64,000 nt of DNA, taken from assembly GCA_049522195.1 (NCBI GenBank), contig JBEKOB010000009.1, forward strand, positions 1,953 through 65,952, read 5' to 3'. Source of the DNA: Bacteroidota bacterium. GTDB taxonomy: Bacteria; Bacteroidota; Ignavibacteria; UBA10030. The notes under the pieces are model-generated. The model was not told the origin of the DNA and did no database searches. It saw nothing but the letters and a program-made list of their open reading frames with translations. Made by a program: the position numbers and the translations under genes. This document shows, one piece after another, positions 1-64,000 of this stretch (positions are counted from its first letter, which is position 1; every line of letters begins with the position of its first letter).

Positions 1-502
1 TGATATGTTCGAAAATGCCTCCGCCGTGGGAGCTGATCAGCCCCATGCCGTCCGGAAGATGTGCATTCAGATAGTCGTACGCGAAGAAGTCGAATTCTTC
101 GATCGTCGGCCAGTGGATCCGTTCAAAGTCATCCCAGCCGGAAAGCGCGCTTTGATGCTCGTCAGCCCATTCCCTCGACTTTGGAGATCCGGGTGCCGCG
201 TCGGGTATGATAAGCTTGGATTCGGGGAACGGGAGGCTTTGCTCAAACCGAACGAAATCGTACCCCAGACGGTACCAGAACTCGATGAAGTTGTCGAGAT
301 ATGCTTGCTGCGAATCGCGATCCGATCCGAAAGCAACCCACTGCCGTCCCAGGAGATTCTCCACGATCGGCTTCATCACCACATCGTCGACGATGTACTC
401 GACAAGCGGCGTCCGGACTTGCGGCTTCCTCCCCATCAGGATGTCGATGAATTCTCCGGCGTCAGGTTTTGGACGAGCTAAGGGAATATGAGAGGTCAAC
501 AT
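1..502 (-). CDS. Uroporphyrinogen decarboxylase (URO-D)/MtaA-CmuA-like family protein, 5' part only (runs off the window start)
   Basis: Not in the ORF track. Manual translation from ATG at 502 is open to the edge: MLTSHIPLARPKPDAGEFIDILMG...FWYRLGYDFV...WADEH...WDDFERIHWP...LPDGMGLISSHGGGIFEHI. The WxDFExxxWP and GxFE pattern is typical of URO-D-like proteins. Confidence 0.7.
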   Translation of the reverse strand, partial: MLTSHIPLARPKPDAGEFIDILMGRKPQVRTPLVEYIVDDVVMKPIVENLLGRQWVAFGSDRDSQQAYLDNFIEFWYRLGYDFVRFEQSLPFPESKLIIPDAAPGSPKSREWADEHQSALSGWDDFERIHWPTIEEFDFFAYDYLNAHLPDGMGLISSHGGGIFEHI

Positions 503-580
503 TGTTTTCTGGTCAAGTTTCTCCTGCTGCCTGCTGCACCCTGCCTTCTGTCAGCTGAATGCGGCACGCACCTTCTCCAA

Positions 581-1324
581 TCAGTCAATGTATCCAACAT
601 AGAAGAAGGCTCTTCCCTGGAATTCATTCTCGTGGTCGATGCAATCAATTTCTCTGCATTCGGAATGTGCGAGGCCGAATGCTCTTGTGAGCTGCTCGGA
701 ATTCTCAAAGAATTGAGTGTGATAATTCTCAGCGTAAAGACGGAACTTCTGTTTCGGTGTCAGCACAACTACCTTCTTTCTGGCGATTCGTTTCAATTCC
801 ATTGTAGCCTTCGAGAGGTCCTTGACATGCTCAAGCGTATGGCAGCAGGTAACGTAATCGAACGATTTGTCCGGGAAAGGAAGTGCTTCCGCAAATCCTT
901 CGCGCCATTGGACCGTCAGATGTTCCTTGTCAGCCCTCTCCTTCGCGCGACTCAAAGCTTCTGAACTGACATCGACTCCGGTGACATCGAACCCTTCCCT
1001 CGCGAGCCGGAGAGCCAGCGTCCCGATCCCTGCCCCCACCTCAGCGACAGAGCCCCTGAGACCAAGAGCGCCAAGGATCAATTCAGCATCGGTATCTTCG
1101 ACACAGTCGTTGTTCCTGTGCTTCCAAGCCTCGTTATAAGCCCGCTTCCATTCGTCTTCTGTAAGCATGTGGTACTTCTTTCTCCAATCGACGTCGAACC
1201 AGCTTCCGTATTTTCTGGCCAATGTTCGTCGTGCAAACAAACGCTGGTTGATCGCGCTCAGTGCCTCCCGTAGCGGATCTGGCAAAAGAGATTTGAGCCG
1301 TATGTATGTCGTCCGGATGCTCAT
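581..1324 (-). CDS. Class I SAM-dependent methyltransferase
   Basis: Motif I EVGAGIG, GVDVS, AEALPFPDKSFDYV, HTLEH. Confidence 0.85.
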   Translation of the reverse strand: MSIRTTYIRLKSLLPDPLREALSAINQRLFARRTLARKYGSWFDVDWRKKYHMLTEDEWKRAYNEAWKHRNNDCVEDTDAELILGALGLRGSVAEVGAGIGTLALRLAREGFDVTGVDVSSEALSRAKERADKEHLTVQWREGFAEALPFPDKSFDYVTCCHTLEHVKDLSKATMELKRIARKKVVVLTPKQKFRLYAENYHTQFFENSEQLTRAFGLAHSECREIDCIDHENEFQGRAFFYVGYID

Positions 1325-1431
1325 CGTGTAGTTTGGTGTGAGTGAACCTAGTGAGACATTGCCTGAATTTCAAGGTGGGAGAGGGCTCCTCGTTTCCAGA
1401 TACCTTCCGGAATGAGGGGCTCCAAAATGCA

Positions 1432-1461
1432 GAAAGCCCGACGATTAAACGGTCGGGCTTG
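1432..1461 (-). terminator. Probable intrinsic terminator after the glutathione peroxidase gene
   Basis: Inverted repeat AAGCCCGAC...GTCGGGCTT, followed by a short T run on the minus strand. Confidence 0.6.
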
Positions 1462-1494
1462 TCATCTTCTGCGGATTGTAATCGGCTCGCCTGG

Positions 1495-2076
1495 CTATGT
1501 TCCCTGGCCAAGCAGGGACTCAACTTTCTCGATGAACGCCTTGTCGGTGGGCTTGACCCGTGACGGGAACATCGCAACAATGTTGCCATCCTTGTCGACG
1601 AGGTACTTCTGGAAATTCCATTTCACGTCGCCGGGGAATGGGGACTCTTTTGTTATGTAGCGATACAGCGGGTGCTGATCATCCCCCTTCACACTAATCT
1701 TCGAAAACAGATCAAACGTGACAGAGTAATTCGTTTGACAGAATGTCTTGATTTCCTGATTAGATCCCGGCTCCTGTTCACCGAAATTATTGGCGGGGAA
1801 AGCGAGTATGCGAAATCCCTTATCCTTATATTTTTCGAATACCTCCTCGAGGTCTTTGTACTGAGGAGTGAATCCGCACTGTGATGCTACATTGACGACG
1901 AGCAAGACTTCCCCCTTGTAATCGGCAAGGGACTTCTCTTTGCCATCAATGGTTTTCATTGTGAAATCGTAAATGCTCTTCTTGTCCACAGCTGTTTGCT
2001 CCTTTGGCTGCGAAACGAGCACCGATGAGAAAAGAATCAGGAGTATGAATGAAAAGAAATAGCTGGTCCGCATCAT
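1495..2076 (-). CDS. Glutathione peroxidase family protein (Cys type) with N-terminal signal peptide
   Basis: VNVASQCGFTPQY, LAFPANNFGEQEPG, KWNFQKYLVD; hydrophobic N-terminus. Confidence 0.93.
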   Translation of the reverse strand: MMRTSYFFSFILLILFSSVLVSQPKEQTAVDKKSIYDFTMKTIDGKEKSLADYKGEVLLVVNVASQCGFTPQYKDLEEVFEKYKDKGFRILAFPANNFGEQEPGSNQEIKTFCQTNYSVTFDLFSKISVKGDDQHPLYRYITKESPFPGDVKWNFQKYLVDKDGNIVAMFPSRVKPTDKAFIEKVESLLGQGT

Positions 2077-2189
2077 GGTGTCGTCTCCGTTCTAGTGTGA
2101 TATTGGCAACAGGTACTGAACGTAGACTATAACACCGTGATCACGGAACTAGTTTCCCTACTGGAGGGGATGAAAGGTCCGCACTGCAA

Positions 2190-2393
2190 TCAGGAGGAAA
2201 CCGATGCAGGCGCTTCCGGGACGATCACCCAGGCAATGATATACCCGACAATAAACGGTATGATGCCGGTGACGATACAACCAAGGACCGTAGCAAGCCT
2301 TACCACTGTCGGATCGACATTCAGGTATTCACCCAATCCTCCACAAAGACCAGCAATCTTCTTGTCCGTATGGGATCGATATAGTCGTTTCAT
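2190..2393 (-). CDS. PspC domain protein
   Basis: [32 protein letters not shown]...[10 protein letters not shown]; start chosen at ATG 2393 after GGAG. Confidence 0.9.
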
Positions 2394-2409
2394 GGTTTCT
2401 CCAAGGATG

Positions 2410-3213
2410 TTATCGCTCAATCAGCCGTACTTCACCCCGGTCCGTTTTTATGCGCAGCAGAGGTCCTCCTCCATTGATTGATGTCTGCATGTCGTACCCT
2501 CTGCGTCTGCCGTTGCCGCGATCTCGCACGCGCTCGAAATCTGAAGTCAGTTGTGCGTGCCTCCCCAGATTCGCCTCAAGATCAAAGCCCTTCCCCTTGG
2601 GAATGCTTATTTCAATTTCGCCTTTATATGTCTCCACCCTCGACCGTTCCATCAGATTCAAAAATCCGACTTTTGCCTCCCCTTTGTACGTCTTCAGGTC
2701 GAGGGCACCGGAGAGCCGACCGATAGCAACGTCGCCTTTATAGGTGTCGAGATCCACATCTCCCTGGAGGTCGTCGATCGTCGTCTTCGACTTGTAGTCC
2801 TTGATCGTCACCCGGGTTGTCCTCGGAACCTTGATCGTGTAATGGACAAATGGAAGCGCGTCCGAGTTATCGCCGAACAAACCGAGGAATCCATGATGCC
2901 TTCGCCTGGCACGATCATAATCGGTCTTGATGTGCGCGGAACTCGACGATAGGTCGACCCGGATTTCCGTATCCTGAACTTGTTCACGCGCGTCGCGATC
3001 ACCTCCATCCGCTTCAATCACTGCATGAATATCGATTTCCGATTTGTCCCACGGGAGGATGTCAATGCTTCCTTTGTACGTGTCAACGTAGATTCGGCCT
3101 TTCGGCCCAAAAGACCCTGACTTGTTAACCTCCCGCGTATCCTGCGCAAACACGGACGAGACAAGAGCCAGGGCGAGAATCAGAACTGGGAAAAGAAGAT
3201 TCGACGTTTTCAT
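2410..3213 (-). CDS. Secreted DUF4097/toastrack (putative adhesin) beta-repeat protein
   Basis: Signal peptide, repeated xTYKGxI/V strands, C-terminal [17 protein letters not shown]. Confidence 0.75.
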
Positions 3214-3264
3214 CGGGAGGAGTCCTTCACTGTCAGGAAATGAGGAGTAAAGCATACGTCTCCC

Positions 3265-3291
3265 TACGAGTTCGGAACAATGGAAGTTTCA
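3265..3291 (-). promoter_or_regulatory. Candidate ECF (SigW-like) promoter
   Basis: Minus strand TGAAAC-N17-CGTA about 50 nt upstream of the DUF4097-pspC pair. Confidence 0.5.
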
Positions 3292-3333
3292 CATCAGACC
3301 GCCAGGATTTGGGAGAGAGCGATGAAAACGGAG

Positions 3334-3813
3334 TCAGAATTTCAGGTCTTTGCCCGTCCTGAGTTTCGTGATATAAATAATCTGACCGACATGAAGAGCG
3401 AAATGTTCGAGGACGACCGAGAGGACTTCAAAGATGGACCTGTCACGATCCTGAATTCTGGTTTTGTCGAGGAGGCGCGCCGGATCGAGCCGGGCCAGCG
3501 TCCGATCCGTCTCAAGAAGCGCATCGTTCAATCTGCGGAGGAGGTCATCTTTCGAAATCTGCTGGCGCTCAGAGAATTCGTGCGGTTTGTTCCTGGTATC
3601 CGGAGCCCCACCGATTCCCGCCAGAACGAATTGGTTCAGGTTTCCTGTGAGATGCAACAAAAGGTTGCCAACGCTGTTGTTGGTTTCATGCTCCCGCCAC
3701 CAGATGTCGTTGTTCGAGAGCTCTTCCACGCAGCACTGAAGGCGCGGCCCGTAGTGGCTCAAGAGTCGAAACCGGCACCATTCGATATATGATTTTCCCA
3801 GGTCGTCACTCAT
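3334..3813 (-). CDS. DinB/DUF1572 family protein
   Basis: NSVGNLLLHLTGNL, RxxxxEF, EHFALHVGQIIYITK. Confidence 0.85.
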   Translation of the reverse strand: MSDDLGKSYIEWCRFRLLSHYGPRLQCCVEELSNNDIWWREHETNNSVGNLLLHLTGNLNQFVLAGIGGAPDTRNKPHEFSERQQISKDDLLRRLNDALLETDRTLARLDPARLLDKTRIQDRDRSIFEVLSVVLEHFALHVGQIIYITKLRTGKDLKF

Positions 3814-4237
3814 TGCTCAGATCTACCCTCCTCATTTGTTTCTTTTTGCTGTGTTTCTTCTTTGCCTGAACCCGACGCTCCTTTGAACCGCGAGTAGGCG
3901 CTGTCTTGACCCGTTTCTTTCTGACTCGTAATGCTGAACGCAGGAGAACCGCGAGTTTTTCGATGACGATCTGCTTGTTTTCCCACTGACTTCTCGACTT
4001 CTGGGAACTGATATGCAGAATTCCTTCCGCATCAATTCTCGAAGCCAGAACCGACAGGATAATGTTTTTCTGGTCGTCACTCAACGATGGCGAGTGGGCA
4101 ACATCAAACATCAGCTCAACGCGCGTTTCCAGTTTGTTTACATTTTGTCCCCCGGGTCCTCCGCTGCGTGAAGTGCGAAATCGCAACTCCGCAGGTGGGA
4201 TGTTGACCAGGGGATGTATGTGGTGGACCGAGTTCAC
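3806..4237 (-). CDS. arfB: Alternative ribosome-rescue peptidyl-tRNA hydrolase ArfB (YaeJ)
   Basis: RSGGPGGQNVNK, RSQWEN, basic C-terminal tail (PTRGSKERRVQAKKKHSKKKQMR). Confidence 0.95.
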   Translation of the reverse strand: MNSVHHIHPLVNIPPAELRFRTSRSGGPGGQNVNKLETRVELMFDVAHSPSLSDDQKNIILSVLASRIDAEGILHISSQKSRSQWENKQIVIEKLAVLLRSALRVRKKRVKTAPTRGSKERRVQAKKKHSKKKQMRRVDLSNE

Positions 4238-4265
4238 TGAGCGATATTCTCGAGGTTTGGCATGT

Positions 4266-6290
4266 TTAATGTGAGGCCATATTCCGGCCTAAATGCAGGT
4301 TGAACCATGCTATCATACGTTGACCGATATCCTGAATGAATTTTGGCTCCTGGGGGCCGTGGGGCGTGCGCGGATAGACGATCATCTCCGTGGGACAACC
4401 TTGACGGCGAAGGGCATGGTAGAATTCGTATCCCTGCGACGTCGGCACACGAACATCACTCAAGCCGTGAATGACCTGCGTCGGAGTTGTGACTCCTTTC
4501 ACGTTGAACACAGCTGAATGCTTGATGTACGCGGCCTGGCGATCCCAGAACTCACCTCCGAAATACGAGGGAAGAAAACTCAAGATGTCAGATGTCCCCG
4601 TGAAGCTGACAAGGTCGGTGACGCCTGCACCGACACTCGCCGCTTTGAATCGCTTCGTGCGCGTCACTGTGAACGATGTCATGTAACCACCGTAACTCCA
4701 GCCGCAGATGATCAGACTGTCCGGGTGAGCAATTCCCATGGCGATCACCTTGTCGACTCCCGACTGGTCGTCTTCGTAGTCCCCGAAGCCCCAATCATTG
4801 ATGTTGCCCCGCCGGAACTCAGCACCATACCCGCTGCTTCCCCGCGGGTTTGGACGAAGGACAGCATACCCTTGCTGCGCGAGAGCCTGAATCGGATAGA
4901 TACTTCCGGCCGCGGTGTAGGTTTGTGTATAGACGCCAGCCGGACCACCATGCACATTGAGTATGAGAGGATATTTTCTCCCTTTCTCGTAGTTCATCGG
5001 ATACGTCAGGAGACCTTCGATCTCTTTTCCGTCACTCGACTTCCAACGGATGACTTCTGTTTTCGCAATCGGCAACTTTGGGACATCTGCGTAGACCTGA
5101 GTGAGCTTCTTTGGCTCAAATGTTTTCACGCTGGCGACATGGATTTCCGGAGGTGCTTCGCACGATTGATAGATGAATGCGATCATGCTTCCTTCTGCAT
5201 CGAATGATGCACCAGAGAAATTGCCTTCACCAGTCGTCACGATTCTTGGTTTCGAACCATCAAGAGGAACGCACAACACCCGGTTCACCGTTCGATCCGT
5301 TTCGGTCACAAATACCGCTTTCCCATCGCCTGACCAGGCCACGATTCCGAAACTCCGGTCCGGTGTTTCGGCAAGTTTTTTCGGTTCGCCGCCCCCCGAA
5401 GGAATAACGTAGAGATCGTAAGCTTGTGCCCAACTTGTATTTCCATTGTCCGATGCAAACGCGATCCACTTGCCGTCGGGCGAGTAAAGGGGCGACGAGT
5501 CCGATCCTTTCCATTTGACCAAAGGCTTCACAGCTCCGCTATCCGAAGGGACAGTGGATATGTCGGTCGTCGGCCAGTCATCAACCGAAGGGGTTTGCTG
5601 ATGCGCAAAGACGATCGTATTGCCATCGGGAGCCCAGTTGAATGAGGTGATGTGGAAACTTCCGTGTGTGAGTTGCTTGACCTTTCTCTTTCCTTGTGCG
5701 TCCGCAGCTACGGGGATGGTGTAGAGGTGAAAGTACTTGAGAATGGCATCCTCAACGATCATGTCACGTTTCTCTTTTTTCGCCTTTTCTTCCTGTTCAG
5801 TATCAGGATCGCTCATTGTAAAAGCGATGCGTTTGGAGTCCAGCGACCATGCGTAGGAGTTCACACCAGGCTTGGCTTCTGTCAATTGCTCGGCCTCTCC
5901 TCCGGTCATCCTCATCATCCAGACCTGGTTCTTTCCGGTTGATCCGCGGGAGGAAAGAAACGCAAGACATTTTCCGTCGGGAGAAAATGACGGATTTGTA
6001 CACGATTTCTCGCCATACGTAAACTGATAGTCAGATTTACTATCCACCGACACGACCCAAATATGCGTCAGGAACTCCGATTTCTCCCCTTCCATCATCG
6101 GCATTGATACGGTGTAGGCAATCCACTTCCCGTCCGGCGAAAGTGACGTTCCTCCAATGCGCTTGATCCTGATCATGACCTCAGGAGTCCACCCTTTTGG
6201 GGCCTCCTGGGAGAAGGCAAGTTCGGCAACCAGAAAAGTGAAAAGAAGAATCGCACAAAATCTCTGGAAAAGGCGTGGCGAGTAAGTCAT
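4266..6290 (-). CDS. S9 family peptidase (dipeptidyl/acylaminoacyl-peptidase-like) with beta-propeller, secreted
   Basis: Signal peptide, SPDGK repeats, VHGGP, GWSYGG nucleophile, DVRVP, catalytic His in TPHG. Confidence 0.92.
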   Translation of the reverse strand: MTYSPRLFQRFCAILLFTFLVAELAFSQEAPKGWTPEVMIRIKRIGGTSLSPDGKWIAYTVSMPMMEGEKSEFLTHIWVVSVDSKSDYQFTYGEKSCTNPSFSPDGKCLAFLSSRGSTGKNQVWMMRMTGGEAEQLTEAKPGVNSYAWSLDSKRIAFTMSDPDTEQEEKAKKEKRDMIVEDAILKYFHLYTIPVAADAQGKRKVKQLTHGSFHITSFNWAPDGNTIVFAHQQTPSVDDWPTTDISTVPSDSGAVKPLVKWKGSDSSPLYSPDGKWIAFASDNGNTSWAQAYDLYVIPSGGGEPKKLAETPDRSFGIVAWSGDGKAVFVTETDRTVNRVLCVPLDGSKPRIVTTGEGNFSGASFDAEGSMIAFIYQSCEAPPEIHVASVKTFEPKKLTQVYADVPKLPIAKTEVIRWKSSDGKEIEGLLTYPMNYEKGRKYPLILNVHGGPAGVYTQTYTAAGSIYPIQALAQQGYAVLRPNPRGSSGYGAEFRRGNINDWGFGDYEDDQSGVDKVIAMGIAHPDSLIICGWSYGGYMTSFTVTRTKRFKAASVGAGVTDLVSFTGTSDILSFLPSYFGGEFWDRQAAYIKHSAVFNVKGVTTPTQVIHGLSDVRVPTSQGYEFYHALRRQGCPTEMIVYPRTPHGPQEPKFIQDIGQRMIAWFNLHLGRNMASH

Positions 6291-6482
6291 CGAAGCCTCC
6301 TTCGTTGGACGGTGGAACTGAGAATGAATGTAACGAAAGCTTGATAGAACCGAAAGAAGAGGGCCAGTCAGGGGAACAAAATGGAAGAAGGGGCCGAAGT
6401 ATCTGTCCCTGGCGGAACATCCGCGTTCATCGCCTACGGGTGATTGCGTGCTGCCGATGGGTTGAATTCCTAGATCGAGTAG

Positions 6483-7448
6483 TCAGACGATCAGAAGCTT
6501 GCCATCACGCATGATCATCCTGTCGTCGAACCAGACCGTAGGACTCTTGACGAGGCCGTCAAGATGACTGGCGACGCGAACGTTTCCACCCATGGACTTA
6601 TTGTCGCCGAACGCGATGTGGATGGTCCCCATGACCTTCTCGTCTTCGATGATCAACCCTGTGAGAATAGCTTTATCGTTGGTCCCGATGCCAAACTCCG
6701 CAACGTTTCGCGCATCATTTCCGTGGGGCTCGAGCAACGCGAGGAGGCGCGCAGCTTCTGCTCCACCCTTGATATCGGTTGCGTAACCATCTTTCACCGT
6801 CATCGTGATAGGATCATTCACCATTCCGACCCCGGCCATCGATCCGTCGACCACAACGATCCCCTGCGATTGACCTTCGAGTGGAGCCAGGTACGATTCA
6901 CCTGTCGGGAGGTTTCCCCAGAGTCCTTTCTCACGAAAGAGCCCGGAGCTCGCATGGGCTTCCCGACCTTTGATCGGCATCGTGATATCGGTTCCACCCG
7001 GTGCTTTGACGCGGACGACGGACGTTTTTTCCATCTCGCGGCACAGACGAAATGTTCGCTCCGCGATCTTGTTATAATCCGCGTTCATGCAGCGAACCAT
7101 GATTTCTTCGGTGACCCCAGGAAGGGTTGCGACTCGAACTCCTTTCGCGCTTGCCGCGCGTCGCGAGTCAGTATGCGTCAATGACTTGGAGGTCGGACAA
7201 AGCACCACGTCCACCATCTTCATCAGTTCGGCAACCTCGGCGGGTGGTTCCTCCCCATTTGTTTTCCGTGGGAGCATCTCGACGATCATGACTTCGGTCC
7301 CCAGATCCTTTGCGGCCTTCCAGAGAGCATACCCGATCGTCCGGAGCGGTTCGTCCGTAACAATCAGAACCCTTTCACCGGGCTTGGAGCCCATGCAATC
7401 GCGAACGGCGATCTGCGCGGCGGAATAGAGTTGGGCTGAGATGTTCAT
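6483..7448 (-). CDS. Aminopeptidase, M29/aminopeptidase-T-like
   Basis: NLPTGE, AEFGIGTN, EDEKVMGTIHIAFGDN, HLDG. Confidence 0.8.
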   Translation of the reverse strand: MNISAQLYSAAQIAVRDCMGSKPGERVLIVTDEPLRTIGYALWKAAKDLGTEVMIVEMLPRKTNGEEPPAEVAELMKMVDVVLCPTSKSLTHTDSRRAASAKGVRVATLPGVTEEIMVRCMNADYNKIAERTFRLCREMEKTSVVRVKAPGGTDITMPIKGREAHASSGLFREKGLWGNLPTGESYLAPLEGQSQGIVVVDGSMAGVGMVNDPITMTVKDGYATDIKGGAEAARLLALLEPHGNDARNVAEFGIGTNDKAILTGLIIEDEKVMGTIHIAFGDNKSMGGNVRVASHLDGLVKSPTVWFDDRMIMRDGKLLIV

Positions 7449-7469
7449 CGTAGTGCTCTGTGGTAATGC

Positions 7470-7503
7470 GCAAGAAGTGAGACGTGAGAGGTGAGATGTG
7501 GGG
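7470..7503. repeat. Heptamer tandem tract (GTGAGAN), left arm of the four-helix-bundle cassette
   Basis: GCAAGAA GTGAGAC GTGAGAG GTGAGAT GTGGGG. Confidence 0.8.
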
Positions 7504-7510
7504 CTCTCGC

Positions 7511-7870
7511 CTAGCTTTCCTTCTTGAATCGGATGAGCCCGCTCAGCAAGCCGTCAACTTGGTTTAATTGATTCAGCACGCGAGACATTTGTGTCGAATC
7601 CAACAGATTGAGGACCTTGCAGAGTTCAAGCTGTGTATCAAGTTCGCTGAGTGATCCGCGTGCTATTGAGTAGAACTGAATAGATTCCTTTTTGCTCTGT
7701 CTCGCAGCACCCTCCGCGATGTTGCTTGGGACTGATATCGCTGCCCTCCGCATCTGAGACACGAGTCCAAATCGCTCCTCTGCAGGGAGTGAAGCGGTGG
7801 CTTCGTAGACCATTTTCACGAGAATAATTGCTTCCTTCCAGGCGTTAAGCTTCTTGTGTGCTTTTTCCAC
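7511..7870 (-). CDS. Four helix bundle protein (23S rRNA intervening-sequence protein family)
   Basis: HKKLNAWKEA, LPAEERFGLVSQMRRAAISVPSNIAEGAAR, ARGSLSELDTQL; GTG at 7870 preferred, TTG at 7885 possible. Confidence 0.93.
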   Translation of the reverse strand: MEKAHKKLNAWKEAIILVKMVYEATASLPAEERFGLVSQMRRAAISVPSNIAEGAARQSKKESIQFYSIARGSLSELDTQLELCKVLNLLDSTQMSRVLNQLNQVDGLLSGLIRFKKES

Positions 7871-7896
7871 AGTATCCACCTTCAAAAGGTCATTCC

Positions 7897-7924
7897 ATCT
7901 AACATCTCACTTCTCCCTTCTCAC
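7897..7924. repeat. Heptamer tandem tract, inverted right arm of the four-helix-bundle cassette
   Basis: ATCTAAC ATCTCAC TTCTCCC TTCTCAC, the reverse complement of GTGAGAN units. Confidence 0.75.
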
Positions 7925-7955
7925 GCTTTTCCGAATACCGTCTTTCGCTGACGAT

Positions 7956-9257
7956 TCATTTCCCTCCGGCTTTGATTGTTTCTAATCCATGGGCATTTGG
8001 CCCGCTTTCGTTGCGGCGGAGCAGGAAGGCAAAGAGGAAACCAAAGAGTCCAAGCGAAGAGAAGATCCACATGCCGAGCGAATAGCCACCAGGGTTCGTC
8101 GCACTTGCACCTGTATAATCATTTGCCCAGCCAATGAGGAAATTGAATCCGGCGAGGCCAATGTTTTGTATCAAGGTCATTAACCCATACGCCGTTCCAA
8201 GCTTCGACTGATCGACGAGGTAACTGACAGACGGCCACATGATGGCAGGGATGAGCGAGAATGCTACTCCCATCATCGCCATCGGGACAAAGAGAGAGAT
8301 GTGCGTATAGGCCATGATCAGATAGACAGGCGTCAACAGAATTGAGCCAAACATCATGAACAACGATCGTTTCCCGACACGATCGACAAGCAGGCCGAAA
8401 AGCGGTGTCGCAACCATAGCAAACGCCGTCAACATACTCGAGAGGAAGCCGCCCATTTCGCGGGAGGTGCCATGGGCTTCAATGAAGAATTTGACCGCGA
8501 ATGTCTGGAATGGGAAAATACCAGAGTAAAACGTGATGCAGAGTGCTACGATATACCAGTAGGATGTCCCGAAATTGAACACGTCCCGCCATTTTACTTT
8601 GTCAGTTTCACCAGCCACACCAATCTGATACTTTTCTTCTGCACGGCTTTCAAGGATCCAGTAGATAAGCGCCCCGATCACGCACACCACACCAAACACA
8701 ATGGTGATCAGGAGGGGGCCACGCCAGTGCTCATAGTAGCTCGCTGCCCACGAGGGAGAATTCAGAGCAGCAAATGAACCGAGGCGGGCAATCGTGAGAT
8801 TGATACCGAAGGCAAAGCTGAGTTCCTTCCCCTTGAACCATTTGGCGATGGCAGTTGTGACGGCCACGATCAGTGATTCAGCCCCAAGCCCGAACACAAG
8901 CCGGCCCGCGGCCATGACTGTCAGCGTATCACTCAGAGCCGTGATGACTGCTCCGAGCAGACAGAGCACTGCAAAGATGAACGTCGATTTCTTCGTCCCC
9001 AGCCTGTCGATGATAAACCCGCCGATCAAGACCATGAAGATATTCGGGACGCTGTAGATTCCCTGGAGCAACCCGATATCCGAGTCGGTAAAGTGCAGCT
9101 GTTTCACAAGAACATCCGCCAGTGGACTGATAGCGTCATAAATATAGTAATTGCCGAACATCGCCAGACTGATGAACACCAGCACAATCCAGCGAACGAG
9201 GCGAGGTGGTTGAGGTTTGGAAGATCCTCCGGCAAGAAATGGGTTAGGTTCTGTCAT
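7956..9257 (-). CDS. MFS transporter, MFSD1-like
   Basis: About 12 hydrophobic segments; motif A (GGFIIDRLGTK, GLLVDRVGKR); FGNYYIYD, GRLVFGLGAESL, WFKGKELSFAFG, GTAYG. Confidence 0.9.
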   Translation of the reverse strand: MTEPNPFLAGGSSKPQPPRLVRWIVLVFISLAMFGNYYIYDAISPLADVLVKQLHFTDSDIGLLQGIYSVPNIFMVLIGGFIIDRLGTKKSTFIFAVLCLLGAVITALSDTLTVMAAGRLVFGLGAESLIVAVTTAIAKWFKGKELSFAFGINLTIARLGSFAALNSPSWAASYYEHWRGPLLITIVFGVVCVIGALIYWILESRAEEKYQIGVAGETDKVKWRDVFNFGTSYWYIVALCITFYSGIFPFQTFAVKFFIEAHGTSREMGGFLSSMLTAFAMVATPLFGLLVDRVGKRSLFMMFGSILLTPVYLIMAYTHISLFVPMAMMGVAFSLIPAIMWPSVSYLVDQSKLGTAYGLMTLIQNIGLAGFNFLIGWANDYTGASATNPGGYSLGMWIFSSLGLFGFLFAFLLRRNESGPNAHGLETIKAGGK

Positions 9258-9282
9258 AGCCTGAGTTTAAGAAATGGGGAGT

Positions 9283-9382
9283 GTGTAAAATGAGATGAAG
9301 GAGCAAGATCGTGAGACGTGAAACGTAAAAAGTAAGACGGGAAACGATTGCCTCGTCTCCCGTCTACCATCTCACTTCTACT
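9283..9382. repeat. Inverted pair of heptamer tracts without cargo
   Basis: GTGAGAC GTGAAAC GTAAAAA GTAAGAC GGGAAAC, 9 nt, then GTCTCCC GTCTACC ATCTCAC TTCTACT. Confidence 0.75.
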
Positions 9383-9384
9383 CT

Positions 9385-10842
9385 TTAGTTCACGTTTTTC
9401 AGAATCTCGAGCAAGTAACGCCAGAACTTGTCAACGGTATCGATATAGATCTTCTCGTCCGGCGAATGAACGGCCTGCAGCGTCGGTCCGAAGGAAACCA
9501 TGTCGATGCCCGGATATTTCTCACCGATGATGCCGCATTCGAGTCCTGCATGAATCGCCTTGACAGCCGGTTCCTTGCCATACAGTGACTTATACGTCGC
9601 CTTCGCAGTTTTCAGTATCGGGGAATCGAGATTCGGCTTCCAACCCGGATACCCTTCGTTGAGTTCGACTTTGGCGCCGCCGAGCTCGAACACGCAACCG
9701 ACCATCTGGCAGACTTCAACGATCTCCGATGCAACTGAACTGCGCTGGCTTGTGATGAGAGATATCTTTCCTTTTTCGGTGCGGATAACAGCGACATTTG
9801 TTGATGTCTCGACCAAGCCAGGGATGTCCGCGCTCATCTTGATGACACCATGCGGCAACGCTGAGATCGTCTTCATCACCAATGCCTGCTGTTGCTTCTT
9901 GACCACCTTCCCCTTTTTCACATCTTTACGCACTTCGAATTCAATCGCAAGATCCGGTTCCACACTTGCCAGCTCTGCCTTCGCGGTATGCTCGTATGCC
10001 GCCACAACTTTCTTCGCCTGACTCAACTTTGCTGCGGGGATGTAAACCAAAGCCTCGGATTCGCGAGGAATCGCGTTGCTCTTGTTGCCCCCCTCAATAT
10101 TCGCAAGCCGCACACCGAGGTCGCCCAACGCAAGCAGCACGCGGTTCAATATTTTAATGGAATTGCCACGACCCTTATCAATTTCCAGCCCCGAATGTCC
10201 CCCCTTCAACCCCTTCACGCGGATCACCGTGCAGACAGTCTTTCCCGGTGCATTTTCAAATGCGACTTTCCACGTACCGGTGGTGTTTCTTCCACCTGAG
10301 CAACCGACATACAGTTCACCCTCTTCCTCCGAATCAAGGTTCATCAGAATTTTGCTCTGGACAAATCCCGGCTTCAGGTTGGTCGCACCGGTTAACCCGG
10401 TTTCCTCGTCGATCGTGAAGAGGAACTCCAGCGGCCCGTGGACAAGCGACTTGTCTTCCATGATCGCCAGATTTGTGGCAACTGCGACCCCATTGTCCGC
10501 TCCAAGGGTTGTCCCATTTGCCATCATGACATTTCCGTTGCGGACAAGTTCGATCGGGTCTTTTTCAAAATCGTGGACCTTATCCTTGTTCTTCTCGCAG
10601 ACCATGTCGAGATGGCCCTGGAGGCACACCATTGGACGATTCTCGTATCCTGGCGACGCCGGCTTTCGGACGACGACGGTCAGGAACTTGTCCTGTTTTG
10701 CTTCAAGGCCGAACTCCTTGGCTTTCTGCATTACATACGCTGCGATTTGTTTCTCATTCTTCGACCCGCGTGGAATCTTGCTGATCTCAGCAAAATACTT
10801 CCACACGCCTTCAGGCTTCAAACCTTCAATTGGGTTTGGCAT
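9385..10842 (-). CDS. pepD: Aminoacyl-histidine (cytosol non-specific) dipeptidase PepD, M20
   Basis: LQGHLDMVCEK, TTLGADNG, DEETGLTGA, NLDSEEEG, GGHSG, IHAGLECG, HSPDE. Confidence 0.95.
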   Translation of the reverse strand: MPNPIEGLKPEGVWKYFAEISKIPRGSKNEKQIAAYVMQKAKEFGLEAKQDKFLTVVVRKPASPGYENRPMVCLQGHLDMVCEKNKDKVHDFEKDPIELVRNGNVMMANGTTLGADNGVAVATNLAIMEDKSLVHGPLEFLFTIDEETGLTGATNLKPGFVQSKILMNLDSEEEGELYVGCSGGRNTTGTWKVAFENAPGKTVCTVIRVKGLKGGHSGLEIDKGRGNSIKILNRVLLALGDLGVRLANIEGGNKSNAIPRESEALVYIPAAKLSQAKKVVAAYEHTAKAELASVEPDLAIEFEVRKDVKKGKVVKKQQQALVMKTISALPHGVIKMSADIPGLVETSTNVAVIRTEKGKISLITSQRSSVASEIVEVCQMVGCVFELGGAKVELNEGYPGWKPNLDSPILKTAKATYKSLYGKEPAVKAIHAGLECGIIGEKYPGIDMVSFGPTLQAVHSPDEKIYIDTVDKFWRYLLEILKNVN

Positions 10843-10865
10843 TGGTAGATCTCCTTAAGAATTCG

Positions 10866-11234
10866 TTATTGCTGAGCACTTGTTACTATATCGTAAAGGT
10901 TCACAAGATCCGATTTCTCCAGCATCAGAAGAAATTTCCGAATGCGCTCCTGAGCGGAGGCTGCAGTTTCCCCAAACTCGGCTGTCATCTTGTCCGATAT
11001 CTCGGCAACCGTCGTCTTGCCATCGCACATTTTCCAGACGAAACTGCCAAGGGCATCCAGCTTGACGCGCACAACGGGATACCTCATATGGGGCACAAGC
11101 CACCGCACCAAGAGTTCATTACGGAATTTCGGCACCAGGACGACGATGCATCCGTTCTCCCCCGTCTCCCAAGGAACACACTGTACGGGAGTAAGTTCCA
11201 AGAGGTTGACTGATTTCCGCGATTTACGTCCCAT
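10866..11234 (-). CDS. PqqD-family (RRE-like) small protein
   Basis: VKLDALGSFVWKMCDGKTTVAEISDKM...FGE...ERIRKFLLMLEKSDLV is a PqqD winged-helix pattern. Confidence 0.8.
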   Translation of the reverse strand: MGRKSRKSVNLLELTPVQCVPWETGENGCIVVLVPKFRNELLVRWLVPHMRYPVVRVKLDALGSFVWKMCDGKTTVAEISDKMTAEFGETAASAQERIRKFLLMLEKSDLVNLYDIVTSAQQ

Positions 11235-11264
11235 TCAAGTTGGCTGCCGAACCGCTATGACAAA

Positions 11265-11300
11265 ATGAGCGGAGCAAACCTTGTGGCCTTACTCCGCTCA
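11265..11300 (-). terminator. Hairpin or weak terminator between the OPT and PqqD-like genes
   Basis: TGAGCGGAG...CTCCGCTCA followed by TTTTG on the minus strand. Confidence 0.5.
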
Positions 11301-11321
11301 ACATCAATTCACATCAATCGA

Positions 11322-13430
11322 TTACATCATTGCCGTTGGAGGAGCCGGCTCATCCGGAGAGCCAGCCTTCTTGATCGGAACAAAGATCAAATAGCTCGCC
11401 AGAACGGCGAAGAACGCGATCGCCATGTACGGAGCGACATCATTGAATGCCTCGATAGCCCAGAACTCGGGCTTTTTGCCCATCTGGTCGAAGATGAACA
11501 CGACCGCAGCAATGAACAACCCCATCAATGCCTCCCCTGCGATCAATCCCGACGCAGCAAGGATTCCCGCATTCTCAACTCGAGCCTTCTGTGCGTCGTT
11601 GAATCCTTTCTTCTTTGCCCGCTTATCGACCACTCCGCGGATAAGGCCGCCGATGAAGATTGCGAAGGTCGTCCCAAGTGGAAGGTACATGCCGACGGAG
11701 AACAGCATTGGGCTCCGTACCTTGATGAGGATCAGTACGAATCCCATTGCGATTCCAACGATGACCAACGGCCATGCCATCTCACCTCCGACAATTCCCT
11801 GAGACAGAGCTGCCATCAAGCCGGCCTGAGGAGCAGGTAGGTTTTTGCTTCCGAAGCCTCCTGTCAGCGGATTCAGAGCCAGATCTGAATTGTGAAGAAC
11901 ATAGAGCGGGAAGAACATCACAAGTCCTGCGAGAATGACGCCAATGATGTCACCGATCTGCATCTTCCAAGGCGTTCCTCCGAGGATATGTCCAACTTTC
12001 AAATCCTGCAGCATCTCGCCCGCGACAGCAGACGAGACACAAACGACCGCTGCAACTCCGAGAACCGCTGCAACTCCCTGAACGCCCTTGACTCCGATAA
12101 TTACCATCGTCAGTGCAGCGACGACAGTAGTGGCAAGCGTCAGACCTGAAATGGGATTATTGGAGGAACCAATCATGCCAACAAGGTTGCCCGAGACCGC
12201 GGCGAAGAAGAAACCGGTGACGAGCATAACTATCGCAGCCAGGATCGCTCCACCGATAGCCTGCGTGAAGTAGAAATACAGCGCGATCATAAGCAGGAAG
12301 ACAACCGCGATCCCGAGAAGCACCACTCGGAAGGAAAGGTCTTTCTCGGTCCGGAGCGTCGTCGCTTCCGAAGAAGCCGCCTTCCGAACGTCTGCGACAC
12401 CTCGCTTGATTCCAAGGACGAGGTTCTTGCGCATCCGCCACAACGTGAAACAGGCTCCGACGAGCATACCACCGACAGCGATTGGTCGCACGATGTATCT
12501 GTACAGATGGCCTGTCAACGCCGGCCAGTTTTGGTACCCGTCAGCAGCCGTGTACTTGTCGATCATATGCGGCCCCAGGAAAAACACCAGGAGAGGAACG
12601 AAGAGACCCCATGCCAGCAGTCCGCCGGCGAAGTTGAGTGCACCCAGCTCGGGACCTATGATGTATCCTACGCCGATGTAGGCAGGCGTGATGTCAGGGG
12701 CAGAGAATGTCGTGATCCCACCTGCAGGGACAATATTCGCGTCTTTGGTGAGACCGAGTCGGACGAGGCTTTCTTTTAGCTTGCCAACGGGGATTTGAAA
12801 GGCGTTTTGATAGAAGAAAACGCCGAGTCCGTCTTTAGTGCCAATTTCAGCCCTCGAAAGAAGCTTCACCAGCGCTCCGACACCCATCGCCCTGAAAAGC
12901 TGCATAGCGGCTTCGGTCCCGCGCTGTCCCGCTTTGTGAATCTCGCTTGCCGCGACCGATTCGGGAAACGGCAGTGAGTGGTCTTCAACCATGACCTTGC
13001 GCAGAATCGTTACGAACATGATTCCGAGAATACCGCCGAGAATCATCAATGCGCTCGCGGTGAGATACTCGCTTAGCATATTCGCGGTGTCGAACTTCCA
13101 GAGCTGGAGCACGACAAACGCGGGGATCGTGAAGATCGCGCCGGCCGCAACGGACTCTCCAATCGAGCCGACGGTACGGGCGAAGTTCTCTTCAAGAAGC
13201 GAGCCCTTGTAGATCCGCAGGATTGCCATGCCGATGACTGCAGCCGGGTACGTCGCAGCAATCGTCATGCCTGCTTTCAAGCCGAGGTACGCATTCGCCG
13301 CTCCGAGAATGACGCACATGATCAGGCCGATGATCAGTGCGCGGAGGGTGAACTCCTTCATGTCGGTCTCAACAGGAACGAACGGTCTGAATGCCGGTTC
13401 GCCCCCGCCACCGCTCTTCGTATCTGCCAT
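11322..13430 (-). CDS. OPT family oligopeptide transporter
   Basis: ANAYLGLKAGMT, LPFPESVA, GSSNNPISG, LQDLKVGHILGGTP, LPAPQA, SGLIAGEAL. Confidence 0.95.
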   Translation of the reverse strand: MADTKSGGGGEPAFRPFVPVETDMKEFTLRALIIGLIMCVILGAANAYLGLKAGMTIAATYPAAVIGMAILRIYKGSLLEENFARTVGSIGESVAAGAIFTIPAFVVLQLWKFDTANMLSEYLTASALMILGGILGIMFVTILRKVMVEDHSLPFPESVAASEIHKAGQRGTEAAMQLFRAMGVGALVKLLSRAEIGTKDGLGVFFYQNAFQIPVGKLKESLVRLGLTKDANIVPAGGITTFSAPDITPAYIGVGYIIGPELGALNFAGGLLAWGLFVPLLVFFLGPHMIDKYTAADGYQNWPALTGHLYRYIVRPIAVGGMLVGACFTLWRMRKNLVLGIKRGVADVRKAASSEATTLRTEKDLSFRVVLLGIAVVFLLMIALYFYFTQAIGGAILAAIVMLVTGFFFAAVSGNLVGMIGSSNNPISGLTLATTVVAALTMVIIGVKGVQGVAAVLGVAAVVCVSSAVAGEMLQDLKVGHILGGTPWKMQIGDIIGVILAGLVMFFPLYVLHNSDLALNPLTGGFGSKNLPAPQAGLMAALSQGIVGGEMAWPLVIVGIAMGFVLILIKVRSPMLFSVGMYLPLGTTFAIFIGGLIRGVVDKRAKKKGFNDAQKARVENAGILAASGLIAGEALMGLFIAAVVFIFDQMGKKPEFWAIEAFNDVAPYMAIAFFAVLASYLIFVPIKKAGSPDEPAPPTAMM

Positions 13431-13467
13431 ATCAGTCTCCTTCGCTTAGGGTTTAGAGAAAACTGGG

Positions 13468-14367
13468 TCAACGAATGAAAATCGCCTTGGTGATGTACCA
13501 CGCCATCGCAGGGTTTTCTTTCAGACGGCGGGTCGAGTAAGCATACCATTGTTCTCCGTACGGCACGTAAACGCGCAGCCTGTGTCCGGCCTTCACTATA
13601 TCATCACGTCGCGTTTCGCGCACGCCGAGGAGCATCTGAAACTCGTATTGCGTTGGTTTCATACCGAGCTTTTGGATAAGCGTCATCGCTCCGTCAATGA
13701 GAAAGTCGTCGTGCGTCGCGATTCCGACATACGATCCCCCCTCAAGAATGATCTGCAACAACTTCAGATAATTGTCGCGAATCTCCTGGCGACCTTTGTA
13801 CGCAATCGACGGCGATTCATTATAAATGCCTTTGCACAGACGGAAGTTCGCACCTTCCTTAACCAATGAGCGCACATCAGATTCGCTCCGGTGCAGGTAT
13901 GCCTGTGTGACAACACCGGTGTTGGAAAATCCCTCACGACGCATCTTGCGGTATATCTCGAGAGTGTTGTCAGTAGTCTGTGCATCCTCCATGTCGATCC
14001 GGACGAAATTCCCGAGTTTTCGGGCTTCCTCGAGGATCATGCGGATATTCTGGAGCCCCAAATCTTTATCGATGCTCAACCCGAGCTGCGTAGGTTTTAT
14101 CGATACGTTGGAGTTGAGAGCATTCTTATGGATGGCCTGGAGAATTGGCAGGATGTTATCACGAACCGCCTGCGCCTCACGGGCATCTTTCACGTCCTCG
14201 CCCAGGAGGTCCATGGTCGTCATCATACCCGCCTGATTGAGCCGTTTGACAGTCTGGAGACCATCGGCGAGAGTCGTGCCGGCAATATACCGTCGCGCGA
14301 CACGGCCCACGATGGCCTTCGGGATCAACGGCATCGCAGTTACAATGAACTTATTCAGAAGGGACAT
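13468..14367 (-). CDS. Monofunctional proline dehydrogenase
   Basis: RYIAG, DLLGE, RIDMED, RLCKGIY, IATHD, EFQMLLG, YVPYG, RRLKENP. Confidence 0.95.
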   Translation of the reverse strand: MSLLNKFIVTAMPLIPKAIVGRVARRYIAGTTLADGLQTVKRLNQAGMMTTMDLLGEDVKDAREAQAVRDNILPILQAIHKNALNSNVSIKPTQLGLSIDKDLGLQNIRMILEEARKLGNFVRIDMEDAQTTDNTLEIYRKMRREGFSNTGVVTQAYLHRSESDVRSLVKEGANFRLCKGIYNESPSIAYKGRQEIRDNYLKLLQIILEGGSYVGIATHDDFLIDGAMTLIQKLGMKPTQYEFQMLLGVRETRRDDIVKAGHRLRVYVPYGEQWYAYSTRRLKENPAMAWYITKAIFIR

Positions 14368-14461
14368 AGAAGATATTCAATGAGTGAACAACGCGGAAGG
14401 AATGCAGCGAAAGATGTGCAGTGTGCAAATATCAGAGCTGCAGACCCAATACGGCGGAAAA

Positions 14462-14490
14462 AAGATAGCCACACAACCCAAGAAAAGCAA
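14462..14490 (-). promoter_or_regulatory. Candidate sigma70-type promoter for the PRODH-OPT block
   Basis: TTGCTT-N17-TATCTT. Confidence 0.5.
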
Positions 14491-14523
14491 CTAAAAAGCC
14501 CTTCATCCCTGCTTCGATCATCG

Positions 14524-15879
14524 TCAGAAGTGGACCACAAATCCTACTCTTGGCTCAATTCGTTTCTGCGACTCATAGCCGGTGACCTTTCCTGTCGCCT
14601 GATCGTGAACTTCGGCAAACGTCCATTGATACAGAATCGATACGACAAGATACGGGAGAGGTTTATATCCTGCTTGTGCGTATAAGAGCGAGTTGTTATC
14701 AAGTTTGAAAATGGATCCCACATTCTTCTTGTCATAGCCAGCATTGAGAAGAATGCCTGGAAGGGCAGTCAGCGTCTCGAGTTCGAGATGAAGTGTGCCG
14801 CCATTCGGCTGTCCGACCGGCGCCTGATATCCACCAAGAATATTGAAGGTGTTGAGAATGCTGATCAGCAATTCTCCAAAATAGCCCTCATACGATTGCG
14901 CACCTTTCAGCATCTGGGCCTTGCTTGTGAACCTCGTCGTGTCGAGACGCTGGTATCGGTCTCGCTCGTAGAATGCATCGAAGTAGGATGGAATGAAGTG
15001 ATTTCCGACAAACCTTCTCTCGTATTTCGCGTCGAGTGTCAGTAGGCCGAGTCCCCTTAATTCAAGATTGAGCCCGACTGCTTCACCACTGCCGTACGTA
15101 AGTATTTTCGCGTAGTCCGCGTACAGAGTTGAGTGGACAACTTCATGCGAGAGAAGCGGGAAACCGATGTCAGCCCCGACAATTGAAAGAGCCCCGTTTC
15201 CCTGGGCGCTCCGAATACTCCCCAGCGCGTCTCCCCACGTTTGATTCGCGTTCGCGTTAAGGTCCGAAGCGAAGGTCACTCCCGTTTCGAGCTTGCCTAT
15301 GATCGGAATCGGCGCAGCGTCGGTGAACTGCAAAGGCCTGGTGTAACCACGAATCCCGAGGATTCCTCTTCCCGCGATATCGCTGTACATCGACTCAAAG
15401 CCGACCTTCTGAAAATCGGCGTCAAACTCAACTCCCACTTTCCTCAGGTCATAGCTCGCCGTGTTCCGATACATATAGATGATGGATCCATGACCAATCC
15501 GTGAGTAATCCAGTGCACCTACGCGGGCATACCATGGGTCATGCTTTGTGCCATACCGGACATAACGAATAAGCTGGACGTAACTGTACGCGTTTTTGAA
15601 ATCCTCGTGCCGGATCTTTCCATCTTCTCCAACCCGGACGTTGATATCGAGTCCGACGCCGATCTTCCCAAAAGAGACCTCGGGAGTAAGATGAAAGAGA
15701 TAGTACGGTTTTCCATCGATAAACGTCATTCCGACGCCGCCGGTGATCGTCTGTTGATCCTGCAATGCTGAGAGTTGTGAGGGTTGCTGAAGAGGTGACT
15801 GAGCGGACAAATGATGGAGAGGGAGGATCAAAATTCCGCTCAACAGGATCAGAAATATGAGGACGGAATTTAATTTCAC
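14524..15879 (-). CDS. Hypothetical protein, probable outer-membrane beta-barrel
   Basis: Signal peptide, alternating amphipathic strands, terminal ...RVGFVVHF; GTG start abuts the spmB stop. Confidence 0.6.
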   Translation of the reverse strand: MKLNSVLIFLILLSGILILPLHHLSAQSPLQQPSQLSALQDQQTITGGVGMTFIDGKPYYLFHLTPEVSFGKIGVGLDINVRVGEDGKIRHEDFKNAYSYVQLIRYVRYGTKHDPWYARVGALDYSRIGHGSIIYMYRNTASYDLRKVGVEFDADFQKVGFESMYSDIAGRGILGIRGYTRPLQFTDAAPIPIIGKLETGVTFASDLNANANQTWGDALGSIRSAQGNGALSIVGADIGFPLLSHEVVHSTLYADYAKILTYGSGEAVGLNLELRGLGLLTLDAKYERRFVGNHFIPSYFDAFYERDRYQRLDTTRFTSKAQMLKGAQSYEGYFGELLISILNTFNILGGYQAPVGQPNGGTLHLELETLTALPGILLNAGYDKKNVGSIFKLDNNSLLYAQAGYKPLPYLVVSILYQWTFAEVHDQATGKVTGYESQKRIEPRVGFVVHF

Positions 15880-16428
15880 TCAGGCACCGAACAGTATGCG
15901 GCAGATCAGAACTGCACCGAGCATGCCAAAGACATCTGCAATCAGTCCGGCCGGGACCGCGTGGCGCGTGTTCTTGATCTGGACCGAGCCAAAATAGACG
16001 GCGAGGACATAAAACGTTGTCTCTGAGCTGCCGTACATCGTCGATGCAAGAATTCCGATAAACGAATCGGGGCCATGGACTTTCATAAGCTCCGTCATGA
16101 TCCCGAGCGATCCGCTTCCCGAGAGGGGTCTCATCAACGCCATCGGAAGCGTTTCGGGCGGCATGCCGATAAGGTTTGTGGCAGGCGCGAGGACGGTGGT
16201 CAGTAATTCCATGGCGCCGCTTGCGCGGAAAATTCCGATAGCGCACAGCATCGCCACTAGATATGGGATAATGCGAACAGCAGTGGTAAAACCGTCTTTC
16301 GCTCCTTCGACGAACACTTCATAGACCCGGACTTTCTTGACGATACCCCATCCAAGGAAAATGAAGAGCAAGAGCGGGATCGCAACGATGGAGATCGTGT
16401 TGATGATAGCACGGAAGAGATCACCCAT
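15880..16428 (-). CDS. spmB: SpmB-family (nucleoside recognition/gate) membrane protein
   Basis: VYEVFVEGAKDG, PYLVAML, RPLSGSGS, GSSETTFYVLAVYFG. Confidence 0.9.
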   Translation of the reverse strand: MGDLFRAIINTISIVAIPLLLFIFLGWGIVKKVRVYEVFVEGAKDGFTTAVRIIPYLVAMLCAIGIFRASGAMELLTTVLAPATNLIGMPPETLPMALMRPLSGSGSLGIMTELMKVHGPDSFIGILASTMYGSSETTFYVLAVYFGSVQIKNTRHAVPAGLIADVFGMLGAVLICRILFGA

Positions 16429-17422
16429 GGGATGCCTCCTTTCCCGGCTCCGTCTCAAAATCCTTTCTGTACCGCGGAAGCCTCTGGAGGAGCTTGGCCG
16501 CTGTCACACCGGCAACCGTTGCGCACATGGCGCCGAAGATCGACGTACCAATGATAATTCCGGGATTCGCTGAACCTGCCGACGCGCGCACAGCGATGGC
16601 GGTCGCTGGGATCAGTATCAGTCCTCCTGTGTTGATGGTCAGAAAGGTGACCATCGAGTTGGTGGCAGTCCCCGCCTTCGGATTGAGTTTGTTCAGTTCC
16701 TCCATCGCTTTCAGGCCGAGAGGGGTCGCTGCGTTGCTGAGGCCGAGCATGTTGGCCGCGATATTCATGATCATGGCACCAATCGCAGGATGGTCGGTGG
16801 GGATATCGGGGAACAATCGTTTGGTGACGGGCGTGAGCATCCTGGTGACAATCTTCAGGAGGCCGGCTTCCTCGGCGACCTTCATCACACCCAACCATAG
16901 CGCCATGATACCGATGAGGCCGAGAGCAATCGTCACTGCCGTCGTTGCATAATCGAGCGCTGCCTGCGTCACGGCCTTCATCTTGACAAAGCGGATGGGT
17001 TCAATGACGACCTGGACTCTGGCAGTCTGCTGGTCCGGCGCTACGGTCATCGATCGTACAGACCCGGTCAGTTTATCCTTGTTCGCAGCAGACTTTGCCA
17101 TGTCCTTCCAGCGATCCGGCGTTGCCGGGCCGATGGGAACAGCGATCGGCGACTCTCCCGCAGAGACCACGCCAATTACGACCGGCTGGTGTATTTCGGA
17201 GGTGGCTGTTGTGACACCGTAGAAGGCATTGAACGTCTCGGCCGTGAGCACGAGGTCCCCTTCCCACGTTTGTCGCAGAGGCGTGGGAGACTTCTGGATG
17301 ACGAGGGAGGCCTCAATCGGAACGCCGTTCCGATACGTGTTCTGCACTTCGTCGCGCACATCATTTCCCACTGCAACAAGAATGCCTATTGCAATGAGCG
17401 AGATCCAAATGTAGTTGAGCAT
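16421..17422 (-). CDS. spmA: SpmA-family membrane protein with a soluble insertion
   Basis: MLNYIW, ALWLGVMKVAE, NMLGLSNAATPLGLKAMEEL; about 120 aa hydrophilic insert after TM1. Confidence 0.9.
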   Translation of the reverse strand: MLNYIWISLIAIGILVAVGNDVRDEVQNTYRNGVPIEASLVIQKSPTPLRQTWEGDLVLTAETFNAFYGVTTATSEIHQPVVIGVVSAGESPIAVPIGPATPDRWKDMAKSAANKDKLTGSVRSMTVAPDQQTARVQVVIEPIRFVKMKAVTQAALDYATTAVTIALGLIGIMALWLGVMKVAEEAGLLKIVTRMLTPVTKRLFPDIPTDHPAIGAMIMNIAANMLGLSNAATPLGLKAMEELNKLNPKAGTATNSMVTFLTINTGGLILIPATAIAVRASAGSANPGIIIGTSIFGAMCATVAGVTAAKLLQRLPRYRKDFETEPGKEASHG

Positions 17423-17599
17423 AGATAGTGTCGTGATAGGAATTGGAATCGGATTGGCTGGGTGCGAGTAAAGCTAATTCTTTTCGTCCCAAAATCAAGA
17501 AGAAAGTCCCTCCGGAGCGGTTCATCCTCCTCCTTTGCTATGAACCGGGAAATCTGTATCTTACTTTGAACGCACGACGAATTCTTTTTGGGCGATCCG

Positions 17600-18682
17600 A
17601 TGGCCTCGCAAACTACAGACAACACTGCTGACATTCTCCAGGCAATTGAGCGTTTGATTGAAGAACGTGGGATCCGGATAGTTCATTCCGGTGTCAGATC
17701 GCTGAAAGATGTAATTTCCTCCCTCCCAGAATCAGTCCTGGTTCTTGAGCCCACCAACGGCGATACAACACTTCCAAGCATCTCGCGGGACCATCTCCTC
17801 ACTGAACTCGAGCAAATCGAGCGTGCGAGAACACTTCCGAGGGCCCGATACTATCTCGATCGACTCAGGCGCTCGCTCGTTGAGGTCAAGACTCGGAAAA
17901 TCAATGACATCAATCTGAACCGCTGGAAAGAGTACAAGACCATCCTGACTGACAGTCTGTGGCTGCTTGACAGGCGGGATGGAAGCGGCGGGCATTCGTC
18001 CTGGTATTGGGGGAATTTCGTCCCGCAGATCCCCCATCAGCTGATGATGCGCTACACCAGGTCAGGCGAGTGGGTACTTGATGCGTTCGCAGGGAGCGGA
18101 ACGACACTGCTTGAGGCCCGGTGTCTCGACCGAAAGTGCGTCGGGATTGAGCTTCAGGCATCTGTGGCGAGGAAGGTCCGGCAGGGATTGAAAAGGAATC
18201 ATTCCGGAAACGACACACCCACCATCGGCCTCGAGGTTGGCGACAGCAGAACGATCAATGTGAAGCAGGTCCTGCGAAAGTACGGAACGAACTCCGTTCA
18301 ACTGGTCATTCTCCATCCTCCCTACCACAACATCATTCGGTTCAGCAAGAACCGCCGTGATCTCTCCAATACCCGAACGGTGGAGGACTTCGCGGCGCAA
18401 TTTGGAAAAGTCGTCGATAACGTGACTCCGGCACTTGATCCTGGCCGAGTCCTGGCAGTGGTCATCGGCGACAAATATGAAAAAGGGGAATGGAAGCCGC
18501 TTGGCTTCATGGTGATGAGTGAGGTCTTGAAAAGGAACTACAAACTGAAGAGCATTGTCGTCAAGAACTTCGAGGATACGACAGGCAAGAGGAGTCAGAA
18601 AGAGCTGTGGCGGTTCCGCGCTCTTGCCGGCGGATTCTATCTTTTCAAGCATGAGTATATTTTCATTTTCCAAAAAGGCTAA
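17600..18682 (+). CDS. Amino (N4-C/N6-A) DNA methyltransferase
   Basis: GNFVPQIP, motif I VLDAFAGSGTT, motif IV HPPY, HEYIFIF. Confidence 0.85.
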   Translation: MASQTTDNTADILQAIERLIEERGIRIVHSGVRSLKDVISSLPESVLVLEPTNGDTTLPSISRDHLLTELEQIERARTLPRARYYLDRLRRSLVEVKTRKINDINLNRWKEYKTILTDSLWLLDRRDGSGGHSSWYWGNFVPQIPHQLMMRYTRSGEWVLDAFAGSGTTLLEARCLDRKCVGIELQASVARKVRQGLKRNHSGNDTPTIGLEVGDSRTINVKQVLRKYGTNSVQLVILHPPYHNIIRFSKNRRDLSNTRTVEDFAAQFGKVVDNVTPALDPGRVLAVVIGDKYEKGEWKPLGFMVMSEVLKRNYKLKSIVVKNFEDTTGKRSQKELWRFRALAGGFYLFKHEYIFIFQKG

Positions 18683-18702
18683 CTACGTGAAGGGCCTGGG
18701 CA

Positions 18703-19341
18703 ATGGCAATCACCCTCGACGCACGAGAGCATGAGCTGAAGAAACGTTTTGCTCTTCCCTATGAATGGGGCCAGCGTCAGAATGACGAGTGGGACGCACA
18801 CACCGACTTTGTCTACCACATCTTTAGTTTCGAAGCCCTGTTGAAGGAGCTCGAAGCCCGCTTCAAAGATGAACCCATCTATAAAGAGATGCTCAACTAC
18901 GGTATGAACCGGTGGTACAATTTCTGGTCGGCCAAAGCGGTTGAGCAGATCTTCTGCGCACATCCGAGTGTGAAGGCGGCACGGGATTCAAATGACCGGC
19001 TGAGAGAATTCAGAATCGGGGACCTGAGCTTCGACCACAAGACCTCGACCTATCCGCGCGGATTCAATCACGATCTCGACTTCGGCCAGAAGCACCCGAA
19101 AGAGCTGGTCGAATGGTTCTACACACACCAGAGCCAGCAGCGCCGCAAACACTACGAAAACAGGATTTTCATCGTCCTCTACGCCTCGGACGGACAGCAC
19201 TGGAAGCTCAAAGCCGAACTGGGGTGGCTGGAAGGGATTGTGAAGACGTACCTCGATCAGTTTGATCCGGCGAAGCTCTTCAGGTTCAAATTCGAAGGAA
19301 AGCGGGAAACCGTTGCGGATCTTCTGTGGGCGGTGAAATAA
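18703..19341 (+). CDS. Hypothetical protein, putative restriction endonuclease partner
   Basis: 20 nt after the MTase; E...(E)F-x6-FDHKTS resembles a PD-(D/E)xK core; no secure family match. Confidence 0.45.
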   Translation: MAITLDAREHELKKRFALPYEWGQRQNDEWDAHTDFVYHIFSFEALLKELEARFKDEPIYKEMLNYGMNRWYNFWSAKAVEQIFCAHPSVKAARDSNDRLREFRIGDLSFDHKTSTYPRGFNHDLDFGQKHPKELVEWFYTHQSQQRRKHYENRIFIVLYASDGQHWKLKAELGWLEGIVKTYLDQFDPAKLFRFKFEGKRETVADLLWAVK

Positions 19342-19392
19342 TGGTCAATGGTCAACGACTAATTGACAATTGACCGTTCACCATTCACAATT
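19341..19392. repeat. Inverted heptamer tract between convergent genes
   Basis: ATGGTCA ATGGTCA ACGACTA ATTGACA ATTGACC GTTCACC ATTCACA. Confidence 0.65.
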
Positions 19393-20178
19393 CTAAACCA
19401 AAAGCAAAAGTCCCCACGCGACCACAGCTCCCACCAAAGCACACACTCCGTTGACTACGTCGTTGCCGATCCATCGCATACCACGTGACAACCCGGTCGG
19501 TCGATCACAGTGCACCGTTCGCTCCGTTGATTTTCCACACACTTCACATCTGTATTGAGCCTGCACTGTTGCCCCCAACAAGCTGTCCACAAAGCTCCCT
19601 GCGACTCCACCAACAACAACGATGAGCGTCGTGCGCAATTCTGTGTACCAAGGATACCCGGAAAGAGCAATCACCGCAGCACCAACGGCTCCCCCAGCCG
19701 TCCCGTACTCTGAAATCCCTCCGCTTGTCCCCGGCTCAACCGGCTTGAACGAAAGAATGGAGATGGTCTTCCCTTTCGTCAGTACACCGATCTCTGTCCC
19801 CCACGTATCAGCAGTGACCGCCGCGAGTGCCCCAAGATAGATGGGGTAGAAATCATAGAGAGGATAAAGTCCGGAGAAAATAGCCACCAGGCCCGCGACC
19901 CCTCCATTCGCCACGACCTGCCCCCAATCACGCTTGCTTGATTTCTCAAAAACCTGATCGAAGGCCTTCTTGCGCGAATGGCCGTACTTCGACAGCAGAC
20001 TTGAAAGGACGAAGAATGTCACGATCGGAACCGCCCATTGCCATCCCCCCACGCCGTAGATGATGAGCGCAAGCAGAGCGGTCGCGATCGCGCCACTCAG
20101 AGTGAGAAAGCGCGCGAGAAAGGCTGCCACAGCTACGATGAGTCCAAACAGCGCAGCGGTGAGATACCGGTCGGCCAT
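19393..20178 (-). CDS. DUF92 (TMEM19-like) membrane protein
   Basis: RDWGQVVANGG, ADTWGTEIG, PGTSGGIS, DSLLGATVQ, CEVC...HC, NDVVN. Confidence 0.9.
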   Translation of the reverse strand: MADRYLTAALFGLIVAVAAFLARFLTLSGAIATALLALIIYGVGGWQWAVPIVTFFVLSSLLSKYGHSRKKAFDQVFEKSSKRDWGQVVANGGVAGLVAIFSGLYPLYDFYPIYLGALAAVTADTWGTEIGVLTKGKTISILSFKPVEPGTSGGISEYGTAGGAVGAAVIALSGYPWYTELRTTLIVVVGGVAGSFVDSLLGATVQAQYRCEVCGKSTERTVHCDRPTGLSRGMRWIGNDVVNGVCALVGAVVAWGLLLLV

Positions 20179-20180
20179 AA

Positions 20181-21206
20181 TCAGACCGTCTCGCCGACAG
20201 ATTCGGAGGTGTGATGGAGAAGCGAAATGATGAGAAGATCGAGGATCAGATGAGGATCACGCGACGTCGATTTCAGAACCGTGTCGGCTTCGAGGAGCGC
20301 TTTGAAGTTCTGTTCGATCTGACTGACGTCGAAATTGGATCGGAATTCAATGTACTGCTTGATATAATAAGCAGGCACGCCGATTTCACGTGCAATCTCC
20401 TGCTCTCCCAATCTCCGGGATTTTATGTCTGAGAGCTTCCAGAGCTGCGTGAAGAACCGCGTCAGCATGACGATGATCATCTGTGGTGACTGGCCTGACT
20501 CGAGCATACGCTCAAGTATTTTGACGGCTTCCCTGGAATCCTTCCGGCCAATCGCGTTCTGCAGCTCAAAAATCGTATATCCCTTTGTTGCTCCCACAAC
20601 CGCAGTGATGTCCTCCACGGTGACCTTTTTCCGGTCCCCGACGAAGACAAAGAGCTTGTCGATTTCATTCTGAAGCGATCGCAGTGAATTGCCAACATAC
20701 GCCTGCATAAGGCGGCAGGCTTCAGCATTCGCTTCCCTTCCCAGGTGCTTAATGCGGTCGGCGATCCAAGTCGGGACTTGATTATCATACAGCGGCTTGC
20801 ACTCGACGATCTCAGCCCGCTTTTTGAGATCCGTAAACGGCTTACGGCGGAAATCCGGTTCAAAGGAAACCAGAACGAGCACGGTTGATTCGAGAGGCCT
20901 GTTGATATACGCCGCGATAACCTCTTTTGCGGTTTCCGTAGTCGCAAGTTTCTCGAATTCCTTCACCACGACGACGCGCTTCGCGCTCATCATGGGAAAT
21001 GAAGACGCGTGCGCCACAACATCCTGTGCCTCCACCTTGCTCCCGTAGACGACATCGAGGTTGAAGCCCTTTGTCCCCTCGTCGAGGGTCTTCGCGATGA
21101 TCAGCTGTACCCCTTCATCGATAAGGAAGTCCTCCTCCCCATGAAAGAGATAGATTGGGGCGAAGTGGTTGGATTTGATCGACTGTTGAAACTCTGCGTA
21201 AGTCAT
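20181..21206 (-). CDS. holA: DNA polymerase III subunit delta
   Basis: PIYLFHGEEDF, FPMMSAKRVVVVK, NEIDKL, TIFEL. Confidence 0.92.
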   Translation of the reverse strand: MTYAEFQQSIKSNHFAPIYLFHGEEDFLIDEGVQLIIAKTLDEGTKGFNLDVVYGSKVEAQDVVAHASSFPMMSAKRVVVVKEFEKLATTETAKEVIAAYINRPLESTVLVLVSFEPDFRRKPFTDLKKRAEIVECKPLYDNQVPTWIADRIKHLGREANAEACRLMQAYVGNSLRSLQNEIDKLFVFVGDRKKVTVEDITAVVGATKGYTIFELQNAIGRKDSREAVKILERMLESGQSPQMIIVMLTRFFTQLWKLSDIKSRRLGEQEIAREIGVPAYYIKQYIEFRSNFDVSQIEQNFKALLEADTVLKSTSRDPHLILDLLIISLLHHTSESVGETV

Positions 21207-21209
21207 AAG

Positions 21210-21318
21210 GGATCGGGAGATCGGACGATCTGGACATCGAATCATCTGTGAATCGTTAGATGATCAAATGGTGAGATGGCCAGATGAGTAGATGATTAGA
21301 TGACCCGATGGCTAGATT
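21210..21318. repeat. Inverted pair of 8-bp-period tracts
   Basis: GATCGGGA GATCGGAC GATCTGGA CATCGAAT CATCTGTG, then AGATGATC AAATGGTG AGATGGCC AGATGAGT AGATGATT AGATGACC CGATGGCT. Confidence 0.75.
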
Positions 21319-21326
21319 TCAAGGCG

Positions 21327-21890
21327 TTATTTTAACACTGTTACCTTTTTTATCACCACATCCACTTTTGGCTTTCCGTCGTTCGGTCCCATCTGCGGAG
21401 TAATATCCACCGCTCCGATTGAATCGACCACGTCCAGCCCCTTGACCACTTTCCCGAAGATTGTGTAATTCTTGGGCATGCCTGGAACATCCCGGAGCAT
21501 GATGAAAAACTGGCTCGTGTTCGTGTTCGGTCCGCGGTTCGCCATGGCAAGTGTACCGCGGACGTAGCCGGACTGATAGGAAGAGGTCGAAGGATGCAGT
21601 TCATCTTCGAACTCCTTCCCATAAATACTTTTTCCGCCGGTTCCCGTACCGGTCGGATCGCCTCCCTGGATCACGAATCCTCTGGCAATCCTGTGGAAAA
21701 TGATTCCATTGAAATATCCTTGCTCGGCAAGGCCTGTGAAATTGGCGACTGTCTTTGGGGCGTCCGATTGAAATAGTTCAACTTCAATCGTCCCCTTTGA
21801 GGTTTCGAGTGTGGCATTCACGGTTTTCTTTTGGCACCCTTCAGTTATGAGTAGGAGAACAAGAAGCAGCACGACGGTCAATCGTTTCAT
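21327..21890 (-). CDS. Cyclophilin-type peptidyl-prolyl isomerase, probable lipoprotein
   Basis: TEGC lipobox-like site, APKTVANF, FHRIARGFVIQGGDP, LAMANRGPNTNTSQFFI. Confidence 0.93.
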   Translation of the reverse strand: MKRLTVVLLLVLLLITEGCQKKTVNATLETSKGTIEVELFQSDAPKTVANFTGLAEQGYFNGIIFHRIARGFVIQGGDPTGTGTGGKSIYGKEFEDELHPSTSSYQSGYVRGTLAMANRGPNTNTSQFFIMLRDVPGMPKNYTIFGKVVKGLDVVDSIGAVDITPQMGPNDGKPKVDVVIKKVTVLK

Positions 21891-21901
21891 GGTACCCTCT
21901 A

Positions 21902-22711
21902 TCAGACAAATAAGATTCCTGCGATTCCAATGACGAAGCAATAGAAAGCAAACCAGCTGAACTGACCCCGCTCTATGATGCGAAGCAGGAGCTTGATCGC
22001 GAAATACCCTGTCAGTGCAGCGACAAGCAGGCCAACGATAAGCGGGCCGAATCCCGTTGCTATCCCTTGACGGACCATCGTTTTCGATTCCAGCAGTGCC
22101 GCTCCAGCAATGACCGGAACAGAAAGAAGAAAAGAAAACCTGGCGGCGAGCGACGGCGGAAGTCGAAGGAACAGCGCTGTGCTGATCGTCGAACCGGAAC
22201 GAGAGATTCCTGGAAAGATCGCCACCGATTGCGCGATGCCAATGATGAACCCGGAGAGAACCCCGACACGTTTTCCCTCAACCGCTTTCGAGAACCGGGT
22301 GAGAAAAAGGAATAATCCCGTAATCACAAGATTGACCGATACCAACTTGGGATCATGAAACGTCTCCGCAATCTGATCGTGATACATCAATCCGATAATC
22401 GCCGCCGGCACCGAAGCAACAACAATTGCCGCCCCAAGCCGGAAGTACTCATTCGTCTCGTAAGCGGCTTTCCAGGCCTGCGTTCGGATAGCATCCCAAA
22501 AGGCCATCACGATATGGCCAATATCTCTTCGAAAGATAATGCAGACCGAGATAAGCGTTCCAAAATGCACAAAGACATCAAACGAGAGCATTTCGGGATT
22601 ATTGATATTGAGGAGCTGACGCGCCAGAACGAGATGGCCGGAGCTGCTGACGGGAAGGAACTCCGTAAGACCCTGAACGATACCAAGAACGGTAGCCTGG
22701 AGAATGGACAT
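21902..22711 (-). CDS. uppP: Undecaprenyl-diphosphate phosphatase
   Basis: QGLTEFLPVSSSGH, PGISRSGST, ARFSFLL. Confidence 0.96.
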   Translation of the reverse strand: MSILQATVLGIVQGLTEFLPVSSSGHLVLARQLLNINNPEMLSFDVFVHFGTLISVCIIFRRDIGHIVMAFWDAIRTQAWKAAYETNEYFRLGAAIVVASVPAAIIGLMYHDQIAETFHDPKLVSVNLVITGLFLFLTRFSKAVEGKRVGVLSGFIIGIAQSVAIFPGISRSGSTISTALFLRLPPSLAARFSFLLSVPVIAGAALLESKTMVRQGIATGFGPLIVGLLVAALTGYFAIKLLLRIIERGQFSWFAFYCFVIGIAGILFV

Positions 22712-22727
22712 GTGCTACTGAGTCGTG

Positions 22728-23438
22728 TCAGAATAGTTGAAACGTTACGCCGAATTTCACTCCGGCAGTGAAAAATGTCATCTTCGGCAGATCCGGCCCG
22801 CTTCGGGTACTCTGGACCGCCTGCGCGCCGCGACTCAATGAACCGAGAAAATCCCACCGGAGATCAACGCCGATGCTCCCGTAGAACGTCTCGTCAAATT
22901 TTGTATTCCCGATGGCATCGAGTTTGAATCCGAGCCCATTGGTGCGCAGCGTTTCCCCGCTGCCAGTCGACGAGAATGCCTCATCGAACTTCACGAAGTG
23001 ATAGCCAACGCCGCCCCCCAGCTTCAACCTGAATCCTTCGCCGAACACTAGATAATGAACGAGCACGGAGGGCATTTGGACTTCATACGAAATGTCCGTC
23101 CGTCCGAATCCCGAACTGCTATTGATGGAATACGACTTGATGAGCAGGCTGTATTCTATTGCCGCACTCCACTCCTTGGAGACCTGGAGCTCGGGGACAA
23201 AATAGAACTCCGCCACCGAATTGAACTGATCAACCTTCTGATCGAGCGTTGGCTGCGCAAGGGCGTTGATGTAGTTAGCAAGCAATGGGGCCGACTGGAT
23301 TGAGATCCCCAGGCCAGCGGTGAGGTCAAAGAATCGCTTTGTGCTGTCGTTTGACGCCGATTGAGCGCTCAACGGCTGGACCGTACAAACGATCAGGAAG
23401 AGTACTGCGTATCCGGCCGATGCACTGACTTTTCTCAC
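22728..23438 (-). CDS. Hypothetical protein, probable small outer-membrane beta-barrel
   Basis: Signal peptide, strand pattern (LGGGVGYHF), C-terminal GVKFGVTFQLF. Confidence 0.6.
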   Translation of the reverse strand: MRKVSASAGYAVLFLIVCTVQPLSAQSASNDSTKRFFDLTAGLGISIQSAPLLANYINALAQPTLDQKVDQFNSVAEFYFVPELQVSKEWSAAIEYSLLIKSYSINSSSGFGRTDISYEVQMPSVLVHYLVFGEGFRLKLGGGVGYHFVKFDEAFSSTGSGETLRTNGLGFKLDAIGNTKFDETFYGSIGVDLRWDFLGSLSRGAQAVQSTRSGPDLPKMTFFTAGVKFGVTFQLF

Positions 23439-25630
23439 AACGAAACCGGGACCCCGACCTGCAACGATTCGACAATTTTGAATGTGGTCCGCGTCGTGGC
23501 CACAAGACTTGCCATCGGGACGGGCGACGGCTTCCCTTCCTGGATAGCCGCCAGAAACTCACGCACTTCGGTGCGATGCCCCTTGTCGATGCTCGAAAGT
23601 TTGAACTCGCGTTTCTTCCCGTTCTGATAGAGAGAAAGGCGTTGAAAATTGTCTATGACCGCAGTCCGTCCTGTTGATGAGATCTCCAGACGTTCCTTCG
23701 GAAGTGAAGGGTCCCCGTTTGCGAGGTAGGTGATGGTTCCAACAGAACCATCCTGAAACTTCAGGGTGATCATAACGGAATCGTCGTCCGACGGCCCGCT
23801 TGACGCGGCAGAGAGCGCTTCAGCAAATACTTTCACCGGCTGGGACGAAGTGATGTATTGCATCAGGTCCACAAAATGGCAGACTTCACCGATAATCCGT
23901 CCTCCCCCTTCGACTGGATCACGGGTCCAATGCGTCTTCGGGACAAAGCCCGCGCTGACGCGGTACTGGATCACGTATGGCCCCACCGCATTCTCAAAGA
24001 ATCTCTTGGCATGTTGAACCTGAGGGGCAAACCGCCGGTTGAACCCAACCAGCAGCAGTGATTCCTTTCCAGCTGCCGATGCTGACTCGTACGCTTTCTG
24101 GATTTCCCTGAGCTCACTAGCATTCAACGCCAGGGGCTTTTCCACGAACACGTTCTTGCCGGCTTTGAGAGCATCAACCGTCAATGATGCGTGAAGGTTG
24201 TGCCGGGTGGCAATAAATACCGTGTTGATCGCCTTGTTCTTGATGATCTCGAACGGATCGCTTGTGGCGCTTTCGAACCCGAATGTCCGGGCGACATTTG
24301 TCGCATTGAGCCCATTGCTGTTGCAGACACTCACGAGCGATGTAGTGCGGGACCGTTCGATATTCGGGATGAGAAATCCCTGCGCGAAATTTCCGGCGCC
24401 GATGAATCCAACGCGGGACACAATAGGACCTGGTTCCGCTTGTTTGGCAGAAATCTTCACCGAGCGGGGCAGATCATCAGGCAAAACAATTTCTTTCTCG
24501 CCGTAGTCGAGCAGGACGCCAATAAAGTGCTCGCGCTTCTTCGACTTCGCGCCGGTGATCAATGCGTACGCTGCCTGGGCTTCATCGAGTGGAAATCGGT
24601 GCGTTGTCAAATGTCGAAGATCAACCTGACCGGTGGATAAAAGCCGGAGGAATTCCCGCATGTTGCGGTTCTCACTCCACCGAACATACGAAGCCGGATA
24701 GTCTTTCCCTCGTTCTTCATACTCAGGATCATAACGGCCGGGACCGAGCGATCGCGACAATCTGAAATCGAGCTCTTTCATGTAGTAAGGAGCACGGGGA
24801 AGATTCAGCCCTACGTCTCCGACCAACACCACGCGGCCTTTTTCGCGGCACAATTCTCCCGCCAGCTCCACTGGGTCGTTGCTCTGCGTCGCCGCAGTAA
24901 TAATGACTGCATCCGCTCCCAATCCCTTCGTGGCTGCGCGAACGATGCTCTTCACATCACCGGTGTCACGTCGAACTGCGACATCAGCTCCGCTCTGCCT
25001 GGCAAGCTTCACCGAAGTGTCGTCCAGGTCGATGCCAACGACAATGCATCCATGGGCCTTCAGCATCTGGATTGTCAGCTGACCCAGAAGGCCGAGACCG
25101 ATAACCACAACGACTTCCCCAAGCGTGGGATCAACCTGCCGGATGCCCTGGAGGGCAATCGAACCAAGCGTCGTATACGCCGCGCCGTCCAGCGTAACTC
25201 CCCTCGGTATCTTCGCACACAAATGCAGCGGCACAACCACGTATTCCGCATGATTCGCATATCCCGCTCCTGCACACGCGACAAGGTCGCCCGCTTTCAC
25301 CGACAAATCTTTTCCCCCAACCGCGATAACCCGGCCCGCGACGCTGTAACCAATCGGGGCGGTCGAATCAAGCTTGTTCTGTACCCGGCGGTACGTGTTG
25401 ATGAGCCCATACTGCTTTACCTGCTCGAGCACGAGCCGCACGAGTTCTGGCTGTGCCTGGGCTTTCTGGAGCAGCGACGCCTTTCGCTGGTTGATCGATG
25501 CGCGCTCAGTTCCTGCGCTGATCAATGAATAGCGCGTCTGTACTAACACAAATCCCGGCTTCAAGGCCGGAATTGGCACATCTTCAACCCGCACTTCGCC
25601 CGTCTTATTGTGTTGTGTCACCTGTTTCAT
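23435..25630 (-). CDS. Bi-domain oxidoreductase (MDR/ADH-like plus Gfo/Idh/MocA)
   Basis: SLISAGTE, GLGLLGQ, SLGPGRYD, GFIGAGNFA, VFVEKPL, GFNRRF, GEVCHFVD. Confidence 0.9.
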   Translation of the reverse strand: MKQVTQHNKTGEVRVEDVPIPALKPGFVLVQTRYSLISAGTERASINQRKASLLQKAQAQPELVRLVLEQVKQYGLINTYRRVQNKLDSTAPIGYSVAGRVIAVGGKDLSVKAGDLVACAGAGYANHAEYVVVPLHLCAKIPRGVTLDGAAYTTLGSIALQGIRQVDPTLGEVVVVIGLGLLGQLTIQMLKAHGCIVVGIDLDDTSVKLARQSGADVAVRRDTGDVKSIVRAATKGLGADAVIITAATQSNDPVELAGELCREKGRVVLVGDVGLNLPRAPYYMKELDFRLSRSLGPGRYDPEYEERGKDYPASYVRWSENRNMREFLRLLSTGQVDLRHLTTHRFPLDEAQAAYALITGAKSKKREHFIGVLLDYGEKEIVLPDDLPRSVKISAKQAEPGPIVSRVGFIGAGNFAQGFLIPNIERSRTTSLVSVCNSNGLNATNVARTFGFESATSDPFEIIKNKAINTVFIATRHNLHASLTVDALKAGKNVFVEKPLALNASELREIQKAYESASAAGKESLLLVGFNRRFAPQVQHAKRFFENAVGPYVIQYRVSAGFVPKTHWTRDPVEGGGRIIGEVCHFVDLMQYITSSQPVKVFAEALSAASSGPSDDDSVMITLKFQDGSVGTITYLANGDPSLPKERLEISSTGRTAVIDNFQRLSLYQNGKKREFKLSSIDKGHRTEVREFLAAIQEGKPSPVPMASLVATTRTTFKIVESLQVGVPVSL

Positions 25631-25633
25631 ATC

Positions 25634-26665
25634 TCAAACCACCTCATTGTCGGCTGTACCGTTGACCACCTCCGAAACGTGAAGATGATCTTTAAAAAAG
25701 TAATAGAGTCCCACCACCGTCGTGATGATGTACCCCATTTCATGTGTAATGATCGAGTAGCTCAACGCTGTCACCGTATCGACGCCGTAGAGGCGTACGA
25801 GTGCGAAGGAAAGAAATTGGTGATATGTGCCCAGCGCCCCGGGGGCAGGAAAAGCAAAAGCGATCGTGGATATTGTCAGCAGGATCACCGACGCACCGAA
25901 ATCCAGGTTGTGGCCTGCCATCGTATGGAATGCGTAGAATGGCACATACAGGCTCAGCGCATAGAAGAAATAGATCAGGAGACTCAGCAGGACAATCATC
26001 CCATACGTATTGCGCATCTTCGAGACAGCAAAACCGGAGAGGAAAGAATCGAGAAGCGACTGATATTTAGCCTCAAACTGTTTGGGAACGAATCGCTTCA
26101 GGAAGCTCAGAAGGCTGAAGAGCGATTCCCCCTTGAAGAAAAGTACGACGAAGAGAGCCAGGAACCCGATCGAGCCGATGAAGAAGAACGGCCTGACGGC
26201 ATCGACGTTGCTGAAAAACGGATCGAGCGAATGTGGATAGATGAAAAGGACCACACAAAGGATGAACAGAAAGGTAACCATGTCGATAATGCGCTCGATG
26301 ACGACCGTTCCAAACGCGGAACTCTTCGAGATGCTTTCCGATCTGCCGACTGCGAACGCCCGGGTCACTTCCCCGACGCGCCACAGCAGATTGTTCACCA
26401 TGAACCCAATCATGACGGCAGAAAACAAGTTGCGGGTCGGGATGTTCTCCTTGATCGGAGAGAGGAGATAGGACCATCGAACAGCCCTCAGCCAATGGCT
26501 GATGACGACAATGGGAACAAGGAGCGCGACCCAGAAGTAGTCGACGTCCTGCAACGACGCCCACAGCTCCTTGAAACTCACACCGCGGAATGCGAGGAAG
26601 AGGAATAAGCCGGCGAGGAGAAACCCGGCAGCAGTCTGAAGGACCTTCTTGAGTCGTGATGGCAT
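25634..26665 (-). CDS. Lysylphosphatidylglycerol synthase TM-domain (flippase-like, UPF0104) protein
   Basis: LRAVRW, RVGEVTR, VVIERIID, PAPGALGTYH. Confidence 0.85.
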   Translation of the reverse strand: MPSRLKKVLQTAAGFLLAGLFLFLAFRGVSFKELWASLQDVDYFWVALLVPIVVISHWLRAVRWSYLLSPIKENIPTRNLFSAVMIGFMVNNLLWRVGEVTRAFAVGRSESISKSSAFGTVVIERIIDMVTFLFILCVVLFIYPHSLDPFFSNVDAVRPFFFIGSIGFLALFVVLFFKGESLFSLLSFLKRFVPKQFEAKYQSLLDSFLSGFAVSKMRNTYGMIVLLSLLIYFFYALSLYVPFYAFHTMAGHNLDFGASVILLTISTIAFAFPAPGALGTYHQFLSFALVRLYGVDTVTALSYSIITHEMGYIITTVVGLYYFFKDHLHVSEVVNGTADNEVV

Positions 26666-26681
26666 GAGGAGTGATCGATGA

Positions 26682-27317
26682 TTAGCGTAAGTCGACGACT
26701 TCTGTGCCCGGGGGCGCCGTGAATGCGAACGTATTGTCCTTCAGGTTCGTATTGATTTTGATCTCAAGAACAGAATAAATCTTCTCCGTGTCATTCACAT
26801 CAAGCATCTCGACCTTCTTGACGACCCACGATCCCTCATCCACCCACACTTTCATGGATTTGATGAAGGATTGATCATCCTTTGGCACGAGCTTGAGAGT
26901 GATCAAGGACTTGTCAGTTCCCGCCTCAGCCTGAACGAGAGTGGCATAGTAGTTTGCAGGAAGATTCAGGAGAAACTGCTCTGGCGTGAACGAATCGGCT
27001 GTCTCCTTGTACTTGTCAATCAGAACCTGCTTGTTGACCGGTGAGAACGACCAGACGGTCGTCCCGTCCGTGACGAGCGTCTGATATTCCGTCTCGACGC
27101 GATACCTGTTCGGTCTTTTCATCCTGAGCGTGCCGGAGAAACTCTGCTCTATCTTCGAGAAGCCGAACTTCACATGTTGGGTGAAACGGGCCGTGGCATC
27201 CTGTATCGTCTCGTATTTCTTCTGCAGATGATCGGTAATCTCTTTGACGGTGTATTCTTTGTGCTGACCAAAAGCAATTCCGCTGAACACGATCAACCCA
27301 ACCACAAATCGTCGCAT
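26682..27317 (-). CDS. lolA: Outer-membrane lipoprotein carrier LolA
   Basis: ARFTQ, KRPNRYR, LVTDGTTVWSF, FAFTAPPG; follows ftsK with a TGATG overlap. Confidence 0.85.
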   Translation of the reverse strand: MRRFVVGLIVFSGIAFGQHKEYTVKEITDHLQKKYETIQDATARFTQHVKFGFSKIEQSFSGTLRMKRPNRYRVETEYQTLVTDGTTVWSFSPVNKQVLIDKYKETADSFTPEQFLLNLPANYYATLVQAEAGTDKSLITLKLVPKDDQSFIKSMKVWVDEGSWVVKKVEMLDVNDTEKIYSVLEIKINTNLKDNTFAFTAPPGTEVVDLR

Positions 27318-29746
27318 CACAAACTCCTCAGAATAATTTCCAGTTCTGCGTCCGTCTCCACAAGAACCTCGCGCGCCTTACTGCCGTCAAACGGCCCGAC
27401 AATCCCGGCCGCCTCCAATTCGTCGATCAGTCGGGCAGCCCGCGAGTAGCCAACCTTGAGTCTTCGCTGCAGCAACGAGACAGATCCTTGCTGATGCCGC
27501 ACAATGATCTTTGCTGCTTCCTCAAACAATTCGTCGGTCGAGCCTCCTGCTGCTGCACTGCCCCTCTTCTTCTTCTCAAACACGGACGGGAGCACCGTGG
27601 GATGGCTGTACCCCTTTTGTTTGGAAATATGCTGAACAACCCTCTCCACCTCATCAGCGGAGATGAATGCATTTTGAACTCGAATCGGTTTCGGGCTCCC
27701 TGCTGCAAGATATAACATGTCGCCATTTCCAAGAAGCTGATCAGCCCCATTCATGTCCAGGATGGTGCGGGAATCGATTTTCGATGCCACCTGGTACGCG
27801 ATGCGTGCCGAGAAATTTGCCTTGATGACTCCGGTGATGACGTCCACTGACGGCCTCTGCGTGGCCAAAACGAGATGGATGCCAACAGCGCGTGCAAGCT
27901 GCGCAAGGCGCGCAATCGGCTCTTCGACTTCTTTCGCCGCAGTAATCATCAGGTCGGCAAGCTCATCGACCACAATCACAAGGTACGGGAGTTTCCTGTG
28001 CTTGATGGTTTCTGTATCGTGCAACCGGCCGGCTTTCAAACGCTCGTTGTAGTCCGAAATATTGCGCACCCCCGCCGACGCCAGACGGTCGTACCGTTTT
28101 TCCATCTCGAGCTCGACGCTCTTGAGCACAAGCACCGCGTTGTTCGGAGTTGTGATAATCTCCTCGTCGATATCGGGAGAGACCGCGAGAAAATGCTTGT
28201 TGAGCTTTCCGTATTGTGAGAGCTCGATCTTCTTCGGATCGATAATGATGAACTTTACGTCACTCGGATGGAGCCTGTAAATAAGACTTGTGAGAATCGT
28301 ATTGATGCCGACGCTCTTGCCGGAACCGGTTGCCCCGGCGATGAGGAGGTGGGGCATTTTCGCCAGATCGTCGACACAGACTTCACCTGTGATTGTCTTC
28401 CCGATCCCGAGCGGAAGCGCTCCTTTGAAATCGCGAAACTTGGAAGAATTGATAATCCCGCGCAGGGTCACTAACGCAGGATTGTGATTCGGGATCTCGA
28501 CACCGACCGTCCCCTTCCCCGGAATCGGAGCGATGATGCGGATGCCGCGGGCTTTGAGGGCGAGCGCAATATCATCCTGGAGCGATTCAATACGGCTGAT
28601 CTTGACTCCGGTTGCCGGTACGAGTTCATACAACGTAACGACAGGACCGGGAGTCACAGAGACGCTCTCGATCTCAACTCCAAAATCCGCAAGCTTCGAC
28701 CTGAGGAGCTCTGCGTTTGCCTTCAGTTCCTCTTCGTTCACCTCTTCAGAAGCTCGTGCGATATCGAGCAGCTCAACAGAAGGGAATACGTAATCAATCT
28801 CTTCTTCTTCCGGTTCTTCCGAAGGCTGCCGTTCGTCGAAGTTTACTTCTTCTTCCTGAAGCGGAGCGTTGATATCCAACGGTAGATCACCTTCGGGTTC
28901 CAGCGGTTCCGATTCTTCCTCAGCTTCTTCGTGGAGAACCGGAGGTTCAATGTCCGGTCGTGTTTCCTTTACGGGGGGTTTTCGCGTAATCGGAGGTGGC
29001 GGCACGTGTTCCTGAGGATCCCGCTTGATTTCGACAGCTCGTCGTGGAGACGGGGGTTCTTCTTCCTTTTTCACTTCGATCTTCGATTCAGCCCGCTTCC
29101 TGCGGATCCAGGCCATCAGACTCGCGAGCCATTCCTGGAGTCGCTCGTAGGTTTGCTGGATATCGAGATCGACCAGAAGAGTCAGGACCACGGCGAGGAG
29201 ACCAAAGAGAAGTAGGAAACTTCCCACCAGTCCGATCAACTTGTAGAGTGTATTCGCGGCGAAATCACCAACCGTCCCGCTCCACTCCATCGAAAGGATC
29301 GGAACGTCACCGATGAGTCGCACCGAACCCATGAGGGCCGAGAACAGGAGGGCGATGGCGACGACATAGTTTGTCGCCAGGATAAGTTTGTGCAGTTCCT
29401 TCTTTCGCAGGAGATACCACGACCACGCCAACCCTAGGAACGGAAGCACGATGATGCCGTACCCAATCGTCGAGTTGATGAACCAATTCGAGAGAACCGC
29501 TCCCAGCAGACCAAGGAGGTTCTGCGTCCTGTCAGCCTTCGCCTGGAGCCCCTCGTCCGGCGTCAGTACCTTCCAGAGGTCCACAATCCGCACCTGCCCG
29601 TTTGCCTGGTCGGCGGGAGTGTACGACACCAGGCTCAGGAGAAGCATGAAGGAAAAGAGAATCCCGAGGAACGACCAGATCTGTCGTCTTCGGTCGGGGT
29701 TCTTTCTCTTCTGTACTTCCTTGGGTTGGTTCTGCGGTTCGGCCAT
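27317..29746 (-). CDS. ftsK: DNA translocase FtsK
   Basis: N-terminal TMs, MPHLLIAGATGSGKS, VDELADLM, ATQRPSVDV, gamma domain SLLQRRLKVGYSRAAR. Confidence 0.97.
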   Translation of the reverse strand: MAEPQNQPKEVQKRKNPDRRRQIWSFLGILFSFMLLLSLVSYTPADQANGQVRIVDLWKVLTPDEGLQAKADRTQNLLGLLGAVLSNWFINSTIGYGIIVLPFLGLAWSWYLLRKKELHKLILATNYVVAIALLFSALMGSVRLIGDVPILSMEWSGTVGDFAANTLYKLIGLVGSFLLLFGLLAVVLTLLVDLDIQQTYERLQEWLASLMAWIRRKRAESKIEVKKEEEPPSPRRAVEIKRDPQEHVPPPPITRKPPVKETRPDIEPPVLHEEAEEESEPLEPEGDLPLDINAPLQEEEVNFDERQPSEEPEEEEIDYVFPSVELLDIARASEEVNEEELKANAELLRSKLADFGVEIESVSVTPGPVVTLYELVPATGVKISRIESLQDDIALALKARGIRIIAPIPGKGTVGVEIPNHNPALVTLRGIINSSKFRDFKGALPLGIGKTITGEVCVDDLAKMPHLLIAGATGSGKSVGINTILTSLIYRLHPSDVKFIIIDPKKIELSQYGKLNKHFLAVSPDIDEEIITTPNNAVLVLKSVELEMEKRYDRLASAGVRNISDYNERLKAGRLHDTETIKHRKLPYLVIVVDELADLMITAAKEVEEPIARLAQLARAVGIHLVLATQRPSVDVITGVIKANFSARIAYQVASKIDSRTILDMNGADQLLGNGDMLYLAAGSPKPIRVQNAFISADEVERVVQHISKQKGYSHPTVLPSVFEKKKRGSAAAGGSTDELFEEAAKIIVRHQQGSVSLLQRRLKVGYSRAARLIDELEAAGIVGPFDGSKAREVLVETDAELEIILRSL

Positions 29747-29762
29747 GGGAGTCTGTTGCCGT

Positions 29763-30551
29763 TTACGCGGTCGGTTTTGGATTCGCCGTGCTCTCTCCTT
29801 CGGCGTGGCGCGTTTCATCGCGCTTGAGTTTGATCACGTTGCCGCTGAGAACGGGAAGAATGGCATACGAGTCAACGGCTGCAGCGATCTTGATGTCTTC
29901 CTCGAATCCGATCTCGATGAGATACCGGCCATGCTCCGTGTTTTTCATCATCTTGAGAAGTGAACGGCCATACGTCTTGTAGAGCGATTGGCAAGCCAGT
30001 GCGGAGTCCGTCATATCCAGCGGGAGCGTTTTGTCGGCCGCAAGGGTGTGAACGATCATCCCGGCACAGACTGAATCTTCCAGACTGAAATTGCTCAACG
30101 CGTTCGCGCGCCCTGCGCAGATCAGGAGAAAATCCTGCTTTACTTCTTTGATGAACTCGAGAACCTTGGAGATATTGACGAATGACCCGATAGCCAGGTT
30201 CTGGGCGAACCTGCTCTTGTACATTGCCACCGATCCATTCGTCGTACAAAAGATGATGGACTTCCCTTTCACTGTTGCTTCGGTATATTCCAGGGGAGAG
30301 TTTCCGAGGTTAAAGCCCTGAATGGTTTTTCCGTTCCGTTCGCCGCCGCGCAACGTCACATCCCCAAAAAGGCTCCCGGAAATCTTGACAGCATTCTCGA
30401 TGCTCTCCACCGGGATAATTTCCCGTGCGCCGTTGTTCAACGCCACCGCAATCGTGGTACTTGAACGCAGCACATCAATCACCACGATGTTCTTACCCCG
30501 AAGCTCCAGTTCATCGAGTTTAAATGGATCAAATCGGACGTCTATTCTCAT
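29763..30551 (-). CDS. comB: 2-phosphosulfolactate phosphatase family protein
   Basis: VIDVLRSSTT, GGERNG, GNSPLE, TTNGS, LEDSVCAG. Confidence 0.9.
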   Translation of the reverse strand: MRIDVRFDPFKLDELELRGKNIVVIDVLRSSTTIAVALNNGAREIIPVESIENAVKISGSLFGDVTLRGGERNGKTIQGFNLGNSPLEYTEATVKGKSIIFCTTNGSVAMYKSRFAQNLAIGSFVNISKVLEFIKEVKQDFLLICAGRANALSNFSLEDSVCAGMIVHTLAADKTLPLDMTDSALACQSLYKTYGRSLLKMMKNTEHGRYLIEIGFEEDIKIAAAVDSYAILPVLSGNVIKLKRDETRHAEGESTANPKPTA

Positions 30552-30572
30552 GCGATAGCAACCTGTCTGAAA

Positions 30573-31655
30573 TTACTTTTGAACAAACGGTAAATTCACA
30601 ATTGATGCTCCAACTTCCTTGCCGCGTATGCTAACCTGAATGGAATTCCCAACCTCATCGGACCCTACAGCTACATAGCCAAGACCGATCGCGCGTTCCA
30701 GTGAGGGAGAAAACGTCCCGCTTGTGACGTGTCCGATCTCGACCCCCTTCGAAACAAGCGGATACCCATGCCGGGCAACGGCTTTCTCGGAGAGATTGAA
30801 CCCGACGAGCCTGCGTTTCAGTCCTTGTTGTTTCACTTTTGCGATCGCCGGCTTCCCGATAAAATCTCCCTTGTTGATCTTCGTGATCCAACCCAGGCCG
30901 GCCTCCAGGGGATTCGTTGTCTGGTCAATGTCATTACCGTACAGACAATATCCCATTTCCAACCGCAGCGTATCACGCGCGCCAAGGCCGATCGGTTTGA
31001 TCCCGAATTCTTTCCCTGCCGCGAACACAGCATCCCAGACTTTCTTTCCGAGAGCCGCATCAGAATCAAAGTAGAGCTCAAACCCGAGCTCACCAGTATA
31101 GCCTGTCCGGGAGATGATCATATCGACACCGGCCAGCGTACCGCGGACGAAATGGTAGTACTCGATCGGTAAAAGATTGACGCTCGTCAGCTTCTGAAGT
31201 GTCTTGAGGGACTGCGGCCCCTGGACGGCCAGGAGAGAATATGACGGGCTCCGATCCAGCAGCTCGACATCGCCGCTGAGATGCGACTTCAGCCAGTCGA
31301 AATCCTTCTGACTATTGGATGCGTTCACGACGAGCATATAATGATCACCACAGTGATAGACAAGGAGATCATCGACAATTCCGCCATTGTCGTAACAGAG
31401 AGCCGAATACTGAACACGTCCCTCGAAAAGCTTCGAGACATCGTTGATCGTCATCCGTTGCAGGAACGCGGCTGCGTCTTTGCCACGAACGATGAACTCG
31501 CCCATATGTGTGACGTCAAAAACTCCAACATTGTTCCGTACTGCGAGATGTTCATCGATGATGCCGCTATACTGCACGGGCATCTCGAATCCGGCAAAGT
31601 CGACCAATTTCGCGCCGAGCGACCGGTGGATTTCCGTGAATGCAGTCTTTTTCAT
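30573..31655 (-). CDS. gcvT: Glycine cleavage system aminomethyltransferase T
   Basis: FAGFEMPVQY, FDVTHMGE, SRTGYTGELGFE, GLGARDTLRLEMG. Confidence 0.97.
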   Translation of the reverse strand: MKKTAFTEIHRSLGAKLVDFAGFEMPVQYSGIIDEHLAVRNNVGVFDVTHMGEFIVRGKDAAAFLQRMTINDVSKLFEGRVQYSALCYDNGGIVDDLLVYHCGDHYMLVVNASNSQKDFDWLKSHLSGDVELLDRSPSYSLLAVQGPQSLKTLQKLTSVNLLPIEYYHFVRGTLAGVDMIISRTGYTGELGFELYFDSDAALGKKVWDAVFAAGKEFGIKPIGLGARDTLRLEMGYCLYGNDIDQTTNPLEAGLGWITKINKGDFIGKPAIAKVKQQGLKRRLVGFNLSEKAVARHGYPLVSKGVEIGHVTSGTFSPSLERAIGLGYVAVGSDEVGNSIQVSIRGKEVGASIVNLPFVQK

Positions 31656-31657
31656 GG

Positions 31658-32305
31658 CTATTTCTTTTGGCTTTTGTTCCAATCCTCCAAAAACTTCTGG
31701 AGTCCAGAGTCCGTGAGCGGATGTTTGATGAGTTGTTCAATGATTTTGAACGGGATCGTGCAGATATCTGCTCCGATCATTGCCGCTTCGACAACATGAA
31801 GCGGGTGGCGTATACTCGCAACGAGCACCTGCGTTTCAAAGTGATAGTTGCGATAGATGGTCACAATCTGGCGAATGAGGCCCATGCCGTCATGGCTGAT
31901 GTCATCAAGTCGGCCGATGAACGGGCTGATGAAATATGCCCCGGCTTTGGCCGCTACGAGCGCCTGCGTGGGAGAGAAGCAGAGTGTCACGTTCGTCCGG
32001 ATACCTTCGGCCTTCAGGGCCTTGACCGCCTTGATGCCTTCCTTGATCAGGGGAACCTTCACGACGATGTTCTTGTGGATTTTCGAGAGGTCACGCCCCT
32101 CCTTCATGATTCCATCGAAATCGGTCGAGACCACCTCTGCACTGATCGGCCCATCAACGATACTGCAGATCTCCTCCAGCAACTTCCGGAAATCCTTCCC
32201 TTCTTTTGCAACAAGGCTCGGATTGGTGGTGACACCATCCAGCACTCCCATACTCGCTGCTTCCTTGATCTCGGCTATGTTTGCGGTGTCAATGAAGAAC
32301 TTCAT
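31658..32305 (-). CDS. tal: Transaldolase (short TalC/FSA family)
   Basis: [13 protein letters not shown]; Glu in SAEV and Phe in SPFIGR favour transaldolase over FSA. Confidence 0.9.
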
Positions 32306-32342
32306 GAGCGATCCCCTTGAATAGTCTCGGTACCTCGATGAT

Positions 32343-32520
32343 AAATTCGAAATCCTAATATCGAAATACGAAAGAAATCCGAAATCCTAAACCCGAAATG
32401 CTAAACGTTCTTAGCAGAGGAGATTTTTAGCTTTGAACTTCGTGCTGAGAATTTGTTTAGTGTTTTGGATTTCGTGCTTCGAATTTGTTTAGGATTTAGG
32501 GTTTCGAATTTCGTGCTTGG
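32343..32520. repeat. Long inverted pair of heptamer tracts (AAATCCG type) without cargo
   Basis: AAATTCG AAATCCT AATATCG AAATACG...AAATCCG AAATCCT AAACCCG AAATGCT, then TGGATTT CGTGCTT CGAATTT...AGGATTT AGGGTTT CGAATTT CGTGCTT. Confidence 0.85.
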
Positions 32521-32523
32521 TTG

Positions 32524-34173
32524 TCAGATCTTGTATTGCTCGGTAATGTCCTTGTTCTGTTTCACGGAAATGAACCGGAAATCGTCCATCGCAAGAGCCT
32601 GGTCTGGAACAACCTTTACCTTGACGAAGAACTTGAACATGATTTTCGTCAGCCGACTGATGGTCCCCTGCGTGAGATAGCCTGCCGTATTGGGATTGAC
32701 GTGAAGCTGGAGGCGGAACTCGCGCGACTCCGATTTAAACCGGCGGATCCAGCGCTCGATCTGGTTCAGCGTCGTCGTCTTCGATTGCACGAGACCTGTC
32801 CCGCCACAGGTGGGGCATGCATCACTGAGACTCATTTGAACGTTCTGGCGAATTCGCTGCCGGGTTATCTGCATCAGACCGAATTCCGTCATAGGAAGCA
32901 CGGTAGCCTTGGCGCGATCGCGCTTGAGCTCCTTCTTCACTTCATCATACACTTTCTTCCTGTTCTTCTCATCGTCGAGGTCGATGAAATCGATGACGAT
33001 AATTCCGCCGATGTCCCGAAGGCGGAGTTGGCGCGTCATCTCGCGTGCTGCCTCGAGATCGGTCCTTAGCGAATTCAGCTCCTGCTCCCTCTTTGCCGCG
33101 TACCTGCCGCTGTTGACGTCAATGACTGTCATCGCTTCCGTCTTCTCGATGAAGATGTATCCGCCGCTCTTGAGCCATACCTTCTTGCTCATCAGGGTCT
33201 GGATATCCTTCTCCACGCCGTACTTGTCGAAGATCGGTTCTTTCCCCTTGTAGTATTCCAGCCGGTCAAGCATATCAGGAGACATCCACTGGACGTACGC
33301 CTTGATCTCCTTGAACAGCTTCTTGTCATCCACGCCCACTCGTTCGACCCGGTCACCGAACAGATCGCGGATCACGCTCGATGTCGTGGTCATATCTTTG
33401 TAGACCAATGCGGGAGGGTTTTCGGTCTTGACCGCCTTTTCGATGTTCGACCAAACCCTGAGCAATTCCTCGAGGTCTTGTTTGATCAGGTTATCTTCCT
33501 TCCCTTCAGCAACGGTCCTGATAATTGCTCCAAATCCCGACGGAAGAATCGGGCGTACGACTCTCCGCAGCCGCCTCTTTTCTTTGAAGTCCGAGAGTTT
33601 CTTCGAAACTCCGACTTTTCCGTCAAACGGAAGAAGGACAAGAAACCGACCCGGGAGAGAGATTTCGGAAGTCACCCTGACCCCCTTCTTGCCGACGGGC
33701 TCCTTTGTGATCTGCACAAGGATGTCCTGCCCCTTCTGAAGGTTCACCTCCCGGTCGGGACGATGATGTCGCTGCCCGTCGCCGTTCGTGTGTCCGCCTC
33801 TCCGCGTATCAGCAGGCGGAGCGGCGGGTGCAGGCGCATCGGGCGAAGGAGAAACACCGGTTGCCGCGGCGGTCGCAGGGTTCGCCGATGGCTCGTGTTC
33901 ATCGTCATCGTCGTCGTCTTCGAACAGGGCGTTGTATTCGGAAAGTGAGGAGCCGATGTCGGAAAAATGAAGGAAAGCGTCTTGCTGAAGGCCGATATCG
34001 ATGAACGCCGCGCGGATGCCGGGCATCACCTTGGCAACCTTGCCAAGATAAATGTCCCCCACCATGCGTTCCTTACCGGGGGTTTCTACGAAAAGCTCAG
34101 CGAGTTTTCCGTCTTCAAGAATGGCAATACGATGTTCGTTCGCCGTGGAATTGATAACAATTTCTTTTTTCAT
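32524..34173 (-). CDS. Ribonuclease E/G family protein
   Basis: AAFIDIG, KSGGYIFIE, TEAMTVIDVNSG, QLRLRDIGGIIVIDFID, CPTCGGTG; low-complexity insert in the S1 domain. Confidence 0.95.
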   Translation of the reverse strand: MKKEIVINSTANEHRIAILEDGKLAELFVETPGKERMVGDIYLGKVAKVMPGIRAAFIDIGLQQDAFLHFSDIGSSLSEYNALFEDDDDDDEHEPSANPATAAATGVSPSPDAPAPAAPPADTRRGGHTNGDGQRHHRPDREVNLQKGQDILVQITKEPVGKKGVRVTSEISLPGRFLVLLPFDGKVGVSKKLSDFKEKRRLRRVVRPILPSGFGAIIRTVAEGKEDNLIKQDLEELLRVWSNIEKAVKTENPPALVYKDMTTTSSVIRDLFGDRVERVGVDDKKLFKEIKAYVQWMSPDMLDRLEYYKGKEPIFDKYGVEKDIQTLMSKKVWLKSGGYIFIEKTEAMTVIDVNSGRYAAKREQELNSLRTDLEAAREMTRQLRLRDIGGIIVIDFIDLDDEKNRKKVYDEVKKELKRDRAKATVLPMTEFGLMQITRQRIRQNVQMSLSDACPTCGGTGLVQSKTTTLNQIERWIRRFKSESREFRLQLHVNPNTAGYLTQGTISRLTKIMFKFFVKVKVVPDQALAMDDFRFISVKQNKDITEQYKI

Positions 34174-34427
34174 GCTGGAATCCAATCCACCTCAGACTCC
34201 ACTCTATGGGAATGAGACACAGCGCAGCGGGCGAAGATGGACGAACCCCCATTTGGCGCGGCGAACGACCGCAGGGAGAAATTCGTGGCAAGAACCGTCC
34301 AGATCGACTTTTGCGTTGGGTCAACCAGATCACTTCGTTCTGAAAGCTTCGGGAAGCGATCGGGATGATAACCCCGGTCCGCCGGAGGGCGTGACGGGGC
34401 GCAGTCCGCACAAGTGTAAGACTGGTG

Positions 34428-34463
34428 GTGAGAAGTGAGAAAAAGAGAAATGAGATGAGGAGT
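34428..34463. repeat. One-sided GTGAGAA-type heptamer tract
   Basis: GTGAGAA GTGAGAA AAAGAGAA ATGAGAT GAGGAG. Confidence 0.55.
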
Positions 34464-34574
34464 ACCATGAGTTAAGTGCCTGGTTTTTATTCACCCACGC
34501 ACAGCAGTGAAGAGCCAACGAGGCGGGCTTTACGGGCTGAAGCAGCCAGATCCCCTGACTGCAACAAATAAAAA

Positions 34575-34676
34575 GAGGTCAAGCGACCCTGTGTCACACA
34601 AAACCTTTTGCCGACCGTTGCTTCCTTCCGGACCTGGCGGGGTTGAGCAACGTCTTGTTGCACAGGACTTGACCTC
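34575..34676 (-). ncRNA. ffs: Signal recognition particle RNA (small, 4.5S type)
   Basis: Minus strand GAGGTCAAG...CCCCGCCAGGTCCGGAAGGAAGCAACGG...CTTGACCTC: conserved domain IV, closing stem, then a T tract. Confidence 0.93.
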
Positions 34677-34720
34677 AATGCTGAAAGAAAACCCAAAGAA
34701 ACTCTCCGAGATGACTGAAA

Positions 34721-34815
34721 AACTGGTTAATTAGTGATTGGTTAATTGGTTAGTTCCCATAGATGGGATTTCTCTCCATCTACCAATTAACGAATTAACT
34801 ATTCACCAATAAACT
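34721..34815. repeat. Inverted 7/8-bp tracts between tRNA-Ala and ffs
   Basis: AACTGGTT AATTAGTG ATTGGTT AATTGGTT, then TACCAATT AACGAATT AACTATT CACCAAT. Confidence 0.7.
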
Positions 34816-34821
34816 ACATCG

Positions 34822-34895
34822 TGGAGCTGATCGGGCTCGAACCGACGACCTCTTCGTTGCGAACGAAGCGCTCTCCCAAGCTGAGCTACAGCCCC
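34822..34895 (-). tRNA. tRNA-Ala (anticodon CGC), CCA not encoded
   Basis: GGGGCTGTAGCTCAGCTTGGGAGAGCGCTTCGTTCGCAACGAAGAGGTCGTCGGTTCGAGCCCGATCAGCTCCA; G3:U70 pair. Confidence 0.97.
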
Positions 34896-34900
34896 GGAAT

Positions 34901-34948
34901 AATTGACAATTGTAAATGGCCAATTGCCAATTGTCAACGGGTAATGAA
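34901..34948. repeat. Heptamer tract (AATTGNC) in the tRNA leader
   Basis: AATTGAC AATTGTA AATGGCC AATTGCC AATTGTC AACGGGT AATGAAA. Confidence 0.7.
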
Positions 34949-34977
34949 AATGTAAGGAGAAACTGAGAAAAAAACAA
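34949..34977 (-). promoter_or_regulatory. Candidate sigma70 promoter of tRNA-Ala-ffs
   Basis: TTGTTT-N17-TACATT. Confidence 0.4.
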
Positions 34978-34990
34978 CGTGATTATCGGA

Positions 34991-35368
34991 CTAGCCGACG
35001 CGTCGAAACAGGCTTTCGATGCGGGCTTCCAGTTCCGCCGGGCGAAACGGTTTCACCACGTATTCATGCGCTCCGAGTTTGGAACATCGTATCCGGTCAG
35101 CGCTGCTGTCCTTGGATGAGACGACTATCACCGGAACGTGTGCAAGTGACCGATCCTCGCGCATCCGGCGAATTACTTCGAATCCATCGATTCCTGGCAT
35201 CGAAAGGTCGAGAATCATGCAATCCGGGAGCCTATTCTCCTGAAGCCACTCGAGCGCCTGCTCGCCGTTTTCGAGGCAGACCACATTGAATCGGTCCCCC
35301 AACAGGCTTTCAAGTATCATGCGGATTGCCATTTCGTCATCAACGACAAGGATGGTTTTGTCCGTGAT
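34991..35368 (-). CDS. Single-domain response regulator (receiver) with a non-canonical or mutated start
   Basis: ITDKTILVVDDE-MAIRM..., ILDLSMPGIDG, VSS, YVVKPF; no ATG/GTG/TTG lies between the upstream in-frame TGA and the DDE motif. Confidence 0.8.
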   Translation of the reverse strand: MTDKTILVVDDEMAIRMILESLLGDRFNVVCLENGEQALEWLQENRLPDCMILDLSMPGIDGFEVIRRMREDRSLAHVPVIVVSSKDSSADRIRCSKLGAHEYVVKPFRPAELEARIESLFRRVG

Positions 35369-35639
35369 GAGACCTCAATGCGCCTTTCCATGGGATTCCA
35401 ATGGAGGGACGTGCTCTGTCACATCCGAACATGTGCCAAAGTGGTCACGACAGAGCGTGACCCTCCAGTGTGGAGAGATCTGCTCTGCAAGGTCTGCTTC
35501 TCTCGTCCACAATTCCAATCTACACGATTTACCGAGTGGATTCAACTGCCAAGTTTGCTGTGCAGCTTGCACATTCCTAGAGTCAGATTGATTCTCCTCC
35601 CCATTTTTCTTATGATTTAAGCCCAAGAAGGAGGACCGC

Positions 35640-36434
35640 TTGAAGAAGAAGCCAACAATCGAATCACTCTTCGCCGATTATGTCCAGGTCGTTCGCAAGC
35701 TGCGGAAAGAATGTCCGTGGGATCGCGAGCAGACGCACCAATCCATCCGCCACAGCCTCATCGAGGAAGCGTACGAGGTGGTCGAAGCTATCGATCATAA
35801 GGATCTCAATGACCTGAAGCTCGAGCTCGGAGATCTACTCCTCCACGTGGTTCTCCATTCGATTATCGCAGAGGAAGAGAAGGCATTCACAATCGAGAGC
35901 GTCGTTTCCGAATCAAGCGCCAAGCTGATCCGGCGACATCCGCATGTTTTTGGCGATACGAAGGTTCGCTCTGCGGACGATGTGAAGAACAATTGGGAAA
36001 AGATCAAGCTTTCGGAAGGTCGTAAATCGCTCATGGACGGAGTCCCGAAGAAAATGCCGTCTCTGTTGCGCGCACACCGACTGCAGGAGAAGGCTTCGAA
36101 AGTCGGCTTCGACTGGAAGCGAAAAGAAGATGTGTGGGGAAAAGTCGTGGAGGAGATTGACGAGTTGCACGGCGCTGAAAAGAAGCGCTCCCATGACCGA
36201 TTGGAAGAAGAATTCGGCGATCTCCTGTTTGCACTGGTCAACTACGCGCGATTCCTGAAAGTGAATCCCGAAAGCGCCCTTAGCAAGTCTACCAAGAAGT
36301 TCACCAGGCGGTTTCAGCGCATTGAGGATGAAATCCGCAAACGTGGGAAGAAGCTGGAGCATTCCACGCTGGAAGAAATGGATGCAATCTGGAATGAAGG
36401 GAAGAAACAAGAGAAGAAGACTCAGTTACGATGA
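35640..36434 (+). CDS. mazG: Nucleoside triphosphate pyrophosphohydrolase MazG
   Basis: CPWDREQT, EEAYEV, ELGDLL, RRHPHVF, EEFGDLLF; TTG start after AAGGAGG. Confidence 0.96.
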   Translation: MKKKPTIESLFADYVQVVRKLRKECPWDREQTHQSIRHSLIEEAYEVVEAIDHKDLNDLKLELGDLLLHVVLHSIIAEEEKAFTIESVVSESSAKLIRRHPHVFGDTKVRSADDVKNNWEKIKLSEGRKSLMDGVPKKMPSLLRAHRLQEKASKVGFDWKRKEDVWGKVVEEIDELHGAEKKRSHDRLEEEFGDLLFALVNYARFLKVNPESALSKSTKKFTRRFQRIEDEIRKRGKKLEHSTLEEMDAIWNEGKKQEKKTQLR

Positions 36435-37454
36435 GTGCAGCTCATCGGGCTTGGGCGGCATTGACTCGCCATTCTTTTTTGTCCCGCCGTTCGACGCATT
36501 GAAGCGGTCATAGGCGTCGATGATGTCCTTCACCAAGCGGTGCCGCACAACATCATTTCGATCGAAATACGCATAACCCACCCCCTGAATCGACTTCAGG
36601 ATGTCCTGGATCTGCACCAGGCCCGATACGGTCGACTGCGGAAGATCTATCTGCGTAACATCCCCCGTTATCACCGCCCGCGAGTGTGCTCCAAGACGTG
36701 TGAGGAACATTTTCATCTGCATCGCTGTAGCATTTTGCGCTTCGTCGAGGATGACGAAAGCGTTATGCAGGGTGCGCCCCCGCATATAGGCGAGCGGAAC
36801 GATTTCAATGATGCGCTTCTCCATATAGCTGCGAAATCTCTCCGCCGAGAGCATATCATCGAGTGCATCATACAGCGGTCGAAGGTACGGATCGACCTTC
36901 TCCTGGAGGTCGCCTGGAAGAAATCCAAGATTCTCCCCAGCTTCCACAGCAGGTCGCGCAAGGACGACTTTTGTAACGTCCCTGTTTTTGAGCGCAGCGA
37001 CGGCCATCGCCACAGCAAGATAGGTTTTCCCCGTACCGGCCGGACCGATCGCAAATACAATATCATTCTTCCGGATCTGTTGAATGTACACCTTCTGACC
37101 GGGCGTACGCGGTTTGATGATCCCCACCTTGGTGTAGAGTATCGCGAAATCGGAATCTTCTGCAGAGATTTGCCGTGGGGCCTCGGGGACTGAGCCATTG
37201 ACCGTCACAAGATCAATGACCGTGTCCACGTCGTTTGGGGCGAGGTTGCCGTTTTTGTTGAGGATGTAAATCAGTTCTTTGAAAATCTTTTCAACTTTCG
37301 CCGTCTCCCCATCTGCACCCCGCACTGTCAGGAGGTCGCCTCTGACGGTAATCGTTGCATCGAAGCGATCCTCTATGAGCTGGAGGTTGGCGTCGTTGAA
37401 TCCAAGTAGTTGCATGGTATCGACGCCGGCAAGCAGCACTTTTCGTTCAGCCAA
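36426..37454 (-). CDS. phoH: PhoH-family ATPase
   Basis: GPAGTGKT, RPAVEAGENLGFLPG, AYMRGRT, DEAQN, GDVTQIDL. Confidence 0.95.
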   Translation of the reverse strand: MAERKVLLAGVDTMQLLGFNDANLQLIEDRFDATITVRGDLLTVRGADGETAKVEKIFKELIYILNKNGNLAPNDVDTVIDLVTVNGSVPEAPRQISAEDSDFAILYTKVGIIKPRTPGQKVYIQQIRKNDIVFAIGPAGTGKTYLAVAMAVAALKNRDVTKVVLARPAVEAGENLGFLPGDLQEKVDPYLRPLYDALDDMLSAERFRSYMEKRIIEIVPLAYMRGRTLHNAFVILDEAQNATAMQMKMFLTRLGAHSRAVITGDVTQIDLPQSTVSGLVQIQDILKSIQGVGYAYFDRNDVVRHRLVKDIIDAYDRFNASNGGTKKNGESMPPKPDELHSS

Positions 37455-37483
37455 ACCGATATGCCTCCCGAGGGTTCCACCTC

Positions 37484-37533
37484 AAAAAAGCGAAACGCCC
37501 TCGCACCCGCACAGTGGTGCGGAGAGGGCGTTT
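37484..37533 (-). terminator. Intrinsic terminator after the LysM gene
   Basis: GAAACGCCCTC...GAGGGCGTTTC stem followed by GCTTTTTT on the minus strand. Confidence 0.7.
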
Positions 37534-37584
37534 CAAAGACGTATACGCTCGTGTATTCAACAAATCGACGGAAGTAGTACTCCC

Positions 37585-38361
37585 TTACTTCTTGACTGGA
37601 GCTGCCGGCTTCGCTGCAGGCTCTTCGGCTGCCTTCTTCTTGTTCCAGTATGACCGGACGGCTGACTTTTCTTCCTTCGACAGTTCAGCTTTCGGAGGAA
37701 TGGTCAGAACCTGCCCCTTCTTGATCACGTCGGGGTTCTTGATCTTGTCCTTGTTCCCCTGCCAGATCTTCGGCCACAGGAATGCGTTGTCATAAATTTT
37801 CGGCTTCTTTGCGATGTTCCAGAGGCAATCCCGGTCTTTCGCCCATGTACCAACCGTGTAGGTCATCGCCATCTGAGCGGATTCAAGAGTCTTGCGGAGC
37901 GCATCGAGACGATTCTGCTCTTCCTTGATCCGGTCAAAGTACTTCGGCAAGGCGCTGAGCTTGTTCTTCTTTACTTCATCCAGCATCTTCTGGACATCAT
38001 CAATCTCACCCTTGCGGGCCCAGAGGTCCTGGTTGGACAGACGGGACAGCTCGTTGATCTTTCCATCGATCTGATCGAGCTTTGCTGCAAATGCACGCTC
38101 GGAGGCGGCATCCGCACCGACGAGAGCCATGATGTCTTCGTTGCATTTCTTAAGCGCTGCTGCTTTGTCGGCATCTTCCTGTTTCAACTTGTCAACTTCG
38201 GTCTGCAACGCGGTCAACTTATTCTTGAGCTCATTCCGTGTGGCAGTAAGTTCAGTGATCTGTTTCTGCCACTCTTCTTTTGTCATTTCCTGTGCAGCGG
38301 CGTACGAGCACACATAGAGCACTAAGGCCGCCACGAGGATTACACGATTCATAACTTTCAT
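37585..38361 (-). CDS. Secreted coiled-coil protein with a C-terminal LysM domain
   Basis: Signal peptide, long heptad region, YTV...DCLWNIAK...WPKIWQGNKDKIKNPDVIKKGQVLTIP. Confidence 0.88.
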   Translation of the reverse strand: MKVMNRVILVAALVLYVCSYAAAQEMTKEEWQKQITELTATRNELKNKLTALQTEVDKLKQEDADKAAALKKCNEDIMALVGADAASERAFAAKLDQIDGKINELSRLSNQDLWARKGEIDDVQKMLDEVKKNKLSALPKYFDRIKEEQNRLDALRKTLESAQMAMTYTVGTWAKDRDCLWNIAKKPKIYDNAFLWPKIWQGNKDKIKNPDVIKKGQVLTIPPKAELSKEEKSAVRSYWNKKKAAEEPAAKPAAPVKK

Positions 38362-38390
38362 GGTCATTCTCCTTGGTAGTAGGCCTTAGA

Positions 38391-38651
38391 TTACATTCCC
38401 TTTAGACGCTCTTGGACGAGCGCTTTATCTTTTTCACATTGCGCCAGCTGAGCTGTCTTGTCGGCGATGGCCTTCATCAACGCTGCCTTCTCCGAATCTT
38501 TTGCAGAGATTTCTCGCTGCAAGGACGCCACCTCGGCCTTCAAGTCCTCCAATTGCTTCAACTCTGCGGCACTTGGCTTACTCGTGCAGCCGCTTGCCAA
38601 TGTCGCCAGCAGAGCGCCTGCAACAAATAGACCAGCATATGATTTCTTCAT
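38391..38651 (-). CDS. Small coiled-coil lipoprotein
   Basis: MKKSY...LASGC lipobox, then a continuous heptad pattern. Confidence 0.8.
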   Translation of the reverse strand: MKKSYAGLFVAGALLATLASGCTSKPSAAELKQLEDLKAEVASLQREISAKDSEKAALMKAIADKTAQLAQCEKDKALVQERLKGM

Positions 38652-38711
38652 AAGAACTTCTCCTATGTATTCAAGAGCATGATCCGGCAATCAGAAATCC
38701 AATTCTGGAGA

Positions 38712-38740
38712 ATGATACGCATTCAAGCCCTCAAAGTCAA
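38712..38740 (-). promoter_or_regulatory. Near-consensus sigma70 promoter of the lipoprotein-LysM operon
   Basis: TTGACT-N17-TATCAT. Confidence 0.65.
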
Positions 38741-38777
38741 GAAAAAGTGACCTGTTAAATGTTTTTAAGTGTTGAGC

Positions 38778-39503
38778 TTACAGTAGACCGCGTTGAGCGA
38801 AACTTGAGAATTGTGCGCCGCCGATGATGACGTGGTCATAGACAGGAATTCCCAGAATCTTGCCCGCTTCAGTTAATTGCTTTGTGATGGCAAGGTCTTC
38901 CTGGCTTGGTTCAGGATTGCCGCTTGGGTGATTGTGCACAAAAATCACGCTCGCAGCTTTCTCCTTCAGGGCGTCGGCGAAGCACTCACGCGGGTGGACC
39001 AACGACGAGTTGAGCGTTCCACTGGTGATCCGGAGATCGCGCATCAGATGATTCGAAGTGGTCAGAAGCAGAGCCCAGAACTCCTCATGCCGGAGATCAC
39101 GAAGCCTTGGTGAGAAAATGCGCGCCACATCTTCGGGGGCCTGCAGGATCGGATGATCTGTTCCGTCACTTGCAGGCAAACGGCGCAGGAGCTCGAACGC
39201 GGCCACGAGACTCGCGGCTCGAACCCTGCCGATGCCGAGATGGCTGAAATCAACCACCGACATCCTGGCAAGGTCTCTGAGCGATCGATGATCGGAAAGA
39301 AGTTTCTTTGCGAGGTCAACGGCGGTGACACCTTTGGAGCCGGAGCGGAGGAGAATTGCGAGGAGTTCGGCTTCGGAGAGAGCTGCCGGTCCATGTCTGG
39401 TTAACTTTTCTCGAGGACGCTCCCCTGCGGGCCACTGCTTGATGGTGGTGTGATAGTATGAGGGCTCAAACACCTTCCGTTCAGTGTGGTTGCCGGACTT
39501 CAT
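38778..39503 (-). CDS. radC: RadC/JAB-domain protein
   Basis: ERPREKL, ELLAILLRSG, VHPRE, HNHPSGNPEPSQED, DHVIIG. Confidence 0.95.
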   Translation of the reverse strand: MKSGNHTERKVFEPSYYHTTIKQWPAGERPREKLTRHGPAALSEAELLAILLRSGSKGVTAVDLAKKLLSDHRSLRDLARMSVVDFSHLGIGRVRAASLVAAFELLRRLPASDGTDHPILQAPEDVARIFSPRLRDLRHEEFWALLLTTSNHLMRDLRITSGTLNSSLVHPRECFADALKEKAASVIFVHNHPSGNPEPSQEDLAITKQLTEAGKILGIPVYDHVIIGGAQFSSFAQRGLL

Positions 39504-39508
39504 GCCAC

Positions 39509-41524
39509 CTATTCGATGCCGGTAATCGCCTTCCGGCTCACATCGATCTCGCCGATCTTCTTGATGACTCTTCCTTTGAACTGCATCAGCGTAAGACAGG
39601 AATTGACTCGCCTTGAATCGAAACTGATCTTTGAATGAACGCCTTGAAATGTCCGGGCAGTACTCAACGCCGATACGATCTCTTCCCGGTGCGTCGCGCC
39701 TTGCCGCACAGTCCGCAGAAGCAGCTTCATGGCGTCATAGCCGATCATCGCGTTGAGCGGAGGATCCTTGGAATACTTCGCCTTAAACTGCCGGGCGAAC
39801 GACTGGTATTGTTGATTGATCTCTTCCCAGTACGCATCCGTCGCAAAAATTACCCCGTTCGCATACTGTCTGTTCTGATCCAGTTCTGAGGCATCATTCC
39901 AATTGCCCGCTCCAAGCAGCTGGGTCTGGAAATTGAAGTACCGGAGCTGAGGCGCGACGATGCCAATTTCTTCTGGTCCCGTCATCGACGCGAACAAGGC
40001 ATCAATGCCTGTGACGGGACAACCAAGGCTGTCATACTTTGCCTTAGCACGCTGCGTCGGGATTTTCATCGAGTCAGCAATCCTCACTCCATCGTCCCCG
40101 AAAAGTGTCGTGACATCGACGAGTGCGCCCGACATCGTGAGCGAATCGAGAACCGGCTGAGGCACGCCCCACGTTGCCATACGCTTGAGGTCAACGGGAC
40201 GCTGCTTTACGCCAAAGTTGATCACCGTCGGCTCGGACAGCTGCATCCCTCGTTTCCGCATTACCGCGAGCCTGCTACGAAGATCGGTCTCCCCCGGCTG
40301 GTACCATTCCACGTCGACGAGCTGGCCGCCAAGGTCTTTCACTTCGCTGACGAAGGCATCCGCAATAATCCTGCTGACCGTGTCGGACGATGCAAGGACG
40401 GCTAACCGAGTGGCTCCAAGTGCCAGCACAGCATACTGTGCCATTGCACGCCCCCGCACGACAAAATCCGGATTCGCCTGGAACACCGACTCCCCGATCG
40501 CCGCGATCCCGACGGATGTGGCCGTAGGTGTAATGAGCGGAATTCCTTTTCTCGCTGCAAGGCCCGCACTCGAAAACACTTCGTTGCTAAACACTGGCCC
40601 AACGATTGCCAAGGTCTGATCATCTGCACTCAACTCTGACACCTGCCGTGCCGCGACTCCTGCATCGCGCTCAGAATCCCTTACCTCGAGATTCACTTTC
40701 GGCATAGCATCCGCATTGTACTCGTCAACTGCCACGTGCATGCCATCAAGCAATTCCTGACCAACACCCATCGCGCTGGATTGATCTGATCTGAACGACA
40801 ACGGAAGCACTACACCAATTCTGAGCACACCGCTCCGGTCAATGCGCTGAAGCATGGCCTGGGCTTCGCTGAAGTACGGATTCGGTTTCGGCAATGCGAG
40901 CACGCCTCGCAGCAGCGTCCTTGCTTCATTCGCATCACCGGTTCGCAACACCTTGTCTGCAAGTTGGACAGTGAGAAGTCCCTTGGTCACCGTCAGCTTC
41001 GCAATTCCCAGGAGTTCACGAATATCAGCGGCTTCCAAATTCGCAGAAGCTACGACTCCCAACATCTTTTCGGCACGGGCGGCCAATACGGTGTCGTTTG
41101 AGGCCTGACACGCCACGAGGAACTCTTCTGCCGCCTGCTTGTATTGCTCAAGCTGGTACGAATCGAGCGCAAGGGTATAGGCGGCATCGTCAGCATATTC
41201 CGACTTGTCAAACCGGTTGAAAAACTTTCGGAGCAGGGAAACGGATGATCGGTAGTCGCCAAGATGGTAGAGGGATTTAGCTCCCATCAGGTAGGAAGCG
41301 CTCGTGCGATGCGTTGTTTCAGGCAGATCGGCGATACGCTGAAATGCTTCCAGTGCCGTACGGAAATGGTGGTCCTCAAATTGCCTGAGGGCTTCCTGGA
41401 AACTCCGTTCAACTGAAGATCTGTACAGAACAGAGTCCGGACCGGAGATCTGGCTGAAGGCCGGCGGGACGATCGAACTGGACAGGACAAAGCAAAAAAT
41501 CAGGAGAAGACGACGGTTCAACAT
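39509..41524 (-). CDS. TPR plus type-1 periplasmic-binding-fold protein (LpoA-like / ABC substrate-binding-like)
   Basis: Signal peptide, TPR-like N-terminus, RIGVVLPLS, IVGPVFS, GYDAM, FQGVHSKISF. Confidence 0.7.
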   Translation of the reverse strand: MLNRRLLLIFCFVLSSSIVPPAFSQISGPDSVLYRSSVERSFQEALRQFEDHHFRTALEAFQRIADLPETTHRTSASYLMGAKSLYHLGDYRSSVSLLRKFFNRFDKSEYADDAAYTLALDSYQLEQYKQAAEEFLVACQASNDTVLAARAEKMLGVVASANLEAADIRELLGIAKLTVTKGLLTVQLADKVLRTGDANEARTLLRGVLALPKPNPYFSEAQAMLQRIDRSGVLRIGVVLPLSFRSDQSSAMGVGQELLDGMHVAVDEYNADAMPKVNLEVRDSERDAGVAARQVSELSADDQTLAIVGPVFSNEVFSSAGLAARKGIPLITPTATSVGIAAIGESVFQANPDFVVRGRAMAQYAVLALGATRLAVLASSDTVSRIIADAFVSEVKDLGGQLVDVEWYQPGETDLRSRLAVMRKRGMQLSEPTVINFGVKQRPVDLKRMATWGVPQPVLDSLTMSGALVDVTTLFGDDGVRIADSMKIPTQRAKAKYDSLGCPVTGIDALFASMTGPEEIGIVAPQLRYFNFQTQLLGAGNWNDASELDQNRQYANGVIFATDAYWEEINQQYQSFARQFKAKYSKDPPLNAMIGYDAMKLLLRTVRQGATHREEIVSALSTARTFQGVHSKISFDSRRVNSCLTLMQFKGRVIKKIGEIDVSRKAITGIE

Positions 41525-41532
41525 TATGGCAC

Positions 41533-42438
41533 TCAGGATTGCAGAGTTTGGGATTGTTTGAGTTCGCGAGTCCCCTGCAGTGCCCGGACGTGATGAGGCT
41601 CGAGTCGGAGAGCCTGTTCAAAGAGCTCGCGCGCCCTCAGGTAATCACCCCTGCGGAGAAAGAGAAATCCAAAATCGACGACGGCGTCTGTCAGCTGGGG
41701 GTTCAACTCCAGCGCCTTACGGAGATATCGTTCAGCTTCATCGAGCTTGTGAAGCGCCAACAGCGCCTCACCGCACATGTGCCACGCCCGCGGCTCATTC
41801 GGGTCCATCTCGATGGCAATGACGAATTCATCGTGCGCCTTCCGCCAGTCGTACATCTTCGCATACGCTGTGCCGAGCATATAGTGAGCGATCCAGCTGA
41901 ATTGTTCATTCGCGATTGCCTCCTTCAGGCAATCGGTGGCTTCCGCATACGCCCCTCTGCGCAGGAGCAGCTCGCCGAGCGACTCATTGATCTTTGGGAA
42001 TCGTGGATCAATGCGGCGCGCGGCGCGAAAGTGGATCTCAGCCAGCCGGATATTGTCGCGATAGTAGTACGCAAGGGCGGCATTAAAATTCAGATGAGCG
42101 CGAAGATCCTTGTTCAGCGTCTGCGGATGGCCGAGAAGCTTTTTGTAGTAGGTCAGCGCCTTCGCGTAATCGTTGAGCTTGAGATACAGGTTTCCCGCGA
42201 GGAAAAGAATTTCCTGCGGCTCGGTGCTTGTCGAGACAGCCCGAAGCAGCGTCTTCTCCGCCGCATCAAACTGTTTGAGCTCAAACTGAACGTAGGCGAG
42301 TTCGACCCACGCGATGTCGAGCGACGGCGCGGCAGCGGTAATTCTGTAATACAGTTGGAGAGCGTGCAGGAGCTTTCGCTCATCTACGAGCGATCGTGCC
42401 TGATCCAGCCACTGCGACAGTGTCGGTTCGTCTATCAT
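41533..42438 (-). CDS. Tetratricopeptide repeat protein
   Basis: Several TPR motifs (AERYLRKALELNP, ARELFEQALRLEP). Confidence 0.85.
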   Translation of the reverse strand: MIDEPTLSQWLDQARSLVDERKLLHALQLYYRITAAAPSLDIAWVELAYVQFELKQFDAAEKTLLRAVSTSTEPQEILFLAGNLYLKLNDYAKALTYYKKLLGHPQTLNKDLRAHLNFNAALAYYYRDNIRLAEIHFRAARRIDPRFPKINESLGELLLRRGAYAEATDCLKEAIANEQFSWIAHYMLGTAYAKMYDWRKAHDEFVIAIEMDPNEPRAWHMCGEALLALHKLDEAERYLRKALELNPQLTDAVVDFGFLFLRRGDYLRARELFEQALRLEPHHVRALQGTRELKQSQTLQS

Positions 42439-42475
42439 ACTGGCAGAAGATAGAGATTGAGAGACTGAATTGCAA

Positions 42476-44179
42476 TCAGAAATCCCTTTGCAGAGATCGC
42501 AGACCCACAACGAGAGCAAACGCACTGAGTGCGGCAGACAGCATGTAGAGGGTCGTTGCAGGTGCAACGATGGTGGAAATGTCAAACGGGAGAAACTGAA
42601 ACAACGATTGGAAATACTCTGTCAATGGAATGATGACGATCGACACCAGGGTCATCAAGTAGACAAGAGACATCAGGAACGTCAGCGTCGCTCCCTGTGA
42701 TGATGCAATCCGGATCGGGTTCTTCTCTTTGAAGTTTGCAAAATAGCCACCAAGCCCGAGGTTGAGCGACACAAGGGTCAGCGATACCCAGAATGCGCTG
42801 TAGACGCCGAAGTACATCAGGATAGGACGGCGCTCAGACATCCGTACAAACGGCGCGTTCGAAAACACCGCAACGAGCAGCGCAAGGGTCAAGACAATGA
42901 AAAATCCGATTGTGAACTTGATAAGATACGGCTTCTTCAAGTCCAGCGGTGCGCTGAGCTGGGTCCAGAATGATTTTCCTTCAATGCTGATTGCAGGGAA
43001 CAGGAATCGAAGCGCCAGTGAACAGCTGAGGAAGCCTCCAAACGCGTAGAGAATGAGATAGCCGACCGTCTGGATCTCGGTGACTCGCAGTTTCAGGTTG
43101 AGGTTGCCGACACTCACAGCAAAGACACCGACAAGCACAATCATCAGCGCCAGGTGAATCCACTGGCTCGATTCACGGAAGAACTGGAAATACTCCTTCT
43201 TGAGCAGAACTTCCATCTGAGGCCGCAATGAAGACGTTCTGCGAAAATCGAACACCTTCATCCGCTTCCCGGACTGAACAGTATTGCTCCTCGCCTGAAA
43301 CTCGAACGTAACGAGCCAGCTCTTATAATAGAAACGGTGTGCCACATAGAGAACTACTCCAAACATTGCAGCGGTGAGGAGAAACAGTCGGGCTCCGTGG
43401 ATGAAGGCGAGAGCACTGTTTCCCCGTGCAATGTAGAACAACACATTGGATACCCATGCGTTGGGAAGGTTGGCAAGAATTCCCGAATCGAGTCCCATCA
43501 TGGATGCGCTGGTATCAAGGTTCAATCGCTGCCCGTATTCAACCAGCTCAATCGGGTTTGAGTATCTGAAGAACAGCGCGACCATGGCAATGTACAGGAT
43601 CGCCAGGCCAGACATAACCTTCCGGAATCCCCACCTGCTTGCCACTTTCATGAGCGACATGAGAATCAGGACGGCAACGCAGGCGGACAGGAAGAGATAC
43701 GGCAGAAGAACAAAAAACATGACCGCGAGAAATGTCAGCGCTGAGTATCCGAAGTACGCACCGTACCCGAGAAGCGCCATGAAAACCATCAGAAAGAATG
43801 TGGCTGAGCTGTACAGAAAATTATCGAGAAATTTCAGGACAAAGATCTGCGTAAAGGAGACGGGCTTCGTGAAGAGATAACCTACTTCTGAAGACTTGTA
43901 GAGCGTTGAATACGATACGATGATGTTCCCCATGTTTACAGAGACGAACAGCACAAACAACATCATCGAGATGAAGCGGTGATAGACAAAAAGGCCGATC
44001 CTGGTTTGTTCGATGACGCTTTTCGTGACAGCGTATGCCAGAAGATACGCGGCGATCGAGAACGCTCCGAACACAGCGAGCGAACCAAATCCCCTGACGG
44101 CAGTCACCAATCTTCTGTCAAATGTCGACTTGATGAAAGAAAGGAACTTGTATTTCAGAATGTGGAAGAATATTCCCAT
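42476..44179 (-). CDS. Putative ABC exporter permease
   Basis: Many TMs, FPAISIEGKSFW motif, directly after an ABC ATPase. Confidence 0.8.
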   Translation of the reverse strand: MGIFFHILKYKFLSFIKSTFDRRLVTAVRGFGSLAVFGAFSIAAYLLAYAVTKSVIEQTRIGLFVYHRFISMMLFVLFVSVNMGNIIVSYSTLYKSSEVGYLFTKPVSFTQIFVLKFLDNFLYSSATFFLMVFMALLGYGAYFGYSALTFLAVMFFVLLPYLFLSACVAVLILMSLMKVASRWGFRKVMSGLAILYIAMVALFFRYSNPIELVEYGQRLNLDTSASMMGLDSGILANLPNAWVSNVLFYIARGNSALAFIHGARLFLLTAAMFGVVLYVAHRFYYKSWLVTFEFQARSNTVQSGKRMKVFDFRRTSSLRPQMEVLLKKEYFQFFRESSQWIHLALMIVLVGVFAVSVGNLNLKLRVTEIQTVGYLILYAFGGFLSCSLALRFLFPAISIEGKSFWTQLSAPLDLKKPYLIKFTIGFFIVLTLALLVAVFSNAPFVRMSERRPILMYFGVYSAFWVSLTLVSLNLGLGGYFANFKEKNPIRIASSQGATLTFLMSLVYLMTLVSIVIIPLTEYFQSLFQFLPFDISTIVAPATTLYMLSAALSAFALVVGLRSLQRDF

Positions 44180-44200
44180 GTGCGCGCGAGCCCTCGCTCC

Positions 44201-44920
44201 TTACTTCGTCAGTTCGAGGAACACTGATTCGAACTTCCCGTCAAGCTTCTGCTTGTACGCCTGCAGGTGTTCCTGCGTTCCAAGGAACACCACCCGCCCG
44301 TCCTTGATGAATCCGACACGATCGCAAAGTTCTTCAGCGATCGGCAGACTGTGTGTCGACATGAAAATACTCACTCCCTGCCGCGCCATCATCTTGAGCG
44401 TTTCGCGGACAATCTTGACACTCTTGGGATCCAAGCCGATCATCGGCTCGTCGATGATCAGAACTCTGGGCTGGTGGACCAATGCGGCCGCGATCGTCAC
44501 CCTCTGCCGCATACCCTGCGAATAATCCTCCGTCCGCTTATCAACCCAATCCCCAATTTCAAAGTGCTCAATGACTTCTTCGATTTTCTCTGCAATCGCG
44601 CTCTTCTCCATCTTGTAGAGACCGCCAATGAAGTAGAGGAACTCTCTGCCGGTCAGCTTGTCATACAGGAACGGCTGATCGGGGACGTAGGACGTATAGG
44701 ATTTCGCTTTGATCGGCTCCTTGACCACATCAAAGCCGTTGATGAGAATCTCACCTTCGGTGGGAGAAAACAGTCCGGCCATCATCTTGATGGTGGTTGT
44801 TTTGCCCGCACCATTCGGACCAAGAAATCCAAAGAATTCCCCTGGCGGAACGACAAGCGAGATGTTGTCGACTGCTGTGAAGCTGCCGAACTTCTTTGTG
44901 ACGTTTCGAAGTTCAATCAT
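44201..44920 (-). CDS. ABC transporter ATP-binding protein
   Basis: GPNGAGKTT, YSQGMRQR, IIDEP, STH. Confidence 0.95.
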   Translation of the reverse strand: MIELRNVTKKFGSFTAVDNISLVVPPGEFFGFLGPNGAGKTTTIKMMAGLFSPTEGEILINGFDVVKEPIKAKSYTSYVPDQPFLYDKLTGREFLYFIGGLYKMEKSAIAEKIEEVIEHFEIGDWVDKRTEDYSQGMRQRVTIAAALVHQPRVLIIDEPMIGLDPKSVKIVRETLKMMARQGVSIFMSTHSLPIAEELCDRVGFIKDGRVVFLGTQEHLQAYKQKLDGKFESVFLELTK

Positions 44921-44987
44921 GAAATTCACTAATTGGTGATAGAGAATTGTTCCCGCGGTTCCGGACTCATCTGCTGACGAATCGCCC

Positions 44988-46541
44988 TCATTCCCACTCG
45001 ATGGTGGCAGGAGGCTTCGTGCTGATGTCGTACACTACGCGATTGATGCCGCGCAGCTCATTGGTGATACGATTTGAAATCTTTGCCAGCACATCGGATG
45101 GCATACGCGCCCAGTCCGCCGTCATTCCGTCGACACTTGTCACAGCCCGGAGGGCGACAGTGTACTCGTACGTCCTTCCATCCCCCATCACCCCCACAGA
45201 CTTAACCGGCAAAAGCACGACGAAAGCCTGCCAGATCTCGTTGTAGAGCCCGGCGTTCCTGATCTCTTCAATGAAAATATCGTCGGCCTCCCTCAGGAGG
45301 TCCAATTTCTCCTTCGTGATATCGCCAAGTACGCGCACAGCGAGGCCCGGACCCGGGAACGGGTGGCGTTCAATAAAGTGAGCCGGCAATCCAAGCATCT
45401 TCCCCACTTCACGGACTTCATCTTTAAAAAGCTCCCTGAATGGCTCAAGAAGCTTGAAGTTCATTTTCTCCGGCAGCCCGCCAACATTGTGATGCGTCTT
45501 GATGGTGACCGAAGGGCCTTTGAAGGAGGTCGACTCAATCACATCCGGGTAGAGTGTCCCTTGTGCGAGGTACTCGAATGCACCGTCGCTCCCCGCTATC
45601 TTCTTCGCCTCGAGTTCAAAGACCTCGATGAAGGTGTTGCCGATGATCTTGCGCTTCTTCTCCGGGTCGACCACTCCCTGGAGCCTCGTCAGAAATGTAT
45701 CCGACGCGTCAACATACGTCAGTTGGGTGTGGTACGTCTGGCGAAAGGTCTCGACAACCTGTTCGCTTTCCCCTTTCCGCATCAGGCCATTGTTGATGTG
45801 AATGCAATGAAGTTGATCGCCAATTGCGTCGTGGAGCAGCACTGCAAGGACCGATGAATCCACTCCTCCACTCAAAGCGCACAACACGCGCGACGCGCCG
45901 ATTCGCTCACGAATGTCTCGAGTGGATTGCTGAATGAAATGAGCGGGGGTCCAGTCCCCCTTGGCGCCGCACACATTGAAAAGGAAGTTTGCGAGCACCT
46001 TTTTCCCCTGCGGCGTATGTGCAACCTCAGGGTGAAACTGAACACCGAAGATTTTTTTCGACGGATTACGAATCGCGCAAATCGGGGCGTTATCGGAATG
46101 CGCGATCGGTTCGAACCCAGCCGGCATCTGGCTGAGCGAATCTCCATGGCTCATCCAGACCGTCGTCGAACCGTCAAGTCCCGCCAGCAGATCATCACCT
46201 TTGTCGACGTGCAAGACCGCTTTTCCGAATTCTCTCCGTGCGAATGGATCAACTTTGCCTCCCAGCTGCTCCGCAATCAACTGAAGTCCGTAGCAGATCC
46301 CCAGCACGGGGATCCCCAACTCAAGAACTTCTGGCGACGGCTTTGGCGCGCCAGACTCATAGACACTCGAAGGTCCCCCGGAAAGTATGATCCCGGTCGG
46401 ATGGAGATTTCGGATTTTCTCGATGGAAATATTGAAGGGATGGATTTCAGAATAAACGCCCAATTCACGCACGCGACGGGCGATAAGTTGGGTGTATTGG
46501 GAGCCAAAATCGAGAACGAGGAGTAGCTCGGAATGCGTCAT
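44988..46541 (-). CDS. guaA: GMP synthase (glutamine-hydrolysing)
   Basis: [43 protein letters not shown]. Confidence 0.98.
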
Positions 46542-46680
46542 ACCCAAATATAGGAAAAATCCTCTTCATTCGAAAGGTTGCTATCACTGAGCGTTCCAGA
46601 CAGAAACCAACCTCGGCCGAGAACATTAGAGATTGGTTTGTGAAACAGAGTTCGCGTCCAGTCCATTCCAAGCGCACTCG

Positions 46681-49137
46681 CTACTGTATCGTCACAATCA
46701 TCTCGGTCCGGGCATCGGACATCTTCACCCAAACGCACTTCGAAGCCGCATCATATGTCCATCCTTTTGCGCCGCCCTCAAGAGCCACGACTTTGGGTAT
46801 TGAGTCTCCCGAGAGTGTAACGGCCGAGGGCTGTTCATCGACACCGACGAGACGCACGACAAGAGAGCGGTCAGGATACTTGTAGCTCCCACTGACCTCA
46901 CCAATGATCAGGTGCGGTTTGCCTTCTTTTCGGGTGAGTCGAACAGTCCTCTTCGCGTAGACGCCTTTTTCATACTCGAAGCTGCGGCCATCATCTTCAT
47001 AGTATTCATAGCGTGCACTATCCGCAAGGAATACTGTGATTGTCAGCGGGTCAATCGATGATTGATCGGAAAACTGAAGAACCTGTTGCGTTGGAATCAC
47101 TGCTCCGGCTTTCGCAAACATCGGGATCTTGTCGATGGGCGCCTCTACATCGACTCTCGTCCCTCCCTCATATCGTTTCCCGGTCCAGTAATCGTACCAC
47201 TCTCCCTCTGGCAGCGTGATCGATCGATTGCGAACCCCCGGCCAAAGCACCGGCGCAATGAGAAGCCCGTCGCCAAACATGAATTCCGTCGAATTGAAAG
47301 TGTAGTTGCGATCGTCGGGATAATCGAACACAAGAGGTCGCAGCGGCGGGATGCCGGTTACGGACGCATCGTGCATGGCGGTGTAGAGGTATGGGAGGAG
47401 CGTGTAGCGAAGTTCGATCGTCCGCTTGTTGATCGCCTCGAACTCTGATCCGTACGACCATGGCTCCTGGTCTTTTGTGCCCCAGGCGGTATGGGTCCGC
47501 ATCAACGGCGAGAAGACGCCCAGCTGCAACCACCGGGCGTACAGTTCACCGTCAGGGCTGTCCACAAACCCACCGATGTCTGTTCCAACGAAAGGCTGGC
47601 CCGAAATGCTGAGGTCGAGCATCATCGGCACCGCCATCTGGAGATGCTCCCACGAAGAGATATTGTCCCCGGTCCATGCCGCGGAGAATCGTTGTCCGCC
47701 TGCATACGATGCGCGCGTCAGGACGAACGGACGTTCAGCCGGCTTCAATGCCTTCACCCCCTCATAGGTTGCCTTCGTCATCTGCAATCCATAGAGATTG
47801 TGATTCTTGGCATGAGGAGTCTTCAACCCGTTATCATCATGGATCACGTCGAGATCAACTGTCTTTGTCGGCACATCGAACACGGAGGGTTCATTCATAT
47901 CGTTCCAGAATCCACGCACACCAACGCTTGTGAGGGCGTCAAAGTTTTTCCCCCACCATTCTCGCGCGTTCGCGTTCGAGAAGTCCGGAAACGCACACAC
48001 TCCCGGCCACACCTTGCCCGTGTACAGCCGACCGTCGGGATATTTCAGAAAATAGTTCCCAGCACTCCCCGTGAGGAACGCTGAGTAGGATGAATCGACC
48101 TTTATACCCGGGTCGATAATCGTCACGATCTTGAACCCGCTCTCCGACAAGTCCGCAATCATCTTCTTCGGACCGGGAAAATTCTTCTTGCTCCACGTGA
48201 AGATGCGATAGCCTTCCATGTAATCGATGTCGAGGTAGATGACATCACACGGGATTTTTTTCAACCTGAAGTCGTCGGCCAGTTTTCGCACGCGGCTTTC
48301 CGGATAGTAGCTCCAGCGGCATTGCTGGTACCCGAGCGACCATTTGGGCGGCAGCGGCATCCGTCCGACGAGCTCTGTGAAGCGTTCAAGGATCTTTCTC
48401 GGCGTGGGTCCGGCGAAGAAATAGTAGTTTATCTCGCCGTCGACCGCTCCGAAGGAGTAGCGATCGGGGGATTCCTTCCCCATATCAAAGGAGGACCAAT
48501 ACGAATTGTCGAAGAAGATCCCGTACGCCCTGCCCCGATTGATACCGTAGAAAAATGGAATCGATTGGTAGAGCGGATCGGTGTCAGCTTTGTATGCGGG
48601 AATATCGGAATTCCACATCGTCACGTGCTTGTACTTCCGATCAAGCGCTCCCGCCTTCTCTCCCAGACCATAGTACTCCTCCGATTGCGGCATGGATTTC
48701 CAGACACGCACGTCCTTGCCGCTCCATGAAATCCCTCGTTCGTCATCGTCCTTATTGAGAACCGTTCCGTACTGATCGAGAAAAGAAAACCTCAGGGGTT
48801 TCTTCCTGATGTGCACCACCATCTGCCCAGTTTCCAGACTGACTGCATCGTTCGATTCGTGCACGTCAAAGTGGACGCTTCTCCAGTCGTTCTTCACGAC
48901 CGCCCACGATTGATCAGGCAGGAATGTCCCTTCCTTCGCGACACGAATCCGGATAAGATCCGTCGCGAGTGCAACCATACGAATGACCGTCGCTCCGGAC
49001 TTCAGTGTCAGACCGTCCTTTTCTGCCTTGTACGAATCAAGATCTCCGATCGATTGCCATTGTGCTCTTGCGGTGAAAAGCACTAGCAGCCCACAGAGCA
49101 ACGAAAGAGACATGTTTCTCAGATGTGGAGATTTCAT
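46681..49137 (-). CDS. Glycoside hydrolase family 31 (alpha-glucosidase-like), secreted
   Basis: YGLGEK, LDIDYM, WNDMNEP nucleophile, WTGDN acid/base; ATG 49137 after AAAGGA. Confidence 0.93.
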   Translation of the reverse strand: MKSPHLRNMSLSLLCGLLVLFTARAQWQSIGDLDSYKAEKDGLTLKSGATVIRMVALATDLIRIRVAKEGTFLPDQSWAVVKNDWRSVHFDVHESNDAVSLETGQMVVHIRKKPLRFSFLDQYGTVLNKDDDERGISWSGKDVRVWKSMPQSEEYYGLGEKAGALDRKYKHVTMWNSDIPAYKADTDPLYQSIPFFYGINRGRAYGIFFDNSYWSSFDMGKESPDRYSFGAVDGEINYYFFAGPTPRKILERFTELVGRMPLPPKWSLGYQQCRWSYYPESRVRKLADDFRLKKIPCDVIYLDIDYMEGYRIFTWSKKNFPGPKKMIADLSESGFKIVTIIDPGIKVDSSYSAFLTGSAGNYFLKYPDGRLYTGKVWPGVCAFPDFSNANAREWWGKNFDALTSVGVRGFWNDMNEPSVFDVPTKTVDLDVIHDDNGLKTPHAKNHNLYGLQMTKATYEGVKALKPAERPFVLTRASYAGGQRFSAAWTGDNISSWEHLQMAVPMMLDLSISGQPFVGTDIGGFVDSPDGELYARWLQLGVFSPLMRTHTAWGTKDQEPWSYGSEFEAINKRTIELRYTLLPYLYTAMHDASVTGIPPLRPLVFDYPDDRNYTFNSTEFMFGDGLLIAPVLWPGVRNRSITLPEGEWYDYWTGKRYEGGTRVDVEAPIDKIPMFAKAGAVIPTQQVLQFSDQSSIDPLTITVFLADSARYEYYEDDGRSFEYEKGVYAKRTVRLTRKEGKPHLIIGEVSGSYKYPDRSLVVRLVGVDEQPSAVTLSGDSIPKVVALEGGAKGWTYDAASKCVWVKMSDARTEMIVTIQ

Positions 49138-49344
49138 ACCGAATCCTTTCAAGAGACCTTCTTCCTCTGATGTCGGAGAAGCTACCGGTGTGCGAAGAAG
49201 ATGATGTAATTTGCCTAAGTATTCAAGAACGTCTGGCCTCAATGAGGGTGTACTTTCCAGCCAACGGATTGGCGTGTGTTTAGGACAGAAGTCCTTGATT
49301 GACGGCCATTTTCGACCCCTATGACGCACTTCGCTGGTGGCACG

Positions 49345-49365
49345 CACCTTGACTAAGTCAAGGTG
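49345..49365. promoter_or_regulatory. Perfect palindrome (operator candidate)
   Basis: CACCTTGACT-A-AGTCAAGGTG, 30 nt upstream of the ATG at 49396. Confidence 0.5.
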
Positions 49366-49395
49366 GTGAGTGAAAAGACCTTTGCGAGGTGAGCC

Positions 49396-50673
49396 ATGAA
49401 AAATCTGCTGATGACACTTATCGTTTTCGGAACGATCACGACCGTCGCGAATGCCGCGACCCAGGATCCACAGGATTCTTCCACAAGTGTCTCTTCATCC
49501 TTCGGAGATGCTGGCTCCTTCTATGATGCACTCGCGCCATACGGTGAGTGGCTGGAGATGGATGCAGGATTCTATGCGTGGCGACCGACGCACGTCCGAG
49601 AAGACTGGAGACCATATATGTTCGGTCACTGGGACTGGACAGACTACGGATGGTATTGGGTCTCCGACGAACCATTTGGCTGGGCAGTGTATCACTATGG
49701 ACGCTGGTACAACGACAATAACTACGGATGGATCTGGGTTCCCGATCGCACGTGGAGCCCTGCGTGGGTGGAGTGGCGTTACAACGACGATTACCTCGGC
49801 TGGGCTCCATTGCCGCCGTATGCCAGCTTCAGCCGGAACATCGGCATCCGTTTCACGACTCATTGGTTCGCTCCTTATCACTACTGGAATTTCGTGCGGT
49901 ATCGTGATTTCACCTCTCACTTTGTCAACCGCCGAGTCTTGCCTATGGAATATACCCGACGACTCATTGGCTCCACTCGGACTGGCGGACGATACGACTT
50001 TGACGGTGGCCGGATCATCAACAGAGGGATCGATCGCGGAATTGTTGAGCGAAGAGGCGGAACTACACGGATAGACAGAATCGACGTGAGAGAAACAAAT
50101 ACTGTCGGCGAGAGAATCGTACGCGATCGCAATCAGGAAAGAATCGAAGTGTATCGACCGGATCGAACGGCGACGGGTCGGACACCGGAGCGCATCGAAG
50201 CACGCAGACCTGAGCGCGGGACCTCACTCGATTTGCAGAAGATCGAGCGAGCACCACGGGAGTCGGGGCGAACCGTCGAGCCAAGAGCACCGGAGCGTGG
50301 ACGCACGGTGACACGAGAAGCGAATCGGCCTCCGCAAGAGAGTGCCCGCCGTCCCGCGACGCCACAGCGGCGCGAAGAGTTCGTGCAGCGACCCCGGGTG
50401 GAAAGAAGAATTGAATTGCCGCAGGGTCCGACTGTGGACCGGCGAGAAGTTCAGCGACGCGGAGATGAACGGACGGCTTCATTACGCCGGGGGCAGGCAC
50501 CACAGCGGCAAGAGCGTCGGGTTGTAGTCCGCGAACGGCAACAGCGTGAACAGCACCACGAAAGTGCAGCACCACGAGCGCGTGTTGAACAAAAACCCGC
50601 ACCAAGTCAAAAGCATGAGAGTCCCCGGGGAAGTGAGCAAAGCCGAAGAGAAGGTGGGAGAAGAAGAAACTGA
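49396..50673 (+). CDS. Secreted W/Y/G/P-rich repeat protein (DUF6600-like) with an Arg/Glu-rich disordered tail
   Basis: FYDALAPYGEW, WRPY..GHW.WTDYGWYWVSDEPFGWAVYHYGRW, WSPAWVEWR, GWAPLPP. Confidence 0.8.
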   Translation: MKNLLMTLIVFGTITTVANAATQDPQDSSTSVSSSFGDAGSFYDALAPYGEWLEMDAGFYAWRPTHVREDWRPYMFGHWDWTDYGWYWVSDEPFGWAVYHYGRWYNDNNYGWIWVPDRTWSPAWVEWRYNDDYLGWAPLPPYASFSRNIGIRFTTHWFAPYHYWNFVRYRDFTSHFVNRRVLPMEYTRRLIGSTRTGGRYDFDGGRIINRGIDRGIVERRGGTTRIDRIDVRETNTVGERIVRDRNQERIEVYRPDRTATGRTPERIEARRPERGTSLDLQKIERAPRESGRTVEPRAPERGRTVTREANRPPQESARRPATPQRREEFVQRPRVERRIELPQGPTVDRREVQRRGDERTASLRRGQAPQRQERRVVVRERQQREQHHESAAPRARVEQKPAPSQKHESPRGSEQSRREGGRRRN

Positions 50674-50696
50674 GCGATGGGGACTCTTTCACACAG

Positions 50697-50732
50697 CAAC
50701 GGCGCCTGAGAAATCGGACGCCGTTTTTGTTT
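50697..50732. terminator. Terminator between convergent genes
   Basis: AACGGCG...CGCCGTTTTTGTTT. Confidence 0.6.
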
Positions 50733-50755
50733 GTGCTGGACAAGCGAGCGCAGGA

Positions 50756-51766
50756 CTACAACCTCTTCAGAATCTCCTGCATGTCCTCAGGCAGTTCAGA
50801 GTCAAACTCAACGGACTCTTTTGTGGAAGGATGAACGAAGCCTATGGTCTTGGCATGAAGGGCCTGGCGTCCGATAATTCTCAACAAGTTCTGAGCTTGT
50901 TGGGCTCTCTTCCCTTCCAGCCCTCCCCACTGATAACTCCGGCCACCGTAGGTCGGATCTCCAAACACAGGGTGTCCAACGTGTGCCAGATGTACACGAA
51001 TTTGGTGCGTACGACCTGTCCTGAGTTTCAAACGGATCAATGACAGGAAATCGAATTCCCTGATGACCTCGTAATCCGTCACTGCATGCTTTCCCTCTGC
51101 GGTGACGGCGACCTTCTTCCGATCCCTCTTGCTTCTACCAAGGCTCGCATCAATCGTCCCTTTCTGCTGCTGAAACTTTCCCCAGACGATCGCCCAGTAC
51201 TCCCTCGAAATTGTTCGGCGCGAAAACTGCTTTGCAAGCAGATGATGGGCAACATCATTTTTCGCCACGACCATTAGGCCGGTCGTGTCTTTATCCAGAC
51301 GATGGACAATGCCAGGACGAGTCTCGGTGTTGACAGTGGAAAGCGAGTTGCAGTGGTAGAGCAGGGCGTTGACAAGCGTTCCCGTGTAATTGCCGTAGGC
51401 CGGATGTGTCACCATCCCGGCCGGCTTGTTCACGATCAGGAGCTGGTCATCTTCATAAACAATAGTAAGGGGAAGATTCTCGGCTTTTGCCTCAGGACGG
51501 GGAGGATGAGGCAAGGTAATGTCGATCACTTCGCCGGGGGCGATAGTGTGACTCGCTTTCACCTTCTTGTCGTTGACGAGGACGAATCCGGCATCGATGC
51601 CACTTCTGACCTTGCTACGCGTGGCATTCTGGATTTGATGCGTCAAGTAGACGTCGAGCCGTTCCTTCGACTGCTTGGCAGGAACGACGATGCGGATTTT
51701 CTCGAGCTCTTCTGTGTCGGGGGAGCCGGGGAAAGGGGAGGTTTTGGTTTTGGCAGTGACTGCCAT
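50756..51766 (-). CDS. rluD: RluA-family pseudouridine synthase (RluD-like)
   Basis: S4 domain, NKPAGMVTHP, VHRLDKDTTG, TGRTHQIRVH, QALHA. Confidence 0.92.
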   Translation of the reverse strand: MAVTAKTKTSPFPGSPDTEELEKIRIVVPAKQSKERLDVYLTHQIQNATRSKVRSGIDAGFVLVNDKKVKASHTIAPGEVIDITLPHPPRPEAKAENLPLTIVYEDDQLLIVNKPAGMVTHPAYGNYTGTLVNALLYHCNSLSTVNTETRPGIVHRLDKDTTGLMVVAKNDVAHHLLAKQFSRRTISREYWAIVWGKFQQQKGTIDASLGRSKRDRKKVAVTAEGKHAVTDYEVIREFDFLSLIRLKLRTGRTHQIRVHLAHVGHPVFGDPTYGGRSYQWGGLEGKRAQQAQNLLRIIGRQALHAKTIGFVHPSTKESVEFDSELPEDMQEILKRL

Positions 51767-51767
51767 A

Positions 51768-52436
51768 TTAGGAAGAAGAGTTCTGTGAACCTTCGATCCT
51801 GTTGGTCGCTTCGTGCGGATTGGCGGAGGCCTGTGCAGGTAGTCCTTCCGGAGGATTCGAGCTCACTGCTGAATCCTCAAGGGACTTGTCGGGTTGCTCG
51901 GATTCAGTGAAACGGCGGTGAAAGACGAGCAGCATGACAACACCTATCGATACAGAGGAATCAGCAAGGTTGAAAACGGGAAACCGATTCAGATGGAAGC
52001 CCATCAAGGTAATATTGAAGAAATCGACATCGATGAAATCGACCACCTTGCCGTAGAACAGAGGCCCTTCACCAAAAATCACTCCGTAGAACACACGGTC
52101 GATAAGGTTACCGATCGCCCCGCCGAGGATGAGTGCCAGAGCCAGGCGAATGACAAATGCTTCATCCCGGATCTTATAGAGATAGATGAAGATACCGATG
52201 CTAGCGAAAATGGAGAAGATGGTGAGAAAGAGCTTTCCGCCGACATCGATTCCGAATGCCATGCCCGGATTTTCGATGAACGTCAGGCGCAGGAAATCGC
52301 CGAAGATGGGATAGCTTGCTCCGAGGGGGATGCCCGCGTGGTAAAGGCTGAGGACCGGAACATCAAACCCTTTGATAAAAAGCTTCGCAGCCTGGTCAAC
52401 CAGGACGACTATTCCCGTCAGATACAAAACGCGCAT
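51768..52436 (-). CDS. lspA: Lipoprotein signal peptidase
   Basis: ENPGMAFG, GGAIGNLIDR, VVDFI, FNLADS. Confidence 0.95.
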   Translation of the reverse strand: MRVLYLTGIVVLVDQAAKLFIKGFDVPVLSLYHAGIPLGASYPIFGDFLRLTFIENPGMAFGIDVGGKLFLTIFSIFASIGIFIYLYKIRDEAFVIRLALALILGGAIGNLIDRVFYGVIFGEGPLFYGKVVDFIDVDFFNITLMGFHLNRFPVFNLADSSVSIGVVMLLVFHRRFTESEQPDKSLEDSAVSSNPPEGLPAQASANPHEATNRIEGSQNSSS

Positions 52437-52480
52437 TATCGATAGCCTTTGAGGAACTGATGATAAGAAAGTGTCGCCGA

Positions 52481-52990
52481 CTATCGCCCGCGTTTCAGTT
52501 TACACTTGATGCAAAGCTGGGCATGAGGAACTGCTTGAAGCCGCTCCTTGTCGATCAGACTTCCGCAATCCAGACAGAATCCGTAATCTCCCTTTTCGAT
52601 TCTCTTCAGTGCATCGTCGAGGTAGTTCAGAAACTTCCCTTCGCGTGAAGCGAACAAGAACGTCTTCTCGCGCTCCATCGTGTCTGTTCCTTGTTCCATG
52701 TGGAGAGAGTACGTGGAGTTCTCAGTCACGTACTCGCCGGTCTGAACATCCATCATGCTCGCCTTCAGCGTCTCGAGTTCCTCGAGGATCTCCTTCCGCT
52801 TCTCAATGATGAGCTCTTTGAAATGAGCCAACTCAGTTTTCGAAAACCCACGGGGGGCGACAGGCGGTTTTGCCGGAGCGGGCTTCGCTTTGGCCTTCAC
52901 CGGCGGCTTAGCCTTCGCGACGATCTTGATCTTGGTCTTCGCCGACGGCTTGAGTGACGCTGATTTCTTGGTTGTGATTTTCTTCGCCAT
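52481..52990 (-). CDS. TraR/DksA C4 zinc-finger protein
   Basis: ALKRIEKGDYGFCLDCG...ERLQAVPHAQLCIKC; Lys/Ala/Pro-rich N-terminus. Confidence 0.9.
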   Translation of the reverse strand: MAKKITTKKSASLKPSAKTKIKIVAKAKPPVKAKAKPAPAKPPVAPRGFSKTELAHFKELIIEKRKEILEELETLKASMMDVQTGEYVTENSTYSLHMEQGTDTMEREKTFLFASREGKFLNYLDDALKRIEKGDYGFCLDCGSLIDKERLQAVPHAQLCIKCKLKRGR

Positions 52991-53091
52991 GTCCAATCTC
53001 CTCCGTTATGAGTGCTGTTGGGCGTTTGCTTGACAGCGGTCAACACCAACAGGGTGCCACTGTAGAACGTGCAAACTTGTGTAGTTAATTC

Positions 53092-56000
53092 TTAAGAGTC
53101 AATACTCTTCTCAATCCCAATCGATGCCGCCTCTCCGTTAATATCTGCGTCCACAAGAGTTAGCGTCGGTGGGGGAATGTTTGATAGTTCGGTCGCGAGA
53201 GTCTCCTGCTGCACATACGCCGAAAGCCGCGCCAATGCCTTTGCCAGCCGCTCTGAAGACCGGTGGAAGATCCTGATGCGGTCGGTGACTTCGAATCCCG
53301 CATCCTTCCGCATGTTTTGCACACGGTTAACGAACTCGCGAGCGAGGCCTTCCTCGATCAATTCATCATCCAGTTCCGTGTCGAGAGCCACAGTCAACGA
53401 TCCGTCAGATTCCACCATCCAACCTTTGAGATCTTCATGCAGGACTTCGACATCTTCTTTGGCGATAGCGTATTCGACGCCGTTGACTGGTACGACCATC
53501 GTCCCCTCACGCTCCAGCCGAGAAATTTCCTGTGAAGTGAATTCCCGGATCCGGGCCGCGATGGGCTGCACAGTCTTTCCGAATTTCTGACCGAGCGAAC
53601 GGAAGTTCGGCTTCGCTTTCTTCCTGACGATGCCTGAATCATCCGTGACAAACTCGATCTGTTTTACATTGATCTCTTCGAGAATCACATCTTCCATCTG
53701 CTTGATCACCGCCCGATCGTGCTCATTCGATACCGGCAGGATGATCTTCTTCAGCGGCTGTCGCACCTTGAGATTTGATTTCATACGCATGGCCCGGACG
53801 AGGCTGGTGATCTTGATTGCCCGTTCCATCCGCTCCTCGAGAACAGGGTTGATAACGCTCTCATCGACTGCAGGCACGTAGCACAGGTGCACCGACTCGG
53901 GGTCGCCCTGGTTCGTCACCGCGTTCAGGTTCTGATGCAACACCTCTGCCAGGAAGGGAGCAAACGGGGCCATCAGCTTGGAGACTGCGACCATGCATTC
54001 ATACAGAGTCTGGTATGCCGCTGTCTTGTCCTTCCCCTTCTCACTTTTCCAGAAACGACGACGATTGCGGCGGACGTACCAGTTAGACAACTGATCGATC
54101 GTAAAATCGCTGATGGCGCGCGCAGCACGGGTGACATCGTAGTCACTCATCCACTGCATGTAGTTCTTGACCAGGGAATTCAGCTCCGAGAGGATCCACT
54201 GATCGATCTCGGCCCGCTCGGCAGGCGGAATGCGGGCTTCGGTAAACTCAAACTGATCGATGTTTGCGTAGAGCGCGAAGAATGCGTACGTGTTGACGAG
54301 CGTGCTGAAGAACTTGCGCTGGACCTCGGCAATGCCTTCCTCATCAAACAGCGTCGGGCGCCAGACCGGACTGTTGGCAACAAGATACCACCGAGTGGCA
54401 TCGGCGCCGTACTTCCGCAGAAGCTCGAACGGATCGACGGAGTTCTTCTTGGACTTGGACATCTTCTGTCCCTGCTTGTCCAGGATGAGCTCGTTCACGA
54501 GCACATTTTTGTAGGCCGGCTTGTCAAACAAAAACGTGCCGATCGAATGCAGCGTGTAGAACCAACCACGCGTCTGATCGATTCCTTCAGAGATGAAGTC
54601 GGCTGGATAGCTGTTTTCGAAAATGTCTTTGTGCTCAAACGGATAGTGCCACTGGGCGAACGGCATGGATCCAGAGTCGAACCACACGTCGATGAGCTCG
54701 GGCGTCCGCTTCATTGTCCCGCCACAGTCTTTGCAAACAAATGTCACACCATCGACGTACGGCTTGTGGAGATCGAGCGGATCGGGAACATGGCTCCCTT
54801 CTTTCAATTCTTGAACACTTCCGACGCATTTTTGATTTCCACATCCCTCGCAGAGCCATATCGGCAACGGCGTTCCCCAGAACCGATCGCGGGAAAGCGC
54901 CCAGTCTTTGTTTTCTTCAAGCCAATTCCCAAACCTTCCGGAGCCAACTTCCGCCGGGATCCAGCGAATTGTATTGTTGAGCTCGATCATCCGTTGTGCA
55001 TACGCTGTCGTGCGGATGTACCATGATTCCCTTGCGTAATACAGAAGCGGCGAAGCACATCGCCAGCAATGCGGGTAGCTGTGGAGATGCGTCTCCTTCT
55101 TATAGAGAATGCCGCGATGCTTGAGCTCGGCGATGATCTCCGGATCGGCGTCTTTTACAAACCTGTGTGCCCACGGGGTCACTTCAGGACCGAAATTGCC
55201 CGACTTGTCAACCGGATGGATCGTCGGGAGACCATATTTCCGACCGATCTGATAATCATCCTCACCATACGCAGGAGCAATGTGAACAATACCGGAGCCA
55301 TCTTCTGTTGTGACGAATTCGCCTTCGATGACGTACCAGCCTTTTTCCTTCGGAAAGTGGTATGCATAGAGCCGCTCGTACTCTTTGCCGGCAAGCGTAG
55401 AGCCCTTGAACTTCTCAAGGACAGTATATTCGTCGCCAAGTACGCCAAGCCGCGCCTCCGCAAGGATCAACTTTTCGCCGTGATGCTCGACCCTTACGTA
55501 GTCAATATCGGAGTGGACAGCCAGCGCAACGTTTGAGATAAGAGTCCAGGGGGTCGTTGTCCACACGAGGAAGAACGTATTGTCCTCGCCTTTGACCTTC
55601 ATCTTCACATACACCGACGGGTCCTTCACGTCCTTGTAACCGAGGGACACCTCGTGCGATGAAAGCGGCGTTTCACAACGGGGGCAGTAGGGCTGGATCT
55701 TGTACCCCTTGTAGATCATCCCTTTGTCAAAGTACTGCTTGAGCGCCCACCAGACCGATTCGATATAATTGTTTTCAAAGGTAACGTACGGATGGGCAAG
55801 ATCAACCCAATACCCCATCATGCGGGTCATCTCTTCCCAATCCACTTTATACTTCCAGACCGACTTCTTGCACTCTTCATTGAACTTCGCGATACCGTAC
55901 TGGACGATCTCATCTTTGTGCTTGAAGCCAAGTGCTTTCTCTACTTCGATCTCAACCGGAAGACCGTGTGTGTCCCACCCCGCCTTCCGATGCACTTGAA

Positions 56001-56232
56001 ATCCCTGCATCGTCTTGAAGCGGCAGACGAGATCCTTCAGCGTACGGCTCATGATGTGGTGAATGCCGGGCCGGCCGTTGGCGGTTGGAGGACCCTCGTA
56101 GAACGTGAACGCCGGTTTTCCTTCGCGTGAAGTGACACTCTTTTTGAAGACGCCGCGGTCGTCCCAGAATTTCAGGATTTCGCTTTCGAGCGAATGGTAA
56201 TTGATTTTGTCTGTCAGTTGCTTAAACGGCAT
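53092..56232 (-). CDS. ileS: Isoleucine-tRNA ligase, type 2
   Basis: FYEGPPTANG, GWDTHGLPVE, WTTTPWTL, SRDRFWGTP, DQTRGWF, KMSKS, EGLARE C-terminus. Confidence 0.98.
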   Translation of the reverse strand: MPFKQLTDKINYHSLESEILKFWDDRGVFKKSVTSREGKPAFTFYEGPPTANGRPGIHHIMSRTLKDLVCRFKTMQGFQVHRKAGWDTHGLPVEIEVEKALGFKHKDEIVQYGIAKFNEECKKSVWKYKVDWEEMTRMMGYWVDLAHPYVTFENNYIESVWWALKQYFDKGMIYKGYKIQPYCPRCETPLSSHEVSLGYKDVKDPSVYVKMKVKGEDNTFFLVWTTTPWTLISNVALAVHSDIDYVRVEHHGEKLILAEARLGVLGDEYTVLEKFKGSTLAGKEYERLYAYHFPKEKGWYVIEGEFVTTEDGSGIVHIAPAYGEDDYQIGRKYGLPTIHPVDKSGNFGPEVTPWAHRFVKDADPEIIAELKHRGILYKKETHLHSYPHCWRCASPLLYYARESWYIRTTAYAQRMIELNNTIRWIPAEVGSGRFGNWLEENKDWALSRDRFWGTPLPIWLCEGCGNQKCVGSVQELKEGSHVPDPLDLHKPYVDGVTFVCKDCGGTMKRTPELIDVWFDSGSMPFAQWHYPFEHKDIFENSYPADFISEGIDQTRGWFYTLHSIGTFLFDKPAYKNVLVNELILDKQGQKMSKSKKNSVDPFELLRKYGADATRWYLVANSPVWRPTLFDEEGIAEVQRKFFSTLVNTYAFFALYANIDQFEFTEARIPPAERAEIDQWILSELNSLVKNYMQWMSDYDVTRAARAISDFTIDQLSNWYVRRNRRRFWKSEKGKDKTAAYQTLYECMVAVSKLMAPFAPFLAEVLHQNLNAVTNQGDPESVHLCYVPAVDESVINPVLEERMERAIKITSLVRAMRMKSNLKVRQPLKKIILPVSNEHDRAVIKQMEDVILEEINVKQIEFVTDDSGIVRKKAKPNFRSLGQKFGKTVQPIAARIREFTSQEISRLEREGTMVVPVNGVEYAIAKEDVEVLHEDLKGWMVESDGSLTVALDTELDDELIEEGLAREFVNRVQNMRKDAGFEVTDRIRIFHRSSERLAKALARLSAYVQQETLATELSNIPPPTLTLVDADINGEAASIGIEKSIDS

Positions 56233-56268
56233 TGGAGTAACCGCAATGGAAACGTGATCAGAATCGGA

Positions 56269-56493
56269 CTACTTCTTGCCAACATTGGAGACGAGCCAGA
56301 GGATGCCGCTCAGCAGCAGGCTCAGGACCAGACTCGTGACGATCGGGAAGTAGAACTCCGTATGGTCTTTCTTGATGTGGATGTCGCCAGGCAGTTTGCC
56401 CAGGAGGGGAATTTTGTCGAAGAACATCAGCACACACCCCACAGCAACCATCACAACACCGAAAACTACAAGTACTTTGCCCAAGTGCACCAT
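56269..56493 (-). CDS. DUF2905 family small membrane protein
   Basis: LGKLPGDI...FYFPIVTSLVLS. Confidence 0.9.
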   Translation of the reverse strand: MVHLGKVLVVFGVVMVAVGCVLMFFDKIPLLGKLPGDIHIKKDHTEFYFPIVTSLVLSLLLSGILWLVSNVGKK

Positions 56494-56500
56494 AACACAA

Positions 56501-56572
56501 TTGGTTTTGAGTTTGGAGTTTGGGGTTTTGAGTTTGCAGGTCGTAACTCAAGACTCAAAACTGAAAACTCAC
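56501..56572. repeat. Inverted pair of heptamer tracts (TGAGTTT type) without cargo
   Basis: TTGGTTT TGAGTTT GGAGTTT GGGGTTT TGAGTTT, 9 nt, then AACTCAA GACTCAA AACTGAA AACTCAC. Confidence 0.8.
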
Positions 56573-56579
56573 TACCATT

Positions 56580-57404
56580 TTACGTCCTTTTCACCAATTC
56601 TTTCATGATCGCCGTCATCTTTGGTTCGGCTTTGTTTGCGACGGCAATGACCTCTTCAAGCGTGATCGGCTTCAACGTGTCGGGGAAACACTCGTCCGTG
56701 ATGATCGACACTCCGAAGACTTTCATCCCCATATGCACCGCAACGATGTTCTCAGGGACTGTCGACATTCCTACTGCGTCAGCACCGATGGTTCGCAGAA
56801 AACGATATTCCGCTCTTGTTTCGAGATTCGGCCCCTGCATCGCGACATACACTCCCTTTTGAACCTTGATGCCGAGCTCCCGGGCAATACTCTCAGCCAT
56901 TGTGATCAGTTCCTGACTGTACGGTTCCGACATATCAGGAAAGCGCGGACCGAGCGAGTCGTCATTCGGGCCGATCAGCGGATTATCGCCAAGCAGGTTG
57001 ATGTGATCGGACATCAGCATGACATCGCCGCGGGCATACGACTGGTTGAGAGCTCCTGCCGCATTGGAAATGAGGAGCGTTTCGACTCCAAGGAATTTCA
57101 TCACCCGGACGGGGAACGTGATCTGCTTCATCGCGTATCCCTCGTAATAGTGGAAGCGCCCCTGCATTACGACCACTTTCTTGCCGGCGAGGGTCCCGAA
57201 GATCAGCTTGCCGTGATGCGACTCTACCGTTGAGACAGGAAAATGCGGGATGTCGCCATAGTCGATGACGGTCTCTTTTTCAATTTCCTGGACGAGGGCT
57301 CCAAGACCGGTTCCCAGAATTATGCCGATGGTCGGGGTTGCCAAGGTCTTCGTCCGGATGAACCGGACCGTTGCGTCGATATATGTATGGAGCTCACTTG
57401 GCAT
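56580..57404 (-). CDS. punA: Purine-nucleoside phosphorylase (trimeric type)
   Basis: [38 protein letters not shown]. Confidence 0.93.
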
Positions 57405-57407
57405 CGG

Positions 57408-57935
57408 TCAGAGCTTCTTCAGAATTTCATCAATCTCAATATGATCTTTGCCAGTCCCCCTCGAGGAATCCTGGTGTGAAGGATCGTCATCAATTTCCAG
57501 CGCCTTGATAAGATCGATCTCCGACGTAAGGAGCACCTTCAGTCTGCTGAGGATACTTTCTTTGCGCGCCTTGAGGTTTGCGATCTCCTCCTTCATGCGG
57601 CCGAAATCCATCCTCGCCTTGTCCACAATCTGCGCCGCTTTGAGCTCGGATTCTTGGACAATCAGCGTGGCTTCCTTGCGCGAATTCTCTATCTCCTTGC
57701 CGCTTGTCTCCTGAGCCTGGAGAAGGGTCTGCTGCAGCGTCTTCTCCATGTTCTTATAGTCTTTGAGCTGCGTCTCCAGTTCGATCTGCTTGTCCTTCAG
57801 ATCCTTGTTTCGGGAGAGGACATCCTCGAGCTCATGCGAGAGCATATCCAGAAAGGTATCGACCTCCACGGGGTCATAGCCCCGCATCACTTTTTTGAAT
57901 TGCTGCCTTTTGATTTCAAGCGGTGTAATCTTCAT
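57408..57935 (-). CDS. divIVA: DivIVA domain protein
   Basis: ITPLEIKRQQFKKVMRGYDPVEVDTFL followed by a coiled coil. Confidence 0.9.
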   Translation of the reverse strand: MKITPLEIKRQQFKKVMRGYDPVEVDTFLDMLSHELEDVLSRNKDLKDKQIELETQLKDYKNMEKTLQQTLLQAQETSGKEIENSRKEATLIVQESELKAAQIVDKARMDFGRMKEEIANLKARKESILSRLKVLLTSEIDLIKALEIDDDPSHQDSSRGTGKDHIEIDEILKKL

Positions 57936-58121
57936 TCTCTCCACCTTTCATAGAGTGAGAGATGATGGGGTTCTTTCTCCAGAACATCGTGACAAAAGAG
58001 CGAACCACCACGTGCGCCAAAAAGACTACTGGGTTATTGTCCCTGGACTATCAAACTCAATCAATCCTGGCGGATGTGACCATTGATTGACCTGCAGTAA
58101 CCGTCCGTCGTCGGCATATTC

Positions 58122-58817
58122 TCAGACCGTATACGTGCGCTCCCCAAAAATCGCCGTCCCAATCCGCACAATCGTCGATCCCTCTTCTATAGCAACCTCG
58201 AAATCGTGGGTCATTCCCATCGAGAGATGTCGCATCGAAACATTCTCGATTCCTTCACGCACGATCTTATCTCTGAGTGCAACTAATTGCTGAAACGAAG
58301 GGCGGGAATCGTTGGGGTCGTCGGAAAATGGCCCCATCGTCATCAATCCCTGCACTCTGACCCGGTTGAATTTCGCGATTCGCTTCACCAGATCCAGTGT
58401 CCCCTCAGGCGGAATGCCGTACTTGGTTGCCTCGTCGGTGGTGTGAACCTCGATGAGAATATCGAGAGAGCGTCCCATTCTCTCCCCTCTCTTCTGAAGC
58501 TCATCGGCCAGGCGATCGTTATCCACCGAGTGGATAAGGTAAACGTGCTCCGCTATGTATTTGACTTTGTTGCTTTGGAGATGGCCGATAAAATGCCACC
58601 GGACACGCTCATCGCTGATCTGGGAGCGTTTTTCAAGAAATTCCTGAGCATAATTCTCGCCGAAGTCAAAGAGCTCCGCATCGATGGCATCGCGGATGCT
58701 GTCAATCCCAAAAGTCTTCGAAACGCCCAGCAGAAGAACGTCTTCGGGATTGCGTCCGCAACGGGAACAGACCTCCCGGATGCGTTTCCTTACGATTTCT
58801 ACGTTCTCCTTTACCAT
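58122..58817 (-). CDS. yggS: Pyridoxal phosphate homeostasis protein (YggS)
   Basis: VSKT, FGENYAQE, WHFIGHLQSNK, LSMGMTHD, VRIGTAIFG. Confidence 0.96.
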   Translation of the reverse strand: MVKENVEIVRKRIREVCSRCGRNPEDVLLLGVSKTFGIDSIRDAIDAELFDFGENYAQEFLEKRSQISDERVRWHFIGHLQSNKVKYIAEHVYLIHSVDNDRLADELQKRGERMGRSLDILIEVHTTDEATKYGIPPEGTLDLVKRIAKFNRVRVQGLMTMGPFSDDPNDSRPSFQQLVALRDKIVREGIENVSMRHLSMGMTHDFEVAIEEGSTIVRIGTAIFGERTYTV

Positions 58818-58838
58818 TTTACCACTTTTGAGGAATCA

Positions 58839-58867
58839 AATATACCCCAAGAACGTACGAAAATCAA
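58839..58867 (-). promoter_or_regulatory. Candidate sigma70 promoter of the yggS string
   Basis: TTGATT-N17-TATATT. Confidence 0.55.
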
Positions 58868-59010
58868 TCAGAAAAAGCTTGTCAGGGCTGTCTTAAACGA
58901 ATTGCCAAGCGCTCTCAAGTCGGTGTTCTTGACTGCCACTCCAAATTTCGCTTAATTGATTGGAGTACATCATTTCCAACCAGCAACAATCGGCAAGAGG
59001 CGCTCCAGGT

Positions 59011-60429
59011 ATGTCAGGGCTCGACAACTTTGATGATGATGAGCACCTCCCTCGGCCCAACGACCGTTCGGACGATGATCTTCGTCGTTTTCGTGAGCAG
59101 CTGAGAAACGGCGAGAAGGACATCAACAACACCGAGGCCCTTGAGGAGATCATCCAGTTCTACTTCGAACACGGCCAGTTCGAGGAGGCCCTGCACTTTG
59201 TCGACCGGTTGCTCTCTTTTGAGCCATTCAGCAGCGACGCCTGGCAGCGGAAAGGGATGATCCTCAACAACCTATACCGCTATGATGAGGCCCTCACCTG
59301 CTACGATAAGGCACTCCAGCTCAATCCAACAGATCCCGAAGTCTTTGTGAACCGGGGTATCACACTCGATAACCTCAACAGGGTGGATGAGGCACTCCAG
59401 TCCTTCAACTCTTCTCTTGAACTCGAGCCCCTCTATGAGGACGCCCTTTTCCATAAGGGGGTGACGCTCGAAAAGCAGGAGAAATTCGACGAGGCGGTCG
59501 CCATCTTTCGTCTCATGCTCGACATGAACTCAGAGCACCCGGACGCCTGGTATGAGCTTGGATATTGCTACGATTTCCTCGAGAAACTCGAGGAATCGGC
59601 CAAATGCTATGACGAGCATCTCAACAGGGACCCGTACAATTTCAACGCCTGGTACAACAGAGGAATTGTTCTGAACCGGCTGGGTCAATATACCAAGTCG
59701 ATCGAGAGTTATGAGATGGCATTGGCGATCAAGGAGGATTTCCCTTCGGCGTGGTATAACAAGGGGAATGCATATGCAAATCTGGGAAGGCTCTACGACG
59801 CTATCGACTGCTTCAAGCTAACGTTGAAATTTGAGCCGGGGGATGTTCCCGCCTGGCACAATCTGGGCAATGCCTACGAAGAGCTGGGACTCTATAAAGA
59901 AGCGATTGCTGCCTTTTCGAACGCCCTCAAGTATGATGAGAACCACTACGAATCGTATTTCGGCAGAGGCAGCTGCTATGACGCTCTGGAGCAGCCGAAG
60001 AAGGCGTTAATTGAATACAAGAAGGCCATCAGCATCAATCCGGAATATGCAGAGCTCTGGCACGCAAAGGCAGATGCCGAATACAATCTGGGCAGGATCG
60101 AGGAATGTCTCGAGAGCTACCGGATGGTGCTGAAGCTGGATGCGTCGAACTCCGAGGCGTGGTTTGACTACGGGGATACTCTTTATGAGACGGGTAAGAT
60201 AATTGATTCAACAGAAGCTCTGAAGAAGTGCGTAAAGTTAACTCCTCAGTACGCTCCGGCACATTACACGCTTGCCAAGATTCATATCCTGTTGCACGAG
60301 CACAAGGCCGCGGTCGAGTCCCTCTCGCTCGCGTTCTCGCTTGAACCGGAGCTGATGAAACAGTTCAAGAAGGACTATCCGGATCTGAAGTCCCATCGCG
60401 ATTTCGCTCCCCTGTTGAAGAAGCAATAA
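59011..60429 (+). CDS. Tetratricopeptide repeat protein
   Basis: More than 10 TPRs (AWYNRG, AWYNKGNAY, AWHNLGNAY). Confidence 0.92.
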   Translation: MSGLDNFDDDEHLPRPNDRSDDDLRRFREQLRNGEKDINNTEALEEIIQFYFEHGQFEEALHFVDRLLSFEPFSSDAWQRKGMILNNLYRYDEALTCYDKALQLNPTDPEVFVNRGITLDNLNRVDEALQSFNSSLELEPLYEDALFHKGVTLEKQEKFDEAVAIFRLMLDMNSEHPDAWYELGYCYDFLEKLEESAKCYDEHLNRDPYNFNAWYNRGIVLNRLGQYTKSIESYEMALAIKEDFPSAWYNKGNAYANLGRLYDAIDCFKLTLKFEPGDVPAWHNLGNAYEELGLYKEAIAAFSNALKYDENHYESYFGRGSCYDALEQPKKALIEYKKAISINPEYAELWHAKADAEYNLGRIEECLESYRMVLKLDASNSEAWFDYGDTLYETGKIIDSTEALKKCVKLTPQYAPAHYTLAKIHILLHEHKAAVESLSLAFSLEPELMKQFKKDYPDLKSHRDFAPLLKKQ

Positions 60430-60432
60430 CCC

Positions 60433-60545
60433 TTCGTTATTCGAAATTCGATATTCGTCATTGGATATTGCCGGGAACTTCCGGCTCTTTCGAATTGAAT
60501 ATCCGAGACCGGGCCACGAATATCGAGCAGAGAATAGTAGAGGAT
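60433..60545. repeat. Inverted pair of heptamer tracts (TTCGATA type)
   Basis: TTCGTTA TTCGAAA TTCGATA TTCGTCA TTGGATA, then GAATATC...GAATATC GAGCAGA GAATAGT. Confidence 0.7.
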
Positions 60546-60602
60546 GAGCAGAGTTCCAAATGTCGTGAGAGGCAAAACTCTTCACGAGCACGAGGTTATG
60601 AA

Positions 60603-61469
60603 ATGAAGCTTCTTGGCGTCATAGGTCATCCGATTGCACACTCGCTTTCTCCGCTGCTGCACAACACCGCGTTTTCTCTGCTTGGGTTGGATTGCAGGTA
60701 TGAGGCATTTGACGTTGAGCCCTCCTCTCTTGGCACGGCGATCCGAGACTTTAAGGCGAAGGGATTCCTCGGATTGAACGTCACCATTCCGCACAAGGAG
60801 GCAATCGTCGAATTCGTCGATGAACAATCCGATGAGTCGAAAGCAATCGGAGCAGTCAACACGTTGATCTTCGACCGCGATCGAATCCATGGCGACAACA
60901 CCGACGTGTACGGCGTCGCAGCTTCGCTTGAAGAGTATCGACCCCGGATTCAAAAACAGCTTGCAGTGGTGATCGGCGCCGGCGGATCGGCGAGAGCGAT
61001 CATCTATGCACTTTGCAGCCGGTTTGCTCCTGCCGAAATTGTCATCGCGAATCGGGGCGAAGAGCGCGCGAAGGAGTTGATCTCAGAACTGAAGCCACAC
61101 GCGAAGCAAACGACGCTTCGGTCGGTTTCCTTAGCCGGTGGAGATTTCGACGCCCTCTTGCCGAAAGCAGCATTAGTGGTCAATGCTACGTCAGTAGGTA
61201 TGTTTCCGGCTGTCGATCAGTCGCCAGTCGGCGAACAGGCGAGTTTTCACTCAGATCAGATTGTGATGGACCTGATCTATACGCCACTTGAGACCAGGTT
61301 CCTGACCCAGGCTTCACGGTGCGGCGCGAGAACCATTAGAGGCCTGGAGATGTTCTTACACCAGGGAGCGCGATCATTCGAGATTTGGCTTGGCCGCCAA
61401 TTACCACTTGAGCAACTGAGGCCGGTGATCGTCAACGAATTGAAATCCAGACACACAACAGCGAAATAG
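60603..61469 (+). CDS. aroE: Shikimate dehydrogenase
   Basis: HSLSP, NVTIPHK, GAVNT, NTD, GAGGSARA, NATSVGM, DLIYTP. Confidence 0.96.
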   Translation: MKLLGVIGHPIAHSLSPLLHNTAFSLLGLDCRYEAFDVEPSSLGTAIRDFKAKGFLGLNVTIPHKEAIVEFVDEQSDESKAIGAVNTLIFDRDRIHGDNTDVYGVAASLEEYRPRIQKQLAVVIGAGGSARAIIYALCSRFAPAEIVIANRGEERAKELISELKPHAKQTTLRSVSLAGGDFDALLPKAALVVNATSVGMFPAVDQSPVGEQASFHSDQIVMDLIYTPLETRFLTQASRCGARTIRGLEMFLHQGARSFEIWLGRQLPLEQLRPVIVNELKSRHTTAK

Positions 61470-61474
61470 CATCC

Positions 61475-62326
61475 ATGCCCGATCAAACGCTGCAGAGAAA
61501 ACACGAAGACCTTAAGAACATCTTGCTTGAAATGGGAAGCGTCGCTATCGGCTTCTCAGGCGGGATCGACAGCACGCTCCTGATTCGAGTAGCAACCGAC
61601 GTGCTCGGAAATAGCGCGCTTGCCGTTATCGGCAGGTCGGAGACCTACCCGACCCGTGAGTTCGAGGAGGCGATTCAGCTTGCAGTGTCATTCGGCTCTC
61701 GATATCGGATAGTAAACACAGAGGAAACAGATAATCTAAAGTTCAGGGAGAACCCGCCTGATCGATGTTATTTCTGCAAAACGGAGCTGTTTGGTAAGCT
61801 GAACGTCATTGCTGAAGAAGAGGGAATCCGGTGGGTCGCCGACGGAACGATCGTGGATGATCTGGGAGATTTTCGCCCCGGCATGCGCGCGAAGAGCGAG
61901 CAAAACGTCCGGTCGCCACTCCTCGAAGCGGGCTTCACCAAAGCAGATGTGCGGACCTTGTCACGTGAGCTGGGAATCCCGACGTGGGACAAGCCGTCGT
62001 TTGCGTGCCTCTCGTCGAGATTTCCCTACGGCCACGGCATCACCAAGGAGAACCTCATGAAAGTAGATGCGGCGGAGACGTTTATGCGCGATCTGGGCTT
62101 CAGGTTCTTCCGTGTCAGGCATCATGACGACAAGACAGCCAGACTTGAGATAGGTCCCCAGGAATTTGATCGGATGTTTGACAGTGCCCTTCGCGAGAAG
62201 ATCGTCGATCATTTCAAGACTCTTGGTTTCGCGTACGTCACGCTCGACCTTCAAGGTTATCGGACGGGGAGCATGAATGAAGTATTGACAGAGGATGAGA
62301 AGAAGGAATATTTGGGAAGCAAGTAG
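61475..62326 (+). CDS. larE: ATP-dependent sulfur transferase LarE (TIGR00268-like)
   Basis: FSGGIDS PP-loop, NPPDRCYFCK, RPGMRA, ACLSSRFPYG, RVRHH, GYRTGSMN. Confidence 0.92.
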   Translation: MPDQTLQRKHEDLKNILLEMGSVAIGFSGGIDSTLLIRVATDVLGNSALAVIGRSETYPTREFEEAIQLAVSFGSRYRIVNTEETDNLKFRENPPDRCYFCKTELFGKLNVIAEEEGIRWVADGTIVDDLGDFRPGMRAKSEQNVRSPLLEAGFTKADVRTLSRELGIPTWDKPSFACLSSRFPYGHGITKENLMKVDAAETFMRDLGFRFFRVRHHDDKTARLEIGPQEFDRMFDSALREKIVDHFKTLGFAYVTLDLQGYRTGSMNEVLTEDEKKEYLGSK

Positions 62327-62364
62327 TGGAGTATGTGAGTAGATGAGTAGTGGAGTAGGTGTAG
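62323..62364. repeat. One-sided 8-bp tandem tract
   Basis: GTAGTGGA GTATGTGA GTAGATGA GTAGTGGA GTAGGTGT. Confidence 0.7.
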
Positions 62365-62371
62365 AAAAACG

Positions 62372-62447
62372 AGATCCTTCCCTGTGACATGATTGGCCCC
62401 CACCACAGTTTTGGCGGACCCAATGAACGACACACAGGGAAGGATCT
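62372..62447. terminator. Long hairpin between convergent larE and S41 genes
   Basis: Perfect 15-bp IR AGATCCTTCCCTGTG / CACAGGGAAGGATCT with inner ATTGG/CCAAT. Confidence 0.55.
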
Positions 62448-62507
62448 TTGCGTTTTGTGATCTCATCCGAGCTTCCGACTGGCACCCGGGCGAGACGAAG
62501 GCGATTC

Positions 62508-64000
62508 TTACTTCTTCATAAGCTCCTGAACAGCTGCTTCAATTTGTTGATCGCGCCCCGCTGTCATAATCGCAGGCTCGTTGCGAATCTTGATGTCGGG
62601 TTCTAGCTGGTTGTTTTCGCAGAACTTTCCGTCCGGTGTCCGCCACCCTCCCATCGGGACGCCAAACCTCAATGATGGGTCGATCTGATTTTCCCACCAA
62701 ACAAATGTTCCCGTGCCGGGCACAGGCATACCGAGTGTCTTGCCCACGCCTTTCAATTTGTATGCAACCGGGAAGAGATGCGCGTCTGAATAGTTGCTTT
62801 CGCCGATCAGGACAATGGAAGCCTTTGTCCACTTGTCTAATGGTTCAGAGCCGACATATTGTCCATGCGGGATAATGTCGAAGTACTTTTTCCCGCTCAG
62901 GAAATCGGACAATTGTTCGTGGATGCCGCCGCCACCATTGAAACGCGTGTCCACTATGATAGCCTTCTTGCCGATGTTGCGGCCCAGTGCTTCCTCAAAG
63001 ACCGTTCGCATGCTTTGGTCGTTCATTGCACGGACGTGGACGTAGCCAATCTCGCCTTTTGACAGCTTCTCCACTTCTTCGCGGCGGTTCTTCACCCAGC
63101 GCCTGTACAGCAATTCATTCTCTTCGCCGCCTGAAATCGGTTTCACCGTTTCATCCCATCGCTTGTCAGTCGAAGGATCGTACACCGAAAGAAGTGTCAA
63201 CTTGCCCACCTTGCGGTTCAGCAGCTGATAGAAATCCAACGAGGGCGTGAGCTGCTGGCCATCAATCGACTCAATAATATTCCCAGCGAGTATCTTGGAT
63301 GACGCCTTATCCAGAGGTCCTCCCTCAACGACTTCCGCGATACGAACGCCGTTGCCGGTGTAACTGAAGTCGTACAGAAGGCCGAGTTCTGCAGTCTGGT
63401 CAGAGTTTGGGCGGTCGCTCCGATAGTAGCATCCGGTGTGGGATGCGTTGACCTCACCCAGCATCTCGCTCAGCATCTCCGCAAAATCATAGTTGTTGTT
63501 TACGAAAGGGAGAAATTTCTTATAGATCTTGAAGTAACCGTCCCAATCCACTCCCTGCAGATCAACCACGTAAAACTTTTCTTTGAATTGTCGCCAGGCG
63601 TGATCGAAGATGTATTCCCTTTCATCCGCTTGCTTCAACACCATTTCTCCCCCCGTTTTCACAGCTTCGGACTTGCCGCTCTCAGCATCCACTTTCATAG
63701 GCTTTCCATCCACGAGAAGGAAAATGAACTTGCCGTCAGAAGAGAGCTCCATTTGAGCATTCTGAGCACCGAGTTTGGCGAAAATCTTCGTTTCTTTCGT
63801 GCGCAATTCCGTCACCCAGAGATCGTTCCCCTTGTCGAAGCTCGTAAGGTAAAAGAGCTTCTCACCATCCTTCGAAAGGATCCAATCGCTCGCCGGCGAA
63901 GTGTGCGTTGTCAGCCTGGTCTTGCGCTCCGTAAGATTGTTCCAATCGATCACAGTTTCTTTTTTTGTAGAGTCTTTCTCGGACTTGGCCGCGGCAGCGT
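62508..64000 (-). CDS. S41 family (tricorn-like) peptidase, 3' part only
   Basis: Frame open to the window end; GEVNASHTG, PDZ-like region, IGYVHV, DTRFNGGG, SNYSDAH, EPDI. Confidence 0.92.
   Translation of the reverse strand, partial: AAAAKSEKDSTKKETVIDWNNLTERKTRLTTHTSPASDWILSKDGEKLFYLTSFDKGNDLWVTELRTKETKIFAKLGAQNAQMELSSDGKFIFLLVDGKPMKVDAESGKSEAVKTGGEMVLKQADEREYIFDHAWRQFKEKFYVVDLQGVDWDGYFKIYKKFLPFVNNNYDFAEMLSEMLGEVNASHTGCYYRSDRPNSDQTAELGLLYDFSYTGNGVRIAEVVEGGPLDKASSKILAGNIIESIDGQQLTPSLDFYQLLNRKVGKLTLLSVYDPSTDKRWDETVKPISGGEENELLYRRWVKNRREEVEKLSKGEIGYVHVRAMNDQSMRTVFEEALGRNIGKKAIIVDTRFNGGGGIHEQLSDFLSGKKYFDIIPHGQYVGSEPLDKWTKASIVLIGESNYSDAHLFPVAYKLKGVGKTLGMPVPGTGTFVWWENQIDPSLRFGVPMGGWRTPDGKFCENNQLEPDIKIRNEPAIMTAGRDQQIEAAVQELMKK

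Follow-up and report, generated by a model that had tools for sequence, protein, structure and literature searches.

The period-7 and period-8 tracts in the analyzed window (the whole 64,000-nt stretch of contig JBEKOB010000009.1, assembly GCA_049522195.1, Ignavibacteria UBA10030) belong to a known repeat class, the heptanucleotide simple-sequence repeats (SSRs), and include inverted pairs of the type found in Xanthomonas. The same repeats also formed the arms of small-gene cassettes, an association that is apparently new to the literature and that hints at the origin of such repeats. We consider it rather probable that the tracts are a DNA-level feature in which heptamer arrays turn over quickly, some of them serving as arms that enclose small-gene cassettes, with the solo arrays being relatives of those cassettes. 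The host is an uncultured peat bacterium.

The intergenic periodicity supposed in the preliminary description was borne out against shuffled controls. Genes were called with our own crude ORF-based caller (3,383 genes, 87.6% coding), and self-matching in intergenic DNA was elevated at lag 7 (z = +31.8), lag 14 (z = +16.6), and lag 8 (z = +9.0) relative to 10 dinucleotide shuffles; coding DNA showed period 3 only in the same analysis. After de-duplication, 224 period-7 arrays were found in intergenic DNA, compared to 11.0 expected, and 90 in coding DNA, compared to 67.0 expected (5 shuffles). The corresponding period-8 counts were 76 versus 14.6 and 95 versus 85.6 (5 shuffles). The genome contained about 300 short degenerate arrays in total, nearly all in noncoding spacers, with 7-nt and some 8-nt units, a median of 3.9 copies, and 84 distinct canonical heptamers. 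The GC content of the units was 36%, versus 52.7% for the genome.

Arrays clustered at gene 3′ ends and avoided divergent, promoter-bearing spacers, with densities per kb of 1.0 in convergent, 0.62 in tandem, and 0.32 in divergent spacers. Of the 223 arrays in tandem spacers, 86 lay at most 15 nt from the stop codon upstream, and 39 were equally close to the next start codon. Both the scarcity in divergent spacers and the proximity to stop rather than start codons speak against contingency (phase-variation) loci, in which array length would switch expression of a neighboring gene, as does the housekeeping nature of the flanked genes (ileS, holA, aroE, tRNA-Ala, and SRP RNA); copy number does vary between strains and species, as phase variation would have it, and we hold this explanation to be very improbable.

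Tandem Repeats Finder (TRF; minimum score, 30) reported period-7 or period-8 rows no more than about 30 nt from each of the 12 coordinates previously named, and the degenerate unit types listed for them were recovered in the site sequences. The folding energy of each site was compared to shuffles and expressed as z. A solo hairpin of GTGAGAC/GTAAGAC units at 9296-9384 (minus strand; TRF, 9310-9346; z = −5.71 for 9296-9388) lay between an MFS transporter gene and a dipeptidase gene, and its units and those of the cassette arms at 7473-7500 and 7897-7925 are of one family. Between convergent genes, 19340-19393 (no strand assigned; TRF, 19340-19355 and 19361-19393) was a hairpin of AATGGTC/AATTGAC units (z = −3.80 for 19335-19395) from a dispersed family, with related stretches at 12 further positions in the genome (up to 44 nt at ∼93% identity). 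A long imperfect hairpin of GAAATCC/TAAACAA/GAAGCAC-type units at 32343-32511 (minus strand; TRF, 32343-32399 and further rows to 32511; z = −4.10 for 32335-32525) filled the spacer between fsa and an RNase E/G gene, with kin in about 21 other spacers that included stretches of 50 to 57 nt at 92 to 96% identity. Hairpins were also found at 34724-34800 (minus strand; AATTGGTT-type 8-mers; TRF, 34724-34752; z = −4.00 for 34712-34812), between the SRP RNA gene (34574-34674) and tRNA-Ala(cgc) (34821-34895), and at 34901-34937 (minus strand; AATTGCC/AATTGAC units; TRF, 5.3 copies; z = −3.54 for 34893-34945), immediately upstream of tRNA-Ala. GAGTTTT units made up the hairpin at 56504-56571 (minus strand; TRF, 56504-56536 and 56545-56571; z = −4.03 for 56495-56582), which directly followed the purine-nucleoside phosphorylase stop codon and preceded a DUF2905 gene.

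Folding was weak or absent at the remaining solo sites. Two period-8 arrays, GATCGGGA and AGATGANN, at 21211-21317 (minus strand; TRF, 21211-21239 and 21274-21317) separated holA from a peptidyl-prolyl isomerase gene and formed a weak hairpin of marginal z (−2.04 for 21205-21322). A lone direct array of TGAGAAA type without an arm at 34429-34455 (TRF; no strand assigned) adjoined the SRP RNA gene and gave no fold (34422-34462). The direct array of TTCGATA units at 60433-60469 (plus strand; TRF, 5.3 copies), in the 38-nt spacer ahead of aroE, did not exceed shuffles (z = −1.43 for 60428-60472), and the lone direct array of 8-mers GAGTAGNT at 62329-62361 (plus strand; TRF, 4.1 copies), located after larE and similar to stretches at four other places, had no fold (z = +0.79 for 62318-62366). 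The tracts lay between called ORFs, in keeping with their earlier designation as essentially intergenic, except that 21211-21239 overlapped the 5′ end of holA as called, the true start of which may be further inside the ORF. The earlier statement that the tracts usually have an inverted arm was too broad: it applied to six folding window sites and to 100 of 320 arrays genome-wide with an inverted partner at most 150 nt away (8 and 20 in two controls), about a third of arrays being imperfect palindromes, but three window sites were plain direct arrays and ∼70% of all arrays had no detectable inverted arm.

A single site in the window contained cargo, as the preliminary description had noted, namely, the ORF at 7511-7885 (minus strand), predicted to encode a four-helix-bundle protein of 124 amino acids as called. 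It matched TIGR02436 (119.5 bits), PF05635 (23S_rRNA_IVP; 125.6 bits), and PDB 2GSC from Xanthomonas campestris (E = 4e-28), and translation probably begins a few codons inside the called ORF, at VEKAHKKL. On the gene's strand, the 3′ arm at 7473-7500 (minus strand; TRF period 7, 4.0 copies) consisted of about four degenerate GTGAGAN units, and the 5′ arm at 7897-7925 (minus strand; TRF period 7 at 7905-7924) was complementary to it. The two arms, which belong to one small-gene cassette, paired in both the minimum-free-energy and centroid folds predicted for 7445-7960, with the ORF enclosed, and the whole-cassette fold was not beyond shuffles (z = −0.26). The arm score of the cassette was 34, versus 13 and 15 in controls. 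An MFS transporter gene and a peptidase-M29-like gene were its neighbors.

The association of arms with genes of this family and with PF13366 (GxxExxY) genes was directly observed. In this genome, inverted tandem-heptamer arms with scores of at least 20 flanked 9 of 13 PF05635/TIGR02436 loci (controls, 1 and 2), the other 4 falling short of the threshold; at scores of at least 24, arms were found at 7 of 13 loci, compared to 14 of 583 other genes of 80 to 180 amino acids (odds ratio, 47; P = 3e-8). Arms were present at 22 of 28 PF05635/TIGR02436 loci across the order, with one locus per genome (controls, 2 and 5), at 23 of 27 in the phylum-wide set (controls, 3 and 7), and at 25 of 30 PF13366 genes (score of ≥24; controls, 4 and 2). 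Among loci with both neighbors called, 10 of 12 were co-oriented with both. Other genes located between distal arms were ordinary genes, and no transposase or recombinase was associated with the cassettes. To our knowledge, PF05635 proteins have no known catalytic activity. Small genes of both families with paired arms are apparently selfish. At nonorthologous loci, arm 7-mers tracked protein similarity (rho = 0.12, reached by 0 of 500 permutations). Five genomes from three genera carried an old cassette at the same orthologous position, where the AGCTG-type unit was retained and copy number varied; in G011, this cassette had no 5′ arm. Across the phylum, genes of both families sit inside spacers, enclosed by inverted arms of tandem units and mostly co-oriented with their neighbors, and arms carried on one transcript are predicted to form a stem enclosing the gene, resembling an intervening sequence.

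Among eight same-genus genomes, the 7473-7925 junction was empty, contained only an array, contained differing cassettes, or contained a truncated remnant, which agrees with the variation in cargo previously anticipated at orthologous sites. Its counterparts at this junction in G004, G009, and G001 shared only 63 to 67% identity with the ORF at 7511-7885, versus 83 to 93% for the neighboring genes. Gain, loss, and replacement at this one junction thus involve the cassette together with its arms. The proposal that the tracts are landing pads or scars of a cassette system held in part: the PF05635/TIGR02436 gene and its variable junction fit it, but no cargo was found in any relative compared at the junctions at 9283, 21210, 32343, 56501, and 60433, which varied only in array presence, unit type, and copy number. 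At 9283, G004 had about 6 extra units in one arm and G012 had no array; at 21210, G005 had a like 8-mer and G004 had a different AACCAAT hairpin; at 32343, the tract was 177 nt in G004 and only 20 to 24 nt in G005, G012, and G016; and at 60433, the array was absent from G005, G007, and G013. Unit insertions and replaced alleles were found at strain level in run contigs, including a 39-nt insertion of like units at 7458-7462 (run X15) and a replaced allele at 9225-9314 in 4 of 4 runs compared; run contigs broke at 19340-19393.

Selected RNA hairpins (terminators, 3′ stabilizers, or RNase III/E sites at operon junctions), with periodicity as a side effect, would account for arrays near stop codons and most densely between convergent genes, for the six window sites that fold (z = −3.5 to −5.7), and for the pairing of cassette arms in the predicted fold. 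At the orthologous 56501 junction, 6 of 12 genomes had a hairpin, with GAGTTTT, AAGTTCC, or AAGTTCA units, and the arms stayed complementary while the unit differed between congeners; only the G001 copy of these six was followed by a T run. The G-U bias toward the transcribed strand expected of the previously proposed periodic-hairpin RNA signal was absent from 84 hairpins (151 G:T versus 149 A:C oppositions), and, of 141 tandem spacers, 67 folded better on the sense strand and 72 folded worse on it. With most arrays armless and orthologous junctions of close relatives often lacking an array, an RNA role is unlikely. The arrays behave instead as a fast-turning-over DNA-level feature: G-U bias is absent, and arrays are gained, lost, and altered in unit and copy number between species of one genus.

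Array copy number shifts via slippage, and at least two families (32343 and 19341) also spread by copying, since their copies have variant units in common order. That slippage in neutral spacer DNA is the whole explanation, with the small genes as mere bystanders, is possible at a low probability. On this view, 7-nt units are those on which replication slips most readily, so that heptamer arrays would form anywhere in such DNA. Slippage is the published proposal for heptamers (Mrazek 2007, as cited in PMC4679880 and PMC4692102), and copy numbers differing by whole units between relatives, very diverse units, and the lack of strand bias are consistent with it. It leaves unexplained the complementary flanks (22 of 28 loci and 23 of 27, versus 2 to 7 in controls), the difference in arm frequency (7 of 13 loci versus 14 of 583 other small genes), the variant units that recur in one order over 50 to 57 nt in different spacers, and the presence and absence of tracts of 200 to 500 nt as blocks at 32343 and at the cassette junction.

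Comparison across genomes (37 to 100 kb sampled per genome) bore on the same question. Nine genomes without TIGR02436 had 27 period-7 rows versus 31.0 expected in 867 kb, and all nine were without excess (maximum, +3.3 per 100 kb), which slippage leaves unexplained; fourteen genomes with at least six TIGR02436 copies had 83 rows versus 38.4 expected in 1,191 kb. Several family-rich genomes without array excess favor slippage, with 0 period-7 rows in 100 kb of G160 (10 copies) and a small or no excess in G066, G122, G146, and G012. The correlation of array excess with gene copy number, uncorrected for phylogeny, fell from rho = 0.85 (17 genomes) to 0.55 (24 genomes). Within this genome, 141 of 228 solo arrays shared at least half of their 7-mers with the arms of 12 resident cassettes, versus 43 ± 10 when each set comprised 12 foreign cassettes. 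A same-genus foreign control gave 72 of 228, a contrast that is overstated because this control was less diverse than the resident set. Arms drawn at random from older arrays into which genes inserted could fit this sharing equally well. Unit types (84) far outnumbered cassettes (13), and a search of 68.5 kb of solo-array spacers for remnants of four-helix-bundle ORFs yielded none (one spurious match at E < 0.01). Under the preferred reading of fast-turnover arrays tied to cassettes, the solo arrays and hairpins would be ORF-less relatives or by-products of cassettes.

Cyanobacterial STRRs are heptanucleotide SSRs, a class for which we know of no established mechanism. The arrays resemble this class in their head-to-tail 7-nt organization, intergenic position, strong overrepresentation, copy number variation between close relatives, and patchy phylogenetic spread; they differ in that a single genome has dozens of AT-rich unit types rather than one or three. 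The consulted portions of PMC4679880 summarize Mrazek's long SSRs, including heptanucleotide repeats, and describe TAACTGA repeats in Beggiatoaceae, cyanobacteria, and five Bacteroidetes, located just upstream of starts, unlike the arrays here, which are nearer stop codons and a third of which are palindromic; those portions name no gene family tied to TAACTGA. The caution that heptamer repeats were already known was well placed, and inverted pairs of heptamer arrays have also been published: in the accessible text of Rehm et al. 2015 (PMC4692102), Xanthomonas GGGAATC arrays are described as mostly intergenic, with many in convergent inverted pairs of possible stem-loop or cruciform structure; sister species differ in array length, with the single or paired type conserved. 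That unit is a single G-rich, quadruplex-forming one, in contrast to the many AT-rich units here, and the same text yielded no cargo or associated gene.

The genome also contained a real integron (IntI, 485.9 bits; contig 144, not the window contig), with cassette flanks of GTTAGGC...GCCTAAC type, which we take to be attC sites. Integrons likewise exchange small promoterless genes at one set location, and imperfect inverted repeats bound each of these genes, but the window arms lack the GTTAGGC...GCCTAAC cores, and the heptamer-armed cassettes are single and scattered in operon spacers, not stacked beside an integrase. Avd of diversity-generating retroelements shares a fold family with the cargo (PMC10053308, in part); the match is weak (29.5 versus a model cutoff of 80), and the cassette lies between the transporter and peptidase-like genes, not beside a reverse transcriptase.

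In REP/REPIN systems with RAYTs, a small gene is flanked by inverted copies of a genome-dispersed hairpin repeat. Here, too, gene-flanking inverted repeats are spread in spacers as hairpins, in genome-specific families, but the gene between them does not encode a Y1 transposase, and tandem arrays replace one fixed palindrome. The arrays are most improbably the cognate repeats of a RAYT-type Y1 transposase, even with some array families being dispersed intergenic palindromes and with six PF01797 matches in the genome: none of the six Y1 genes had heptamer arrays on both sides, each having short palindromes of its own, and the contig 71 copy had classical REP-like repeats of different sequence.

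The cassettes also resemble 23S rRNA intervening sequences (IVSs) that encode a PF05635 protein, such as those of Leptospira and Coxiella; the 23S rRNA genes themselves were of normal length in five cassette-rich genomes. The PF05635 family is known from 23S rRNA IVSs, according to the consulted portions of PMC10053308 and bioRxiv 10.1101/2024.02.27.582315. The cassettes differ from these IVSs in that they reside in spacers separating protein-coding genes instead of in rRNA and in that their stems consist of tandem heptamers; they share with them the PF05635-family cargo, an ORF between inverted flanks able to pair as one stem, sense insertion in a transcribed region, and the coexistence of ORF-bearing and ORF-less forms.

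Arrays of short tandem 7- or 8-nt units in spacers were examined across the draft genome that contains the window (G000; 4.36 Mb, 173 contigs, GC content 52.7%; window at bases 1953 to 65952 of contig 9), with genes called by a crude ORF-based caller (3383 genes, 87.6% coding). Strains close to G000 were found in peat and wetland metagenomes. At each of the 12 coordinates named in the preliminary description, Tandem Repeats Finder reported a row of period 7 or 8, with degenerate units as listed there. Relative to dinucleotide shuffles, intergenic self-match was elevated at lag 7 (z = +31.8), lag 14 (z = +16.6), and lag 8 (z = +9.0), and coding DNA showed period 3 only. After removal of overlapping rows, the intergenic excess over shuffled controls that the preliminary description had proposed as a check was present for period-7 arrays (224 versus 11.0 expected; coding, 90 versus 67.0) and for period-8 arrays (76 versus 14.6 expected; coding, 95 versus 85.6), so the arrays are a feature of the whole genome. 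The 224 intergenic period-7 arrays comprised 84 distinct canonical units (unit GC content, 36%), with a median size of 3.9 copies and 31 nt.

An inverted partner was located within 150 nt of 100 of the 320 period-7 and period-8 arrays, compared to 8 in reverse-only and 20 in complement-only controls; the palindromic layout is therefore real and limited to about one-third of the arrays. Among the window sites, six folded clearly better than shuffles, one did so marginally, and three were plain direct arrays. Array density was 1.0 per kb in convergent spacers, 0.62 in co-directional spacers, and lowest in divergent spacers (0.32). Arrays in co-directional spacers lay a median of 36 nt from the upstream stop codon (86 of 223 within 15 nt) and 59 nt from the next start codon (39 of 223 within 15 nt). 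In practical terms, heptamer repeats break short-read assemblies. Just past an 8-mer array and larE, a strong, separate hairpin at 62355-62450 (fold z = -5.58) has a perfect stem of 16 bp that closes a loop of about 60 nt; it had no relatives elsewhere in G000 and no Rfam match.

The preliminary description had also considered that the tracts might be a periodic-hairpin RNA signal, with G-U pairs biased toward the transcribed strand. No such bias was observed. On the sense strand of 84 hairpins from co-directional spacers, G:T and A:C oppositions numbered 151 and 149, respectively; the sense strand folded better than the antisense strand in 67 of 141 spacers and worse in 72, and the base composition of arrays on the sense strand was symmetric. 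These data give no sign of selection on a single RNA strand, and the RNA-signal idea is not supported.

At least two tracts belonged to dispersed families. The 32343 tract had relatives in about 21 other spacers (about 22 loci), each a spacer-filling hairpin of about 180 to 290 nt, and matches within this family (50 to 57 nt, 92 to 96% identity) kept the order of variant units; the 19341 tract had relatives at 12 places in G000. Because a shared order of variant units is not reproducible by independent slippage, both families were copied. Six of 13 queried stretches (seven of sites A to I) had no relatives elsewhere. Copies of the 32343 type were also seen at contig ends (G000 contigs 17:243, 62:115, 152:4582, 66:129, and 133:6844), beside shared sequence resembling insertion sequence ends; either insertion sequences target the repeats or the repeats break the assembly. 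A GC-rich short palindrome, CCTGCCGGCAGGCAGG or close variants, recurred within or next to heptamer tracts of several genomes (the G004 junction orthologous to 32306-32523, G000 contig 45 at about 31519 and contig 23 at about 5280, and the G013 junction orthologous to 56233-56579).

Orthologous junctions differed in their arrays. Synteny was taken from related genomes, including the congener G004 (6483-58817, about 90% protein identity); 80 MFS transporter loci from several phyla were of little use for orthology. At 9283, the GTGAGAC/GTAAGAC hairpin had an identical unit and about six extra copies in G004, and no array was present in G012, a member of another genus. The 8-mer array at 21210 corresponded to an 8-mer of like kind in G005 and to a different, AACCAAT hairpin in G004, and the 218-nt hairpin at 32343 corresponded to a 177-nt hairpin in G004 and to only 20 to 24 nt in G005, G012, and G016. 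At 56501, a hairpin was present in 6 of 12 genomes, with units GAGTTTT (as in the window), AAGTTCC, and AAGTTCA and with arms that stayed complementary. The TTCGATA array at 60433 had no such counterpart in G005, G007, and G013. Contigs of four other metagenomes differed from the window as well: one DNA run, X15, had 39 nt of GTGAGAC-type units inserted at 7458-7462, all four runs showed an allele replacement at 9225-9314, and alternative joints were present at 19340-19380 and 21206-21352. The DUF2905 gene at 56269-56493 (loci L082 to L089), which adjoins the 56501 hairpin, is, as judged by eye, decaying in congeners, with only the 3' part left in G004 and in-frame stops in G008 and G009. A 212-aa ORF at 18703-19341, without a Pfam or NCBIfam family, was found in G004 only as fragments at the same place, beside a different heptamer tract.

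At 7470/7897, the arrays enclose a gene. The ORF at 7511-7885, between inverted arrays (arms) at 7473-7500 and 7897-7925, encodes a four-helix-bundle (4HB) protein (TIGR02436, 119.5 bits; PF05635, 125.6 bits), for which the closest solved structure is PDB 2GSC (XCC0516) from Xanthomonas campestris (E = 4e-28). In the passages available from two sources (PMC10053308; bioRxiv 10.1101/2024.02.27.582315), PF05635 is an uncharacterised, Avd-like family encoded in rRNA intervening or insertion sequences. The cassette, whose neighbours encode an MFS transporter and a peptidase-like protein, had a flank complementarity (arm score) of 34, compared to 13 and 15 in controls. In the predicted fold of 7445-7960, the arms pair around the ORF in both the minimum free energy and centroid structures, although the structure as a whole scores no better than shuffled sequence.

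Arms were associated with this gene family well beyond the window. G000 contained 13 4HB matches, of which 12 had both neighbours called and 10 were co-oriented with both. Arm scores of at least 20 were found at 9 of the 13 loci (controls, 1 and 2) and scores of at least 24 at 7 (controls, 0 and 2), versus 44 and 14, respectively, of 583 other G000 genes of 80 to 180 aa (odds ratio at the higher threshold, 47; P = 3e-8). The 14 other genes, a positive control for the scan, included seven with GTTAGGC...GCCTAAC-type flanks, two of the Y1 transposase type, a 163-aa gene with heptamer arms, and four weak cases. With one locus per genome, the best scoring, arm scores reached at least 20 at 22 of 28 4HB loci across the order (controls, 2 and 5) and, in a phylum-wide set of 27 additional genomes (GC contents, 32 to 58%), at 23 of 27 loci (controls, 3 and 7). 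The arms at 4HB loci were visible tandem heptamers whose unit varied by locus, and PF05635 was present in 113 of 151 sampled genomes of the phylum. Among cultured members of the phylum, Bacteroides thetaiotaomicron, part of the control set, also matched the family. Directly downstream of the 4HB cassette on G000 contig 33, a 50-bp-period array of 7.1 copies (42002-42357) was built of heptamer units. The MFS transporter gene (7956-9257), between two arrays of one unit family, had relatives with 70 to 87% identity in Acidobacteriota, Gemmatimonadota, and Geothrix MAGs, compared to only 55% for the orthologue in G012, of the same family; this pattern of sequence similarity suggests horizontal transfer.

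At the window junction, gene and arms come and go jointly, and one cassette replaces another. Eight of 10 same-genus genomes contained the gene downstream of the cassette. Intact cassettes were present in G000, G001, G004, and G009, and their proteins were 63 to 76% identical to one another, compared to 83 to 93% for the flanking genes. The junction held about 10 nt and no array in G006, a CAGAACT array with other repeats and no gene in G005, and neither gene nor arrays in G012. Directly behind its intact cassette, G009 carried the 3' end of a G004-type gene together with that gene's own 3' arm, and G008, in which the upstream gene differs, carried the G004-type 3' remnant alone. In G003, a different, apparently frameshifted ORF (4HB-like by eye, unscored) had arms of the AATTGCC type, next to the old 5' arm of the GTGAGAC type. 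The variation in cargo that the preliminary description had expected at orthologous sites was thus seen at this junction, which was empty, array-only, or occupied by differing cassettes or a remnant. Over 6000-25999, no joint skipping the cassette was found in contigs of the four metagenome DNA runs; such contigs drop rare variants, and rare empty alleles would escape this comparison. The cassette on contig 2, by contrast, occupied the same orthologous locus in five genomes, which span three genera and two families; its AGCTG/CAGCT-type arm unit was kept as the copy number varied, and G011 had no 5' arm.

A 138-aa gene in G000 (contig 30:45974-46390) annotated as PF13366/TIGR04256 (GxxExxY) was found between inverted CGCCAAG units, and a second PF13366 copy (contig 68:10598-10981) had ATCCGCG-type arms (score of 34 versus 14 and 14). 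Functionally uncharacterised, PF13366/GxxExxY proteins have a PD-(D/E)XK fold. They may also be encoded in rRNA intervening sequences; the available literature passages gave no support for this. Among PF13366 loci from 30 genomes of the phylum (L279 to L308), 25 had arm scores of at least 24 (controls, 4 and 2); a CACAGAG-type unit recurred across many sampled genomes, and a AACCACAGAG...CTCTGTGGTT motif, common to many of them, was frequent. The PF13366 gene with its arms resembles a small, nuclease-encoding mobile element. The 163-aa gene (contig 13:42586-43077), between inverted TTCGATA-type heptamer arms (score, 31), matched no Pfam family, had no similarity to the 4HB cargo protein, and may be a third kind of cargo. 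A methyltransferase with PAP2 and a gamma-glutamyltranspeptidase between distal arms, amid a large array family, were ordinary genes, and so were the PurS and DoxX genes that arrays border at both ends. The cassette system that the preliminary description had envisaged at operon junctions was borne out for two small-gene families and for one window site (7470/7897) and was not evident at the other sites.

Arrays without a gene (solo arrays) shared sequence with the arms of cassettes in the same genome. At least half of the 7-mers were shared with the arms of the 12 resident cassettes in 141 of 228 solo period-7 arrays, compared to 43 ± 10 for 12-cassette sets of other genera (maximum of 65 in 200 draws) and 72 for a less diverse foreign set of 11 cassettes from the same genus. 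Either direction fits this relationship: arms may seed arrays, or genes may land in arrays. Across genomes, shared arm 7-mers were correlated with protein similarity in 2081 non-orthologous cassette pairs (rho = 0.12, a value reached in none of 500 permutations), and the most similar proteins shared 19.4 arm 7-mers versus about 12.

Co-occurrence was sampled over 37 to 100 kb per genome in 24 genomes, with relatedness ignored and G036, represented by a 4-kb contig, left out. The fourteen genomes with at least six TIGR02436 copies had 83 period-7 rows versus 38.4 expected, and the nine genomes without TIGR02436 (E ≤ 1e-15; no match in the five rechecked at E ≤ 0.01) had 27 versus 31.0 expected. 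Array excess was associated with TIGR02436 copies (Mann-Whitney, P = 0.014; rho = 0.55 over 24 genomes, kinship ignored), and the coefficient had dropped from 0.85 in the first 17 genomes as more were added. Many TIGR02436 copies but little or no array excess were found in G160, G066, G122, G146, and G012. The possibility that solo arrays are scars of departed 4HB genes was rejected, as tblastn searches with 4HB proteins against 193 array-bearing spacers returned no ORF remnants and one match (E < 0.01), in which the query N terminus was itself read through an array.

We tentatively propose that PF05635 4HB proteins, and PF13366 nucleases in parallel, might be trans-acting partners of tandem-unit repeats. 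Each gene would move together with the inverted arms, of its own unit type, on either side, and the hundreds of solo heptamer arrays and hairpins would represent its non-autonomous progeny or its binding sites, in a REP/RAYT-like system based on an Avd-like nucleic acid-binding protein; we consider this proposal possible but rather unlikely. That solo arrays descend from, or depend on, the 4HB and PF13366 families is likewise a speculative hypothesis that we hold with considerable doubt. Tandem heptamers have been on record in bacteria for decades with neither origin nor function assigned, and PF05635 is widespread and uncharacterised. A consistent gene-array association, seen in three nested samples with controls and accompanied by a second small-gene family of like architecture, would make both repeat origin and PF05635 function testable. 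If true, the partner proposal could account for where heptamer repeats (STRRs and Xanthomonas and Beggiatoa arrays) come from and why their distribution is patchy, and it could assign a role to the "rRNA intervening sequence protein" family.

Several known systems share features with the cassettes. Integron cassettes have attC cores (GTTRRRY/RYYYAAC) at their boundaries, and the GTTAGGC...GCCTAAC-type flanks of the seven small G000 genes are presumably attC sites; the window arms are heptamer arrays instead. Integron cassettes also adjoin an integrase, whereas the sole above-cutoff IntI match in G000 is on contig 144 and the window is on contig 9. The match on contig 144 marks a true integron (TIGR02249, 485.9 bits; 1795-3419), next to a small gene with GTTAGCC...GGCTAAC flanks. 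Flanks resembling attC were found on contigs 58, 8 (68393-68908), and 144, and on contig 58 (1514-21713) at least five small genes, none from a known family, each lay between attC-like repeats. Compared to the Avd of diversity-generating retroelements (DGRs), the window cargo scored 29.5 bits (NF033474; cutoff, 80), and its transporter and peptidase-like neighbours include no reverse transcriptase. The window cassette shares with 23S rRNA intervening sequences a PF05635-encoding gene and inverted flanks, here predicted to pair into an ORF-enclosing stem. Intervening sequences sit in the 23S gene, whereas all 13 G000 copies adjoin a called protein-coding ORF on at least one side. RNase III excises intervening sequences from the transcript; a search for RNA runs covering 6000-15999 of the window returned none. 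A true intervening sequence was rejected, with 23S genes of normal length (2881 to 2888 nt) in five cassette-rich genomes, all of one genus.

The arrays themselves can be compared with dispersed and tandem repeats. The 32343 family has many hairpin copies and may or may not be of the MITE type, which is defined by terminal inverted repeats, a target-site duplication, and many copies. The dispersed intergenic palindromes of REP/REPIN systems are shared by the 32343 and 19341 families. A RAYT link was rejected, as none of the six PF01797 (Y1 transposase) loci in G000 was bordered by heptamer arrays at both ends. One RAYT-like Y1 transposase gene (contig 71:19891-20352), flanked by several CACTCCTAACGGAGTG-type palindrome copies, represents a classical REP system that is distinct from the heptamer arrays. 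With the heptanucleotide simple sequence repeat class (STRR/long SSR), the tracts share head-to-tail 7-nt units in few copies, a noncoding excess over chance, and copy numbers that differ between close relatives (site 9283, the contig 2 cassette arms, and the X15 insertion). STRRs in the strict sense are defined in heterocystous cyanobacteria and by named units, whereas the host here is a member of the Bacteroidota and the units are others. HIP1 is a cyanobacterial octamer, and with 198 occurrences versus about 66 expected, G000 does not look like a cyanobacterial genome. Two convergent arrays close together, as in Xanthomonas (Rehm 2015, PMC4692102), also occur in G000 (100 of 320), although the Xanthomonas-type arrays have a single G-rich quadruplex-forming unit in place of the 84 canonical units of low GC content found here. 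Published work already describes heptamer arrays together with their excess and variation in length (MacGregor 2015, PMC4679880, including a summary of Mrazek 2007) and convergent array pairs (Rehm 2015), and the available passages of these two papers mention no link to a gene family. A search of article texts outside subscription journals returned no link between 4HB or intervening sequence proteins and heptamer repeats. The tracts are genuine genome-wide members of a known repeat class, and the association of the 4HB and PF13366 families with tandem-unit arms is, as far as we have found, new.
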